Assembly (NCBI GenBank): GCA_051294905.1 | Contig: CM119386.1 | Span: forward strand, 10,478,001-10,542,000 | Direction of reading: 5' to 3' | Source: Botryllus schlosseri | Lineage: Eukaryota | DNA length: 64,000 bases | Shown: positions 1 to 64,000 of the stretch, piece after piece | Layout: the number at the start of each line of letters is the position of its first letter | Position numbering within the stretch: position 1 is the stretch's first letter | Program-made: the position numbers and the translations under genes | The notes under the pieces: model-generated | Database searches by the model: none | The model's input: only the letters and a program-made list of their open reading frames with translations | Told to the model about the DNA's origin: nothing

Positions 1-9
1 CTGTCACAG

Positions 10-30
10 GCTCAGACGGGCTGATATACT
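10..30 (+). CDS. Possible 21-nt upstream micro-exon (phase 1-1; xSDGLIY)
   Basis: CACAG acceptor at 5-9 and GTATGT donor at 31-36; 21 nt, phase-compatible with exon 2603. There is no homology support. Confidence 0.3.
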
Positions 31-384
31 GTATGTCTGCCGCTAAACTAGCTTCCAAACTAGGCTTTTGGTTACGTAATAATTATAGTCCAAAATATTA
101 ATTCACTACGGTTTGTGAGACCTACGATTAGTGGTGTGTCGTAAGTTAAACAAGTTACAAATGCGTCGCAACTACAAAAGTTGCACTGCTCTTGAATTTC
201 CCATTAGATTTATTTGAAATATTCCACGTCAGAAAAATGAACGAATTATCAGTCACGATTTTCGTTCGCACTCATCCGGATTTTTCGTTCGCACCGTTCG
301 CACCACCTCCGTCATTCGCACCGCAATTTTTTGCGTTCGCACCAGTGCGAACCGTCACACAGGTTGAAAAGCACTGCTCTAAGC

Positions 385-552
385 TCTAACATCCACCCCG
401 GCCTAGAGTGCCCGATGTCACAGTTCTTTTTCGATGTTGATCTGTTTGAAGCCGCGACCCTTTCTACTAGTTCTTTTCCATTCATTGTGAGTGCTTTCTT
501 TCGTCGGGTCTTTCTCTGGGCTTTTTTTGTCGCAACGGCAACGGCATGGGAA
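385..552 (-). repeat. Dispersed repeat family A, copy 1 (other copies about 46965-47190 + and 56975-57205 +)
   Basis: Reverse complement aligns with the other two copies (..cactcacaaGGAATGGAAAGAACTAG..GCCGCGGCTTCAAA..AACATCGAAAAGAACTGT.ACATCGG..CTAGGCCG.GG.GGATGT.AG). Confidence 0.85.
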
Positions 553-831
553 GAGCAGCCCAGATGAACCTCCGACGGGAATCGAACACGGTTCGCCTGC
601 GTGCTGGGCGCTTATCGTAACCACTTCCTTGCCAGACTCGCACGGCTTGAAATTTGATAAAATTGGTATCAATCGAAAGCTACCAAGGTACTGATTACGA
701 TAATATAAATTTTATTGTGCTAGTGGTCCTAGAAATACTAAAAATCAGCCTCGAATTTCGATCGTAACTAAGTTTGGTATTGTGACGCAGCAATGTCATC
801 TGTAAGCAAGTGAGAAGCAGCGCAAACTATG

Positions 832-863
832 GATAACTAAGGTAACCGGTTACCTTAGTTATC
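832..863. repeat. Perfect 32-bp palindrome
   Basis: GATAACTAAGGTAACC|GGTTACCTTAGTTATC; extends to 828-867 with one mismatch. Confidence 0.95.
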
Positions 864-1496
864 TATACGCAAACGGCAAGCGTATAGGCGATTGTGGCGC
901 AAGCGATTTAGCATTCACACTATCACTGCGCTGCGCGGCGCGCACGCTTGCTCCGAGCTGTGGCTGCTTATTCCAGACTGTATTGCTGCGTCACCATGAA
1001 AAACTCAGTTACAATGCAAAATGAAAGGATGATTTTTGGGGTTCCAGGAACAACACAACAATAATATTTATATTTTCGTAATCAGTACCTTGGTAGCTTA
1101 CGATTGATGCAAATTTTATCAAATCTTGCGCTCGGCAAGCCAGTCAAAATTTACCGTCAATTTGCCTTTATCCAAATGCAAAGTGTGACATAGACCAATC
1201 GCAGTGTGCCGTGAGATTTGCTTGTGTCCACACCATTGTAGGACACTGTGATCATAACTGTTATATTCTTTAATTCCGTTGACGAAACATTGGTCGGATG
1301 TTATGTAAGGCACCTCACCAGCCATGATTAGAGATTCATTCGATCGTCCAGTGTCTCATCACTGTACGTACATTGTACAATGTGTACAATGTACATATAT
1401 TGTCATACCACTATGAAAGCAGTGACTAGTGATGCAAGAAATTATTAACGTGGCAACGGTGATAGTAATGAATCAGAAGATCATGACGCTTCATTT

Positions 1497-2017
1497 ATAT
1501 GATTCAACTCGAGTCGCGGTTTTTTGGTAACCCGACTTGACTCTAGTCATTTTCTCAAAATATGGAAAATAACTCGACTCGATTTGAGTTAATCTGTGTC
1601 ATTACACATGAATCGGACCAAGTCATATGACTCGAGACTCAGACGGTCATGACCGATACATCATTGTAATTTCGAAAAATAGTAAAGTATTTTGTCTATT
1701 AGTACTTGAATTTAAAAATGCGACCAGAAACTGCTAAAAGTGATGAAAATTTGTATAGGCTAATATGAATGCGAACCATTTGATATCGCCAAGCAGAGTT
1801 GTGAAAAGTGGGTTTAACAAGACTTTAACTCGAAACTGAACTGTCAACGCAATGATTTGGACTCGAACTCGAGTCATAACACTATGACTCGTACTCGACC
1901 CTCTGCTCACCGACTTGACTCGGTGGTGAATTGAAAATATCTCGACTTGACTCGAGTCAAAACTATAAAAGTGAGAAAGACTTCTGACTCGGAACCTTGT
2001 GACTTGGTTGCAACCCT
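1497..2017 (+). mobile_element. Decayed copy of the GACTCGAGTC-rich hAT-type non-autonomous element
   Basis: GACTC/GAGTC subterminal arrays and right end TTGCAACCCT, homologous to 51421-52138 and 52363-55043; left TIR not seen. Confidence 0.75.
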
Positions 2018-2602
2018 AATGTAGCCCTACTCATTGCTACCATGATGTAGGCCTACTCTTGACATGCTTATTCAAACATAGAAATGACATGTTCTGGGCC
2101 TACTTTTCAAGTATGGGTCCTGATACAAGACAAGTCGGAGTCTGAGAATTCCTTGAGTCGTAGTACAGAGGTGGTCTGTAACAAAGTACTTCTACTTTTT
2201 GAAGTACTTCAAGTAGATTTTGCCTACTTGCACTACTTCCCAGGCCTAGAATACTTACTTCATTAGGACCTACTTTTGAATTCCTATTTCTACTTGGGTA
2301 GAAATTTACAACAGTACTTCTACTTGAGTACTGACGATGACTACTTCACTCTAGTCGAGTCCTTTTCCATTGAAAAAAAATGAAAAATTGCGACCGGAGT
2401 CATGTCTTCAAAAAAATCCGTGACTCTTAAGTACTGCTATTACATACTGTTCAAGTATCGAGTGTAACCATTCGATAGTTCAGTTGACTCGTTCTCCATT
2501 TGCATCACAATGGACCTCACCCGCATGATCCCTACGCCAACACATCAATCATGTAACTCTGTGTTTTAAAACTGACCTGAATAACATCTGCGATGCATTC
2601 AG

Positions 2603-3802
2603 CCTATTGCCTCGCATCATGTCCAGCCGGCTGGACGGAAAGAAATGCCCGTTGCTACTCTGTCTTCAATACGCGGGTTTCATTTACTATGGCACGGTCA
2701 TACTGCCTTCAACTGGGCGGTGATCTTGTGAGCCTTGAGGATGCAGCCGAGAGAGTAAATTGACTGTCTTTTTTATGTAGTTTTCAAATCAACTTTGGAC
2801 AATCGTACATTTCAGGACTACATTTACAGCACATTCATCGAAGGTACAGGAGATAAATTTTGGGTGGGTGGAACTGATGTTCGGTATGAACAATCATTTG
2901 AATGGACAGATGGGACCCTATTCGACACGACAGTACCGTAAGTTGATCTTGAATTTTTTGACTATCTGTATTTCTTTGATTTTATACGGGATTCAATGTG
3001 TGACGATTGTGACATAATATCGGTCTGCTGGCTTAAATTTCTCCCTCTACTAGTGTACATCTTGAAGAGTTCTCGGCCAGCTGGCATAAAATTACCTTGG
3101 TTGATTATTAAATAAATTAATTATGGGAAGTTATAAGTCAAATATTCATTCAACAAATTATCCCATTACAACGAAATATTTTTCCTAAATCCTCAATCAT
3201 CAATGGAAATTCAATCAATGACAATCATCATGAAAATTTTGTTGAAAAGATTTACTACAAACATAGTGTTTTAATAATAGTTACACATTTCATGAACAAA
3301 TAATAAATATATAGATCCTATAATAACCCAAACTTTTCAAGCACTTCGGAGTAAAAATGTAAAACACCATACAGACACAACAGGCTGACAGATAATAGCA
3401 AAAGTTATTTTTTATTGTAAAAGCTTATTGATGATTATGTCAAAATTCGTAATGTTAAATTTACCCATGAGCCGCCCCATGGAAAGTATCATCCTAAAAG
3501 CTTCAGGTGTACTAAAAATGAGTGTATTGTCTATCATATTGAGATTCCGCATGACTCACTGCCTCTTCATCGTTGCCAGGCTATGGAAATTAGGACAACC
3601 GGACAATGGAGCTGACACGGGGGATGCATCTGTTCAGGAAGACTGCATAGCAATCAATGACGAGTCTACAAATCCAAATTCACGAGGCTCGTGGGATGAC
3701 AACCAATGCGGCAAATCAAGGTGTCTCTTTGTCCTGCTAATTCGTTTTGGGAGCGTTTAGAAATTAGCAACTTGCCATATACAGGGCTTACATATGTGAA
3801 AA
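2603..3802 (+). CDS. CTLD1 (QPD/WDD type); exons 2603-2754, 2816-2937, 3580-3720, start of 3785-3902
   Basis: [13 protein letters not shown]...FWVGGTD...EWTDG...WKLGQPDNG...EDC...[16 protein letters not shown]. Confidence 0.9.
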
Positions 3803-6800
3803 ATCGGATGGGGATATTGCTGACTGCGATGAATCGGCTGGTTTTGAGAAGCATGGATCTTATTGTTACAAACTGGTGGAATCCGAGTACAACTGGCAAA
3901 CGGTAAGTAAAGCATTTATGATAGTGGTGCGCTGGACTGCTCGTACATCTTCACCATGGGCTTCTCTACAATATCAGGTCACTAAAGGGTATCCAGCCAA
4001 GCAGTAACATACCCGTTTTGGTTAAAGAGATTAACTGATATGAATAAATTATCAGTGATCTTGAACACAATACTTTTGAACCTTTGCTTGTCTTGTAAAA
4101 GTATACAGACTTGCGCGGACTATTAACAAAATGAATCAACTCCTCGCAGAGCACAGGTTGGCGGCCACTGCTCCACGTCATTTGGTGTCTGACTTTATTG
4201 AAGGCTTGAGGAAGAATTTCGGGACATCATCGGAAGATGTTTTGATGATTTTTGACTTGACAAACCTACTCCCTCGTTTGAAAGCTTTGTTATCCTGTTT
4301 ATACATGAGGCAGAAATACATTACTGTGGCAAATAATGTTGACCGGATACAGAGGCTGCAAATTTTTCAATTAGATGTTGTGACGTCATTTGTTTTCACT
4401 AGGTTGCAATAGGTATTCATGGCATCACTTCATTATTGAACAAATTTAGCCCCCTTAATTTTGATCCTCGCCATGTCATGACCTTTTGGGATGTCATGGG
4501 CCACCTGTGGTTCCTATATAACAGTGGTCGCGAACCTATATCTTGCATATATGCGCACTCGCAGTGCTGAGACGGTCTCTGCGCACAGAAAATCTAAGTT
4601 GCACACAAAAAATCCTAAGTGATGACCTTTTTTTAGTCGTTACGCACTGTTGTCCATGGGTCTGCGCACTGAGTTGGTGAGTGTGCGCAGACTCGTCAAA
4701 AATTAGAGGGAACATTGGTGATAAGTACGAGTTTTACAGAGAAAATGTGGCGCACATGACGAATCCCATGTAGTGAATTCGAATTAGTGCTATGATGACG
4801 TCACAAATTTTTCGTTTTGACGGAACAATTGATTAGCATGTATGGCTCTTTGGGAGTTGAAATTGAAAAATTAGGGCCAATATGACTCTTCAGACAAAAA
4901 ATGTTCCCGACCGCTGCTATATAAACTTTGACCCCGACATGACCAGATAAAAGTCATCACTAGGGCAAGTTTTTGCAACTTTTTTTACAGCTTCCGGCAG
5001 CTTCCTAAATACTCGTAAGATATGTAGAATGCTGTTTTAAGCTGTTTGAAGGAATCTTATGGTGCAACTTTTTGCAAGTTTTGTCCATTTTTTTTTCATG
5101 CAACTTTTTGCAACATTTTGCAACTTTTTCGATTTTCAATGAAAGTATTTTCGATTTTGGTGAAATACACGGCCAAATTCGACCGAAACACCGTAAATTG
5201 GCATCGAAGTAACGCTTTTACGGGTATTTCGAGAGCTGAGCCGGAAAATTGCCCCCCCCCTTTTTTTTTAGTCAACCGAGCAAAATGTGGTCTGTTGCAA
5301 CTTTCCACGGATTTAACTGCAACTAAAACTTGCCCTAGTCATCACGGTATTGACAATGGACTTACAACTAATAACACTGGTCAACAAAATGAAGAAAAAA
5401 TTTTTTGGCAGAACATCTAGGAGCCGTTTCTGGTGTTTTCAAGGCTGCTGATTACGAATATCGCATGAGTTCTGCCAGATTGGCTATTGAAAAGAAGATA
5501 TTTAAACCCCAAAAAAAGCTTAAAGTCACTGTATTTATCCTTGAATATTTCACTTGGTAAGAAGTAAATCCTATATTTTTCTACTTTTATACTGCGCATA
5601 AATAGATGATTGATTATTATGAACACTCATGTCTTTCTCAGTTATTCCATCAATAAAACGTGACCTGATGCGAGAACTTTGTTTGTTAAAAAACCAGTTT
5701 GTCAAGCCTAAAAATTGTACTTCTGCACAATGGAAATATATTTTCTACTGCACCAATTGGTCATTCTACCAAGATCAAAGAGTAGTATAAAGCTAACAAG
5801 TTTGTCCTTGGAACGCCTAACTAAAATACTCATATGCAACTCATCTCTTTTCACTTGTAAATGGATAATTTTCCGTAAAGCCAACAAATTGGGTATAGCT
5901 AGTATCCATATCAAATAAGAAGCTTAAATCTGGAGTCTTTGATGGATCTCAGATTCGAATACAGACTAAGGATTACAATTTCTTATTAAGAAAGGTGCTC
6001 ACTGCATGGAATCCTTTCTAGGATGTAGGGAATAAAACTTTTCGAAAGATCACAAAGCACGCAACTACAAACAGTTGATCCAAGAGTTTGTATCTGCATA
6101 TGGAAAACTTTGAGCAAACATGAGCATTAAATCTCACTTCCTGTTCAATCATCCTGATATATTTTCTGATAATATTGTTGATTAGAGGGAATAGAAAGAG
6201 GAACGGTTCCACCAATACATCAAAACAACAAAAGAAAGATATCAGTGCACATGCGTCGAACATATTATGGCATATTATTGCTGGAACCTTTTAAAAAACT
6301 GCACTAAATTGCTTACAACCGAAAATAGTACAAGAAACAATATAAGTTTTTATTATTAAATTCCAACTGATTATTTTGAATTTGAAATAGGGTTTGACAT
6401 AAAACTGATTCAATTAATGCAATGTTATTTGAGTATTTCGTTATGTACATGGTATCCGTGAAAGTCTCCAATTATGATAAATCTAATGCTCTGAAACATA
6501 ATTCTGTTGATGTATTTTGATTTAAAACAGTCTTCAGCGTGTCAAAATAACAAGTAGATTGAATTTCTGAACTTTATAGTACAACTGAGCCGATTTTTAT
6601 TGAGCCCGTACCGCGAAAATATGAGATTTTAGTCAAAAGAGTCCCATGGAATATCTCTAAAAATAGAGCCAATTTGAAAAAACTAAGGTCATACTCCGAA
6701 TCAGTGCCCTTCAGAACCCCCAAAACCACTCTTACTTTGTCTGCCTAAAAATATGTGTTCACCAGTGTAATTTATGTTAACCCAAAATATCAATAATTGA

Positions 6801-9800
6801 AATTCATATTGGGTTATTAACCATACACTATTTCACCTTTTAGGCTGAAAAAACTTGTGAAGATCTATGGAATTCCGAACTTACAGCGATTACGTCTGTC
6901 GAAGAGCAAACCGTTATCAATGACATGAGATTGAAAGTGAACAAAGATATATGGATTGGTCTATCTGATGTTGTAAGTAGCTGTGCGACTATAATTATAA
7001 TGCCCCACCTTCTGATCATGTTTAGTAATAGAGAGAGAGAGAGAGTATTTATTTTCATCCAACTGAAATACATAACAAACAGACAGCAATAATGGTACAG
7101 AAAATACGCATGCACAGTATTCGGTATCTGATAGGAATGATCGATATGACCTTGGAGGTCAATTAGTCTGATTACACCCGCATCAAACAGGTATACTTAT
7201 CTCTATATACAGTATGACTGCAACAAATGTTAGGTAAAAGGGAAAAAAAATAAAATTAAAAGATGGTAACATGCCTTGTATATTATGATATTTCTTTTGT
7301 CTTTGCCACAACTTCTGCTTATTACGAATTGAATGAAATGTAAAAAAGGAGTTTATTTTTGTGGTTACTCTGATATTCAACTCAAAGGCCAATCGTTTGA
7401 TCGAATTCAGATCTATCAAGTTGTCAGTAAAATCCCTACACATGATGACTCTTGTCTAAACAGTTTATAACCTTTGTCAAAACTTGATCTAATTCTGTAT
7501 ATTTTACTGGACTATGCAGTGTCTGTAAACGCCTGTTAGCCGCCATATTTCTTTGAAAATTTTTGAAAAATATATTTGAAAAAGTTGACCACTTATTGTG
7601 TCTTTCTGGTACCTCTATCCAGACAGCATATTTAGAGGTGAAGGTAGCGTTGCTGTAATATATTCTGAACTTTTCCCATATCGTCTTGAAATGTGAAGAT
7701 ATTTCATGATACGATGCGGAACATATTAAACTATTAATCCTCTAAATCCAACTCGTCATGAGTCAATAGCCCGTCATTACGGTTCATATCATCAATAGGA
7801 TACGCCAGGAACTTTACGCTGGAGCAATGGACACGACGTGCTTACCTATACTAATTGGGCGTCAAACGAGCCTACAGCTGTGTAAGTCTGAATATCATTT
7901 CATAATAAGTATGAAATGCCATTATAGGCTATTCAATTTGGTTGGCGTCTTTTGAAAAAATCGAATGAATGTTTTACGATTAAAATTGAAAAATGAATTG
8001 TTAGCACTGTAGAAATGCTGCTCCTGTATGATATATATTGAATAATTGGAAGGCCTATATATGGAACCTCGTTGCATGCACCTAATATTAAAAACAATCC
8101 TATAAGAGAATCATTCCCGATCATCGAAACCATTGTCATATTTACAGAGCTCCTGGTAAAAGCTGTGTCCAGTCAACTGTTGCTACCGATGGACAGTGGA
8201 ATAATGCAGAGTGTACTGACCAAAAGCCATTTATTTGCCGCAAAGGCTTGAGAGGTGAGTCGTACAGTTCTGTCATGTGTTCACAAGTATTCCTATGTTG
8301 TTATTGTTTGAATCCACACTGGCTGCTTTAATGATTGAAGGCTGCAGATAAATCACAGCATGGTATTGCTTGTGTTTGCTCGGTAGTTCCAAGGTGTCTT
8401 TGCCCATACAATATACGGTATATATTGTGATGTGCTATTGGCAATCATTAGGAGACAACGAATAATATTTTGAATAAAGTTTCCATGCTGTTCGACGATG
8501 GATGAGAAAGCCTTGTGGTAGAGTATTCGACTTCTTCATTGGTGGATTGTGGTTACGAGCCGTGACGAAGTCAGGCTAAATAAGACTGTAAAACCGGTAT
8601 ATCCGGCTAACCCACTAGGCAGCTGGCATTCCGGGATAGCATGGAGAGGAGAAATGGTGATCCTGACTCGATACCTTTCCAGTTCCTTGGCATGACTGTC
8701 GCCCAAGCACCTGAAGGCACTGACAAAAATTAACATAGGAGTATATGGTGTTTTCAATGGCTTTTTTTTCAAGCACTGTGATAGCACCCCTAGTCCGACA
8801 AAGTGTTATGTGATTATTTTTATTACAAGTATGTGAACGCAATCAAGTATTGACTGATTTTGTTCAGCTGTGTGTCCTGCCGGTTGGATCTATGGCCACG
8901 GGAAGTGCTATGAATTTATTTTGAATGAAAACTTCTTCCTCTCATGGACGCAAGCATACAAGTATTGTACGGCCCAAAATTCGCGAATGCTGAAAATACA
9001 GAAGTAAGATGAATTTTCCGATAACTACTGGTGTGTATGACAAACTATAGTCTTTGTCCATGAGACTAGAATGTTGATAGCATATTTTATTTATTTTTTG
9101 GGTCTTTTAATCATTTTTGAAGTTGAAAGCATTTATTTTGTAGTGCTTCATATTAAACCTTATTTATAATATGACTCATGTATTCAGTGACGACGAACAG
9201 CATTTTATCTCCTCATTCGGAACAGAGTTATATAAAGAAGGAGTTTTGCAATTGTGGCTTGGTATTTCTGGTAAGTTATTTTGGACAATGCAAGTCGGTG
9301 GAAAATGGTTTTTACTTACTGGTATCTACAGCTTTGAATGTAATGTAAGTCTGTACAACAATTACAGGTAATTGATAAAAAAGCAAAGTCTTTTTAGTGT
9401 CTGTACATGATGAAAAATAAATTGAAAATTGACAAAACAAACCAAAAACAGCAAATTTTAGGCGGTGTATGTAAATTCTTTATTGTAAAACAGCAAGCCC
9501 CCCTTTTCAACAGCTGAAAGCAACAATACTGTATCTTAAAATGCATAATCTATTCAAATATATGTAACAAAAACAGTCAGCCTACCCCCAAAATGTGTTT
9601 TTTGTTCTGGCCAAAGAAGTAAATAGATTTGCAATTCAGCAATAGTCGCTTCAAAATTCATGGTATTCCTTGACCATATTATTTTTTCAGTACTGGAGAT
9701 TGTAGCTTTAGAAAGATGATACCGGTAGTTAAATGTTTTTTACTTGCTTGCTACAATGATACATGCTACATTAGCTGATAATATTCTCTTCACATCATAA

Positions 9801-12800
9801 GGATGCGATCGGTTAGCCACAAGGTACAATAAAGAAGCCTACATACTGCATACATGATTACATAAAATTTGATTCAAGTATCACACTACTTGTACTTTTC
9901 AGTTGCTAACTGTGTTTTGATGATGAATTCAGTCCATTATATTTATAACTAACATCTATAGACCGGAAAACATGATCATCCGATCTCTGTCAGATATCTC
10001 CTGTGTTCAGATATCGGCCATGACCAACAGCTGACGTGGACAGATCAAAGCGCCATTACTTATACACAATGGGATGGAGCACACATCCCTCGAGAAGACC
10101 AAGATGATTGCGCTCAGTTTTACCTCGGAAAGTGTAAGAAAGTCATGTTTACATTGACATGTCAACGAGACTATGCTCAAATTCTAGTTTTGTCCTCTAG
10201 TTTCATGGTAGTGTGCCACCGGTCATTATGGAGTTTTTGTTCTAGAACCACTGACAAAAGCTTGTGGTGTGGAGTTTTCATGATATCACAGTTTTGTTGT
10301 GTTTTGAAATGATAAAAATATAATAAACTGATGCATCCTGGTCAGATGTGACTATTATTTTTAAGAATGATTCATATACCGACTCACTATTGTCCAGATT
10401 GGCCATAAAGTCATTGGAGTGAATGTTATAAAGTAGGCTACAATTTTGCGGGCTCTTCTGCTATTAATAAGTTTATATTTCGGTTCCTACGGTGAGTAGT
10501 AATTTCAAGAAGAATTTATTTAGCACCTTGAGAAGCAGAACATTTTTTCGTGATTTACGCAAAATCTTGTTGTCGATGAGATGTTTTGATCATGATATCC
10601 TCCACCAGATCTACATCATTAGAGGATAGACGCATCCTGTAATTTCTAAAGTCGTCACCCCTTCCCCCGATTATCTGCTAAATGTATGCGACCCATCGAC
10701 CAAACATTCTTTCGAAATTACGTACTTGATTACTATTCCTCATTTTCTACGTCTACTTGCAGCATTTCTAACGTTTCTTAAATAGTGCTGTCACTTGTAA
10801 TTGAGTGGAATCTACGTCGTTACTAATTTGTACTTGAGTAGCAATGCTGACTACTTTAACACCTCTTTATATATGTACAATATACATATCTACCATGTCG
10901 TCTTACCAATATATTTTCATTTCTACAATAATGACTGTTATAGTCATTTAAAGAGAGCTGTTTTATTTAGCTTTATCGAATTGGGAACTTCTCACCTGCT
11001 ACTCGCCACAGGCTTTCGTTTGCGAGGTTACCGAAGGAACGCCGATCTCTGATATTGAAGTGCCGGATGGTTTGTATATAGTTCTTCTACGTGAAAGTGT
11101 ACCCTACAAATCGCACTATTTGTCACTCTGCTATGGAAACCATAGCTTCCCAATGATATTCATTAAATCCATGTAGTGGTATGAAATAGGGCCAATATAC
11201 TTGAACGCTCGAGTAACTTAGGCCTTGTCACGAAACTAGGTAGTGTTTCTTAGCAATTTAGGTCCATGCAAAAGATTAATGTGAATATTTTTGGATATTT
11301 AGACAGTTTTGGTGGCATATTACAGGGGTGTCAAACATACAGTATGCGAGCCGCATTCGGCACGCCACACGATTTCTTCCCGCACGTTTGTAAAAAATGT
11401 TGAGATGTTTCGAAGTAAATACTTCCGTTAAATAGTCCCTCAAGACAGCAAATGTCTAGTATGTTCAAAGGCCGCATTGTAACCACTCGACTGCGGCATT
11501 GTAGTTTCACTCTAGTTACCACTAGGAACAAGCCGGCGACATTGACACCCAATTTCGAGAATGCAAAAAAGTGCACGAACACCGAGTTGATGGTTTTAGG
11601 GAAAACTGTCCAAAACGTAATTATTCACAGAAGTGCAAACTGCAAAACCGCTACATGCAGTTTAGTTACACAAAAATATATTTCAAATATCTGTGGTCAC
11701 ACTGGTGTGTCTCTTCCGACTCTAGAGGTCCCCGGAATGCAGAGAAACCTGAATCGTGATTTATAATAATAAAGAGCTTCTTGGAGGTACAGAACTTCAA
11801 TATACAATTAAATAGTATATTCATATTGAAATGAACCCGAATATTTTCGGCTGACACTCGTCAGGGGTAATCGTCAGCAACTAGTAGAGAATTGGAAAGA
11901 ACATCGTATATCAACAATCGTATCACAAAATATGACGTCACCAGCATGAAATTTCGAATGAGAGAGCGTTCAATGTACTATTTTTAGGTGGTACACGAAC
12001 TCCTTTTGTTGACAGAGTTTTGGTTGGTGTATTTTGATAAAAGTTGATTCCAAGGCACACAAATGGAATTGTGAACGGCCTCGCCCTACGATTCGAAATC
12101 GGTCGTCTCGATAATTATTCGCACAAATCGGATTATCCAACAGATGTTTGCCGATGGCAGAATGCTGATCGATCAAAGGCCATTAATTCTATAAACCTCA
12201 TTCCAACGTCTGCGGATACGGTTAAACCTCTTTTATTCCTCACAACGCTTACACAAGGTGAACGCCAGATTACGACTAAAGCAAGGTAGCATGGAAATAT
12301 GCTAGGGTTACCACACTTCCTCTTTTAAGTGGATTTGTCCTCTTTTTTGACTTTTTTGAAAGTGTCCTCGGTGGACGCCCAAAAGTCCTCTTTTTTGAGA
12401 ATTTTGGTAGGCTAAATATCGGGCCAAATTCGACTGAGATACAGTAAATCAGCACTGAAGTAACGCTCCGGCGGCTATTTCGGGAATTGAACCGGAAAGC
12501 TGACTTTTTTTTTGTCAATCAACCACTCGGTGGGAAAAATTTACCATTTTTTCAGGATTTTCCTCCGGTATTGCAAGTCTAAAAATTTCGAATAAGTGTC
12601 CTCTTCAGATTTCCAAAATATGGTAACCCTAAAATATGCCAACTTTTATGGGTGTTACCGCTGATCATCGTATTTTTATCAACTTCATTGTTCGCGAATA
12701 AAAGAGTCGCTACTTGCAACAAATAAACCCCCTATGATCCGTGATACAATGTAATATCTATGACATATATAATGCTTGATGAGAAAGTAAAGAAAGTGAA

Positions 12801-15800
12801 ATAAGAAAGTAAAAAGCAAGGACGTGGTGCAACATGGAATCAGTTGACTGATGGTGCTGCGGGCCGTGAGCGATTTGAAAGTTTGAATCTGGCCCACGAC
12901 GTACTTTGAGTTTGACATCCCTGGCAAAGGGTTTTTATTTTACTAGTGGCAGCCGGGGCAAGATTTCCGATGAGATAAAAAATTAGGGTATTGTGCGTTA
13001 CTCCTATTGTGCACCATATGTCAATCCATGTCGTGGATTTTTCATTTTCATGCATTGTGCCGACTGTACACAGAGATTTACTGGAAATGTGATGGCAATA
13101 TTGATACTGACAATGCTGATACTGCCGTTATTGGCGATTGGAGATTGCATCCCCCATACTGCTACCTGTTTGGGAGTCAGACCATGCAATGGGAGGAAGC
13201 TGAGGCAGAGTGTGTGAGGCTGGGCGGTCATCTCGCAAGCATTCATAATTCAGATCAACAGTCCTTCATTGCTGGTGAGTGGAGCGCACTTTCACAATTG
13301 CCTACGTGCTATATTCATCAACCTATTCCTTGTCATCGTGTGATAGTCTGGAGGCGACCACCACAGGTTTTACTTAGTTACATTTCTATTTCACAGCACA
13401 TTTATTGGGGCAGACTTGGATCGGTTTGAATGACAAACAACTAGAAGGAACTTATAAATGGACAGACAACACACCCTTTGTAAGTGGTTTATGTATTCGG
13501 GGTACTTAGATCTGAATACTGACTCCAGGGTTATTATCGAATGGACGAGTTGCGACTATCATAACTCTGGAACTAATCGGAACTTCAGAGAGTACAATTT
13601 CTTTACCTAAAATATGCTATATTATACTAAAAACAGACAAATGGTTACTTGATAATCCGCTAAATTACGACGATCATTTGGCTACTGGTAGCTGGTAACT
13701 AATGCAGAGTTCTTTTGTTGCGCAAGAATTTCTCTAACTGGCAACAAGGAGAGCCTAATAATGCCAGTCCTGATGAAAACTGTGTCCATTCGTGGGCTAA
13801 CGAGAATGCGGGATGGAATGACGAAGCTTGCACACGTGGCGACCGAACTTACGTGTGCAAAACCGATGCCGGTGCCTACTAACATACCTCATCATCTGTA
13901 GAGTCACCTGTTCTAATCATGTGTGCTGCATAATCCTGCATTATTGCATGCCATGGTAGCGTTCTTTGACTGACGTAGAGTAGAAATTAACTCGCTTTAA
14001 TTGGTCATGAATTGTAATTGATCGTTTGAAGCCTTCTGCGATCACCCACTACCTCACAAAAGTCACTGTATGAAATAATACTATATCTCTCCATTAAGTA
14101 CCAGTAATTGACTTGATAAGGAAGCCAAAAATGGGAGGAATCAATTGAAAAGCTGTTTTGAAGATATTACTAATCAGATTGCTTGGTTAGTCGTCTTTCA
14201 TATTTTTAGGGATGATATGAGTTTAGGGAGATAGTGTAATGGTGATGCCACCGGCTTCTTGATCAGTAGGTCGTGGGTTCGATCCCCGGCTGGGTCAGAC
14301 CAAAGACTCGAAAACTGGTGTCCGCGGCTATCCTGCTAGGCGCTCAGCAATCACGGATAGCATGGAGGAGAAAAATGGGGGTGCAGACCAGATGACCTTA
14401 CTATAAAGGCCGTATCATATCTCCGTCGTCAAAGCATCACGATGGTGCAGATGAAAAAGAATATCGTCTCTTTCTCTCACTCTCTCTCTCTTCATGTTCT
14501 CATTATCCAGCCAGCTTAAATAGTGAGTGGGTAACGGACTGGCTCTGACATGTAATATATACTGCTTTCTATCAATGTTAGTAAATATTCACCTCATATG
14601 TAAAATAGGAAATCATACATATTTCAAATTCTTTTTGGGATAAGTGTGTCTTAGGAGAGGACAAGACTGTCTGAAAGATTGGTGTAATGGCAATGGCATG
14701 AATAAATGCTTTCATGGCACTGAAACGAATTCAATATTGAATTATATGTCATTGTTCCACGAAAATGACCACATGTTAAGCTAATGTCTCTTCCGTGGAC
14801 AAGAAGAGCAAATAGATGCATATCAGGCATCACAGTAAATATGTAATATGGAAACGGATAATGCTGGTTAATCACAAACGCCGATCCCCGCGACACGTAC
14901 CTCGCATACTCGCATACTTTCCAGAACTTTACTAATTGGAAAGTCGCTAACGTGCCCCAGCCAGATCAGGACGGAGATTGTGTGCGGATCATTGGAGTTG
15001 ATACCGATAATGCGTGGGGCCAGTGGAACGATCGCCCTTGTTCAGAAACAATTCGATTCGCCTGCCAAAAGAACGCCGGTACTGGGCTGCACAGAAACAA
15101 TTCCGCAGCGTGTAGAATCCGCGTGCTTGATCCTGTGACATTAATACTTTAATCGAATTCCTTGAAATTTCAAATCAAGATAAATTAATTTTGCCTTTAT
15201 TGATCGGCCGACAATTGGAATTTGATGAAGAAATTGTAAAAAACAATTATGCTTGGTTGATTGTGACTTGTGAATATGGAATAACTAAATCAATATCCTT
15301 ATAGTGAATGAACTGATGCATATAACAGATTTTGTATGGTCATGGTCATGATCGTTCTCAGTGGGGCAGCTCGAAATATTTTTCACAATAGACGTCCAAT
15401 TTTGTTGTATTTCGAATCCATTACAGCATGAAACGTAGCCCCAAACTCCACATGACACCCACACACTGCACTCAGCATAACCATCTGGAACTTGCATGGT
15501 GTAATCAAATCTTGATTTCAATATCTTGCGGCTCATAACCGTATGCTGAACCTGAATTCTTTTTCAGTACATCTTGCCGAACCTCAGCCAGTGCCTACTC
15601 TACCACGTAAGTCATTTATCGTATATCAAATTAAATACAAGACCGATATACGTATCCGTAGAAATACAAGCATCAAACTACTCAGGTCGATATTTATAAA
15701 CCTTTCCAATGACGTCATCACTCCTGCAAATATTCCAAAGTGACAGATCCTTCGCTACTGCTGGATTGATTTATAAGGACATGGAGCTCACTTCTTGCTG

Positions 15801-18800
15801 AAAATGATAAATAGTTGTGTTTATTGAACTACAATATACGGCTGTTGGGGTTTGATTGTAAATAAAAAAAAGGTTTATCCGGTATATGTTTTTCAAATTA
15901 CCATTGCTAATATATAAGTTCTCATTACAATGATTTTCAACTCTTCTACTCATCCTCACAATCCACTAAATCAGTGAAATATATCATATTGGCCCATTAA
16001 CGTTCAATGAAAAACACCAAGTTTCAACAGAATGATCAAATGAAAATTCATTCGAACAAATGAGAAGGTTGTTGGCTGGATTTTGTCCACAAGATTGAGC
16101 AGCTTATGTCAGCTAATATCAAGTATGTTGTGTAGTTTGAAATTTATGTTAAACAGGGATGAGAATCCTGACTTCCACAACCATGTTGGGGTGAAATAAT
16201 ACATTTTTCATATAACAATATGACAATTTTTGCTGATATGCGGGTATAATGAAGACGCTTGGATGCAAAATGCAGTGTCAGACACATCTTGAAATAACGC
16301 AAGGCCTGAATCATTTCCAAGGTCAATTATCTCCTCACAATTGAGAAAGGAATTAAATTTAGTCTGTAGGGTGTCTACATGCACTTTTAGTTAATCTCTA
16401 ATCTCATCATCCACATCTGACAAACATACGAAACTGTTAAACATCTGAAACTTTACGTCACCAATTGCTCACCTTCTCAACAAATATCAAGGTTTATAGC
16501 AGAACCAGAACTGCTACAATTGTAAGCAAAATGATTAGGTAGAGCTTGTACGCTATTAACCTGTCGAACCCTTGTGTTCTTAACATGATATCTGATGTGA
16601 TATCACTGTATACCATACAAAGACTATTGCCTGCTGAAAGCAGCGTCATGATCCATAGGTTTAAAATCCCTATTGTAAAATGTCACATTCTAATATTAGC
16701 AGAAAATATCGGCTTTATTGCGAAAAGTCTCTTACTTCGGTAACGGCTCAAGATTCCGATATCTGTCTGGGTCTAATTATGCTGTCAACTTTACAGCCGA
16801 CGCGAACACTATTCAGTGTGGCACCGACGGATACTTTCACTACCCTGGGACTAACAAGTGTTATAAAATCGTGCAGGACTATTCAAGGTATAATCGAGCG
16901 AGATAAGTTTTGCGTTTTTTTCCGATATTCATACCAGTATGTGTTGTTACAGAACTTGGCAAGAAGCAAGGTTGGACTGTATGAAGGAAGGCGGTGACTT
17001 GGCCAGCGTTAACTCACCGAGCGAGCAATCTTTCCTTGAATGTAACAAAATGGCTTCATGAATCTCTCATCGGCGGTTGAAATATGTTGATATTTTTTCG
17101 AAGTGAACGCTGCGTTAGCCACGAAACAGATCGCTTTATGGATTGGCGCTGAAGACTCGAAAAGCGGGCTGATCAGCGCGCCTGTGGTTGATATTACGGA
17201 TGGAGGATGGAGGTGGTCTGACGGTTCGCCATTTAACTACATCAACTGGAATCCTGGTAAGCAAAATGATGATATGGTAACACAGTACTTCTAGCTACTT
17301 GACCGTTTTTAGGCACAACTACTTCCTTTTAATACTTCGTATTTTGAAAGTATCAATTGGCTTGGAGATAATTTTGGATTGATTTTGTGTGGTGATATTG
17401 TTGCTAGTGTCCATAAAGACTCGCAATTTGTAGAGCCAGGTCTTAGAATACAAAGATTGAGTTACTTATTCAGATTTATGATCGTCTATTACCATCTTAG
17501 TATAGAATTCAAAGTGTCAGAGAACTGCAATGCTTTTAAAGTGCAAGTCAAACCACTTGACAAAGTTCTTCATTCAAACGCCCATCTCCGCCTAGGGGCC
17601 TCCTGTAGTAAGTAGATGTTAATCAAATGAGATGTGCAAGAAATTCCAAAACGTAGCATACAAATGAACTTTCAATGAAAAGGACCAGATGCTAGTCTGC
17701 ATGAAGTGCAGGTAACTTTGACATGACATACCGTAATTTGGTAGTCTCAGACTCAAGCTAGTATTGATTCATCAACATGCAGCCCGCAACTTCAGTTATG
17801 GTTGTTACTTTAGTATAATGCACGTCATTATATGTGGTGCTTCGAAGCGCTGAATCTATTCTAATTTCCAGGCGAACCTAATAACGTGAACAACGAGGAC
17901 TGTGTTGAAATGCAAGTTTACGGTGGCAGATGGAACGATTTGAAGTGTACCGACTACCGGGGATACATTTGCGAGAAAGTAGACGAGGACTAGTAAGCTA
18001 GCACTCTTTCATCTGCGTAATGTATGAAATAAAACGCCATATCACTTCCCGAATCAATAGCACCAAGCCTACACCAGCATCTAACTTTAATGTCAATTGA
18101 AACTGATTTGATGTGGATACTTTGATTTTACATGTGTAAACCAGTACCCTACAAAGTTTGACGAATTTATCCAGGTAAATAATGTAAATGTTTTTATTGT
18201 ATCATTTTGCTTTAATAGGATAGCAGCGCAGTTCCGTTGACATCATCAATATTGCTTATAGGCATTTGCTAAATAACTACCTGTGGGATGACCTTGTCTT
18301 TTCCTTTGCTTTGCATCAGCTCTACACCTGCGCCTACTAGTGACTGTAATGGGGTTGATTGTTGCTATCGTCATCTCGGTGTAGAAAAAGGTGGAGCTAT
18401 CGGCAACAGGCAGCTGACTGCTTCGTCACAGATGGATAGCGCCTCAGGACCGGACAGAGGCCGGTTGAACACCTACGATCAATACATGTGAGTAGCGCGA
18501 TGTACTACACATTCTCAACTTGTTTCGCCATTCAATTTAAGATGTCAAGGAACAGTGCTCAGACCATAGCCTGTGAATAAATAGAGAATGCTCTTAACCA
18601 ACTAAATCAATCTACGTGAGAGATTGTTGGTGATTATATTTGAGGGATTTTCATATGGAAATGATTCCTTTCCATTGCTTTACATTGTAAAAAGGTATTT
18701 TATTGTTGAATTTACAGGCACATGGGTAGATGTGTACGTGGATTCCTTGGACCTGGTTATTCGAAGGATTAGGGATCTATTGATGTTGATATTGATTGTA

Positions 18801-21800
18801 TTAATGTGTTTATGTATTGGAGGGGGTTTTTGTCGAAACTTCCATTTCGAAATAGAAACCATTTCCTTTTGTAATGACGATTCAATCTCCAAGATTTCTT
18901 CGCTCATTTGTAGTTCAGCAAATCGTAGCACAACACATTGTTCTGTTTCGACTGAAAATGTGATACATTCTCTCATGTAACTCATCGTTCTTCTGGATGA
19001 ATTAGTTGTAAGAAATTAGGACATGTTGCAGTGGATTTTCTCACTTGTGACTCCTGTCAGGCTGCCAAATATCCAGAATTGATCTACAGTGGTGCGCGAT
19101 ATCCCGCTTTGGTTTGCATATTCATTGCTACACGAAATAGAGTGATTGCCGCCTCCCGCTCTGTAGTAATCTTACTTGTAAAAGAAATGACATCTTTCTT
19201 TCTCTTATTTTTATCGTAGCATGCAAAAATGTAGCCTATTCTGACGTATATCACGAGGAAGCTGAAATCTGATTATCGGCTGTAACGCAACTACTTGATC
19301 CGAATGAATTGATGCAACCCCAGAGCGAAATTGGTGGCAACGTCACACGCAAATTTCCATTTAATTACCTGTACTTCATTATTCTATGCAAGAAACCCTT
19401 CTGTCACACACAACTTATTGCTGCAAACCACCACTGTTTCCAGTCTGGATACTACCTTAGTAAACTTGTATACGTATCAACCCCCCCTTTTCTCTTGACT
19501 GGGTACAAGCCTGGTATTAGTGACGATTGCAGAATGAACTATGTATCACAATGATTTTGGCGATAGGCTTGAAGTAAACATTCACGAGCCTTGGCCCTTT
19601 CACTTCGAGTCATTACGGTGTATTCACACTTCAGCCAGCTTGTCAATCTTGGCCCTGGAAAAGGTGGCTGGATCGTGGACGATGATGCACAGAAACAGGA
19701 ACCTCAGTGGATCCAAGTGGATCTGGAAGAATTTTACGAAGTCCGTGGTGTCATAACGCAGGTACCACTGATTGCTGATCAATCGTTCGTAGGTACACTT
19801 TAAAACTCAGTTTCTGTCAGGGTCTAAATGGACTCAGCCAGCCCGTGAATCAAAACAGGTGGACAAAAACGATCTCGGTACAGTACAAGACTCACAAAGA
19901 GGAAGACGTCTGGGAATGGGTTCGTGACTCGTTGGGAAACAAAAAGGTGAGATGACTACGACAAATTGAGAGTAGGGCTGAGCACGATGATTCGAGCATG
20001 GTACTCAAATCTAAATCGAGTATTGATTATCTAGAATCGAGTAGAGTAGTGCGATGTGACTTTTTCAAGTGATGAAATATAACTCTCTTTGCCACATTTC
20101 ATCAACTAGAATTATAGCTTCAATACTTTTTTGTCACCACAGAAGCCTTAAAACCATACCGGCATCCAAAAACACGTAGCACACTTGGATGGAAGCGGCA
20201 TTTCTATGAAGCAGTGATTGATAATCAGCGAAAACACCAAATTCTCTTCAAGTATTATAACTGGGATTGGTTTATTTGTGATCACTAGGTCGATTTTTTT
20301 ACCTAAAAAACGGAAGATTTTTACCCAAAAAATCAAATTTTGACATTTTCGACCTTGAAAAATGTAATTTTGACGAAATTTTGTCCTCATGCATGTAAAA
20401 TATGTTCCCGCACATAATGTTGGAAATGCGCTACTTATCTTCATTTTTTGTTGGAACTGTCTGACCTTGCGAAGTAGTTTGACCTGAAAAAACTTTTTTG
20501 AATTAAAAACCGACAAATTTTTCATGAAAAAACTTTGTTTTACCGAAATCTGGACGGATGAAGAATTCCAGTATTTCGAATTTGTAAACAATTTTGTCAA
20601 TTTTTTGACCCAACACTACAATTTTGACAAAATTGAGACTTATTTTGGCATATAAAAAAAAAACCAACCTATTGATCACATAAAAGTTACATATTTGAAC
20701 TTACCTAGTCAGTCATGCAGTTATGATTTAATAACAAGTGTTATTCGAATCGACTCTAAACCTAATACTCGATTCGGAATCGAGTCTCTCAGGTACTCGG
20801 TTTTGTCCCGCCCCAATCAGTATGCGAATGATCGCGAACCTGAATTTTACTTTCATCTTGCAGATTTTCGATGCCAACCACGATCAAAACACGCAAGTCA
20901 CCAACATATTTGAGCGTCCGGTCATGGCTACAGGAATTCGCATTTACACCGAGTCTTGTCGATTGGGGTGTGCGCTCAGATTTGAAGTCGTGGGATGCAA
21001 GCCACAGTGAGTCTAGTCACAGAAATTTATAATGATGTCACTGTCATTGATCGAATATTTTTTGGATGTTTTTTTCCAGATGCGCAGACTCGTTGGTGGT
21101 TCAGAATGACGGAACTTACCCCGTGGTGCCGGACACGTCGTACGCTGCGTCGTCATCTATGTCTGGTTCGGGGCCTGAGCTGAGCAAATTGGATTATACT
21201 GAATCAAGTAACTCAAAATTAGGATTAGTTACGCTAGACTTGCAGACTGTAAGTGTAATTTTGTGTTCTCTGTGGGTTTGATGGTTGGTACTATCAACAT
21301 AGACCAGCGGTTCTTAACCTGATTTTTTAACTAACCCCACGGGTTTGGTGGAGGTCAAGACACACGCCCGACTCACACAGCAGAATCCACACACATTTGC
21401 AGTAAATATTCGTTATAACATCTTCTGTTTTATGAGAAAATCACGTTTTAATGGTTGTTGCTGACGTTGTTGATGCACAGTTCATTTTATGTACTATTAT
21501 TTTATAGTTATGATATTAGATGTGGTAGTTTTTTTCATAACTCTAAAAATTTTGGGCTCACCACAGGCTTGTCGATTAGTGTAAGGGCTCGCCAGGTAGG
21601 TAAAAGGTTAAAACCACGGAGTAGGTTTTGGTTTATTGCATTACTTTTTCTAGTGGTTATTCTGTGGACAACTTTCATTGGAGAACTAGGGCAAACAGCT
21701 CAACAATATCACATCTGTGTTTATATAACAGCAGGCGCATCAGGATGTTGGAAGCCAGCTACCAACGATAAAAACCAATGGATTCAGCTGGATCTCGGCC

Positions 21801-24800
21801 AGCCGATGAAGGTGCGATACGCCCGTTATAATTTGACCTGGTTCATTTGACTTCCGAATTCTTTGTCTAGATCGCGGGGATCTTGACACAGGGAAATCCG
21901 AGTGCCCAACAATACGTTACTGAATATTACATGCAATTCAGCGATAATGGGGCAACGTTCACGACATATCTCAACACCGACGGGAATTCTCAGGTACGGT
22001 TTAGGTTGGCGTGTTTCTAATCATTCAAGGTAGTGTTGTCAGTGCTGTGATTAGGATATACACTCAAATGAACTCGCTTCCCATGACATGCCGCCCTATT
22101 TCTTGTCGCTTTCTTTTTCTATACCATCTTCTTTACTTTCATTCAGTGTGCATGCCTCCTCTTTACATCGCCTAGGCCAAGGTGGGTGTCAGATTCCATA
22201 GACTACTCCTTGTCGCTTCGACATCTTCCTGTCTTTTCATTGTATCGCATTTTTTGTGGTGTATTGAACTGATAAAATTGCTAATAAACCAATGATGAAA
22301 TGATGATGATGAACTGTCGTTCGCATGTAAATCGGCAAACCTTAACTCAAATGTTTTGTCAGTCAATTGACCATCATCAGCAATGTCATTTGAATGAAAT
22401 GTCACCGAAATGAAACTGAATGTGAACTATTTGTCGCTCTAAGGAACACCGTTGTAAGTTGTCACTTTAATGACCTGTCAATCGAATCAGTTTTCACTCA
22501 GTTCATAGGCTACCCGTTGCGTGCCAATAATGACTACCGTATTTTTATTCATGTGCTGTGCAATTCAAATAGTGAACACTATTGCCTAGGTCAAGTCTAT
22601 AGTCGTGGTGACATTTACAGGAATCCAAATTGTCGGTGACAAAATTACGACAATAATCTGGAAATACCTGAAGAATAAGCGACTCGCTGTGACTGCTTCC
22701 ATTGGTTCTTTTGCAGTTGTTCCCGGCCAATAGGAATCAAAGGTCAATCAGCGAAGGATTTTTACGAGAACCTATCACGACCCGATTTGTACGAATTTCG
22801 CCACAAGCTTGGTATAGCAGCATCGCCCTTCGGTTTGACGTTATCGGCTGCAACAACGAAGGTTGGTACTTCGTATTATCACTTATTCTTGGTTGTTAGC
22901 GAAATATAGGGCGGGGCTCAATGATTCGAGTACTGAAAGGTCATTAAGTAGTATATAAATCGATGAAAATTATAGTTTTGATACTTTTTTCTGCTGTACT
23001 AGCTTAAAAACCTCGTTCGTTCTCATAGTAGCATCCGAAACGTAATTTTTGTGAAGTAGTGATTGTATTACGAGTTGCATTGCGCTTTGTGCAAATGCTG
23101 TATCGAAAATTCCTAAATATCTTGTGATATAATTGGCAACATTTTCCACATGATCACATGAAAGTACACAATTGAACTTTCCAAATCATTCATACTGTTA
23201 TGACATTTATAACGACAGTACTGGAAGCCTAACACTTGATTTGGATCATTCGAGTACTTGATGTTGCTCAGCGACAGCGGTAAATAACTATATTATTCAG
23301 GGCTGAAGTAAAACGTGTTGAAATATTTCTAGTTTTGAAGATCTTCTTGGAGCTACAGAATTGCAATGTACAATTGAATAATATATTGATATTGAATAAA
23401 ACCTGGATATTTCTGGCTGACACTTGCCAGGGGATAATCATCAAGCCGCTAGTGGACCATTTCTATTTTTCTGCAGATCTGGTGACATGCAGTGATACGG
23501 CAGTTGCCAGACCGGACAGTTTCACAGTCGACTGCCCTGCCGGGTGTGATGTCACAACTGCCTCTGTTTACGGAACTGGAGTGTACGCAGAAGCCTCGTC
23601 AATTTGCGCAGCCGCTGTTCACGATGGGAGAATACTAGGTATTTATTTGCGATTTTTTTTAACCAACTGGTGTGGACTTCGCGTGCTGTTTTCTAGCGGA
23701 CCACGGCGGCACCGTAGATGTGAAAAAGACCACTGGCAAACAAAGTTACACAGGGTCATATGGTCATGGCGTGTCGTCGCAAGATTATGACAGCTCGGAA
23801 AATTCGTTCATTTTTCAAGGTACGGTAGTTGTGTTTGCTCGATTACAGAAGTACTTGACCTAGGGGCGCAAGAAGACTGTTTATTTGAGATTATGACAAT
23901 ATGGAGTCAGTGCTACCATGCATATTTAACCAAATCCCGCTGACATTGTTATCAAGATCTATAATTAACAATTTGGTACTCTGATCGATAACTTCCTTGG
24001 TGTCCTTTGGAATTTGCATCCAGTTTTTCTGTTTGTGGCTCGCAAGCCAGGTGATATGTTTTTGATGCCTTGTTCACAGCTGCGCAGTGCGCAGTCACTT
24101 GCTAGGCAAAGTGCTGATCGGTAAATTTCCCAATATGTCAGAATCCCGGTCTGCATTCTAGAAAACAATAGTTATTCCGTGCTAGCTTTCTTCACGAATC
24201 CAGTCCAATAAAACTCTGAATAATCATCCGTACACGGAAATCTGCTTTTATTAAATCGTCACTGCTACTCTGGTGCGACTTCGACTATACTACTTGAACT
24301 GTGTCACCGACTACAAGTCCGGCGCAACTAAAAATGCCGAACCGGACCAAGACGCACTCTGGACTGCAGATCCCGCTACTAACTACACAGTTAAATTGAA
24401 TCATGCTGAAAAAAGCGAATATGAAATGTTGGCAATGTGCAGTATACTCTCCTGTGTCTTACTGGGAAAGATGGTATGTTTCGCTCGCAATGTGTCTAAT
24501 GTGGCACCTTGGTAGCGCATACAAGTTGCGAACTTGTATGAGTGTTTCACTAAGAGACAAGGTTGTATAGGGCATCTCAATAGAAAATATGTCACCATCA
24601 AGAGGACCATCACTGTATTGCCATACTGTATGCAAAACAGGACTTTTTTTGTCTGCTACACTTGGAGAAGAAATAATGAATATTGTTGTTCACTCATTCC
24701 ATCAACGCGTCTTCACCAATTCTTGATACTGCTATGACACTCCGAAGGTGAAATTGGTCCTCTCTTATGACGCACGGTACTTAAAATTTATTTGCCGACC

Positions 24801-27800
24801 AACTTATTCCTTCAGTTTGTCCAAGACAAACCAGCTGGTGTAATTATCTTGATCACTATAAGGTTTTTGATTCTTAACAGCTCCAAAACATCTCAATATT
24901 TGTAACTTTTATTCGTTTTTATTCTTCATAGATATCCTTAATCCATTTATCACTGCTTCCATCAGGGGACCACCTTGGATGTCCGAATGGCTGGCACGGT
25001 TGGCTTGACTGGTGCTACTACACCCCACGACACTCCAACAATTTGAACTGGGCGGATTCCAGGGCATTCTGTCAAACCCAGGGAGGTGATCTTGCCAGTA
25101 TTGGCAGTCAGGCGGAACAGGACTTTGTGTCAACCTTATTGTTCTATCAATGTGAGTTACGTTCGCATATCAACCGTAAAATGTATATAACTAATCAGCA
25201 TCACTCGTTTACGTTACATAGTTAGGCTTTTAATGAATATGAATTGGTGGGAATTGGGTATTAGTATGGCAGATTAATTTTAGTTATTGTTGGCCTATGC
25301 CTGGAATTCCTGTTCTCATGGCCGAGTCATGCAGATGAAGCTGATAGTTCACTGCGCTGGATTTCGGTGACCGATTCCATCCCTGGATTATGCTGTTCGT
25401 CCTCTTTAATCCCTGAAATAGTTAGATAGGACTTGGCATGTTTTGTTGTCATTAAAATGATTTTGAATATTCCTGCTCAGCCCTGCATGGGCTCCTTTTT
25501 TCCCCAAGCGACAAACTGCAACTGAAAACTTCACCAACTGACTTGCTTAGATACTATCAGTGAAGCTTGGATCGGAATGAGTGATCTCGAGGAGCAAAAT
25601 TACTACAAATGGTCTGATGGCACCGAAGTGACTTTCACTGCGTGGGACGTATATGAACCAAATGGGCAAGACGAAAGATGTGTAGAATTATATAAGGCAA
25701 CGTAAGTTATGTCTGCCGTATGCAACTGTAATATTCAGTCAAAGTTGAAATATTTTATCGTACCCAACTAAACACATGGATATCAGGGTATGGTGTGACC
25801 TTAATGTAATACGGACTTTTATCAATGTACATGGTGCTTTAAACTCATAGCTTCTGCATATTAGTGCAGTGACAGACTGGTGTTCAGCAACATATAATAG
25901 GTTTTTTATAACAGTGGACAGTCTGCAACATAGAAGAAAATAATAAACACAAATATGTAGCAAAGACGGTAGCCATGGTAACGTATGAAAACAATAAATA
26001 GATATATCATATATAAATTATCGGGTACAGACTCTCAGTTCTTATTGTAATATGCAAAAAGGATATCCAGGTATTGGCTCTTGAATTCGTGGTGAGGCAG
26101 TTTTTTGAAATTGTCGGGTACGCTATTCCAAATAATTGGGTCCACATATTCAATAGACTGTTGGGTGAGTCCAAAGTTCATGCGGTGAACATACAGATTT
26201 CCAGATTCTGATGATCTAGTAGAATATCCATGCACAGTACAAGATTGCTCAAACAAGGTATTAAAGTATGGGATATATTGCCGTTTGTAAATTTATGCAT
26301 CAGGTTTGCTACTTCGTAATTATACAAATCGGGTAGTTTAAGTATCCTAAGAGTTGAATAACCAGGAGTAGCAGATGACCTAGAATCTATGCCACATATA
26401 TTTCTTACGGCTCGATTTTGAATGAAACAGATTCTGTTTAAATCTGTTTGAGTCGTCATATACTTGTTTTAGTGCCTTTCTCACCACTTCCCTTGACCCA
26501 TTTGAACTTATTACCTCAAGCATGCCAGGCTATAAGCTAAATTGGGAACCCATTTCACGGTGCTACTGCACAATATTGTGCTTAACTAAAGCAATCTTCT
26601 ACTCATCTATTATGTGTTATTTCACGTTTCAGCGGTCGATGGAATGACCAACCTTGCTCGACTCTCGTAAACCTTGTGTGTAAGATGGATAAATATCCGG
26701 TAAATCAAGAACAGGAGGTTATCGAAGGATGCGAGACGGGCTGGATCGCTTTCGAAGGGTCTTGCTATTTCATCGATTTGACGAGAGTGGTTTGGATCAA
26801 CGCTGAAGATTATTGCAAGTAGGAGTTTGTCTGATAAATTGTGCGTCATCTTGTATTTTGGGTATTTTATCGCCTACATTCTCGTTTTCGCTTACTTAGA
26901 CAAAACGTCACAATAGTATGAGATAATAATAGAGAACTGGTGAACTGTTATCAAGGTTCGCATGTTGGTTTGCAATGGCTTTCGTCTGAACGCAATGGAA
27001 TCCGTCGTTCATGTCTTATCGAAGTGAATTTGTATGCAAACCTGACACAACAATTGTATTACCTCAACGTTTCAGCGACATTGCGCGATGTAGCTAGTTT
27101 TTGTGAGTCAAACCTTCATTTCATGGCTTGCCAGCTAGCTATTCCGTGGACATATGAGCTTGAACCCACTCACGAATGTGGGTTAAAGTTCGCTTCAGGG
27201 TTGGGTTTGGGCAGTGGTTCTCAACCGTGGTGCCGATTGCACTGCTGAGGGGTGCCATGAGAAAATGAGGTGAAGAGGTTTGGCGCCAAGATATTACAAG
27301 AATAAGGAAAATCTATTTATGTGTAGCATTTAGGAAGCTGATGACTACAACAGAGGTCCTCACTGGCAATGAGGCTGCAATATTGAAGGAGCAGTGCACT
27401 TTAAAAATGACATGGTCTCAAAAAAAATTTGAAGTGGGAATTTTTTTTGTCAATAGCCATTTTATCAGAAAATCGCTGTATTTTAAAATGTTTTCACAAG
27501 TGATCCGATTGTATTCCCTCAATCTTCATCATTGAGGTCACATGTCATTGCTTCTTAACTATTACGGTACCACAAGACCACCGTTGTTCATAAGACACAG
27601 TTCCTTCAAAAATATCAGCTGATATCTGTATCTGAAATCTCCTGCTTGATCACTTCTAAAACGTGCAAATGTGAGGTAATGTTTCATGACGTTTCACACC
27701 TTCAACTTGAATTTGAGGCCACAAGTATTTAGAGCAGGGGTGGGCAAACTACGGCCCGCGGGCCGCATGCGGCCCGCAACACCGTTCTGTGCGGCCCGCG

Positions 27801-30800
27801 AGAGTCTAAAGAAACTTATTGAAAATATTGATAAAATGCGTACTAAAAATCGATTAAACTTTCTACTTAGTATATCTCACTATGATAATTCTAAGACAGT
27901 GGTGCTCAAACCGAGAGGCGTGCCCCCTTGGAGGCGTGAAAGCATCTGAAGGGGGCGCTCTGCTCAGCCCAGCTGAAAAAATACACTTCGTAGTTATTCC
28001 TCTGTATTTAGTATGAATTTCATATTTGAAAATCTCTCATCCACAGTCGTAAATTTCCATGCCATCATACCATCAAACTATCCGTTAGGTTTGCTAGCAT
28101 CCTGATTGCGTCTTGTGATATGACAATATGGGGGACGTGAAATATTTCCCAATTATAAGGGGGGAGGGGGCGAATCTAAAAAAGTATGGGGACCACTGTT
28201 CTGAGGTAAATACTTCCTGTATATTATTTTCTATGTTTAATTTCTGGCCCACGCAGTCTCAAAGGTTTCAACTGCTCAACATCAAAGAAATCCTATTGAC
28301 ATGATTCGGATCACGAGTGGGATTTCAGATTGGCCACTCCAGTTTTAATTATTTTAATGATGTGCATATAAAACACGATTGACGCGCCTCTTAGGTAGAT
28401 CCGTTCTCTGTATTGTCTGTAGAATTGAGATATTTATATTTTATCTACACATAGTAAAAGTGTGTTTGAAGCTAACATGGTCATGATGCTGTCAGCATTG
28501 TGTGTCCTGGAATGAACCAAAAGTGGAATTAGTAAATCTATGAACAGATCGCTGCTCGCGGATTTAAATTTCAATCCTGGTCTAAGAATCGGGACAACCA
28601 ACTTTCATCACTATAGTTTTGACAAATGGGTTACTGAGGCCGACCAGCCTATGAAATCTCGCCGTTATGTTTCTGACGCGTGTACGATATCACCAAAAAA
28701 TGTTTGGTTTGTTTCAAATAAGCACATATATTGTCTCCAAATCCAAATTTTATATAGTGCGGCCCGCGAATGGATTTAGATGTTGAATGCGGCCCGCGAG
28801 CTCAAAAGTTTGCCCACCCCTGATTTAGAGCGAAGCGCCTCTATTATACTTGGTCTAAAGTAATGACATTCAGTCACCACTATCATAATCTGTGGTAGAA
28901 TGCAGGCTGATGACCATTTTCAGTCATCATATTCCTGAATCTTGCATTCAGTGTGCCTGTAGTGTTAGGGTGCTGCCAACCATTTTCCCCTGACAGAGGA
29001 TGCCGCGAGGTTAACAAGGAACCGCTCGGTGTACAAGGAACTATTCCGTTTTAGAAATGTTAATTTTGTGGTTATGATTACGCTTGGGAGAAGTTTTGTG
29101 TTTATAAAGTCACCTGCTGAAGTTTGAATATCGTTTTGCATTGGGTTGCTTGCTGAAATGCCAGTCGATCACACCATTGAATTTTCCGATTAATGATTTG
29201 GTATTGTATGGAGTATTTGCAAACATGAGCAAGGCAACCCCTTCGAAACAAATTTTATGGAAAACTTTCTTCTGTATGCCCTTGCCATATATATGCTTCT
29301 GATGTCTTTGGTCATTTTTACAGGGGAGTCGGTGGTCACCTGGCCGCAATCAACACGATCTACGAGCAGATGTTTTTACTGAGTCAAATTGCGGAAGCCA
29401 CCCACTCTTCGGACGACGAGAAATTCTGGATCGGACTCGGGGCTTACATCAACCCCAACAGCGACGCACTGGACTACAAGTGGTCTACCGGCGAACCTGT
29501 TACGTTTACGGCATGGGATCAAAATCAGCCGAGTGAGACATTCTCTATAGCTGGCTGAAGAACGTGGCTGATAATGGTGGTATTAAAATCTCTTTTCACA
29601 GACATCCAACACACTTGCTCATTCCCTTTCCTTTACAACGGAATCGAATATTACAGTTGCATTGAAGAAGGAAGAATTTATGATCGATTTGGTAGGTTAT
29701 GTGACAGCTTCGGTTTTACTAATGCTTTGTATGTTGCAGTAATTCCATATAGGGACTGTCGTCGTAGCGAGTCAATCAAGGTAGAAGGTGTCGAAGCATA
29801 CAACTGTCACTATCCATCCCTAACCTATCCAGACCACTCTTTTAACTATACCCTTAACTAACCCTAATCACAATCTAACTTCTAGTCTTGTGGTTTTCAA
29901 ACTATTTTGTCTCATAACCCCTTATCAAGCTCAATATTTTTTACCCTAGAATTAACGTTGTCTCCAAGGAGTGAAGTCAGCCACTTTTAGATCCTCAGCA
30001 GTCTATGCTAATGAAACCTATTCTGGATGCCTCGCTATTATTATACTCTCTATTTTGACACTGTGCTAATGGGAATGACTCATTATTTTGGACCAATCGA
30101 TATTGTCAGAGTGTTTACAGGCTTTTACGGCTGTTGCAATTATATGCATTGCTGGCCAAAGTCTAAGTCGCCGAATTAGAGCTAATTTGAGTAGTCCGCT
30201 TCCGTACGCATAGAATAGACCGCATCTAGCTTTTCTCATTCAAAACTGCCTTGTGACAGGACCTTGGTGCTCCGCCGAACCCGTCTTCAACAACCATTTT
30301 GTCTTGTGCAACGGATGGTCCGACAGTCAAGTAGGTTGTTTCAGAATGGACAGTGTCACAGGACTGTGGTCGCAAGGGCAGCCAGTTGCCTGTGGATCTG
30401 ATGCTTACAAGTATGTGTGTGAATTCTTTCGTACCCGGGTCATTTTAATTTGCAAATCAAGATTAAAATTCTTCAGGCTTCCGACTGTTTTTCGCTAGTT
30501 TGATTAATCTGCCCGGATTAGAATAATATAATCCCAATCAGACATGGGGTAATCGCGATTAGTAATCGTAATCGATTACGACGATTACAGCATTTTCAAG
30601 TAATCGTAATCGCAATCGATTACATTCGGAAAAATTCCGAAGTAATCGTAATCGACTACTTCCCATTTCTGATCGATTTCTTTGTGAAAGAACGATTACT
30701 TTTATTTGTACAAGGAATATGACATAAACTGAACATTCGTGAGCAAGGAAGATGTATTATACAAGGTTCAAACGTCTGATTTTTAAATGTCATTGCTCAT

Positions 30801-33800
30801 TATTATGTTAGAAGTAGCCTATTAGCTTTGCTAGTCATTGTGTAAGAAGTATCCACTGTAAATAGATATTCTATGTACGTGACGTACATTCGTGTGATTG
30901 TAAGAACACCCGCTGGCTGTATATCAGGTTATCAACACGTTCCACACGCCAGTACCCCGCAGCAGGATAATTAATCACCACTCTACCTAGTAACTTGTGT
31001 ATTGATGTTTGGTTATGCAAACGCAGTTTGACCGTTGCTGCTTGGCGAGCAGTAGGCCTATGTAGTACGAACGTACACCGGACAGAGATTTGAAATTTTG
31101 TACTCGTTAAATAAAACATTACGGTTTCCACAACGACGCAATATAAATCAACAGCTGCTGATATATATCATAACCGAACCGTTTTTGCCGTTTCTCGTAG
31201 CGGCAGCTTGCAGTACATTATCTATATTAAGTTGAAGGAAGAATTTTATGTTCTGCTCATATGACTCTACTTGAAACATGCGCCAATCGCTATTTCATAA
31301 TTCTTTACTCAACATTGGGACCTGCCGCCATAGCCATGGGCTTATATATCATGTTAGCGTGAGTTGTAGCTAGAATCAGGACCAAAACAGCTATTCGTCC
31401 CCCAGTCCAAACGTTGGTCTTTGGCCCCATAGGGTGATAATTTCAAGTTGAAGACTGAATTTCGTCAATAATATTGGTAATCGCATTACATTATTATTAA
31501 TTTTTAATCCTCGGTCTCTCTCTCTGCCACCGATGGTCAGATTTACCTGTAGAGCTGGGGGCACGTAATTCATAATTATAACGTATTTTATCTTGTTATA
31601 ATAACTTAGTGTATGTTGGTAATTCGTGACTTCCGGTCTGTTATATAATCAAAAGATATTGTTGTATCCCTAACGTAGCAGACTAAAAGAAAAGCTTTCG
31701 TGAGACGCACACACAAATTATCATGTCTTTAATGCTCTGTGGGTGTCCGGGTGGCATTTGCATTGTTGGCTCGGATTGGAAGGACCGGACCATTAGTCAC
31801 GCCCACCCAGCGCGGCTATTGACAATGGACACATACCCCAAGTTTCGGCCAAGGTCTTTCTTTAGTAGCACACTTCGTGAAGTCGAGTGTTGGTCGAAAT
31901 TGCATATGTCTTTTGGTGTGTCGAGGCACGGTATTGACTGGAACCTATATGCCTATTGCTATAAATTAGGGTTGCATTTAAAACAAAAATAGGGTGGCGT
32001 GATAGCGCAGTGGTATAATCCGCGGCTGCAACACCAATGGGTGCGGGTTCGAGTCCGACCGAGGTTGACTTCCGAATTCCGACACCTAAGTGTTGGAGGT
32101 TTACCTAGGCTCCTCCTCGCTACCTCATCCGCGTCAGCGGTGTCTTACAAAAAGCCTAGAAGTGGGCCGTGCTCTAAGTCGGCAGTTACGGAAAATAAGA
32201 ATAATATCGGCCTGGTGTAAATGACCATAGTAGTCGACAAACACCATGAATACCCCAAAACAAACAAACAAAACAAAACTAAATTTAAAGCGACCATGTT
32301 TACAACAAGGCCCTTGTTTAAAACATGTTTTTTTTTTTTAAGCCATGACGTCACGAATGTGGATTGACATTGACAATTGAAAATATAGGGTAAATATAGC
32401 TCCTTTGACAAAATATCTGTACTATAACTGTTGAACCGACTATTTTGAGGGGTTCCAACCATCCCATATCGATGTACGTCGGCTAAATCGGGTGGTAATT
32501 GTGGAAAACATTTACACAATTATGGCATAATTTTACAACTTTAAAAAAGTTTTTGTTTTTAAGCCTTTGTTTAAAACACTGTTTAAAACATGTTTTAAAC
32601 AATATGTTTTAAACAACCATTTGTTTTAAATACAAGCCTACTGTAAATTATGTATGCTTTTTTTGTTGAGGGGGAGAGGTATGCATTTCAAAATCAAGCT
32701 TATCTAGAGAGGATTTCCAATTTAATTAAATCTCTCGAGAATACTCTATAATTTATGTTGGTTTACGAAATACTCTTGAGTCCCCTTCGAGCTCGCTCCC
32801 CACCCTATTGGGAAATTTGGGGTGCGGCAGTCATGGACCTGGCAAGAATGCAAATTGTTGGGTGCGATAAATCGTCCTGTATAAAAAGAGGCAATGGGTA
32901 TATGATGACGTAACAAGCAAATGACGCATCTTTTTTAAAGGAAGTTTGTTATCTCATTAGGCCTTTTCAGCGCAATCCAAATATTGTCTTCCAACATAAC
33001 TTCTAAAATGCAAAATAAATGTAATCGTGAGTAATCGTGATTACTTTTCCAATGTAATCGTAATCGACTACTTCCTGATTTTGCGGTAATCGTAATCGCG
33101 TCATTCTGAAGTAATCGTAATCGCAATCGATTACATTCATGAAGTAATCACCCCATGTCTGATCCCAATCCGTCTTTTCAATGGTGCTATGTAATAAAGG
33201 TTGTTGGAATTTTTTATGTCTCATTATTATCTGCATCTTCCAAAATCGGTAATGATATTTGTTCGGTGTGGAGGTTGATTATGTTGTTGCGATCATGACC
33301 ATCGAAAACTTGAAGTGTAAGGCCTGCTCTCTTAATATTTAAGCTGCTTTGCAGTTATTCACAAGTAATGAATGAACGGACGCTTTTTCTATAATCATCT
33401 ACCGAGCTTAATCTTTTCGAAAGGATTTGCGAAAAGCCCCGTGTCGGCTACACGAATGCCCCGCTACCTACAACAGCCTCGCCGAATGGCGACTGTCCGT
33501 ATGGTTGGGACGGAGAGACGAAGTCAAGCTATTGCTATCAGGTACATACGCTATTTCTCAAAGGCAGTAAAGTAATTAACTGACTCGGACTCGACCCTTT
33601 GCTCGCTGACTTGGACTCGGACTTGAATCGGTAGTGAATTGAAAATGAATCGACTGGACTCGAGTCAAAACTATAAAATTATGGCTAACACCACGTCGTA
33701 ATTTTCGTTATAGATTAACGAAGTGCCTGCTACCTCTCGGCTCAGTTGGGCCGACGCTGACATATACTGCAAATCGCAAGGCGCAGAATTAGCAAGCATG

Positions 33801-36800
33801 CACAGCTATCAGGAGGAAGAGATCATTGCTTCAAAAGTGAAGTGAGTACCCGAATGCCGCAACGGAATATCGTAGCATCTCATTCTTGCGACGATTTTTC
33901 AGGCACACAAGCGGAAACGACTACTTCTGGATTGGCTTGAAGGGTGTGGACGGTAGCACATATAGCTGGTCGGACGGGTCTCCTCTTACATATACAAACT
34001 GGGTGAGACATTTCGGTCGGCTTAAAGCTGAATACAACATCGAATTGCCTGACCTATACAACCTCGGACTTTTGTTTCATGTATAACTGGTCTCTGTTAT
34101 TCGGCGAATCAATTTCATTCAACAATTGCTAATTTACCGTTATGAAGTTTGCGTTTGTTTATTTTAAATGCTCCTACCAGGTTTTCTATGCCAATTATTT
34201 TAATTTAATCTGGCAACAACCCCAGTCTTGCTGTTTTCCAGGCATAATTATTCTGTTTTTCTTTGCATTTATAATTTTGAAACTCATGAGTTTTAAATTG
34301 GGCTCTCCAAGTGTTATTGTTCTTTCTAATAGAAGCAGTGGATTGAAATGATATTTCAAATTTTTCAAAACTATTCCAATATTGCTGTAGCCTACTGCAT
34401 GGTAAACGTGGAATCCCGTGCTTGAGATTAGATTTTTCCACATCAGGGGAGAGTGAAGTTTGTATGTCTCGATCTATTGCGATCGTGTCTCATGCCATTT
34501 TATGCTCTGCAGAAAACGAGTGAGCCTAACAACCACAACGGCTTGGAGAATTGCGCGGAAGCGAATTTCCCGGATGGCAGCGCTGGCTGGAACGATATGA
34601 ACTGTGATTCCGTCCAGAATTGGATTTGTAAAATATTACGAGGCGAGTTCTATTTGAGTAATTCTGACTGTCGCAATTGTTTTCTCAGCCCGGCACGTTC
34701 GTTCATGAGTATATATCGATTGACATGATCCGTTGGGCTGACATTAATTAGACTTGCACTAAAAGTCATGCTTATTATGTGTTCAAACATCCATTAATTA
34801 CTTGAAAAGGAATACCCACAATACAGAATGAGAGGGGACATGATCAAGCATTTGGAGACTGGATATCTCCAGATGAATATAGTCAATGTGCCCAACTGTG
34901 TATTTCGGATAATTAAAGGCAGTCGATCAAGATATTCTCTGCTCACGTCCTCTTGGACTTGAAAATATGGAGGCTCCGCACAGTATCAACCCGGCAAGGA
35001 AGCAAATATTTTCAGGAATATATAGGCTTTTTAAAAGCTTTGCCTTGAATGAGCTCACATTGTCAGGCGTTAGCTGCTGATTCGGACAGAGGCAGAGATG
35101 AATAGATTAAAAAATATTTTCTCCTCCAACAGGAACCACTCTGTTACCACCGGTGACGCCACCAGCTCCCCAACCAGGTAAGCACTTAAATTATGATTTT
35201 CAATAATTTTCATGACCTGATGTTTTGATAAAAGCTTACGAATGTGGAACTGACTCGCAATGGTTTGCTTACACGCCAGGAGGCCAACAGAAATACTGCT
35301 ACTCTTTCTCTACGGAATTGGTTGGCTATTACACCGCCAGTCAGAAGTGTAAAGAATTAGGCGGCGATCTGCTGTCGATACATTCTCAAGACGAGCAGGC
35401 CTTTTTGATCGGATTGGTGAGTTAATTTGTTAGAATGAGCTGTGTATGTTCAGTTGATGGATTTTCTACTTACGTTCAGAAAAAATTGACAGTTCAGTGA
35501 AATTTCAGAAAAGTAAAATATATTACCTCAGAATATATATGTTGAAAATCAATCATTGCTTTTTGTTATTGGAGTTGCCTTCCTCACGGCTGTGGAGTTG
35601 ATACACTTGGCCACCGGCTCACTCCAGACATTTTCAATATACCGGTACCTATTTAGACTCCGAATATTGCCTTCATAGAATTTCAATGTCAGTGTAAATC
35701 TATGTGACAATTATACGCTTGTTACGTTTGCGGTTATCATTCTTATGAAGCATATCGACCTATTTTATTTTATTTTGAAAATGTAAAATGGGCTGCCATA
35801 ACTAAATTGAGCTTGTGAAAGACCTCCTACGTGAAAAACTTCATCAGCTCTGTAACTGCACCGATTTTTCGTAACATAGAACATTTTGTCCGGTCATGTC
35901 GGAGCATTTTATCAAATTTGACTCCAACCAGTGTGCGTTTTCCAGATTCTGACTTTAGCGAGAGTAAATTCAACGAAACTCCGATTCCACAGCCCGGGCT
36001 ACCCTCATTATTTTATTTTTGATTGTGTGGTCGAGTCGCCCTTGTTGGATTGCAACTTTCAAATGCAAAGCACAATTCGTTTGCTATTAGACCTCGAAGA
36101 TTGACCAAGCGTCATTCTGGATTGGTCTCGTACAAAATGGACTCAACGGCTATTATGAGTGGGTCGACGGAACTGTGCTGATATTCACCAATTGGTATCT
36201 TGGTGAACCCAACGATTATAACGGACAGGAGTCGTGCGTGCAAATGAATAATCTTTTGGGTAAGATCTAATTTGTATCGCATGAAAGGTGTAGTCCAATG
36301 GTGATTTATCCCAAGATAGATAGACAGACAGATACAAACCGTAGCCAATTACATACACATATGTATTAAACCCATGAATATACACATACACATATAGAGC
36401 AACCATTTTGACTAAATATTCCAAGAACACAATCTAATATTTCGTTTAGGATATGAGTAAAAATGGATCAGACGTAATTTCAGGAATTGTAGCACGTCTG
36501 CGGTAACGGAATCTAACCAGAAATTTGCCATAATACTAGATTGGACAGAATATACTTATGAAAAAATAAGAATACCACTGCATGGGTATAGGAGAATATT
36601 CATCGTTAGCATTACATATTTTATACAGTAAGTCTATACAGTGTACATACATACCAACGTTTATGATATGATATAATATATATATATATCATAAGCGCGT
36701 CCGTGGATTAAAAGATAGGTTGTAATCAACAAAGATACTTGTCTAGTAGATATATTTTGTCAGAATGTCAGAATCAAATTTTCTCAGTTCTACAGTTTTC

Positions 36801-39800
36801 TTGATTCTGCAAAAACGATGTTGGTACAGATGTTTCACGCTGCGTTTTTGCCATCCCACAGGTTTGTGGAATGATGATAACTGCGGACGAACTCACGGGT
36901 ACATCTGCAAGAAACTGATAGGATCGCCCCCCGGCCCGGTAGATCCGACCCCGCCAGTTCCCGGGGGATGTCCTAACGTAAGACATTTTCCGATTGCTAG
37001 AATGTCCTCTGAAGTACTCGTAAGAGAAGCGCTCATAAGAAAATACATGGATTCTCAATTTGCCGTTGCATTTTTGAAGTTATGAGCTAGGTGGCATCAA
37101 GTCATCAAATGTGTTTATATGCTATCGTAACTAGTTGATGCGAGGTTGTAGTTGTGTCCATATTTGCTTACAATCTCCTGTGTTCTGGCTTGACATGAAG
37201 ATCTTGGGATCGCATGGCAGGCACCAGTCTGTACCGTTATACTGATATCCTGCCCACCAATATTATTGTTCACGTCTTTTTGTTTTTGGTATTATTATTT
37301 TAAACACTGGTCCTCAGGTTTGTTTGTTATGATCGTTGACGAATCAATAAAATCTCTCTCAAATTGATCTGTCGGATGCTTTTCGATTTTATCGATGTAT
37401 ATTTATATGGAATCAACGTAGCTAAAATTGCGGCAATTTCCCAATCTTCTGCGCCAATTGATCAATTTCCCTGCCACGTTAACGTGACTTTTGACGTAAT
37501 ACCAGGGCTGGATGTTGTATGGAAGCAAGTGTTTCTTGGCAGTTGGCTGGACCGACACGTCCATGAGGAGAACGTGGCGCGATTCGGAGTCTTATTGTAA
37601 CGAACAGGGTGGATTTTTAGCGTCGGTCCCCAATCAGTACTACAACGGTACGTCAATCTTTTTATACTCGGTAACTAGCTTCATAACTTGTAAGGTAACG
37701 TCGCGCAGTGCCGTTTTTGTGGTTTGACGTATTTCTGCGATCATGTCGAGGGGAGTTGTAGTTCCTGTAGCTTAGGAGTCGAGCATAATGCGGCCCGCAA
37801 CAGGATTTTACAGGGACCGCACACAGTTTCCGCACTTGCATGATGATGCATTCCGCGGCCACAGTCTGCCGTATTCCCTCACTAGTTGCTCACTGCGTCA
37901 AACTGCAGTGAATAATAAGTTATTCTCGAGTTCCTACTATAAAGGTTCCTACTGCATTTGGCGTGCAGACAGAGTTAAGGGGCTTATTGACAACTTGAAT
38001 TCGATTTATTGAATGCTGTTTCTGAAGTTGTAGTTAGCATTTAACGCATAGGTAAAGGTATAGGTAAAGTAAAAAAGGAGTAGGTAATGTATAGGTAAAG
38101 AAAGACACGATAAATGTATCCATTCAGAAATCCGGGCCCGTAAAGTACTTCATATTCCCATATCAGGCCCCGCTGTCCTTCCAAGGAAAACCCACTGATA
38201 TACGAACGGTTTACTAGGCTTTTATCAACTAAAAGTGGAATATACTATGCCAGAAAGAATGAAAATGTTGAAATACAAGTAAATCAGGAAACACATGCTA
38301 CTGTAGAAACACCCTACACCAGAATAATCAACCAACTGAATGACATACGGTCTAAATCAGGGGTTCTCAGCCCTTTCTTGGCCGTGGCCCATTTTCCAGT
38401 TAGAAAATGTGCTGTGGCCCACCTCTTATTTAAGAGTCATAATCCCGTTAAATGCGTGTTAATCGACGGCGCCGATATGCCTATTTCTCCAACATATGCG
38501 CATTTTACTCCTAATTTACTGATGATAATTAAATCTAGACTTCTCGGAACATGAAATCCCGCAAAGCGCAACGAAAATTTTTAGGTTGAATAAATATCCT
38601 CCAACAAACAACCAACGAAATAATCTTGAGCCCCTTCGAGCTCCCCCAATTTGGGGTTTGGGTGCGGCAGTTACGGCCCTGGTAGATCATAGGCTACATC
38701 TCCTGTGTATATTATGACCGTCCACTGCTCCATTCACGTCGCGAAACACAATGATCAACTCGTGGCATCCACTGTGTGATTGGGGTTTTAGTTCAACTAT
38801 CGTGGGGAATAATATAATCATTCTGGGCCAGCTTCAAACAATTCATTAATGAATGGAGTACTTCAGAGAAGTGGAGAAATAGTTTTTTAATATGCATGCT
38901 GTACAATGTACATTGTATGTCTTGTAACAAACCAACTGAAGTTGCAATGTCAGAATATTCAATCCAATGATACAATCAATTCATGTGACTCTTATTACAT
39001 TATGTACAATGATTTACAGGCCGGACATTTTAAACCTACTCCAAAGATTAATGCGCTCCGCTATAAATCTTCAATCCATTACGATTCGTTGCGGTGGTGC
39101 AGTATACCTTCACCAGAAGTTGCTAATAATTTGCAATTATGGCTATTTTTATCTTACAATATTAGGACCTGCCGAAGTACTGTAAATCTATACATCAATT
39201 ACACTTCATTCCCAGTTTAATGCACACCCCTTTTAACGGCATACGACATATGACCCTGCCGGAGTACTTGGTTACTTCAGCATTACCTTCCACTTATTAT
39301 ATACTCGAAATTATTTTAGTTGCTGTTAGCCGTAGGTTGTCATAACCATCGGAAAAAGTCGCCGTTTGTCGCTCCTGTTTTCTACATGTACATAATGACT
39401 CCATGTGCCACTGCGTCTCATTAGAATCGGATGAAGAGGTTTATGAATATATTTTTATATACATTTTAATAATATATTCATAATAAAATATATTAAAACC
39501 CAAAGCTTTTCGAGCTGACACTTTTCAAGGGCAATCGTCAGCATATGGAGGATTTCAAAAACATGCATCTAGCTACATTGCAAACAACCAATTATGACGT
39601 CATAGAAACAAACAACATGAAATACAGGCAAACCGCGAGCGCAGCTAGTGGCCAATTTTTAGATTCACTAAAAATTCCTTCTGCTGACACAAGCGCGGTC
39701 GGTGGATTTTAATATAAGTCGATTCCAGTGCAGACAGATGGAAATTAGTGCGGCCTCTGCCTAATATAGAAAATCTTTCATTGCGATAGTTTTTAGCGCA

Positions 39801-42800
39801 AGTTGCATTCTCAGCCAAACGCTTGCCGATGGCAGAGTTCATAGCCATGGCCTGATTACGTTCTAGTAATCGCAGATCAGTTAAAGCTGCGTCTTCGCGA
39901 GAGTCCAATGTGCGTGATCTAATAACGCTAGGAACATGTTGTTTGATGCGTTCCTGCAAGCGCTGAGTTGTTCTTCCCACGTACCGACAATCACAGTGGT
40001 ACTTGAAATCATAGACTATATTGCTTTGTTGAGAAGCAGGAAGAACATCTTTGCGCGTTGCAGGAAGCATTTGTTTGGTGGTAAACACAACATTAGTTTT
40101 TACATTATCGTAACAGCGATTTACAGCAGAAATCAATTGCTTTTCAAACCGGGAAGAGATGGGGCCCAGCCATGGTAAATGTATATATACATTTTCCTCA
40201 GACCGTGTGTTCGTGTTTTGTGATTTGTTCGGATTGAAATTCCTGAGTTTTCTGTCAACAGAACTCTTGATGATGTGTTCGGGGTACCCGTTACCGATTA
40301 GAATTTTGCGGATATATTCTAGCTCCGCGTTTAATTTTTCATCCGAACAAATCATCAAGGCTCTGTGCACCAACGTGCCAATCAAATTTAGTTTACGGCG
40401 ATTCGGGCTAAAAGAATTCCAGCGTATATAATGCCCTGTAAACGTTGGCTTCCGGTAAATCGATGTGACAAAGCTAGTACCCCGTTTTTCCACTAGAACG
40501 TCTAAGAATGGTAGCGAGTTAGCACGCTCTTTTTCAAATGTGAATTTTAAAGACGAATGTAGAGAATTCAAGTTATCAAAGAAGTCATCGAACTCCGTCT
40601 CATCTTGACAGATAACGAAGGTGTCGTCGACATAGCGACGGTACATGAATGGATGCTTGGTTTCATCTGCCGCGAAAAGTCTGTTTTCATGGAATCCCAC
40701 AAATATATTGGCTAAAATCGGGCCAAGAGGGCTACCCATAGCTACGCTGTCGGTTTGCATGTAGATGGTATCGTTAAAACTAAACTCAACAGAGCAAGTA
40801 GCCGTATTAAGAAGTTCAACGAACACTTTACGCGAGAAGGAAGGTGGTGCTAAATCACCTCCACCATATAGCGCGTCCACACAGATATCAATGGTCTCCT
40901 TCAGCGGCACGTTCGTGAAGAGGCTAACGATATCATATGAACCGAGAAACATATTCGAGTTTGGAAGGTCGGTGGTTTTCATCTCGTGCGCGAATGTAAA
41001 CGAATCAGCGACGCAATGCGAATCATACATGGAACGCACTGGTTCCAAAATACAGATAAGCCACTTCGCGAGCTTGTGCTGCGCCGATCCAACCATAGAA
41101 AGAATTGGTCGAACGGGCACTTGGTTTTATGAGTTTTTGGCAGTCCGTACATACGTGGCCTTTGTGCCCCGACCGGTCTGATGGAGGCGTAGACCTCAGG
41201 TGTTATTGAGCCGTTTTTCTTGAGGCTGAATAGTCGGCGCTGTATCCGTCTTTCGATCTTGGCGATGTTATCGAATTCCGCAGCGGGACCAAGTGTCTTG
41301 AATTTTGATTCGTCACCCAAGATTGCTTCCATTTTGAGTATGTAATCCCGTTTGTTTAGGATTACAACCCCAGAGCCCTTATCCGGTTTGCTAATGTGAA
41401 TGTCTGGATTTTGTCGCAATGCTTTTATGGCACGCAAAGATGGCACGCAAAGATGTTCTTCCTGCTTCTCAACAAAGCAATATAGTCTATGATTTCAAGT
41501 GCCACTGTGATTGTCGGTACGTGGGAAGAACAACTCAGCGCTTGCAGGAACGCATCAAACAACATGTTCCTAGCGTTATTAGATCACGCACATTGGACTC
41601 TCGCGAAGACGCAGCTTTAACTGATCTGCGATTACTAGAACGTAATCAGGCCATGGCTAGCACGGCAAGCATTTGGCTGAGAATGCAACTTGCGCTAAAA
41701 ACTATCGCGATGAAAGATTTTCTATATTAGGCAGAGGCCGCACTAATTTCCATCTGTCTGCACTGGAATCGACTTATATTAAAATCCACCGACCGCGCTT
41801 GTGTCAGCAGAAGGAATTTTTAGTGAATCTAAAAATTGGCCACTAGCTGCGCTCGCGGTTTGCCTGTATTTCATGTTGTTTGTTTCTATGACGTCATAAT
41901 TGGTTGTTTCCAATGTAGCTAGATGCATGTTTTTGAAATCCTCCATATGCTGACGATTGCCCTTGAAAAGTGTCAGCTCGAAAAGCTTCGGGTTTTAATA
42001 TATTTTATTATGAATATATTATTAAAATGTATATTAAAGTTCTGTACCCCAAAGAGTCTCTTCGAATATATTTTTAGCGTTTAACATAACAAATATAACT
42101 AAACTTACATTATTTCTAAAATTTTCTAAATAGCTTTGTGGCCCACCTCAAATGCTCCTGTGGCCCACCCTTTGAGATCCCCTGGTCTAAATAATTACAA
42201 ACGGAAATGAGACAAAGGCAGACACGTAACGGATACATAAAACACCGCACCCGCCGACTAAAGAAGTTACCCACACTTGCCGTTGGTCATACTGTACTAA
42301 CCTCTGGAATTTGAGCCGAATGAATAATATATCACCGTTTGCGCTACGTCACAAGATAATTATTGCAGAATCGCAAACGCCAACTTTGAATGAATCGGTG
42401 TGTTCTATAAATATCAAAAACTTATTTATGTACACTTATATATATATGTAAGTTGCATCCCCTCTCCGTGCCTGACCTTTATATACAATCTGATGTCAAT
42501 TGAATCTTGATTACAAACTTTGAACTTATCAGGGTGTTTTATAGATCTCAAAAACTCATATGTGAACATTTCTATACATATACACTTCTACATATACATA
42601 ATTTCAAATATGTGTGCTTGAACTTTCTATATGGTTAGTGTGTTCTACAAGTCTTGAAAGTACATTTACGTACCTTGAAAAGGGCGCTAACTACAAATTT
42701 GGTAATTGGGTGGGGGCTGGGAGTAAACGCAGGTACTATAAACTATGAAAAAGAGATTCGGGAAATCCGTTAATCAAAAACACTCCCACCAAAGTCAGAT

Positions 42801-45800
42801 TTCCGAAATTATGACTCGATTACGCTGCCTACGTACCTCGCATGCGAAATCCAGATTTCAAAATAAAGACGATATGGCAAAGTATTAGCAAAAATGAAAT
42901 TCACGAGAAATCAGTATTTCCATATGGTTTAGGTCAAACCGTCTTTGTTGCCATTGTCACGTAACGTATATGGTACGTGTTTCAAATTGTTAGGTGAGAC
43001 GTTTCCAAATCCCTAATTCATAAAACAAGTCATATCTATCACCCATAAAGGATGAACGGGCATGTCAAAAAGAGAAAGCCGAAAGCTGCAATTCAAAGAA
43101 GGTTTAGAGCGCTAAATATTTGTATGCTGGATTTGGGGTAAACCCGTCCTTTTAGGTTTTGCCGAGCATGTCGCCGAGATTAAGGATTTTAATTATGACA
43201 AATCACGAAACACTCGGTCAAGGGAGGGTGAATTTCAGAAAAAGCTGCAAACTTTGCTAAAAATCAAGGCTATTTGAGCTGCACACTGCTCGGAATGCAA
43301 CGAACAAGACAAGCTTTTTACTTTCCCATATACAATTCCGTGCAGTTGCAGTAGATTGCGATTTACTCCCAGCCGTTAGTAGTAGTAACCTGTAGTACCG
43401 TTATTGCTCTCTGTATTGTCCGACTTTGATATTACAGAATTTTGTCATCAACAGCCATAACCTTCCATGCCATCGAACTATCCGTCAGGATTTCTAGCAT
43501 TCTGGTTGCTCTTTTTAAAATGTTGTGATATCTTGATAGGGGGGGGGCGTGAAATTTTTCACTATCATAAAGGGAGGCGTGTCAAAAAAAGTTTGAGAGC
43601 CATTGTTTTAGTATTTTAATAGAAGAACGTGTATATGGGTTTAAAGAGAGTTAAAAATGTATCATGTTTAACATTGTTTCGAATCATGACGGAAAATATA
43701 TATTTTTAATTAACCGCCACTTTCTCATTACCTAACATCAACACATATGCCCCGAGCAGCGTTTATTACCAATGTAATTTAGAAATAAAATTAAAATACG
43801 CTGGACAATACAGCTAAAAATTTTCACCTGGCCTGCTAACGTATTTCTACTTACCATTTGGCCCGCGAAGGCAAATAATTGCTGACCCCCAGTTCAAAAC
43901 TTGATTCTTCCATGTCACTTTAAAAAGTTGTTTTTTTCAGCGTTCCTGTCGTCGCAGATGTATCAGCTTCACACCAGCGCGTGGATTGGTCTCAGCACAA
44001 TCGGGAGCAACCGGGTCTTTTTGTGGTCAGACAACGAAGACGTTACTTATACTAACTGGGCTACGAATGAACCCAACGATCAAGGGGTACTGCGCCTTAC
44101 CTCTATGAGAGATATGAATAGATCTACTGCAAGACTTTATAATGCTTTCCATAGTGCAAAATCGTTGAATCGTTGCCTTATGGTAGTTAATTTTGATTAT
44201 TCCTGTCAACAGCGATTATAATTGTGTAATAATAATATCACTCGATACATGTAATTTAACACAGACCGAAGAGTGTGTCGAAATGTACACATCGGGAAGG
44301 TGGAACGACCAAAGTTGCGATGACGTACGTCCATTCTTTTGCAACGTCTGGCGAGATGCTCAATACTCGGAACGTAACTATCTCACACTTTTCTCTAATT
44401 TAAACGACACAACGAATGTCACACGCCTTACAGCCGATCCCGATACAACCGGGTGCCCGTCCGGCTATACACGGTGGGACACTGGATGTTACAAACTCTA
44501 TTCGGATGCTGCGGAGCAGCTGTCTTGGTCAGACGCGAGAGATAAGTGCCGCGCGGATGGAACTCAATTTGGTGAGAGCGTGTTACAACCTGAGATGAGC
44601 TGTATTAGTTTATTGAATTCAGTTCTGTGGACTGGTGATCGTGCTTAGTTTTCTCAATCCATTTCTGTAATCGATAGATTACTATGCGTATATGGCCGGG
44701 TCCGAGGCACTTCTGAATCACTCTGTGATACATAACTTCGCAACCTAACCGCTTAACCTTTACCTTTAAAACTACGACTGCATTCTTTCTTCTTTCACTC
44801 GTACCGAGTCAAATAGTGTGAAATTGTGACAGCCTTGATCACTTCTGACCTCAAACAACTGATTGAGGGTACAAAACTACAAGAAAACTTCTGTTGTAGC
44901 TGATTTTAAGAACTTGAATGGTTCGTGTACTTCCGATCAAGATGACGAGAATAGTGGTGATTTCGAATGTAAACCGCTATGGTGAAATGTGACATATCTC
45001 TTGTTCTTATATCTCAACTTTTCCGGGATTGCATGGAGGGGTGTTGCAAAACTTGGGAAGCCTTACAATATGCTATAGCTGCACCTTCCTTGTCTGGTGC
45101 CATATGTACATCATGCACTCATGGTATGCACAGATTGTGTGTGTATATCATGAGTCGGTGTATATGCGGCGGGACAAAAATAGATAACGTCCTATTCCTA
45201 ATCGCACATTGTAACTTTATTGGATTTTAATTGATATCGATAGACGTGGTACACATCAATTTTTCCAGTTTGTTTTCAATGGAAGTCGTTTTTTCTAGCG
45301 ATATTCCACTTTCTGTGAGATATTATCTCATCGTAGTTCAGCTCTGTGTATCATTTCCTCATCATTAGTCACATAAATAAATAATTTTGATTTCCAGGAT
45401 TGACTATCGAACTTGCCAGCGTCTGGAATGACTTTGAGAATTCGTATCTGAAGTCTCTGTTCTGGCCCGAAGTGGACTACGATATTTCTTGGATCGGATT
45501 GTACTACGATCATGTAAACATATATTATGCTGTGAAGTCATTTGAATTCCAACGCTACATTTAAGATATCATTTTATTGTGTGTGCTCGTTACAAGTGGC
45601 ATCCCATTGGCGATGAGACTTGTGAATTGATCAGCAGATTTCATAGGAAAGCTGTCATTTGGAGATTCGCATTATTCTGGTGTTTGGATAATCTTTGTGC
45701 GTATCTGAAAAGTTTTAGCGCTAGTCTCTCACCAGCTTTCTAGTGTTTACCTGCTATTATTGTCTGACGTGATCGGGAGCAAAGTAGCCTACTTGTTTTG

Positions 45801-48800
45801 AGTTTTCAAGTAGACTTTATCTACTCAATTGGTTATGTTTTCTGGCAACTTCCATCTCTGCTTCGACAGTTTTTGGAGACGAACATATTACTTTCTCACA
45901 TTTGCGAATTTGTAGAAATTAGCGTTTGGGCAGATTTGTACCGATTTTAGGAATGACACTGTCTTGAAAACCATGCACTTTTACCCCTACACCGTGGAGG
46001 CAGGAGTTGATTCTGAAAATAGCATCTGTTTGTGGCGCCATCAGTCATTCCGCATATTTAGTCATTCCGCATCTTGCTATTTGATAGCCATTGCTTGCGA
46101 CTGACTAATGCAAGCACGCCCACGTACATGTTCAAGATACTTTCGAGACATTAAAATTTCTCGCAAATGCAAAATCCTGTACAGGATATAGATATTTAAC
46201 TGTATATCTGCTTCGCAAGTACAAACCGGTTGAATTAGGAAAATATCGAATGCAAAATTATTTCCAACAGAGTATAACCAGCGGACAGACCCAGTTCATG
46301 TGGATCGACGGTTCCGCCATGTATTTCACAAACTGGGCAACAAACCAACCGCAGGACACCTCGACAAGTACCGGATGTGGCGAAATGACAGTAGACGGCA
46401 CCTGGTCGTTGGAGGACAGCAATCATTGCAACACAAAACATTCTTTTGTATGCAAATACGAAGAATGTGAGATTGCGCCTTTTTCGCCTAGCTACTACTA
46501 GCTATCATCACTTACTATTATCGTTTCACGTCTTATGTTACAGACGTGTTTCCGACTCAAAGCCCAGGATTAGGCTTGTGCGACCCTGATTGGTTCGGCT
46601 TCGGAGACTACTGTTACTACGTAAAACCAGGTACGGTGGCTTATCATGTATGCCCAATGCCCTGTCATTATAATTTACTCAAAAACGATATATATATATA
46701 TTTGCGGATGATTTTTGTGCCGGCGGAACTATGAGACACTATCGCAATTAGATCTGTACCAAAAACTTCATTTTTGACTTTGAAACTAAATATGTTACGA
46801 TATTCGAAGTCCGAGAACTGAATGATGGACATTAGACATGCACAGTACACACTGCACAAGAAAATACGTATATTACCACAGTCAGTTTTAAATAAGCGAC
46901 GGATCCCATTGATCACACATACAGACAGCACAGTGGTCAACATAAGCGACTTACGTTCTTACGGCGACAGAAAAGCCCAGAAAAAGACCCCATGAAAGAG
47001 CGCACTGACAAGGAATGGAAAGAGCAACACAAAGCCGCAAAATAGAGACAAACATAGAAGAAAAAACTGTGATATCGGACACTAGGTGGATGTCAGTTTA
47101 AGAGACCGTGACTGGTTGTTCGGCATCCTACATTCTGTTCATTACGTCGCATTGTGTCTTATCGCATAGTACATTGTGTGTGTCTTGTTCAGACAAAAAT
47201 ATATTCTGACGATCATTATGATACATAGATTGATGCAGTGATAACTGATAAGCACTTCCCAAATTTGTTAATGTGCACAGCATCTTCTGTGACGATTAAT
47301 GAAATTTCGTGGAATGGAAATTGCTACAAAAAGGATATGCGAAATGTGTGTCTGCGGTGACATATGTCTGTCTTAGAGAGAAAGAGAGAGAGTCTTTATT
47401 TTCATCCAACCAAAATAAATAACAAATAGACGGCAATGATGGTGGTACAGAAAAAATGCATGCACACTTGCACAGTATTCAGTATCGGATAGGAATGATC
47501 GATACGACTGTGAAGGTCAACTAGTCTGATTACACACTGTTACTTCTTTAAGGCACTGGTAATCTTCATCTCTGTCATCAGTCACTTCACATTAGTGTCG
47601 CACAAGCATCTTGCAAATTCAAATGCAGCCATCTCCGATCTCTGACCTAATCTTCTTTTTGAAACTACCGGTACTTAATTCTGTAGTTTCAGACCTTTGA
47701 TTTTTTTACATCCACTTGTAGTATTGACGTCGCTGCGACGTTGACCACCTCTGCCTGTTTATGTGACAATGGAAATTGATTTTTAATTTTCTTCTGTAAG
47801 GCACCGCCATATCATGGGGAGACGCCGAGTCTACTTGCAACACCAGAGGAGGCTACCTAGTAAGCGTTCATTCCGATTTGGAAAATAAAGCCATCGATAG
47901 CTGGGCCGGCAGTCAAACCGTCTGGCTCGGACTGAAGAGAAACGCTTGGGGTATCATTTTTTGCGAAATAATCGGTACCTGTTCGAATGTGCCAATTTTT
48001 GATATCTACAGGCGGATGGGCTTGGAGCGATACTAGCGCGTTGGATTTCACGAACTGGAAAGCGGGTGAACCGAACGATTATGGCGAAACCGGTGAACAG
48101 TGCGCCGAGATGTACAAAGACGGGGTTTGGAATGATGTTGTCTGCACGAACGCAAGAGGATATATTTGCAAGAAGCATAAATGTAATCCGATATACAATT
48201 GACTATTCATATTTTCAGTTGACATTGGTCAGGGGTATAATCGTCCTCAACTATTTGAGACTTTAAAAAAACTTTGTATATCAACAGTCGTATTTCAACT
48301 TGAATATATTTTTCAATTGTACATTGAGGTTGTACCTCCACTAGTCTGTTCGGAATGTGAGATTTAATTCCTAATTCTAGACTGATTTCGTTTCCTGCCA
48401 AAAGCTTAGTCTGTATCTGGGTAATGACTGAAATTCTATTGAAATGTCATACAAAAGTTGTAAATTGATAGAAATTCCACATGTCAGATTCGAGTTGATT
48501 TCATGTTTTCCAAACCAAAATCGGTTACGGATTAGAGACTCGAATTCAAATCCTAAATTCATTTTGTATCCTGTCGAAAGCCTATCTGTAACAGGGTAAT
48601 GACTGGAATATTTTTCTAAAGTCCCATGAAAATTGTAAATTGTTTGAAATTCCATGTAAAAATCTGATTCCAGCAGGAAATAAATCATGCATCCAAATAT
48701 GATTCTCTTCCGGCCGACATCCTCAAATCAATTCCAAATCCCTGCTCATATCTGCCTGACATCAAACCTTGATAACTGCAATTGTGGTTTATCCGATTTT

Positions 48801-51800
48801 CCTGGATTCGGGACCGATGTTTATTCGTTACATCTCTGCGATTGCTGAAATGAAATCTTTCTCACTGTCTCGTTCTAATCTGCGTTGTCATAACTAAAGT
48901 ATTATATTACAGCGTATGCATCCTGCGCTTTCCCGTCGGCAGAACGTGTCGATTGCGGATACGCGGGAATCAACGAATACGAATGTTTGGAGCGGTTGTG
49001 CTGCTGGGATACGACAGACACGGCGTCCACCACTTGTTACTATTCGCGAGGTACCTTGTCCACAGCGTATCTGGTGAACCGAAAGGTTATAACGGATACT
49101 TTTGCGTAGACGACGCGCAGTGCTTGGAGAAAGGCGGCCAGTGTAAGGACTACATGCACAATACCTGCGAGCTGGGATTCGAACAGGGGCTGTGCAGCGG
49201 CGGCACTGCTAATCAGTGCTGTTTCGCTTGCGATGAAAACGACGACACGTGTAAGTGTTTTGATTGCCGATCCGCATGTGTGTTGAAGTTTGAGTGTGAT
49301 TGCGATTGGTTAAAATGATGATGAACTGATAACCGGTTTAATATAATGGGAAGCTGGTCACTAATCTCTATGTGCGCAGTAATAGCAATTATGCAATTAT
49401 GAACCTCAACCTCCATCTATCAAGGCTTTAGCAACGTATATGGGTCTTTTGGAACGATTTCTATCTATATTCAATTGAAGTAGTCATACATGAAACTCTA
49501 CGTCTCGCGAAACACAGATTACAATCTATAAACACTACTGGTCACTCTTTTAGTTTTCCTGGAAGGAGAAATTATCATCCTTTTGATTCCTATGCACCCG
49601 ACACATCGATCTTCAATCTTCATATTGATGGCCAGACACCAACTTTACGTTATAGTAGGTTGCGCTGTGAAATAACGCTTCGACTGATGTGACACTTTAT
49701 TTGCCGGATTCGCATTCCTCAAATTTTTTCTTTTTCATTAAAGAATTTCCTAAATGAGCCGTCGATAGCATCAAATTAATTGGCATTCTAGTAGGGCTGG
49801 GCAAAATCGAGTACCCTAGTGATTTGATTCTGAATCACGTATTATGCTTCGAGTTGAGTATTCGAATATCATTTATTATGATGTCATAACATATTGTAAT
49901 ATGTCAGATTTCAAATATGTACCCGGTATGCTGCCACAAAGAATATAATGCCTGTTATAGATCGCATTGAAGATACTTTGGTATTTGTTCGACCACACCG
50001 ATTTCATTGCACTTTGTGACAATGTTGTGGGATGAACATGACTTCGCAAATTTGTCATTTCCGTAACGTTCGTAGCTTTGTACTGTATGTTTCGTATGCT
50101 GCGATATAGCCAATCAAGGTTTATAGGCTTCCACAAACGAAATAGTGTTGAAACTATAATTCTCGTTGATAAATTAACTCGAATCATTGTGCCCGGCCTA
50201 CATTCTAGTAATAGTCATTGGTATTTTTATTTTCATATCCGCTACCCATAGAGAATAGGCAAACGACAGCTAGGTTGGGAACCCCAGACTTGAACCACCT
50301 CTAGATACTAGTGCCCAATAACTATCTATCAATTTTCAGTATCGACGAAATACTGAATTGTATGTTTTGTACTTGCTAAGCTTCGACACCGTAGCCTAGT
50401 ACAACATGAATGGTAGCATGAAGCTTTCTACCTGTAGGTAACGAACAAGTCGACGGTTGGGAAGATGGTGACGATGCATGCGAAAAGGACCCGAGCATAT
50501 CAGGAAAGTGCCAGTATAATTCAAACTACTGCAGCGGGACGTATCTGAGTGGAAAGTGCGGAGGACCGGCCCAACGCCAATGCTGCGCGAGTACGACATT
50601 GAACCGTGATAACCCGCTGTGGTACTATATGCGTTGTTTTCAGGCGACTACGTACCGCCCACCGATCCGCCCAGGACCACTGTGACCCCGTCCACTGACA
50701 AGACCGTGACGGTCACCCCGCAAACGACAACGACAAAAAGAACGACGGATTTTGCGCGCACTGAAGAAATCCCGGCGGCCGCCGGTATGTAACTCGCTTG
50801 GTTCATAAATACATTAGTAATGTTCAGCTCAGTTCATCATCATCATCATTGGTTTATCAGCAATTTTTATCAGTTCAATACACCACAAAAATGCGATACA
50901 ATGAAAAGATAGGAAGGTGTCGAAGCGACTTGAAGTAGTCTATGGAATCAGACACCCACCTTGGCCTAGGCGATGTAAAGAGGAGGCATGCATACTGAAT
51001 GGAAAGTAAAGAAGATAGTGTAGAAAAAGAAAGCGACAAAAAATGGGGCGGCATGTCATGGAAAGCGAGATCGATAGGCCAGTCGTGGTCCTGTAATCTT
51101 GAGGATGGACTAGTATTTATTTAGTAGTAATTGCTTGTATTTCGACTTGAATGTGGACATGCTCGTCGGATGGCTGGTGGTATACTGTTCCACACATCGG
51201 GTCCGGCATATTTGATAGAGCGATGATCTTTTTGGACGACGTGGACGCGCGTGTGTTGCACTTGTGCGCTTTTGATTCCGAGGTAAAGAAGTCATTGAAA
51301 TATTCGGGGCAACGACCGCAGTGGAGCTGTCAAAGGTGGTCTGCAACGAAGGACTTCTACTTTTAGGGAGTACTAGTATAGGTTTTGCTTACTTACACTG
51401 CTAACTTGAGTTGTTATAATCAGGGTTGTAATGACTCGACTGGACTCCGGTCATTTTTTCAAATGCGTAAAATGACTCGACTTTTTGTATTGACTCGACT
51501 TGTACTCGAGTCATTGTGCATGCCTCGAACCAATTCGTATGACTCGAGACTAGGACGGCCAAGACAGACATTTCATTGTAACTTCGAAGAATAGTAAGTC
51601 ACCAAATTATTGGTATTTCGTCTGTCAGTCCTGATACTTGGAAAATAGGGCCAGAAACTGTTGAGACTGAAGGAAATTTCAATACTAGGAATGCGAGCCA
51701 TTTTTTCAATTTTTTTTTCAAAAAAATGATTTTTTTTTCATATGTTACTCCTTGCTGGGCTAGAAAAAATCCTGTCCGGTGCATTAGATCTATTTTAATC

Positions 51801-54800
51801 CCTAAAAGGCATTAAGGAACAAATTTATTGGAAATTTTCGATGTGAGAATTTTCCCTAGAAATTAGTCTGAAAAATCACAAAATTCGACAAAAATCAAAT
51901 AAAAGTCGACCTTATAAGGCCAAATTTTTGTCAAAATCACAATGTCCACTAAAACACAGTCAACACAACAGTGAACCCAATGACTTGGACTCGGACTTGA
52001 GTCAAGTCACAACACTATGATTCAGACTTGACCCTCTACGAGCTGACTTGGACTCGGACTTGACTCGGTGGTGAATTGAAAATGACTCGAGTTAAAACTA
52101 TAAAAGTAAGATTGACTTGTGACTCGGTTACAACCCTGGTTATAGTTTTAGATTATTTCTACATATACTTGCTAGGGTTCAGTTTTTTAGACAAAAGTAG
52201 GCCTGGAATACTATGTACTCTACTTCTACTTGCACTTACGTAAGAATTTACAGTTACTCGAGTTAGTTCAGTGCTTATGATTTTAAACTAGTTACGCATC
52301 ACAGATTTCGTGGCGAGATAGCGTTGTGGTATAACCACAGCTGCAACACTAATGGGTTGCGGCAGGGTTGTAATGACTCGAGTCATGACTCGACTCGAGT
52401 CAGACTCGAGTCACGATTTTTTTATGACTCGACTTGACTCGAGTCATTTTCTTGAAATGGGAAAATGACTCGACTCGACTCGAGTCAATATTTGGATTGA
52501 CTCGACTTGTACTCGAGTCATTACGCATGACTCGACCCAAGTCATTGACTCGGCTTATTTTATATGACTTGAAGATGAAGAAATTTGCGAATCATAATGG
52601 CTAGATCAACGCATCCGACGAATTCTGCCGACATCGCTATTTGTCACCACTGCTTTCGTTGCACTTGTCTGATATATCAGATATGCCGCGGTAAAAACAA
52701 CAGAAAATGATACATAGTAGCAATGCATTGTACAAAATCGTCCATTGATGAAGAGGTGATAGATCCTCCGCAATAAAAGTACTCAAGACTTTTCAATTAT
52801 ACAAGCATACAATTGAATCAAAGTTCAATTAGAGCCAATGAAGTGACTCAGATGGTGAAGAGACTGATAAGCTCATGTGTAGATTTGAAGGCGATGATTC
52901 TTTGCATTTTTGGGCGACTAGAAAGAATGAGTATTCAATGCTCTTCAGTGTGGTTCAAAAATGCTTGTCAATTCCTGCATCTAGCGCACTAGTGGAACGT
53001 GTATTCAGTAGATGTGGATTCATTCTACGGCCATGCCGCTTTAACATATTTGAGGATCTCCTTTCCACATTAGTATTTTTGAGGTGTAACTCATTGATTT
53101 GATCTACTGTCTGTGAAAACACACAATGCCCTTCGTCCATTTGACGTTTTGTTAGGTATGTGCATTGTGCACGTGAGTAATAATGAATGGCTAATGTTGT
53201 GTGATGTTTGTACAATATGGCTGTTCTAAAATAACTTCTTTTTTATTTTACTGGGTGGTTACATGATAAAATTGTTATGTTGCATAAAAGGAACACTGAA
53301 TCTGGCTTAATTTGAAAAAAGTGGAATCAATGATCGGAGAGGAGAATATTCTGGATTTGAAAATAAATGGAGTATTTTAGTGAGAAATTTTTTCATATAA
53401 TATAATTACATAGTAGTAAGCCGACTATTTTTTCATATCCAAAACATTCTACTCTAATAACTTCACTTTTTCTAGTTGGAATTGAGTCAAATTTGCTATG
53501 AATCATATTTTTACACAATGTAACAATATCATGAGATAGCCGGTAAAATTCGAAAATCTCTATTTGTAATTAGTCTAAAATTTTCTTTCATAGCATTGCT
53601 TTCTACTGGTTGGAATTGAGCCAAATTTGATTTTTAGGCAATCTAGCAATTTTAAGAAGTAGCCAGAAAATTTGAAAAAATGTTTTTGAACAGCCCCATT
53701 GTACAATTATTTCTTCAATGCTGTAACTGCGATGTAGTCGGTAATGCAATTGGGAAAACCTTTAGTATAATCAAAAGGTATCTGTTCTGTTGTCACTGCA
53801 CAATGCACATAGTTGCATGCACGCTTTTACAGCATGCTGGCCTGTTGTAAATACCTCTACATAAACATTAGGGCTGTTCAAAAATAACTTTTTTTCCTGA
53901 ATCTTGTGGGTTACGTGATTAAATCGTTAGGTTGCCTTAAAAAACGACGCACACCAAATTTGAATTCATTCCAACCAATATTCGCGGATTTCGTAGAGTT
54001 TGAAAATTTCGAATTTGCCTATGAATGCAAAAAAAAAAAATTTTCAAATTTTTCTTCCAACCCCATAAAATTGTTGTGCTGTCTTTAATAACCATGCAAA
54101 GCAAATTTGACTTAATTCCAAGCCGTAGAAGCGGAGTTATTTGAGTTTTTCGATGACAATTCTAGGATTATCCCCCAATCAAGGATAATCCAAGATTTAT
54201 CATCGAAAAACTCAAATAACTCCGCTTCTACGGCTTGGAATTGAGTCAAATTTGTTTTGCATCGTTATTGAAGACAGCGCAACAATTTTATGGGGTTGGA
54301 AGAAAAATTTGAAAAAAATTTTTTTTTGCATTCATAGGCAAATTCGAAATTTTCAAACTCTACGAAATCCGCGAATATTGGTTGGAATGAATTCAAATTT
54401 GGTGTTCGTCGATTTTTAAGGCAACCTAACGATTTAATCATGTAACACGCAAGATTCAGGAAAAAAAGTTATTTTTGAACAGCCCTAATAAACATGCATC
54501 TATTGATTCTCTATCAACTAGTATCTTGAGGTGAATTTGTTGGTTCTCTATCAGATAGTATGTAGACGTGAATTCGTTGGTTCTCTATCAGCTATTCGTG
54601 AGCTATCGTCGATGTGTTCATAATAAAAACTGAATGCTTGTATTGGTGATGTATCAGACTGACAAGAGAGATATTTGATTTTAAGTTCTAAGATTAGTAA
54701 AGTTATCTTTAGCATCGGTAAATGAGGCCAGGACCTGTCCGTTATCTGCCTAAATAAACACGTGCCAAGACTCTGATAGGGACAAAATGAGCATGTTTCG

Positions 54801-56536
54801 CAAACAGGGAATTCGATATCACCCAAGCAGGATTGAAAACATGAGTTGAACATGACTTCAATACTGTGACTTGGACTCGACTCGAGTCATAACACCATGA
54901 CTCGGACTTGACCCTTTAAACGGTGACTTGGACTCGGACTCGAGTCTGTGATGAATTGAAAATGACTCGACTCGACTCGAGTCAAAACCACAAAAGTATG
55001 ATTGACTCGTGACTCGGAACCATGTGACTTGGTTACAACCCTGGGTTGCGGGTTATAGTCCGGCCTAGGTCGACTCCATAATACTTATCTAAGTGTTGGA
55101 GGTTTATCTAGGCTCCTCCTCGCCACGTGATATTCATGAGCGGTGTCTTATAAAATACCTAGAAGCGTACCGTGCTACAAGTCGGTAAATATGGAATAAA
55201 AAATAAAGTATATCGGCCTGGTGTAAAATTAACCAATGTAGTCGAAACACCTTGAATATCTAAATAAACAAACACTTGGGTTTTTGTTTACGTATCAAAT
55301 AAGTAAAATATCAGGATATGTAGTGCCCGAGTAGTGGCATTAGTGGTGATTCGTTCAAATATTTACTTCGCCTCAAATTCGAAGTTGCAAATCCGTTTCG
55401 TCGTAGCTCGAGTAAATCACTCCACATTTCAATGGCGCCTATTTTGATAAGAGCACAGACACATTTAAGCGATTCAAATCGATTACTAATTTCGATCTTT
55501 CGTCATTGTGGTCAGCCGTCGCGCGCGACATTGTTTTCTGCGGTAGTCTCTTGAAGTGAATCGATTGATACATCCGCCTCATCAAGAGTGTGTAATCGTA
55601 CAATGTAAATTGCAATCTCGCCACACACGCTGAAAAGCTCTTTGCTGATAGCCGCGCGCATGAGTAATGTTATCGTTGGTGGAATACCTTTTTTTTACTC
55701 AACTACTGTGTTATATTATTATTGCTTCAGCAGAAACGTCAAAGCGATTCGCGAACCAAAGGCGTGTCATCTTAACCAGCCACGCATCAGCACTCCCGCG
55801 CACAGTCCGACCATAAGTGCGTTTACAGTGTCGGCTGGTTTACGCAATCCAAGATCACTTGAAATCACTCATTCATGGTGGCATATAGGCTTAATTGTTG
55901 AGCACGAAAGTATTTCGGCCGCATGTTCCGTCACGTTGCAGAGTGGAAGAAGTATAGAAGATTTTCGGCTTTTACAAATTATATTTGCAATAGAATTACA
56001 GATACGTTTTTTACAAATCAGATTACAATTAGAATTATTGAATTCGCAAAAACTTGGAATTGTAATTAAATTCCCAATTAGAAAAATGCAAAATAAATCA
56101 AGTTCAGTACATGTAAAATCTTAGCAGATTTCATTCACGTAAGCACGATAATGACAAATCTCTAGTATTTGAATTGTCTGGTATAGTCACACTGACCCGT
56201 CTTCTCATTGTGCAGGCGGCGGTCTGAGCGGCGGCGCTATCGCCGGTATCGTGATCACTGTCCTGTTTCTGGTGGCCGGCGGCGGCCTTGCGTTCTACTA
56301 CCACCGCACCGGGTCCTTCCCCACGCCCACCAACTTATCAAGCAGTTTGCCGTTTTCGAAGAGAGAAGCCTACAGCCAACCGGCGGGAGGCTTCGACAAT
56401 CCGATAACCTACGTTAACGTGAGATTGAAATTAGACCTGTATACTTGCGCATTTTTGACGGTTGCGAATCTTTGTCTTTTGACAGAACCCCGAAGAAGAG
56501 GGCGGCGTGGAGTTTGGGGCGTCGTCGGACGCGTAA
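2603..56536 (+). CDS. MRC1-like: Macrophage mannose receptor (MRC1/CD206 family)-like multi-CTLD mosaic type I membrane receptor; 58 coding exons, 5'-partial
   Basis: Manual exon chain with AG/GT sites and matching phases at every junction and no in-frame stops, ending at TAA 56534-56536. Repeated CTLD motifs (CPxGW..CY, WIGL, WxDG, EPN/QPD, WND, YIC). CTLD5-12 and their linkers are collinear with human MRC1 CTLD1-8 as I recall that sequence (e.g. [21 protein letters not shown] vs WICQIQKG-QTPKPEPTPAPQ). Confidence 0.93.
3785..8254 (+). CDS. CTLD2; exons 3785-3902, 6844-6972, 7799-7881, 8148-8254
   Basis: [15 protein letters not shown]...AEKTC...IWIGLSDV...WSNG...NWASNEPT...SC...[16 protein letters not shown]. 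Confidence 0.9.
4961..5337. mobile_element. hAT-type MITE
   Basis: TIR TAGGGCAAGTTTT / AAAACTTGCCCTA with an exact 8-bp TSD GTCATCAC. Confidence 0.9.
5375..6767 (+). mobile_element. Internally deleted Chapaev3-like (CMC) DNA transposon with a decayed transposase remnant
   Basis: TIR CACTGGT.AACA / TGTTCACCAGTG with longer imperfect subterminal inverted repeats and a TAA TSD. Remnant peptides [24 protein letters not shown] and [17 protein letters not shown] (about 5700-6260) contain stops and frameshifts. Family assignment is from recalled motifs and the TWA TSD rule. Confidence 0.75.
7030..7445 (-). mobile_element. 3' tail of a non-LTR retroelement ending in AATAAA-(CT)n; second copy at 47375-47535
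   Basis: About 150 bp shared between 7030-7177 and 47375-47535, with a microsatellite tail on the minus strand. Confidence 0.7.
8545..8720 (+). mobile_element. Decayed SINE with a Meta-like central domain
   Basis: AAGACTGTAAAACCGGT..GGCTA.CC..CTAGGC..CT.GCA.T..GGGATAGCATGGAG is homologous to the core of the SINE at 14226. Confidence 0.6.
8868..11069 (+). CDS. CTLD3 (no canonical Ca/sugar motif); exons 8868-9003, 9188-9270, 10011-10133, 10971-11069
   Basis: [13 protein letters not shown]...LWLGISD...WTDQS...[29 protein letters not shown]. Confidence 0.88.
11770..12285 (-). mobile_element. 5'-truncated Penelope-like element fragment (GIY-YIG C-terminus plus 3' UTR/pLTR)
   Basis: [50 protein letters not shown] is homologous to the element at 39645, with a shared 3' UTR motif. 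Confidence 0.9.
12303..12631. mobile_element. hAT-type MITE
   Basis: TIR TAGGGTTACC / GGTAACCCTA with an exact 8-bp TSD AAATATGC. Confidence 0.9.
13074..13479 (+). CDS. CTLD4 N-terminal constitutive exons 13074-13274 and 13397-13479
   Basis: WKCDG...[38 protein letters not shown]...[22 protein letters not shown]; ends in phase 0. Confidence 0.92.
13727..13871 (+). CDS. CTLD4 C-terminal exon, variant A (EPN/WND, mannose-type)
   Basis: 145 nt, phase 0 to 1: [48 protein letters not shown]. Weak AAG acceptor and GTGCCT donor. Confidence 0.85.
14226..14450 (+). mobile_element. tRNA-derived SINE (MetaSINE-like core) with a (TC)n tail, located between the alternative exons
   Basis: A-box-like TAGTGTAATGG and B-box GGTTCGATCCC, followed by GGTCAGACCAAAGACT..AAAACTGGT..GCTA.CCTGCTAGGCGCTCAGCA resembling the Meta domain as I recall it. 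Confidence 0.75.
14925..15078 (+). CDS. CTLD4 C-terminal exon, variant B (QPD/WND, galactose-type)
   Basis: 154 nt, phase 0 to 1: [58 protein letters not shown] acceptor and GTACTG donor. Confidence 0.88.
15568..17992 (+). CDS. Pro-rich linker plus CTLD5 (EPN/WND); exons 15568-15606, 16797-16887, 16953-17041, 17104-17256, 17872-17992
   Basis: [12 protein letters not shown]; [16 protein letters not shown]...TWQEARLDC...GGDLASVN...LWIGAED...WRWSDGSPF...[14 protein letters not shown]...WNDLKC...GYICEK. Confidence 0.92.
18320..21006 (+). CDS. Discoidin (F5/8 type C) domain 1; exons 18320-18487, 19635-19761, 19821-19946, 20864-21006
   Basis: [22 protein letters not shown]...GW...QWIQVDL...VRGVITQG...[16 protein letters not shown]...ALRFEVVGC. 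Confidence 0.9.
18650..19000 (-). mobile_element. Heavily decayed CR1/L2-type RT remnant
   Basis: [18 protein letters not shown] and ININNRSLI resemble the post-YADD region of CR1/L2 ORF2. Confidence 0.4.
19973..20815. mobile_element. Older copy of the TAGGGCTGGGCA MITE family carrying a nested insertion
   Basis: Left end TAGGGCTGAGCACGATGATTCGAG matches 59710; the right end is degenerate and no clean TSD was seen. Confidence 0.6.
21080..22861 (+). CDS. Discoidin (F5/8 type C) domain 2; exons 21080-21207, 21732-21811, 21871-21993, 22717-22861
   Basis: CADSL...YAASSS...CWKP...QWIQLDLG...IAGILTQG...YVTEY...FSDNG...FPAN...TRFVRISP...[10 protein letters not shown]. Confidence 0.92.
22074..22315 (+). 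repeat. Dispersed repeat family B with a (TGA)n tail; inverted copy at 50827-51069
   Basis: About 240 bp with high identity to the reverse complement of 50827-51069; ends AATAAACCAATGATGAAATGATGATGATG. Confidence 0.9.
23477..23819 (+). CDS. LCCL domain; exons 23477-23638, 23697-23819
   Basis: VDCPAGC...[21 protein letters not shown]...GGTV...[11 protein letters not shown], matching the LCCL consensus (CPxxC, VYGTxxY, SSIC.AAVH.G, GV.S). Confidence 0.92.
24966..26690 (+). CDS. CTLD6 (EPN/WND); exons 24966-25151, 25551-25701, 5' part of 26633-26818
   Basis: GCPNGW..WLDWCY...GGDLASI...AWIGMSD...[22 protein letters not shown]...GRWNDQPC...LVCKM. Confidence 0.92.
26035..26560 (-). mobile_element. 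L2/CR1 LINE 3' fragment
   Basis: [31 protein letters not shown] then [25 protein letters not shown]: ORF2 C-terminus with a frameshift. Confidence 0.85.
26633..33440 (+). CDS. CTLD7 with an internal FN2 insertion; exons 26633-26818, 29324-29532, 29602-29691, 30260-30410, start of 33424-33541
   Basis: [14 protein letters not shown]...GGHLAAIN...FWIGL...[20 protein letters not shown]-[FN2]-...VGCFRMD..TGLWS...AC...ICEK. The 3' junction is ambiguous (see findings). Confidence 0.85.
27735..28822. mobile_element. hAT-Charlie-type non-autonomous element with a nested MITE at 27897-28198
   Basis: TIR CAGGGGTGGGCAAACT / AGTTTGCCCACCCCTG, exact TSD ATTTAGAG, GCGGCCCGC subterminal repeats. The nested CAGTGGT../..ACCACTG element has a 6/8 TSD (TTCTAAGA/TTCTGAGG). 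Confidence 0.9.
29602..30309 (+). CDS. Fibronectin type II domain (split over exon 29602-29691 and the 5' part of 30260-30410)
   Basis: [20 protein letters not shown]...[17 protein letters not shown]: four Cys with the FN2 spacing and the C-x-FPF-x-Y-x-G-x-x-Y-x-x-C and PWC hallmarks. Confidence 0.88.
31377..32841. mobile_element. Older copy of the CAGGGCCGTAAC hAT family, nested in 30539-33161
   Basis: Both ends are homologous to 58106-59415; 7/8 TSD GCTAGAAT/GCAAGAAT. Confidence 0.8.
31992..32280 (+). mobile_element. tRNA-derived SINE (Cys-like head) with an (AAAC)n tail
   Basis: A box TAGCGCAGTGG, B box GGTTCGAGTCC, GCA at the anticodon position, then about 200 bp of non-tRNA body; second copy split at 52310-55275. 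Confidence 0.88.
33424..34642 (+). CDS. CTLD8 (EPN/WND; equivalent of MRC1 CTLD4); exons 33424-33541, 33714-33841, 33903-34002, 34513-34642
   Basis: DCPYGW...SYCYQ...SWADADIYC...FWIGL...[26 protein letters not shown]...[15 protein letters not shown]. Confidence 0.92.
35133..36977 (+). CDS. Linker plus CTLD9 (EPN/WND); exons 35133-35177, 35235-35416, 36091-36259, 36862-36977
   Basis: ECGTDSQW...KYCY...GGDLLSIHS...FWIGL...EWVDG...[12 protein letters not shown]...[17 protein letters not shown]. Confidence 0.92.
37506..44373 (+). CDS. CTLD10 (EPN/WND); exons 37506-37647, 43941-44086, 44265-44373
   Basis: [10 protein letters not shown]...TWRDSESYC...GGFLASV...AWIGLS...WSDN...[26 protein letters not shown]. 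Confidence 0.9.
39457..42060 (-). mobile_element. Penelope-like retroelement, 5'-truncated, with an inverted copy of its 3' part (tail-out inverted pLTR)
   Basis: 39457-40055 and 41446-42034 are near-identical inverted repeats flanking the RT region. Confidence 0.95.
39645..41440 (-). pseudogene. Penelope RT + GIY-YIG endonuclease ORF, 5'-truncated, with one frameshift near 41122
   Basis: [14 protein letters not shown] / [45 protein letters not shown] and the GIY-YIG-like VYDF..C..RYVGRT..L.ERI.QH. Confidence 0.95.
44434..46466 (+). CDS. CTLD11 (non-canonical QPQ/WSL); exons 44434-44571, 45398-45513, 46271-46466
   Basis: [14 protein letters not shown]...SWSDARDKC...ELASV...SWIGL...MWIDG...NWATNQPQ...GCGEM...HC...FVCK. 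Confidence 0.9.
46544..48182 (+). CDS. CTLD12 (EPN/WND); exons 46544-46630, 47801-47950, 48012-48182
   Basis: [14 protein letters not shown]...SWGDAESTC...VWLGL...WAWSD...[28 protein letters not shown]...GYICKK. Confidence 0.92.
48913..49050 (+). CDS. Trefoil (P-type) domain exon
   Basis: [30 protein letters not shown]...TCYY, matching C-x6-RxDCG(Y/F)xGI..xxC...CCWD...CY; symmetric phase 1-1 exon. Confidence 0.93.
49110..50590 (+). CDS. Two beta-defensin-like six-cysteine repeats; exons 49110-49250, 50438-50590
   Basis: [34 protein letters not shown] and [36 protein letters not shown] (C..G.C..C...G.C.G....CC); both are phase 1-1 exons. The fold assignment is inferred from Cys spacing only. 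Confidence 0.7.
49792..50200. mobile_element. hAT-type MITE (TAGGGCTGGGCA family), reverse orientation relative to 59710
   Basis: Ends TAGGGCTGGGCA / TGCCCGGCCTA with an exact TSD CATTCTAG. Confidence 0.88.
50644..50784 (+). CDS. Thr/Pro-rich mucin-like stalk exon
   Basis: [34 protein letters not shown]...; phase 1-1. Confidence 0.85.
51110..51370 (-). mobile_element. L2/CR1 LINE 3' fragment
   Basis: [16 protein letters not shown] and [15 protein letters not shown]-stop in adjacent frames. Confidence 0.75.
51421..52138. mobile_element. GACTCGAGTC-rich hAT non-autonomous element
   Basis: TIR CAGGGTTGTAA / TTACAACCCTG with a 7/8 TSD GTTATAAT/GTTATAGT. Confidence 0.88.
52363..55043 (+). mobile_element. 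hAT deletion derivative retaining the transposase dimerization domain (about 52875-53095)
   Basis: TIR CAGGGTTGTAA / TTACAACCCTG, exact TSD GGTTGCGG; peptide [46 protein letters not shown] matches the hAT C-terminal dimerization motif. Confidence 0.93.
53869..54487. mobile_element. 619-bp foldback (almost fully palindromic) hAT-type MITE nested in 52363-55043
   Basis: About 290-bp near-perfect inverted arms starting TAGGGCTGTTCAAAAATAAC; exact TSD ATAAACAT. Confidence 0.95.
56216..56536 (+). CDS. Transmembrane helix and cytoplasmic tail; exons 56216-56418, 56486-56536
   Basis: [28 protein letters not shown] (TM), then ...[10 protein letters not shown]|[16 protein letters not shown]-stop. 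Confidence 0.92.
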
Positions 56537-56823
56537 TTTTTCTATGCAATTCTTCGACAATCGCGCACTTTGAATTTAGTGTATAGTTTACAACAGGGAT
56601 TTCTAGAACTTCTAGAAATTCCTGGTTTACATGCGTGCAATTTACAAAAATACATTCTCGGATTTGTTTTGCTTGTCTTGATGCCGATTTCTGCATCCTA
56701 CTGGGTCGGAATCGGTTATATTATGTGGCAGCTAGGAAATCGAGGTGTGATTTAGCAGGGTTGCATGACTCGAGTAGCGATTTTATGTTTTGTGTATTGT
56801 GTACATCTACATGTTAATTGTAT

Positions 56824-56829
56824 AATAAA
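56824..56829 (+). terminator. Candidate polyadenylation signal (AATAAA)
   Basis: First AATAAA I found after the stop codon, about 290 nt downstream. Confidence 0.5.
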
Positions 56830-58105
56830 TAGCATAATTGGGCTATCGTCAATCAGTACTGGGACTAAAAATGGGCTAGAAACTGTTAAAAGCAGGGGTG
56901 ACCCCTGACCAACCTTTGCTATTCACGGCTGCATTTCGATTACTCATGTAGCCTACGGCCGCATTCCAAGGCATAGTCGAAAGACGAAAGGAATGATCGA
57001 AAGAAAACGCTCACAAGGAATGGAAAGAACTAGAAAAGGCCGCGGCTTCAAAAAGACCAACATCGAAAAGAACTGTTACATCGGCCATTCTAGGCCGAGG
57101 GGGATGTCAGTCTTAAAGGATCGCAACTGCGTGTCGTTCGATATCCTCCTATCTATTCATTACATCGTATTGTACAATGTACATTGTGTGTGACTTGTTC
57201 AGATGGAAAAGATAACCCAACGATACATGAACTAGCCGGACGCCAAATAGCCTACCCATGTTAAACTATCCATGCCCATTTTCGGTGAACTCCAGAGAAA
57301 TCTATTTATTCATATCGGCTTCATATACACACCGAAATCGCGAGTGGACATGTGATGGGATTGGTAATCGTCGCGCCAAGCGAAAATAATTTTTCAGATT
57401 CACGAATGAATTTCGTCAATAATATTAGTAGTTTCACATATTACTATATCAAGCGATCATCAGACAATGTGATCAGATTCACCGGTAGAGTTGATGGAGG
57501 TGGTGTTTTCGAAAATTTTTGGGAGTTATAAATGATGATGCATCTTTGGGTGGGCCAATTGGTTTTAGTCATATTGTTGCATGCAATGCATTTCTTGATC
57601 TATCATCAGGATTGTCGGTATCGTGGAAAAATATTGGTATCGCCCGAAACGTAAATTTTTTTCGTGAGGAGCACGCGATTCCGTATTTCTATACGGGGCG
57701 CATCATTTTCTTCTGCTGTTCGCATCTGTGCTGTGGGGTTCTGATTTCAAAGGGCGCTTCTATTTCAAAATCAAAAAAATGAAGTCGGACGTGGCGCGAA
57801 GAAAAGTTCAAGAGTAATTAAAATCTCTCATAAATTAGGAAACAATTCGCTAATTCAATTTGCATGTCGACGGCCGCCAACCAAAGCTGTAAAAACTGAA
57901 CTGAACACGACGCAAAGCTGAACAGTGAGCACAATGACTCGGACTCGGCCCATTGCGCCCTGACTTGGTGGTTAATTGAAAATGACTCGATTCGACTCCA
58001 GTCGAAATTTAAAAAGTCAGAATGACTTGTGACGTGAGATGGCTGGAACTAGAGCCCGACTGATATTTGGTTGTTGGGCCGATACCGATATCTAACACCT
58101 TCACC

Positions 58106-59415
58106 CAGGGCCGTAACAGCACTTCGCCAGCCCCCCCAAAACGTTGGTCCTGGGCCCCCATAGGGTGATAAACCGAACTTCTGGGGGGCTTCGCCCCCCA
58201 GACCCACCTCGGGCTGTACGCTGTTTACCGCTGCTTATCATCTATATTGAGTGTCCGTTTAGTGAGTCAGCTTTTTTCCCCTAAACGCGCAAAGCGCGAA
58301 ACATTTCTATAATTCATCACTGAATCGGGCAATATGATCGGGAATTGCATATATATTGCTATCAATTTTTATCCTTTCTCTGCTCACGTAATCAATAATA
58401 AATAAACATCTCCAGGTGTATTGTATACCCGTTGGCAGGAACGAAACAGCACTTCGTCAGGCCCCAAAAACCGGAGTCTTGGGCTCCCATAGGGTGACAA
58501 ACCGACCCGCCATCACGTTATTGTTTACTTTTGCCACGAAATTATAGATGTAGGCTACTGCTGATAGTAGGCCAGCGCGAAGCGCGAAAATTTTCGATAA
58601 TTCATGATAAAATTGGTCAATAAGATCGGGACTTGCATATATATCGCTATCAATTTCTTGTCCTCTATGCTCAGTTGCTCACGTAATCAGATTAACCGGT
58701 AGAGGAGCTGAGTCAGGTGTTGTCTTGAAAAATGCAGAGCCCGTAAATAATAATTGAACATCTTCGGGCGGGTGGACCCGTTGGTATGACTTCGTTACAT
58801 GATGTTATTTCGTGATCTCCTGTCTGCTATATCAAAAATATACAATCGCCCAAACGTAGGCTACTAAACTATAAGATCACACGATTTCAAATTGGTATGT
58901 CTTCACTGGTATATAATTTTTCCCTGTGGGGTGGTATTTGTCTTGTGAGGTTTAGATTGCCAAGACAGGAACATTTAGACGCCAGTCATTTAGGCGCCTA
59001 TGGACTAATAAACCTACATGTGTTTTGTATATATAACGAAGTTTTCGGTCGGCATAACGGCAGTCCTTTTCGGCCCAGGTTTTCTCGCTGCCGATCGTTC
59101 TGGCACACCTCTTGGAGTCGCATGTTACATGGCCTAAAACTTTATATGTCTTGGTGCGTCGTGGCGAGGTAATGGCCAACGCTGATATGCCCATTTCTAT
59201 AAATCTTGCGTATTTTTTCTTGTGGGAAGAGTACCCAATAATCAAGATACTTGGCAACTTGAAATCGCGCGCAGCGCGAAAATTTTTTGATAAAGTTGCC
59301 TAAATTTTCCAAAAATACTCTATAATTTATGCTAATTCACGAAATAATTTTGGGCCCCCTTCGAGCTCGCCCCAGCCCCAATTGGGGGGTTTGGGGTGCG
59401 GCAGTTACGGCCCTG
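58106..59415. mobile_element. hAT-type non-autonomous element (CAGGGCCGTAAC family)
   Basis: TIR CAGGGCCGTAAC / GTTACGGCCCTG with an exact TSD CCTTCACC; internal tandem duplication at about 58285-58420 and 58575-58770. Confidence 0.92.
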
Positions 59416-59709
59416 CCTTCACCGATAACACCGATATATTCAGCCGATATTCGAATAAGGTGGAATCTACCTCAAAAGGCGCATTTTCAAAACTTCAGAG
59501 CATTTATTTTAACAGTTTTACAGTCATTATCATACTTGAACATGAAAAAAACTAAAAGGGGTGCAACTGGATACCTTAAAAGTGTAAGCTATATGAAATA
59601 TAGCAATATTCCCAGTCTAGCGATCAACGATTATTGTTTTTTCACTTACTACCATCATGTTGTGACGTCACGAAAATTGCCGATATTTTTCATCTCTAAT
59701 GGTCGATAC

Positions 59710-60221
59710 TAGGGCTGGGCACAATGATTCGAGTACTCGAATCTGAGTCGAGTATAAATTTTAATGATTCGAGTCGAGTAGTAGAAGACGATTTTTTCGA
59801 GTAGGGTACTGATGTTATACGCTCCTCGCAACTGAAAGTTAATTTACCAACGAGAATTATAGTATTGATGCTATTTTCCACCGAGGAAGCCTTGATTGGC
59901 CGTGTCGCAACATACGAGACATAGCAGCCTACAAAGCTACGAACGTTACTAGAAATAATACATTTCCGAAGTCATGATCATCCCAAAACATTGTCAAGAA
60001 GTGCAATTAAACCGGTATGGTCGAAAAAATATCGAATTATCTTTAATGTGATGGATAACAGGCATTATGTTCTTTGTGGTGGCATAAAAGGTACATATTT
60101 GAACTTTGACATAGTACATTCCGTTGTGACGTTATAATGAGTGGTACTAGAATATTCGACTCGAAGCGAAATACGTGATTCAGAATCGAATCACTCAAGC
60201 ACTCGATTTTGCCCAGCCCTA
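59710..60221. mobile_element. hAT-type MITE (TAGGGCTGGGCA family)
   Basis: TIR TAGGGCTGGGCA / TGCCCAGCCCTA with an exact TSD GTCGATAC. Confidence 0.92.
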
Positions 60222-60949
60222 GTCGATACCGATATTACTTTCCAAGTGTAATATTGGTTCAATATTGTCGGCGAACTGATCATCGGTCGAGCTCTAGTTG
60301 TGTAACCCCGTGATTTAGAAACGTCTCAGAGCTTCAGGACGGAGATCATAACGTTAGCTGATCGGGGAGAATGCTAATCATGTGATTATAAACAGCTAAT
60401 CGGGACGCATTTTAGGCGGCGATCATAAAGTTAGCTGGTCCGCAAGAATGCTAATCTTGTGATTAAAAAATGCTAATCGCGACACTTTCAAACATAAAGT
60501 TGAAACTTGGAAAAGGTTACGCGCGATGATTACTAGAAGTGCCCGAGTTTTCAATCAAGTTGTTTTCTGTTGCATCATAATGCGAAAACGCGTTATTGGC
60601 TGTCAGTCGTCAATTTGTTAAATGATATGGCAGCCCGCTAATGAAGATGATGCTACTGTCCTTTGAAAGTTCTCAATGTTGTCGTATCGCGGTAACGTAA
60701 TAAAATGTAAATTGTGAGCGAGCCCTCAACCGTGAATGCAAAGTTCAGCGCGAAATGGCGGTAACATGGTTTGTGACGTGTAGCCTATGCACACGTGTAC
60801 CTGTACGAGTGTACGTACATTGTACGGCTATCCTCGTCACTAGGCTCTGAACTGAATCGAAAAAGTAAAACTTCGAAAAAAAATAGATTGGAATAGAGGC
60901 GCATGAATGAAATGCACAAAAGTGAAAAAAAAACGACATAGTGTTTCAT

Positions 60950-61714
60950 TGGGTCCAACACCAGCATGCAACACCAGAGCACTTCGGTTGTCGTGTGAGG
61001 GTTTAGACTTCGATTCAGAGTTTGGATGAGGTATAATTCCGGGATACAGGTTAGTTGGGCGTTATAAAGACACATTTCCAAGTGTCGTTTTACATTGTGT
61101 CGAATGTCGGGCAGCCGTTATATCTTGGTAACCAGCGAATTCTGATATGTAGCGCAGCGTATAGTTTCAGCCCTCGCGATAAAATCCACCGTATCTCGAA
61201 AATGTCATTCCTCTCCGCAGTCTGCTTCGCAATTCTACTGGATATCATCGATGATGCACTTTGTCGACTAGAGCGCGCCACTCGGGCGCATGCTCACTTG
61301 CTCAGCAATCCAGCTATTCATCTGTTTGTATCCTTCTCCGCGTAATTCTTTCGGAGACTTCTGTGTACGGGATGAGAAAGACTCATGTGCTTCTTAATTA
61401 ACTCCATGCATTAATTCAACGCATTCATCGATAAAGTTTTGCCGGATTGCATCCTTTTTCGGATATTTCTTTATGATACTTTTCCCCGAAATCACTCGGA
61501 CCGGGACTATTTCTGGTTCCACAATGCGCGGCAAATGACGATCGTTCCCGCCTGCACTGTAATTTCCCGTCACGACCTGTTCAGCTAGATTCCGGTAGGC
61601 ATTGTAGACCTTATCTCGGGATACTGATATCTTATTCTCGCTGCACTTGCCCTGACGCGAAACCGTATCACCGCGATGGATGATGGTTGGTACGATCAGC
61701 GGTTCCACGGACAT
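60950..61714 (-). pseudogene. Degenerate coding-like sequence of unknown origin (MSVEPLIV... 106-aa ORF to 61394, apparently continuing past stops)
   Basis: Long ORF 61394-61909, higher GC than the introns, AAACATG context at 61714, and about 40 more open codons after the TAA; no confident family assignment. Confidence 0.3.
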
Positions 61715-63876
61715 GTTTTGAGACACGACAGTCATACTAATGAGATACTTTGTTGCTTCGAAACGGTTCCAGATTAGTAGGCTACAAGATACGAGTCCGT
61801 TGCTATGTGTCGAATCTCGATGTATAGATTCAGAAGAAATATATTTTGCAACCCAGCGAGAAGCATATATGACTATAGAATGCCTAGCTGGAGGGCATTG
61901 TGAGCTCATATAATAACATTGAGTAATTGCCTGGGAAGCACTCCGAAGACTATGCGTTTTCTTTAAGAATGTGTCGGGAGTGTAAATAATAGTTTCAGAT
62001 AAATGATGCGTTAACAGCGGTAACGTAATATATACCTATACTATCTACAATAATATAGCCTAACACTATTGTTATAGATTCTTATGAGTCCGATCGCCGT
62101 TCCAATTTGATAATATAGGCTACTTGTACAAACATATACAATACATATTTACAATAGTGAATGCCTGATTTTCTATATGTCAGAGGAATAACCTTACATT
62201 ACATCTCTCATCTTCATGTCAAATCCTGTGGTATGGGTCCGCATAACATATTCCCATGGTGCACAATCGACCCGGAAATAATTTAGGATACACATATACA
62301 AGTCATCAATTGTTTACGAGTTCGTGGCAAGAAATATTATTTTTCTGATATTTGGGCAATGTGGTGAATTGCGATGACTCAAAGACGTCAACAGTCAGTA
62401 GGAAGATAGGGACAGAGTTTCGAACGCCTACCGCTCTATTTATCGGTCGCTGGAGCGTTTGTAATTGACATTTCGAAGGATTGTATTAATCAGCGCTGTT
62501 TTTATCATAAACCCGAAGGAATATCTTAACGTTATTACATCACCCACCCACGTACGGGTACGTACGTACGCACGGTTTTTCGAATATCGATCCAGTGAAG
62601 TGCGCGGATAAATAACTTCATGCGTGATGCAACGTACAAATAATTACTGCCGTGTTTACAGTACACGCGGATGTAAATCTTGACGCTACTCAACTCGGGT
62701 TAACGTCCTGTTGTTAACACATTTTGACGCTTTTCCGTTCGATAATACCGTCATTTCGAATAAAGCGTTACAAATATTGAATCACTTAATTTGACGCGAA
62801 TGATCAATTTCTTCTTGGTAATACGACTAGGCTCTCGATCGCGCGGGTCGAAATATAGACTCGCTCGTCAAAATCGATAGCCTACTTGCTAGGAGCCAAG
62901 ATAAGCAAATTAGCAAATGGTGGCCGGTAGGCGGTTGATGCCAATCGACATTCGCCGTTGACTCGGTTTGAACCCCAACGTGCAAGTCTAGAGCGTCGAA
63001 ATCCAGGTTGTGTGAGCGAGTTGCATACCCATACGTCCTCCTTTAGAATGATTTGACCTTATTTTTCAGGATATTGGAAATGTCCTCCGAGGACACCTAA
63101 AGTCCTCGATCCTCTACAGCATTTACAGCTAGGATAATATACAGGTTCAACCGAAAATCGACATAAATGACGTGAAATAGCAAATACGGACGTTCGAGCG
63201 GCTCATTTGGGAGTCGAATGAAAGTTATGACCTTTTTTTAGTCAACACCACAAAATTAAAGTAAAAAGTGGGCTGGGAGTCGAGAGTAAAAGTGGTGACT
63301 TTTTTTAGTCAACTCAATAAAATTTCCAGTAAATATTGCAAATTCGAATGTTTTCGATCAACTAACTTTTACGATTTGATAAAAGCGTCCTCCTTTCCCC
63401 ATTCCAAAATATGGTAACCCTAGAGTTGCATAGCCTCCACAAGGCTGGGTCTTATTCGTACTGCGCCTGCACAACCTTAAAACTGAAGAAACTGACTTCT
63501 CTGGTTTGAAGAACCGAAGTAGAGGGCTAGTGGAGTGGCCTCATTCGACATCTGAAAGCCCGAATACAAGGGCTCACGGTAACCTATCTGTCCAATGTGT
63601 CCATACTAATATGGTGTTACGTTGTCTCTGTTCCTTCTGCTGGACTCGTACTGCTCTGCGGTCCCCATGCGATTACTGTATTCATGCATTATTTTTGGCA
63701 AAGCCCAGAGAACACTCGCATATACGCTTCCACGGGGGACAACACACATCTATCACGGTACGGAGCTGGATATGTATTGTACAAACATTTCATTATTCTA
63801 TATTTTAAATACACACGTTAATATTGCACGGATATGAAACCGACATCTTCGCGATCTGCAGCCGCAACGATTAAAT

Positions 63877-64000
63877 CTACGCATTCGAAGACCCGAACTC
63901 CACCTCGCCATCATCCTCCGTTTCCTGGCAAAAACAAACAAACAATATGCACATATTCGAGAAGCCGCAGACGCAAAAGACATAGCTACCTTCACGTAAG
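63877..64000 (-). CDS. 3' end of a convergent paralogous receptor gene: last 11 nt of the penultimate exon (63990-64000), 65-nt intron, last exon 63877-63924
   Basis: Minus strand reads ..YVK|gtagct...tttttgccag|ETEDDGEVEFGSSNA-TAG, mirroring ..YVN|gtgaga(67 nt)..gacag|[19 protein letters not shown] of the main gene, with the same intron position and phase. Confidence 0.85.
   Translation of the reverse strand, partial: LREGSYVFCVCGFSNMCILFVCFCQETEDDGEVEFGSSNA

Follow-up and report, generated by a model that had tools for sequence, protein, structure and literature searches.

A mosaic 12-CTLD receptor gene of Botryllus schlosseri and its probable relation to the mannose receptor family

A 64,000-nucleotide stretch of the Botryllus schlosseri genome (assembly GCA_051294905.1, contig CM119386.1, positions 10,478,001 to 10,542,000; hereafter the window) carries, in the open frames of its + strand, numerous pieces of C-type lectin-like domains (CTLDs). 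This raises the question of whether the pieces belong to one gene and, if so, whether that gene is a mannose receptor rebuilt in this lineage or a member of a wider family. We hold with good confidence that the locus is one expressed gene, whose product would be a type I membrane glycoprotein some 2,560 amino acids long. In this reading, the protein belongs to a family built from five CTLDs, a central insert, and seven further CTLDs, which is the sister of the mannose receptor (MR) family and for which a role as an endocytic scavenger or pattern-recognition receptor is proposed.

A single frame across 56 exons

Animal in character and AT-rich (GC about 0.40), the DNA of the window contains no N. 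Pfam searches of its raw stop-to-stop frames were too weak for domain definition, and the gene model was built with homologues as a guide. A 102-amino-acid exon (44265-44570) was searched against 1.84 billion cluster representatives, and matched long multi-CTLD proteins of amphioxus, a crinoid, a hemichordate, an annelid, and the sea squirt Styela clava. Near-identical proteins were not among the matches from these representatives, and vertebrate MRC1 did not occur among the best 150. Every donor and acceptor pair was scored, guided by the homologues, on its splice signal and on how well the joined peptide scored in BLASTP. Domains were called on the resulting model by Pfam for each exon, and by an in-script HMM and BLAST.

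The model comprises 56 exons on the + strand, from 2603 to 56536, which form a single open frame of 2,538 amino acids ending with a TAA at 56534-56536. All 55 introns run from GT to AG, phase is kept at every junction, and the 2,538 codons are free of stops. The HMM, built from homologues, places 12 CTLDs in the model, five at residues 13-730 and seven at 1179-2271, separated by a gap of 448 amino acids. The domain order is five CTLDs, two F5/8C domains, an LCCL domain, seven CTLDs with an FN2 domain inside CTLD7, a trefoil, two repeats with six cysteines (6-Cys), a stalk rich in Ser, Thr, and Pro, a transmembrane segment (TM), and a tail. This reproduces every item of the coordinates and domain order given by the initial annotation of the locus.

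Part of the model can be set against RNA. The comparison covered 17865-23864 and drew on contigs of runs X15, X16, and X18, from two studies, and on the raw reads of run X24. All ten predicted introns between 17992 and 23697 are present in the X15, X16, and X18 contigs, which are transcript-like, as GT..AG joints at the exact places. A single contig of 1,736 nt extends from CTLD5 across the two F5/8C domains and reaches the LCCL. Raw reads of X24 on the exons of this interval numbered zero. The other 45 of the 55 introns, including the one between LCCL and CTLD6 (23819>24966), are inferred from homology, phase, and splice signals.

With most junctions, that between LCCL and CTLD6 among them, predicted in this way, and with homologue models that are themselves mostly automatic predictions, the model might be an artefact in which exon chaining has fused two or three adjacent genes (a 5-CTLD, a discoidin-LCCL, and a 7-CTLD gene). 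This is highly improbable, however, given that one contig already links CTLD5 to the discoidin and LCCL domains, that the frame holds its phase without a stop throughout, and that neither signal-peptide nor TM-like exons occur at the supposed gene breaks. The same domain order is also found across many phyla, which again argues for a single gene.

The model begins within CTLD1 at 2603, behind a phase-1 acceptor, and a search of the window for an exon encoding the signal peptide found none. A candidate first exon is located 2.2 kb before the window starts (C16:10475769-10475823). It offers an ATG, 18 residues with a hydrophobic core, and a phase-1 donor with a donor score of 5.5. In homologues of the family, a signal peptide directly precedes CTLD1.

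Two CTLD blocks and their added modules

All features described here lie on the + strand, and positions are those of the window. The first four CTLDs were defined by junction scoring and the CTLD HMM. CTLD1 (2603-3902; exons 2603-2754, 2816-2937, 3580-3720, and the start of 3785-3902) is placed by the HMM at residues 13-154 and carries QPD...WDD. CTLD2 (3785-8254) is built from exons 3785-3902, 6844-6972, 7799-7881, and 8148-8254. It is followed by CTLD3 (8868-11069; exons 8868-9003, 9188-9270, 10011-10133, and 10971-11069), which is without a sugar-binding motif, and by CTLD4 (13074-13871; exons 13074-13274, 13397-13479, and 13727-13871), which has EPN...WND.

An alternative third exon for CTLD4 is located at 14925-15078. 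It encodes QPD...WND, its phases at both ends equal those of 13727-13871, and the interval from 13871 to 14925 contains neither a nor b exons of a CTLD. The lengths of the two third exons both leave a remainder of 1 when divided by three, so joint inclusion would shift the frame, which makes the EPN and QPD versions candidates for mutually exclusive exons. The block closes with CTLD5 (16797-17992; exons 16797-16887, 16953-17041, 17104-17256, and 17872-17992), which was defined by junctions and HMM. It carries EPN...WND, is the positional match of MR CTLD1, and has its joint to the following module (17992>18320) in the contigs.

The central insert starts with two F5/8C (discoidin) domains, both called from PF00754 and junctions and both with their joints in the contigs, all of them in the case of the first. 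The first copy (18320-21006; exons 18320-18487, 19635-19761, 19821-19946, and 20864-21006) has exons that match PF00754 positions 22-53 and 87-127, while those of the second (21080-22861; exons 21080-21207, 21732-21811, 21871-21993, and 22717-22861) match positions 47-88 and 87-125. The LCCL domain (23477-23819) consists of exons 23477-23638 and 23697-23819, which match PF03815 at positions 19-58 (E 2.6e-14) and 61-96 (E 2.6e-5), and the joints 22861>23477 and 23638>23697 are present in the contigs.

The second CTLD block begins with CTLD6 and its linker to CTLD7 (24966-26818; exons 24966-25151, 25551-25701, and 26633-26818). CTLD6 carries EPN...WND and matches MR CTLD2, and the linker, with the pattern E.V.EGC..GW, matches the one between MR CTLD2 and CTLD3. 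CTLD7 (26633-33541), the match of MR CTLD3, is interrupted by the FN2 domain. Its CTLD portion is encoded by exons 26633-26818 and 29324-29532, the second part of 30260-30410, and exon 33424-33541. The FN2 is placed after the QNQP loop of CTLD7, and occupies exon 29602-29691 and the first part of 30260-30410. Its first half matches PF00040 at positions 1-21 (E 1.6e-7), and its second half continues into the remainder of CTLD7 within one exon.

CTLD8 (33424-34657; exons 33424-33541, 33714-33841, 33903-34002, and 34513-34657) has EPN...WND and matches MR CTLD4, and the linker before it, with the pattern G-Y/V-T..P.PTT, resembles that between MR CTLD3 and CTLD4. A proline-rich linker exon of 45 nt (35133-35177) precedes CTLD9, which together with this linker extends over 35133-36977 (exons 35235-35416, 36091-36259, and 36862-36977), has EPN...WND, and matches MR CTLD5. 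CTLD10 (37506-44571; exons 37506-37647, 43941-44086, and the start of 44265-44571) has the same motif and matches MR CTLD6. A 6.3-kb intron of CTLD10 contains a Penelope-like element. CTLD11 (44265-46466) uses the second part of exon 44265-44571 together with 45398-45513 and 46271-46466, is without a sugar-binding motif, and matches MR CTLD7. The last of the series, CTLD12 (46544-48182; exons 46544-46630, 47801-47950, and 48012-48182), again carries EPN...WND and is the match of MR CTLD8.

Downstream of CTLD12 are four phase 1-1 exons, separated by introns of 59, 1,187, and 53 nt. The first encodes a trefoil (P-type) domain in a single exon (48913-49050), which scores 46.2 bits against PF00088 (gathering cut-off 21; E 4.2e-12). 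The next two each encode a 6-Cys repeat, with the spacing C-x6-C-x7-C-x9-C-x7-CC at 49110-49250, behind the 59-nt intron, and C-x9-C-x6-C-x8-C-x7-CC, with the end CGGP..RQCC, at 50438-50590. The fourth (50644-50784), behind the 53-nt intron, is the Ser/Thr/Pro-rich stalk. The TM and cytoplasmic tail (56216-56536) are encoded by exon 56216-56418, which includes FDNPITY, and by a last exon of 51 nt (56486-56536) ending in the TAA. The 6-Cys repeats, stalk, TM, and tail were read straight off the translation.

Relation to the mannose receptors and to other 12-CTLD proteins

The MR family (MRC1, MRC2/Endo180, PLA2R1, and LY75/DEC-205; CTLD group VI) shares with this gene a type I TM organisation, an FxNxxY-type tail, and a tandem CTLD array. 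All CTLDs of the window were scored against all those of an MR set made up of MRC1, MRC2, PLA2R1, LY75, and tunicate MR-family proteins (reached via sturgeon and Ciona proteins), and the scores were double-centred and averaged over ten MR proteins. The best partners of MR CTLD1 to CTLD8 are CTLD5 to CTLD12 of the window, in order, in eight of eight cases (permutation p ~4e-5). The diagonal at offset 4 has a mean of 31, and any other offset reaches at most 4.4. Offset 4 also wins when the proteins of Styela, one teleost, the annelid Owenia, and one crinoid are compared with vertebrate MRC1, MRC2, and PLA2R1.

A maximum likelihood tree of 91 CTLDs gives mixed clades by position with moderate support, in which the CTLDs of the window pair with those of the MR family. 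CTLD8 groups with MR CTLD4 (85/73) and CTLD12 with MR CTLD8 (82/75); weak clades include CTLD5 with MR CTLD1 (45/95) and another at 71/10. Scores, tree, and linkers together identify CTLD5-12, with two of the linkers, as homologous by position to MR CTLD1-8. The collinearity of CTLD6-12 with MRC1 CTLD2-8 that had been proposed for this locus is thereby upheld and reaches one domain further, to CTLD5 as the counterpart of MR CTLD1, and the claimed likeness of linkers holds for two of them, those between CTLD6 and CTLD7 and between CTLD7 and CTLD8.

There are also clear differences from the MR family. The gene has four extra CTLDs at the N-terminus, and its discoidin-LCCL block separates the counterparts of MR CTLD1 and CTLD2. 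It lacks the ricin-type CysR and the N-terminal FN2 of that family. Pfam searches for CysR (PF00652 and PF24562) found none in the proteins P0171, P0001, and P0016, and the sole candidate upstream exon of the window gene encodes the 18-residue signal-like peptide. No FN2 lies between a CysR and CTLD1, the only one being that in the CTLD7 loop. EPN/WND is found in seven CTLDs of the window gene. In MRC1 it is limited to CTLD4 and CTLD5, whose motifs recur in their equivalents here, CTLD8 and CTLD9.

The closest comparison within the 12-CTLD family is with the Styela clava protein XP_039270230 (P0171), to which the model aligns from end to end. Identity is 34.7% over model residues 6-960 and 37.1% over 962-2307. 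These two segments together pair model residues 6-2307 with P0171 residues 26-2408, and the sole break between them is a Kringle domain in Styela. Pfam reports 13 Lectin_C stretches in P0171, along with two F5/8C domains, a Kringle, an LCCL, an fn2, and a Trefoil. The 13 stretches represent 12 CTLDs, because the FN2 insert splits CTLD7. In the matrix of CTLD scores between the two proteins, 11 of 12 lie on the diagonal. The FN2 insertion point in CTLD7 is identical in the model and P0171, and the trefoil of P0171 is in the same place, before the stalk; the teleost CTLD7 is without an insert. The identity of about 36% with P0171, compared with about 60% for the MR orthologue, suggests that P0171 may be a paralogue and not a strict orthologue.

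More distant relatives keep the frame of five and seven CTLDs with a varying insert. The amphioxus proteins P0001 and P0004 have CTLDs, then a SUEL domain with two F5/8C domains and an LCCL, then more CTLDs. The teleost proteins P0026 and P0327 have five CTLDs, F5/8C and LCCL, and seven CTLDs. Across the teleosts Danionella, Knipowitschia, Syngnathus, and Muraenolepis, the F5/8C is present, mostly with an LCCL and often with a SUEL, and the clean split into five, insert, and seven is seen in Danionella and Knipowitschia and not in Syngnathus. In Owenia, five CTLDs are followed by three F5/8C domains, a WSC, and seven CTLDs, and in the crinoid Anneissia and the hemichordate Ptychodera the insert in the same frame is a PAN with a farnesoic-acid-methyltransferase-like domain.

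The plan has been described before. Zelensky and Gready (2004; PMC514892) reported a GenScan-predicted Fugu gene, "DEC-205-FUSE", with five N-terminal and seven C-terminal CTLDs and with LCCL and FA58C between them. They regarded it as a possible member of group VI and found no human orthologue (PMC514892). The same two CTLD blocks, split by F5/8C and LCCL, characterise the present gene and relatives such as XP_039270230 ('lymphocyte antigen 75-like'), the Branchiostoma genes LOC118411508 and LOC118411324, and teleost entries labelled MRC1-, MRC2-, or PLA2R-like, from Knipowitschia, Danionella, and Syngnathus. Like the window gene, these proteins cross the membrane once and end in a short tail that bears a (G/A)F(D/S)N motif. 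The window gene differs in lacking the Kringle of Styela and the SUEL lectin of amphioxus and some teleosts, and in having two extra 6-Cys modules between trefoil and stalk and the candidate alternative EPN/QPD exon in CTLD4. In the literature, no study of the family beyond the Fugu prediction of 2004 was found, functional studies included. Lacking both a human member and, as far as the literature search showed, a functional study, the family is mislabelled in databases, where its proteins appear as '-like' versions of MRC1, MRC2, LY75, or PLA2R.

The initial annotation had seen in the locus an MRC1 chassis onto which five kinds of module were added within the lineage, that is, the MRC1 orthologue rebuilt by insertion. 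The collinearity of CTLD5-12 and the linkers with MR CTLD1-8, and the absence of the 6-Cys repeats from P0171, would both fit this account, to which we nevertheless give hardly any credence. The same genome has a separate MR-family gene on another chromosome (Kringle, FN2, and eight CTLDs; contig C2, 7264039-7286282). It is collinear with residues 66-1593 of the Styela MR-family protein P0324, at 48-84% identity per exon, and is its distinct orthologue. Because of this second gene, we judge that the window gene is not the orthologue of MRC1. The rebuilding account is also contradicted by the homologues, in which a signal peptide leads to CTLD1 with neither CysR nor FN2; by the recurrence of five CTLDs, F5/8C, LCCL, and seven CTLDs in tunicate, amphioxus, teleosts, and the Fugu prediction; and by the fact that Styela shares both the FN2 in CTLD7 and the trefoil.

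The mosaic is therefore real, yet conserved instead of lineage-specific. By domain content, the F5/8C-LCCL insert is chordate-wide at least, and the FN2 in CTLD7 and the trefoil are common to Styela. Of the added modules first taken to be local, F5/8C, LCCL, FN2, and trefoil thus lose that status, being shared at least with Styela, and the two 6-Cys repeats appear to keep it. Since the plan occurs in several taxa and in the Fugu prediction, the architecture is largely one that was already common and described. The gene adds a member to a 12-CTLD family that is known yet uncharacterised, and the pair of 6-Cys modules is its one apparent local gain.

We regard as finely balanced a broader proposition about the history of this family. 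It would be pan-bilaterian, lost in tetrapods, and related one-to-one with MR CTLD1-8 through its CTLD5-12, both families descending from an ancestor that had an ordered array of at least eight CTLDs before the bilaterian phyla split. The boundary between CTLD5 and CTLD6 would be a recurrent hot spot for insertions (F5/8C-LCCL, SUEL, Kringle, WSC, PAN, and the farnesoic-acid-methyltransferase-like domain), and in this lineage two defensin-fold modules would have become tethered to the stalk. In the literature, no paper stating the relation of the family to the MR array was found. The one-to-one map of CTLDs, and the far larger number of intact sugar-binding sites, offer a handle on the origin of the MR family.

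The 6-Cys repeats, the tail, and a proposed role

The 6-Cys repeats were absent from Styela P0171. They are the one module type that is apparently lineage-specific, in that among the relatives examined they occur in this genome alone, a judgement made against one Styela protein. They also occur in a minus-strand, tail-to-tail paralogue with its start at 63993 and an LCCL exon at C16:10560716-10560874. Here, their identity with the repeats of the window gene is 79-92%, above that of the paralogue's CTLDs. The repeat forms a small family in the genome, with a cluster on contig C6 where at least nine copies follow one another in tandem at a spacing of about 2 kb.

No Pfam family was found for the repeat, the ESM Atlas gave no usable match, and a Foldseek search of the PDB returned nothing significant. 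An AlphaFold model, built from a shallow alignment of 12 sequences, reached a pLDDT of 83.5 in the best of five, with one of the five above 80. Aligned with VIA-align, it superimposes on beta-defensin folds over 35-38 of its 42 residues at 2.0-2.4 A (Z 2.2-3.5), and of 11 chains reaching Z>=2, nine are of this fold. A PDB profile search produced one marginal match, to the midkine N-domain (E 0.03), which is an alternative to the defensin. Like the beta-defensin peptides hBD-2 (1FD3), AvBD11 (6QES), and crotamine (1H5O), the repeats have six cysteines ending in CC with similar spacing. They are without a match to these peptides at the sequence level, however, and have six to seven residues between the second and third cysteines, compared with four in defensins. 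They also sit in a receptor ectodomain, whereas defensins are free cationic peptides. Because of the low Z scores, the empty Pfam, ESM Atlas, and Foldseek results, and the marginal midkine match, a beta-defensin-like nature of the predicted fold is treated as a lead.

The function of the whole protein can be approached from its motifs and its relatives. In the model, EPN and WND are read in seven CTLDs (4, 5, 6, 8, 9, 10, and 12). EPN...WND is the motif of Ca2+/mannose-type sites, and these seven domains, with the QPD of CTLD1 and the candidate QPD exon of CTLD4, lead us to propose that the ectodomain binds glycans multivalently. The discoidin, LCCL, FN2, and trefoil domains could add further ligands. 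The tail motif GFDNPITY resembles the FENxLY of MRC1 (SFENNLY), and FDNPITY would recruit clathrin adaptors, leading to uptake. The net role would be that of a recycling endocytic scavenger or pattern-recognition receptor. The earlier suggestion of a multi-lectin endocytic receptor is thus a reasonable reading of the seven EPN/WND CTLDs and the FDNPITY tail.

The same gene might alternatively encode a surface or shed lectin that is not endocytic, acting in adhesion, matrix binding, or the recognition of self and non-self or of microbiota, with the defensin-like modules as tethered or released units of antimicrobial or binding function. The discoidin, LCCL, FN2, and trefoil domains are typical of matrix or mucus binding, the tandem cluster of 6-Cys copies on contig C6 resembles genes for small secreted peptides, and the tail-to-tail paralogue evolves fast. 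In addition, the tails of Styela and teleosts are without the Tyr of the motif, which means that endocytosis via this motif is not universal in the family. We nevertheless think this alternative unlikely. The MR family, the nearest characterised relatives, are recycling endocytic receptors, and a comparison of tails across the family finds GFDNxxY retained in this gene and from annelid to amphioxus. A multivalent, recycling endocytic glycan receptor is the most likely role to be predicted for the window gene, and the family as a whole is likely to represent a major multivalent glycan receptor of invertebrate chordates and fish.

Paired exons in CTLD4 and a candidate first exon

The fourth C-type lectin-like domain of the receptor (CTLD4) has two candidate versions of its third exon on the forward strand, one carrying EPN (13727-13871) and the other QPD (14925-15078). 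Both are entered and left in identical phases, and the length of each leaves a remainder of 1 on division by 3, so that only one would be usable per transcript. A search between the two exons found no further CTLD exons. The EPN and QPD versions are candidate mutually exclusive exons. At the 5′ end of the gene, a candidate first exon lies 2.2 kb upstream of the window (L003:7769-7823, equivalent to G000:C16:10475769-10475823), and begins with an ATG, encodes 18 residues that resemble a signal peptide, and has a strong donor site in phase 1.

Related genes and modules in the genome

A paralogue is arranged tail-to-tail with the receptor, on the reverse strand, from 63993-64000 in the window on into the locus L004 and to G000:C16:10560874. 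It has the same C-terminal modules, and its identity to the receptor is 79-92% in the stalk and Cys-repeat exons, 40-76% in the CTLD exons and 87% in the LCCL exon. The true mannose-receptor-family gene of this genome, of Kringle-FN2-8 CTLD type, is located at G000:C2:7264039-7286282 (+) and is collinear with Styela clava P0324.

The receptor-type 6-Cys module recurs in a tandem cluster at G000:C6:13302823-13410630 (loci L007, L009-L013 and L015), where at least nine exons, spaced about 2 kb apart, share the pattern C..GG.C..NSNYC..Y.SG.CGGP..RQCC. These exons may represent small secreted-peptide genes, or else one multi-repeat gene. Beyond this cluster, C16 (at 2.155 Mb), C15 and C5 also carry copies. 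Separately, at least seven LCCL-like exons run within 20 kb at G000:C16:4550207-4570714 (+), which may be a multi-LCCL gene.

Mobile elements and repeats

Within the 6.3-kb intron 37648-43940, a 491-residue open reading frame (39648-41120, -) matches both reverse transcriptase and GIY-YIG, which indicates a Penelope-like retroelement. Intron 50785-56215 contains a remnant hAT transposase C-terminal dimerisation domain (52842-53099, +; PF05699, E = 5.5e-9). A short repeat occupies 22065-22464, inside intron 21994-22716. All four runs show poly-A-like loose ends there together with very high contig depth, which reaches about 52,000. The repeat is probably a SINE-like element that is abundant and transcribed. 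Another repeat, of about 380 bp (1-380), is present in at least 40 genomic places at 85-99% identity.

What the first reader, a model, noticed from the sequence alone, without database searches (positions are those of the whole stretch)
13727..15078. Mutually exclusive exons that swap a mannose-type (EPN) for a galactose-type (QPD) binding loop in the same lectin domain
Seen in the sequence: two homologous exons both encode the second half of CTLD4 (NFxNW...C...WND..C...(Y/F)xC..xA), and both enter in phase 0 and leave in phase 1. Including both gives an immediate stop (g|AA CTT TAC TAA), and skipping both shifts the frame, so exactly one must be used. Exon A carries EPN..E-N-C/WND and exon B carries QPD/WND, and both are free of stops with all Cys intact despite strong divergence. 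Established: EPN versus QPD is the classic determinant of mannose/fucose/GlcNAc versus galactose/GalNAc preference in Ca-dependent CTLDs. Inference: one receptor gene switches the sugar specificity of a single domain by splicing, a small Dscam-like diversification of an innate pattern-recognition receptor. I do not know of this in the mannose receptor family. Caveat: exon B has DGDC instead of ExC and lacks the Trp/Gly-rich loop of ASGPR, so its real ligand is uncertain.
Basis: partly seen in the sequence, partly recalled or inferred. Interest (0 to 1): 0.9.

Follow-up and report, generated by a model that had tools for sequence, protein, structure and literature searches.

The report
Splice-switched binding half of a lectin domain
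Assembled RNA shows that a large invertebrate multi-lectin receptor gene uses one or the other of two alternative exons, never both, to build the sugar-binding half of its fourth lectin domain, so one gene makes two receptors with different binding loops.

Summary
Exon A (13727-13871, EPN/WND) and exon B (14925-15078, QPD/WND) each match the last 40 positions of Pfam Lectin_C. Both enter in phase 0 and leave in phase 1. Joining both gives a stop three codons into B, and skipping both shifts the frame.

Spliced RNA contigs from three public runs settle the usage:
- one run carries only up>A;
- one carries only up>B>down, in a single 1708-nt contig;
- one carries both forms as a bubble, at depth 50 against 19.

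No A>B joint and no skip-both joint was seen.

Exon B is conserved in a relative: 48 of 51 residues match, against 31 of 59 in the translated flanking intron.

The sugar reading is only partly supported. Exon A is a complete collectin/MBP-type mannose site. Exon B belongs to a distinct short-loop CTLD subtype ([QE]P[DNS]-x-DG[DN]C ... AWGxWND). It lacks the canonical Glu, and its third motif residue varies among relatives (D/N/S), so "galactose-type" is unproven.

A crinoid (Anneissia japonica) MRC1-like gene has an analogous frame-enforced exon pair (EPN against RPD) in NCBI's annotated isoforms. I found no paper describing such a switch, and the scan had not noted this on other DNA.

The parts
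13074..13274 (+). Constant exon 1 of CTLD4. It encodes the N-terminal Cys pair, beta1, alpha1 and the start of alpha2 (...[21 protein letters not shown]).
   Evidence: RNA contigs in X1, X2 and X6 cover 13073-13273 and join 13274>13397. Translation. The ag acceptor is at 13072-13073.
13397..13479 (+). Constant exon 2 of CTLD4 ([27 protein letters not shown]). It ends in phase 0 and has a strong donor, TTT|gtaagt. It is the common donor for both alternative exons.
   Evidence: Joints 13479>13727 (X1, X2) and 13479>14925 (X2, X6). Pfam Lectin_C profile positions 41-62.
13727..13871 (+). Alternative exon A (145 nt). It encodes the C-terminal half of CTLD4 with a complete canonical mannose-type Ca/sugar site: EPN, Glu two residues before the Cys (DENC), and WND. 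Its donor is weak (CCG|gtgcct).
   Evidence: Pfam Lectin_C positions 68-107, 27.5 bits. Aligns to collectin-11 and MBP through EPNNA..E(D/N)C..WND. Joints 13479>13727 and 13870/1>15567/8 at depth 50 in X2 and 19.6 in X1; depth 0 in X6.
13872..14924 (+). Intron between the two alternative exons (1053 nt). It contains a high-copy repeat at about 14228-14440. It is long enough that steric hindrance cannot explain the exclusivity.
   Evidence: for the sequence. One search gives depth in the thousands on 14228-14418 in all runs, with many variant letters and loose ends, as expected of a dispersed repeat. No tRNA and no Rfam match.
14925..15078 (+). Alternative exon B (154 nt). It encodes the C-terminal half of CTLD4 with a short-loop QPD-QDGDC motif, an acidic/aromatic insertion ([10 protein letters not shown]) and WND. 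Its donor is weak (CCG|gtactg).
   Evidence: Pfam Lectin_C positions 68-107, 25.4 bits. Joints 13479>14925 and 15077/8>15567/8 in X2 (depth 19.2) and in X6 (a 1708-nt contig, depth 29.6); depth 0 in X1. A relative keeps 48 of 51 residues (P0001).
15568..15606 (+). Constant linker exon. Its first two bases (ta) complete a Val codon begun by the last base (g) of exon A or exon B; the rest encodes [12 protein letters not shown]. It is the common acceptor for both alternative exons.
   Evidence: Joints from 13871 and from 15078 into 15568, and 15606>16797 onward into CTLD5. Reading frames.

Best explanation
Exons A and B are a real pair of mutually exclusive exons in a mosaic multi-CTLD receptor gene on the + strand.

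Both are spliced between the same donor (13479) and the same acceptor (15568). Each supplies the whole ligand-facing half of the fourth C-type lectin domain: the second part of the long loop region, the Ca site-2 residues, strands beta3 to beta5, and three of the domain's Cys. The first half of the domain stays constant.

Exclusivity is enforced at least by the reading frame. The exons are 145 and 154 nt, so both together or neither gives a premature stop, and such transcripts would be expected to go to nonsense-mediated decay. Both alternative exons have weak 5' splice sites, unlike their constitutive neighbours, which fits regulated choice.

The choice is switch-like between samples. The result is two receptor isoforms:
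- One has a canonical collectin-like EPN/Glu/WND mannose-type site.
- The other has a conserved but non-canonical short-loop QPD-xDGDC...AWGxWND surface.

Shown: the exon anatomy, the frames, the junctions, sample-dependent use, and conservation of exon B.
Inferred: nonsense-mediated decay as the enforcer, regulated (tissue or stage) choice, and a change of ligand.
Not settled: what exon B binds. Galactose-type is possible but unproven.
For: - Anatomy and frames.
- Both exons match Lectin_C positions 68-107 above the gathering score.
- Spliced RNA contigs. X1 has 13479>13727 with no cover on B. X6 has one 1708-nt contig running e1 - up - B - linker - CTLD5, with no cover on A. X2 has A (depth 50) and B (depth 19.2) as two short contigs, each with 27-28 nt of the shared flanks. 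Those flanks lie at depth 48.7 and 55.3. No 13871>14925 joint and no 13479>15568 joint appears in any run.
- Of the 14 'RNA?' runs that hold parts of the gene, only X2, X6, X7 and X8 hold exon B words. X3 and X31, from the same study as X2, hold none.
- Constraint on exon B: the relative's reading frame P0001 keeps 48 of 51 residues without gaps. The translated flanking intron keeps 31 of 59, with a 6-residue gap in the alignment and two stop codons in the window's frame.
- A second copy, P0003, is 67% identical with the same exon borders.
- In a homologous gene in contig L002, a B-type exon is the only third exon found for a CTLD with the same first two intron positions and phases; its exit intron is also phase 1, one codon later.
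- Exon A aligns to collectin-11 and MBP through every Ca site-2 ligand.
- Weak donors on A and B against gtaag or gtgag on five of the seven flanking constitutive exons.
- Independent analogue: Anneissia japonica MRC1-like isoforms X1 and X2 differ only in the second half of a CTLD. That half comes from two tandem 128-nt exons, which are also frame-incompatible together.
Against: - The RNA evidence comes from assembled contigs, which drop rare variants. 'A only' and 'B only' therefore mean dominant, not absolute.
- Run metadata are coded, so tissue, stage or challenge dependence is not shown.
- The one raw-read run I laid (X24) had no reads on the gene.
- X6 comes from a different haplotype, with several SNPs including T>C at 13479, the last base of the shared donor exon. 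Genotype-dependent choice is therefore not excluded.
- I could not check conservation of exon A in relatives (one search found nothing).
- Exon B lacks the canonical Glu at Cys-2 and the Trp/Gly-rich loop of galactose receptors.
- No structure model of either spliced domain could be made, because a spliced sequence has no reference in these tools.
Confidence: 0.8

Rival explanations
1. On/off switch rather than a change of sugar. Exon B gives a CTLD4 that no longer binds sugar through the canonical Ca site 2. It would be a protein- or other-ligand-binding or purely structural variant. Splicing would then toggle the lectin activity of this one domain rather than change mannose to galactose.
For: - In B, the Glu two residues before the Cys is Gly.
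- The loop between the tripeptide and the Cys has 4 residues instead of 7.
- In an ungapped alignment with exon A, the EPN position reads NVP.
- Relatives vary at the third tripeptide residue: QPD, QPN, QPS.
- The best solved match is weak, at E 5e-4.
Against: - WND is retained.
- The unit [QE]P[DNS]-x-DG[DN]C is conserved across distant animals, with acidic residues well placed to replace the Glu.
- The conserved D-x-D-(D/N)-A-W-G insertion looks like a metal or sugar-stacking element.
- Short-loop cousins carry EPN in the same position (P0006).
Confidence: 0.3
2. Genotype-dependent splicing. The choice of A or B is fixed by cis polymorphisms in individual animals or strains rather than regulated by tissue, stage or stimulus.
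For: - The B-only contig of X6 differs from the window at several sites in e1 and in exon B. It also has C instead of T at 13479, the last base of the shared donor exon.
- All three runs of study P3 hold exon B with the same 0.82 share of words.
Against: - X2 carries both isoforms in one run, on contigs identical to the window in exons A and B (0 other letters).
- A -1 donor change should not bias the choice between two downstream acceptors.
- Both exons are intact in one haplotype, and B is conserved in a relative.
Confidence: 0.12
3. Artefact. The B-containing or A-containing contigs are assembly chimeras or come from genomic DNA or pre-mRNA in the libraries.
For: - The runs are only guessed to be RNA ('RNA?').
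- Low-depth intronic contigs (depth 2-3.5) exist in X1 and X2.
Against: - The contigs are spliced at exact GT..AG borders through eight or more consecutive introns.
- Depth on the exons is 5-20 times that on the introns.
- The same B junctions appear in two independent studies, X2 and X6.
Confidence: 0.02

Closest known systems
FGFR2 IIIb/IIIc (own knowledge of the vertebrate FGF receptor literature)
   Same: Two tandem, homologous, mutually exclusive exons encode the C-terminal half of one extracellular ligand-binding domain. The choice is switch-like between cell types and changes ligand specificity while the rest of the receptor is unchanged.
   Different: FGFR2 uses an Ig fold and protein ligands, and its choice is governed by known splicing regulators (ESRP, PTB, Fox). 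Here the fold is a C-type lectin domain and the regulators are unknown. Here the frame makes double inclusion and double skipping non-productive.
Dscam1 exon 4/6/9 clusters of insects (own knowledge; mentioned in PMC13428168)
   Same: Mutually exclusive exons encode half of an extracellular recognition domain in a receptor that is linked to immunity.
   Different: Dscam has 12 to 48 variants per cluster, with docking-site and selector RNA pairing. Here there are only two variants, and I found no convincing intronic pairing.
Anneissia japonica (crinoid) macrophage mannose receptor 1-like, isoforms X1 (XP_033107416.1) and X2 (XP_033107417.1)
   Same: - It is a multi-CTLD receptor.
- The two annotated isoforms, both 2100 aa, differ only in the second half of one CTLD.
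- That half is encoded by two tandem exons of equal length (128 nt, ag/gt).
- Both exons together, or neither, break the frame.
- The swap changes the tripeptide: EPN against RPD.
- The exit intron has the same position and phase as in the window.
   Different: - It affects the first CTLD in that protein, not the fourth.
- The entry intron has a different position and phase (phase 2, one residue before the Trp), so the origin is probably independent.
- The two exons are 46% identical, against 27% here.
- It is known only as an automatic annotation, and I did not check RNA for it.
EPN/QPD specificity rule of Ca-dependent CTLDs (MBP-A, ASGPR; own knowledge, restated in PMC5379193)
   Same: Exon A has EPN, Glu and WND exactly as in MBP and collectin-11. 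Exon B has QPD and WND.
   Different: The rule was established for domains with the canonical loop length and the Glu two residues before the Cys. Exon B has a 3-residue shorter loop with Gly at that position. It lacks the Trp/Gly-rich loop. Its homologues show QPN and QPS, so the rule cannot simply be applied.
Vertebrate mannose receptor family (MRC1, MRC2, PLA2R1, LY75)
   Same: A chain of many CTLDs, of which only some keep a sugar site. An FNII module is present. The best full-length database hits are named MRC1-like.
   Different: The architecture is mosaic: at least two F5/8C domains, an LCCL domain, a trefoil domain and Cys-rich repeats. The FNII module lies mid-gene rather than before CTLD1. 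I found no report of mutually exclusive exons in the vertebrate family.

Membership tests
C-type lectin-like domain (Pfam PF00059) | Sequence match to the domain profile above the curated threshold | tested here: met
   Exon A scores 27.5 bits and exon B 25.4 bits (cut-off 22.6), both on profile positions 68-107. The constant exon matches positions 41-62.
C-type lectin-like domain (Pfam PF00059) | Conserved Cys framework and WIGL motif, with the domain completed by either exon | tested here: met
   The constant half has the N-terminal Cys pair, the alpha1 Cys and WIGL. Each alternative exon supplies the three remaining Cys (ENC/GDC, EAC/RPC, YVC/FAC).
Mannose-type Ca-dependent CRD (exon A) | EPN tripeptide, Glu two residues before the Cys, and Asn-Asp of WND (the five Ca site-2 ligands) | tested here: met
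   [12 protein letters not shown]...GWNDEAC aligns without loop-length change to collectin-11 (GEPNNAYDEEDC...GWNDVAC) and human MBP. Binding itself was not tested.
Galactose-type Ca-dependent CRD (exon B) | QPD tripeptide and WND | tested here: met
   PQPDQDGDC...QWNDRPC.
Galactose-type Ca-dependent CRD (exon B) | Glu two residues before the Cys, canonical loop length, and an aromatic/Gly-rich loop after QPD as in ASGPR/MGL | tested here: not met
   The residue at Cys-2 is Gly. There are four residues between QPD and the Cys, against seven in exon A and MBP. No Trp follows QPD. Relatives have QPN or QPS.
Mutually exclusive exon pair | Tandem homologous exons with the same entry and exit phase | tested here: met
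   Both exons enter in phase 0 and leave in phase 1. Both match the same Pfam positions.
Mutually exclusive exon pair | Transcripts contain one or the other, and neither both nor none | tested here: met
   All four expected joints are seen. No A>B joint and no skip-both joint is seen in X1, X2 or X6. This is contig-level evidence, so rare forms could be missed.
Mutually exclusive exon pair | Regulated (tissue, stage or stimulus) choice | not testable with these tools
   Sample-dependent use is seen, but run metadata are coded and only one read-laying run was allowed.
Mannose receptor family (MRC1/MRC2/PLA2R1/LY75) | N-terminal ricin-type Cys-rich domain, then one FNII, then 8-10 CTLDs, a transmembrane segment and a short tail, with no other modules | tested here: not met
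   Pfam finds partial F5/8C matches below the gathering score (20735-21007, 22693-22896), LCCL (23284-23787), fn2 at 29559-29858 (mid-gene) and Trefoil (48894-49106). The ricin-type domain was not looked for.

The most novel reading that the evidence does not exclude
Frame-enforced mutually exclusive splicing of the ligand-facing half of a C-type lectin domain may be a recurrent strategy of invertebrate multi-CTLD receptors. It appears to have arisen independently here and in a crinoid. It would let one receptor gene present alternative glycan-recognition surfaces in different cells or conditions. Here the swap joins halves from two anciently separated CTLD subtypes: a collectin-like EPN half and a short-loop QPx-DGDC half that is also found in a tunicate and in an unidentified animal host.
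Probability: 0.5. Interest if true: 0.75.

Novelty: new variant of a known kind. Interest (0 to 1): 0.68.

Why it matters
C-type lectin receptors are usually thought to diversify by gene and domain duplication. Here a single domain's binding surface is exchanged by splicing. RNA evidence supports it, and a relative shows evolutionary constraint on the non-canonical exon.

This gives a clean natural experiment. The two isoforms share the same scaffold half, the same receptor and the same genome, and differ only in two very different binding loops. That makes it directly testable how the C-terminal half of a CTLD alone sets ligand choice, and what the widespread but uncharacterised short-loop QPx-DGDC subtype binds.

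The independent crinoid case suggests that annotation pipelines already hold more such pairs that nobody has examined. A systematic search for same-length isoform pairs in CTLD genes could show how common the trick is in animals that lack adaptive immunity.

Tried and rejected
- **Own annotated protein or close full-length orthologues.** I never retrieved them.
  - phmmer with exon B gave only genomic reading frames and distant multi-CTLD proteins of at most 66% local identity.
  - Word-index searches with the exon B frame, the exon A frame and a template-plus-fragments alignment found P0001 only, nothing, and only distant proteins.
  - So I could not check exon A in relatives or the annotated isoforms of this gene.
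- **Raw-read run X24.** It had no reads on the gene, only on the intronic repeat.
- **RNA pairing that could enforce exclusivity.** I found only five short, imperfect inverted repeats, none convincing.
- **Rbfox-type TGCATG sites.** They lie at 13945 and 15493, but the density is about what the window average predicts, so this is a lead only.
- **The repeat at about 14228-14440.** It is not a tRNA gene by ARAGORN and nothing in 13300-15800 matches Rfam.
- **Other hidden alternative lectin half-exons in this gene.** tblastn with A and B found one second-half exon per CTLD elsewhere in the window.
- **Other isoform sets among homologues.** Triplophysa, Cherax, Amphiura, Polyodon and Penaeus gave no further mutually exclusive pair. 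Cherax shows plain loss of half a CTLD in one isoform.
- **Is the constant half specifically akin to B-type genes?** Its identity to L002 (45-46%) is no higher than to a fish MRC1 CTLD (44.8%). I therefore dropped the claim that B is the ancestral partner.
- **ESM Atlas look-up of exon B.** It gave only generic lectin fragments.
- **Species.** It stays coded. Amphioxus is my guess, and nothing in the report rests on it. The guess rests on notes on 19 genome pieces, a Ciona sequence as the nearest named B-type match, and a hybrid-type second organism label.
Full report
**1. What is in the sequence**

The window carries a large multi-exon gene on the + strand. It encodes many C-type lectin-like domains (CTLDs); a motif scan finds CTLD pieces from about 2,600 to 48,200. 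Spliced RNA contigs define the exons of the fourth CTLD:
- 13074-13274, constant
- 13397-13479, constant; ends in phase 0 after ...[21 protein letters not shown]
- exon A, 13727-13871
- exon B, 14925-15078
- a linker exon, 15568-15606
- the four exons of the next CTLD: 16797-16887, 16953-17041, 17104-17256 and 17872-17992

Exon A reads [48 protein letters not shown]. Exon B reads [51 protein letters not shown].

Each exon alone passes the Pfam Lectin_C gathering score on the same profile positions, 68-107 of 107 (27.5 and 25.4 bits). The two are only 27% identical to each other.

Their lengths are 145 and 154 nt, so both enter in phase 0 and leave in phase 1. In silico splicing gives these outcomes:
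- A-only and B-only stay open through the next domain.
- A+B stops three codons into B.
- Skipping both shifts the frame and stops 53 codons later.

**2. Are both exons used, and exclusively?**

Among public runs of the same organism label, 14 probable RNA runs hold parts of 11000-18500. Only X2 (all sampled words) and X6, X7 and X8 (0.82 of the words) hold exon B. X3 and X31, from X2's study, hold none.

I laid contigs of X1, X2 and X6, and raw reads of X24, on 12700-18400:
- **X1:** a 1428-nt contig joins 13274>13397 and 13479>13727 (depth 19.6). There is no cover at all on exon B.
- **X6:** one 1708-nt contig (depth 29.6) runs e1 - up - exon B - linker - next CTLD, with joints at 13478/9>14925 and 15077/8>15567/8. 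There is no cover on exon A.
- **X2:** the assembly forms a bubble. A 199-nt contig holds exon A plus 28 and 27 nt of the shared flanking exons (depth 50). A 208-nt contig holds exon B with the same flanks (depth 19.2). The shared flanks lie at depth 48.7 and 55.3.
- **X24:** no reads on the gene.

All joints sit on GT..AG. No 13871>14925 joint and no 13479>15568 joint appears in any run.

The limits are that contigs drop rare forms and that run metadata are coded.

**3. Is exon B maintained by selection?**

phmmer of exon B against 1.84 billion representatives gave 34 hits. The three best are short.
- **P0001** is a reading frame called straight through genomic DNA of a relative (Logan assembly of SRR25569784). 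It matches exon B at 48 of 51 residues without gaps. The 59 residues of translated intron before the exon match at only 31 of 59, with a 6-residue gap in the alignment and two stop codons in the window's frame. The exon is therefore much better kept than its surroundings.
- **P0003**, from the same sample, is a second copy. It is 67% identical, has the same exon borders (..FQ|NFTNW ... A|G) and carries QPN instead of QPD.
- **P0005** is a Ciona intestinalis protein (XP_026695561.1). It is 58% identical and carries QPS.

A further B-type exon lies in contigs from five JGI metagenome samples, evidently host animal DNA (L002-L006). There a CTLD shares the window's first two intron positions and phases, and its exit intron is also phase 1, one codon later. 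Its third exon is B-type (DFFNWEFDQPNGDGNC...NNAWGMWNDQDC). No A-type exon is detectable in the 0.8-kb intron before it or the 3.8 kb after it.

B-type halves are therefore a real and old CTLD variety, not a decaying duplicate. I could not test conservation of exon A in relatives.

**4. What the swap changes**

The alternative exon encodes the second part of the long loop region, all Ca site-2 residues, strands beta3-beta5 and three of the Cys. That is the whole ligand-facing half. This follows from what is established about the CTLD fold.

Exon A aligns to collectin-11 and human MBP with no change in loop length. It has EPN, the Glu two residues before the Cys, and WND. It is a complete mannose-type site by sequence.

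Exon B is different:
- Only four residues lie between QPD and the Cys (QPD-QDGD-C), against seven in exon A and MBP.
- The residue two before the Cys is Gly.
- There is a longer, acidic and aromatic stretch before WND ([10 protein letters not shown]).
- In an ungapped alignment with exon A, QPD lies three residues past the EPN position.
- Within B's own subfamily the conserved unit is [QE]P[DNS]-x-DG[DN]C ... G-x-D-x-D-(D/N)-A-W-G-x-WND, with 3 or 6 residues between the NW and the tripeptide.
- A short-loop cousin (P0006) carries EPN-GDGNC and EPS-RDGDC. The tripeptide therefore probably does sit at the metal site, and the DGD residues may replace the Glu. This is inference.

Because relatives show D, N or S at the third position, and because the best solved match is only mosGCTL-3 at E 5e-4, the classic 'QPD = galactose' rule cannot be applied with confidence.

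The same protein already has a more canonical QPD...EDC...WDD domain in a constant exon (3389-3757).

**5. How exclusivity is likely achieved**

- The intron between A and B is 1053 nt, so steric hindrance is out.
- All sites are GT-AG, so there is no U2/U12 incompatibility.
- I found no convincing docking/selector pairing.
- What the sequence does show is the frame rule and weak donors on both alternative exons: CCG|gtgcct and CCG|gtactg. Five of the seven flanking constitutive exons have gtaag or gtgag.

The most likely mechanism is regulated competition between two weak exons, with nonsense-mediated decay removing double or null products. The decay step and the regulators are inferred.

**6. 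Context**

The gene is not an orthodox mannose-receptor-family member. Pfam finds F5/8 type C pieces, an LCCL domain, an FNII module in the middle of the gene and a trefoil domain near the 3' end. The FNII and trefoil hits partly confirm earlier notes s1-286580 and s1-286687.

**7. An independent analogue**

While looking up names I found that two NCBI isoforms of an Anneissia japonica MRC1-like protein, both 2100 aa, differ only at residues 105-146. One reads QWNNGEPNNYGSGEDC...KWND and the other FWLPGRPDSLNGNEDC...MWND.

In the genomic locus L001 these residues come from two tandem exons, 7589-7716 and 8375-8502. Each is 128 nt with ag/gt borders, and they lie between a phase-2 donor at 6293 and an acceptor at 9290. 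Both exons together, or neither, break the frame, as in the window.

The exit intron matches the window's in position and phase. The entry intron does not, and the affected domain is the first CTLD in that protein. Independent origin is therefore likely. This pair is known only as an automatic annotation, and I did not check RNA for it.

**8. Literature**

Seven full-text searches combined mutually exclusive exons, C-type lectin/CTLD/CRD, EPN/QPD, mannose receptor, amphioxus and tandem exon duplication. None returned a paper describing mutually exclusive exons inside a CTLD. The two papers I opened mention only Dscam or bare event counts. The library lacks most subscription journals, so this is absence in what could be searched.

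**9. Verdict**

The exon pair and its mutually exclusive, sample-dependent use are real. The consequence is a wholesale exchange of the binding half of one CTLD: a canonical mannose-type site against a conserved, non-canonical short-loop type. The 'galactose' label for exon B is unproven.

The closest functional analogue is FGFR2 IIIb/IIIc. It is a new variant of a known kind, of clear interest to lectin and splicing specialists, and directly testable.

Noticed in passing
L001:7589-7716 and L001:8375-8502 (Anneissia japonica, GCA_011630105.1 VUNX01032905.1): Two tandem 128-nt exons encode alternative second halves (EPN against RPD) of a CTLD in an MRC1-like gene. They correspond to NCBI isoforms X2 and X1. 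Both together, or neither, break the frame.
   Followed up: partly
window 14228-14440 (intron between exons A and B): High-copy dispersed repeat that looks tRNA-derived to the eye (..GTGGGTTCGATCCCC..). Depth is in the thousands in every RNA run, with many variants. ARAGORN and Rfam find nothing.
   Followed up: partly
window 3389-3757: A constant exon of an upstream CTLD carries QPD, then a long loop, then EDC and WDD. This is a more canonical galactose-type arrangement than exon B, and it sits in the same protein.
   Followed up: no
window 20735-21007, 22693-22896, 23284-23787, 29559-29858, 48894-49106: The gene is a mosaic. Between and after the CTLDs there are partial F5/8 type C matches (below the Pfam cut-off), an LCCL domain (E 1.8e-13), an fn2 module (E 1.2e-6) and a trefoil domain (E 1.6e-11).
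   Followed up: partly
L002:932-2552 (JGI metagenome 3300001463; the same contig is in four other samples, L003-L006): Host animal DNA in metagenomes carries a homologous CTLD. It shares the window's first two intron positions and phases, and its exit intron is also phase 1, one codon later. A B-type exon (QPN-GDGNC...AWGMWND) is the only third exon found. A DDE transposase-like frame lies in the following intron.
   Followed up: partly
window 13479: The B-only contig of run X6 has C instead of T at the last base of the shared upstream exon. The change is synonymous (Phe) and sits at position -1 of the donor. It is probably just a haplotype marker, but it lies at the splice site that feeds both alternative exons.
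   Followed up: no
P0041 against P0042 (Cherax quadricarinatus MRC1 isoforms X1 and X2): Isoform X2 lacks 53 residues that cover the second half of one CTLD (GEPTGGGENC...WNDIPC...). The binding half is skipped rather than swapped.
   Followed up: no
window 13945 and 15493: TGCATG (Rbfox-type) motifs lie 74 nt downstream of exon A and 75 nt upstream of the shared acceptor. The density is about that of the whole window, so this is only a lead.
   Followed up: partly

Follow-up and report, generated by a model that had tools for sequence, protein, structure and literature searches.

A complete fibronectin type II (FN2) module was found inside the seventh C-type lectin domain (CTLD7) of a long, multi-domain gene. 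Because a diverged species keeps the same exon layout, the nesting is confirmed, at the level of sequence comparison, as a real domain-within-a-domain design. This architecture is very probably what the mRNA encodes. The explanation that we favour as a whole is likely, if less firmly so: the FN2 would be a constitutive part of CTLD7, and CTLD7 would serve as a scaffold presenting it at the former sugar site.

Exon organization of the gene

The window (the whole stretch of DNA that was analysed, 64 kb) carries an intron-rich animal gene on its + strand; its G+C content is 40% and it contains no N. About 12 CTLDs, an approximate count, are chained in this gene between ~2.6 and 48.2 kb. The last of them is followed by a trefoil (P-type) domain at 48894-49106 (Pfam Trefoil, 44.3 bits, E = 1.6e-11). 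The product is probably a membrane-anchored receptor consisting of the ~12 CTLDs and the trefoil domain.

CTLD7 is read from five exons that splice into one open frame; their acceptors are AG, with pyrimidine-rich tracts, and their donors are GT. The exon-end phases are, in order, 2, 1, 1, 2 and 0. Exon 0 (26633..26818, + strand, bounded by AG and GT, end phase 2) encodes the last part of CTLD6 (GRWNDQPC...VCK) and, after a linker, the first part of CTLD7 (CETGW...GSCYF...AEDYC). The alpha helices of CTLD7 are encoded by exon A (29324..29532, + strand), which ends in phase 1 within the codon for the N of a QPN motif. This third residue of the motif straddles the junction of exons A and B (29530-29604), where A is joined to AC to give N. 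Exon B (29602..29691, + strand; 90 nt, phase 1-1) contains the linker IQHT and the first half of the FN2, with Cys1 at 29616-29618, Cys2 and the stretch ...GRIYDRF. The second half of the FN2, from PWC (Cys3) to Cys4 at 30307-30309, is encoded by the first part of exon C (30260..30309, + strand). The remainder of exon C (30310..30410, + strand) encodes the return linker NGWSDSQVG and strands beta-3 and beta-4 of CTLD7 (GCFRMD, GLWSQ, VAC), and ends in phase 2 at the donor GTATGT at 30411. Exon D (33424..33541, + strand, acceptor AG at 33422-33423) supplies the last strand of CTLD7 (K/ICEK), a linker and the start of CTLD8 (CPYGW...).

The introns between the five exons measure, in order, 2.5 kb, 69 nt, 568 nt and 3.0 kb. 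The spliced product reads CETGW...FWIGL...N-IQHT, then the FN2, then ...GLWSQ...VAC...AYK/ICEK. From CETGW to ICEK, CTLD7 has a length of about 178 residues. The exon positions given in an earlier, sequence-only reading of this DNA (a start at 29324, and exons at 29602-29691 and 30260-30410) were found to be exact, with AG acceptors, GT donors and an open spliced frame. The intron between exons C and D also contains clusters of GTAATCGTAATCG-type sub-repeats at 30555-30663 and 33015-33151, which are ~2.4-2.5 kb apart and partly inverted. These clusters resemble two copies of a MITE or the termini of a DNA transposon.

The FN2 module

The spliced module of 51 residues matches the Pfam fn2 profile (PF00040) with 38.4 bits (E = 1.2e-9), well above the gathering cut-off of 22.2, which bears out the claim of the sequence-only reading that a complete four-cysteine FN2 is present. 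Exon B by itself scores 31.6 bits, and the module of a relative described below scores 38.0 bits. In both species the profile is covered over positions 1-35 of 42, and the last seven positions (36-42) are unmatched. All four cysteines are conserved in the window and in the relative. In the window, 13 residues lie between Cys1 and Cys2, 13 between Cys2 and Cys3 and 12 between Cys3 and Cys4; the relative has 13, 14 and 12. About 13 residues separate Cys1 and Cys2 in canonical FN2s. The Cys3-Cys4 segment is two residues shorter here than in MMP-2 or fibronectin.

The aromatic residues of the FN2 ligand pocket are reportedly known from work on MMP-2 and PDC-109. Aromatic residues kept in both species are FPFLY, the Trp before Cys3 and an F/Y after Cys3. 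The aromatic-Gly-aromatic positions before Cys4 are not conserved and read HFVL in the window and HPVN in the relative. Among solved structures, the best matches to the module are FN2s of MMP-2, MMP-9, fibronectin and PDC-109; LY75 matches far more weakly. No second FN2 motif was found in the 64-kb window besides the one in CTLD7.

The interrupted lectin domain

Exon A matches Lectin_C (PF00059) over positions 16-74 of 107 with 30.4 bits (cut-off 22.6). When the FN2 is excised, so that the tail of exon A is followed directly by the remainder of exon C and the start of exon D, the match extends over positions 55-107 of 107 (18.3 bits, E = 0.004). A profile search giving a Lectin_C split around fn2 had been anticipated, and the segments 16-74 and 55-107 do flank the FN2; these halves were scored as two separate parts and not as one spliced domain. 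The cysteines C0 and C0' (CETGW...GSCY), C1 (DYC), C2 (GCFRMD), C3 (VAC) and C4 (ICEK) are all present, as is the FWIGL motif. The strands that the sequence-only reading had labelled C3-W-C4 are therefore there, and their labels have to be shifted: the cysteine of GCFRMD is C2, that of VAC is C3, and C4 lies in exon D.

Two lectin-like stretches in the introns were considered and rejected. Read-through from exon C into the intron (30411-30426, GTATGTGTGTGAATTC) yields YVCEF, which mimics the last strand of a CTLD; that strand is really encoded 3 kb downstream (33424). As an exon end it was ruled out by the donor GTATGT at 30411 and by the downstream exon with K/ICEK. The splice positions are also conserved in the relative, whose own read-through is YAVVAV, without VCE. 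The mimic may be due to chance or may be a relic of an older exon end. In the intron between exons B and C, a stop-free stretch at 30059-30163 (HCANG...WTNRYC) resembles beta-3 and beta-4 of a CTLD. A stop codon directly precedes it and an acceptor is missing, so the resemblance is probably due to chance.

To place the insertion, spliced CTLD7 was aligned with MAFFT with the C halves of seven sister CTLDs of the same gene, each read from one exon. The elements NW, (E/Q)PN, the beta-3 Cys, W, C3 and [FIV]C[EK] align in CTLD7 and all seven sisters. It is precisely the segment from QPN to the beta-3 Cys, 6-10 residues long in the sisters, that is extended in CTLD7, by ~48 residues. The insert is thus in the long-loop region between the EPN-equivalent and the beta-3 Cys, in agreement with the earlier placement of the FN2 at the calcium- and sugar-binding loop. 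It is joined to its host by linkers of 4 residues on the way in and about 9 on the way out.

The EPN/QPD, acidic and WND residues have an established calcium and sugar role in mannose-binding protein and its relatives. A full set of these site-2 residues (EPN or QPD, an acidic residue before the beta-3 Cys, and WND) is present in five of the seven sisters, the acidic residue being two or three positions before the Cys. Site-2 ligands of CTLD7 are missing in both species: the motifs are QPN in the window and QPD in the relative, with WSQ in place of WND. Before the beta-3 Cys, CTLD7 reads DSQVGC, with no acidic residue at -2/-3, and none is present there in the relative either. Since canonical site-2 residues of established role are lost, classical sugar binding by CTLD7 is, judging from these residues, very unlikely. 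It had been proposed that the ligand loop of this CTLD was converted into a display site for FN2. Of this proposal, the nesting, the replacement of the loop and the loss of sugar-site ligands were upheld by the alignment with the sisters and with the relative.

Two sister domains show peculiarities of their own. The CTLD at 46109-46498 is also non-canonical, with QPQ for EPN and WSLEDSNHC for WND..C; as in CTLD7, the part after the Trp is three residues longer. CTLD4 has two alternative C-half exons (13703-13879 and 14862-15149, with EPN...WND and QPD...WND, respectively), both of which align well with the other CTLDs.

Conservation in other species

Exon C was searched exhaustively with phmmer against 1.84 billion representatives. 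One true match, P0002, was obtained (54% identity); it comes from prokaryote-style gene calling on a contig of eukaryotic origin (ctg13047l, ENA ERZ21736675). Nine of the other matches were scanned with Pfam (P0001, P0003-P0005, P0007-P0010 and P0017). Their domains are those usual in bacterial proteins (beta-propeller, Ig-like or type IX secretion), without Lectin_C or fn2, and they were discarded. Besides P0002, no other protein with the composite exon C was found in the 1.84-billion library, where P0002 and these nine matches were looked at.

The contig of the relative was walked over ~58 kb (record positions ~36.6-95.9 kb, pieces L001-L007) and carries the complete orthologous unit, with order and orientation unchanged. 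The same nested layout was therefore recovered on ERZ21736675 ctg13047l by the ortholog survey that had been suggested with the sequence-only reading. The five exons have ends and phases identical to those of the window, exon B' is again 90 nt long and the spliced frame is open. Exon 0 is 50% identical to its orthologous exon. Exon A' matches Lectin_C over positions 15-71 and is 53% identical to exon A, with the same ends; exon B' is 66% identical. The third residue of the QPD motif is also split by the A'/B' junction (L007, reverse strand), G and AT being joined to give D. Exon D' reads ICEIPREGY...

The introns of the relative measure 1.3 kb (0'-A'), 7.6 kb (A'-B'), 49.2 kb (B'-C') and 0.4 kb (C'-D'). 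The 69-nt and 568-nt introns of the window thus correspond to introns of 7.6 kb and 49.2 kb. These enlarged introns hold reverse-transcriptase, endonuclease and DUF659 ORFs. Within the B'-C' intron, L002-L005 (~47 kb) contain only retroelements; exon B' is in L006, and exons A' and 0' are in L007.

Amino-acid identity between the window and the relative is 52.5% in the N part of CTLD7, 66.7% in the FN2 and 52.6% in the C part of CTLD7. Synonymous divergence is saturated (pS 0.75-0.83), with pN at 0.27-0.31. By these measures the FN2 is constrained at least as strongly as its host CTLD, because its identity is 66.7% against ~52.5% at saturated synonymous divergence and pN of 0.27-0.31. On the same sequence measures, the nested arrangement is under purifying selection in a diverged species.

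A third species is represented by the Logan protein P0024, which is 86% identical in exon A. Its reading continues across a short intron that is not conserved and enters, in a shifted frame, a sequence resembling exon B. The codons that could underlie this part fit the FN2 residues of the window at 25 of 28 positions, whereas other offsets give 2-8, and both cysteine positions are among the compatible ones; exon B of P0024 is inferred here solely by codon compatibility in the shifted frame. Protein searches with the stop-free stretches around exons A, B and C gave no transcript-derived protein of the species and one genomic fragment (P0024, with the stretch around exon A), long proteins being outside the length range of these searches.

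Proposed role of the nested module and alternative explanations

We propose that CTLD7 no longer binds sugar via calcium and would act as a rigid scaffold displaying the FN2 at the former sugar site. The FN2 would bind a protein ligand through what is retained of its aromatic face (FPFLY, the Trp of PWC and the F/Y after Cys3), and collagen-like chains are the obvious candidate ligand. The neighbouring CTLDs with canonical EPN/QPD motifs would bind glycans. The first and last cysteines of an FN2 would be close in the fold, by analogy with kringles. Because of this closeness and of the linkers of 4 and about 9 residues, insertion of an FN2 into a surface loop is plausible by that analogy.

It could be argued that the FN2 exons are confined to a minor or alternative isoform, and that the main mRNA makes a plain CTLD7 via an alternative exon or acceptor. 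Exon B is symmetric (90 nt, phase 1-1), so that its skipping in frame is possible; however, skipping of exon B alone would produce half an FN2 with unpaired cysteines, and any removal of FN2 sequence by exon skipping would leave half a module behind. Within exon C, an AG noted by eye ahead of TAGGTTGT would keep the frame. As a way to bypass the FN2 it was rejected as weak, since it has no pyrimidine tract and the resulting loop would be shorter than that of any sister CTLD. An alternative CTLD-type exon was searched for in the intron intervals 29533-29601, 29692-30259 and 30411-33423, and none was found. Purifying selection on both halves of the FN2 is at least as strong as on the CTLD, which also speaks against a minor isoform, and we consider this explanation improbable. 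Still far less credible is an artefact, be it intronic sequence that resembles an FN2 by chance or a pseudogene in decay. The gene model was built from sequence only, which leaves some room for such a reading, but the Pfam fn2 E-value of 1.2e-9 is difficult to reconcile with it. The relative retains all four cysteines together with the exon ends and phases despite saturated synonymous divergence, and the introns are unconserved, with 100-fold differences in length, while the exons are conserved.

The remaining alternative accepts the nesting and concerns the ligand. The FN2 would not be a collagen or gelatin binder but a spacer, a contact for a neighbouring CTLD or the site of a different ligand, such as a choline-type head group. 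Mannose-receptor-family proteins adopt compact forms with contacts between neighbouring CTLDs. In both species the last third of the FN2 deviates from the family profile (positions 36-42 unmatched), the residues before Cys4 vary between the two (HFVL versus HPVN), and the strongly conserved N-terminal half would suit a structural role as well as binding. A mere spacer, on the other hand, would not need the FN2 to be the most conserved segment of the domain, and FPFLY, the Trp before Cys3 and the aromatic residue after Cys3 are kept in both species. Taken as a whole, this alternative is rather unlikely, yet it deserves attention. Collagen or gelatin as the FN2 ligand, a possibility raised in the sequence-only reading, is itself doubtful, perhaps slightly more so, and a different protein ligand or a structural role for the FN2 is rated at a similar level. 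Classical gelatin binding may have been lost, because the aromatic-Gly-aromatic positions read HFVL/HPVN.

Novelty and significance

The literature on FN2 with CTLDs, ascidians, nested domains and long-loop insertions was searched, and no description of an FN2 nested in a CTLD was found. No paper was found on the sample accessions of the two relatives (ENA ERZ21736675 and SRA SRR25569784). The design is apparently undescribed. As a tentative idea, possible though short of an even chance, the FN2 would have been recruited to a multi-CTLD receptor in a non-vertebrate chordate, independently of the vertebrate mannose-receptor family. It would be the first folded domain nested in the ligand loop of a CTLD, and the FN2 and the remnant of the CTLD would form a composite site for a matrix or microbial protein.

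The CTLD is a classic example of a single fold that has acquired many ligand specificities through remodelling of its long-loop region. In the literature searched, no report of the replacement of the CTLD long loop by a whole module was found. If transcripts and a structure confirm the arrangement, it would be a natural example of loop grafting on a CTLD scaffold, of use to protein engineers. An FN2 serving as an inserted module would then be known from a second case, after the gelatinases. The arrangement would also be a convergent pairing of an FN2 with a chain of CTLDs in the sister group of vertebrates, with a bearing on the origin of the mannose-receptor family.

Comparison with known systems

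Like canonical calcium-dependent CTLDs (mannose-binding protein and the sister CTLDs), CTLD7 is a long-form six-cysteine domain with FWIGL, W...C and ICE. It differs from them in that the loop from EPN to beta-3 is replaced by an FN2 of ~55 residues plus linkers.

The mannose receptor family (MRC1, MRC2/Endo180, PLA2R1, LY75/DEC-205 and avian FcRY) also combines a chain of CTLDs with a single FN2, and several of its CTLDs do not bind sugar. In that family the FN2 stands on its own, after the N-terminal ricin-type domain and before CTLD1, whereas here it lies inside CTLD7. The statement of the sequence-only reading that the vertebrate FN2 is N-terminal to CTLD1 is consistent with the position of the LY75 FN2 at residues ~139-196. 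Upstream of CTLD1 (2581-2760), the open segments of the window gave no Pfam ricin or fn2 match; the 5' end of the gene may lie outside the window. The trefoil domain after the CTLDs is a further difference. On its domain content, the gene is read as a multi-CTLD receptor of the mannose-receptor kind, yet not as a member of the family, because neither a ricin-type domain nor a free-standing FN2 was seen ahead of CTLD1 and a trefoil domain is present in the tail.

In the gelatinases MMP-2 and MMP-9, FN2 modules are likewise inserted in another folded domain, beside its active or binding site. Their host is the catalytic domain of a zinc protease and carries three FN2s in tandem, whereas the host here is a CTLD with one FN2. 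The FN2s of MMP-2 and MMP-9 have a full consensus C-terminal part, and their gelatin binding is established. The gelatinases are a partial precedent for the nested FN2 of CTLD7.
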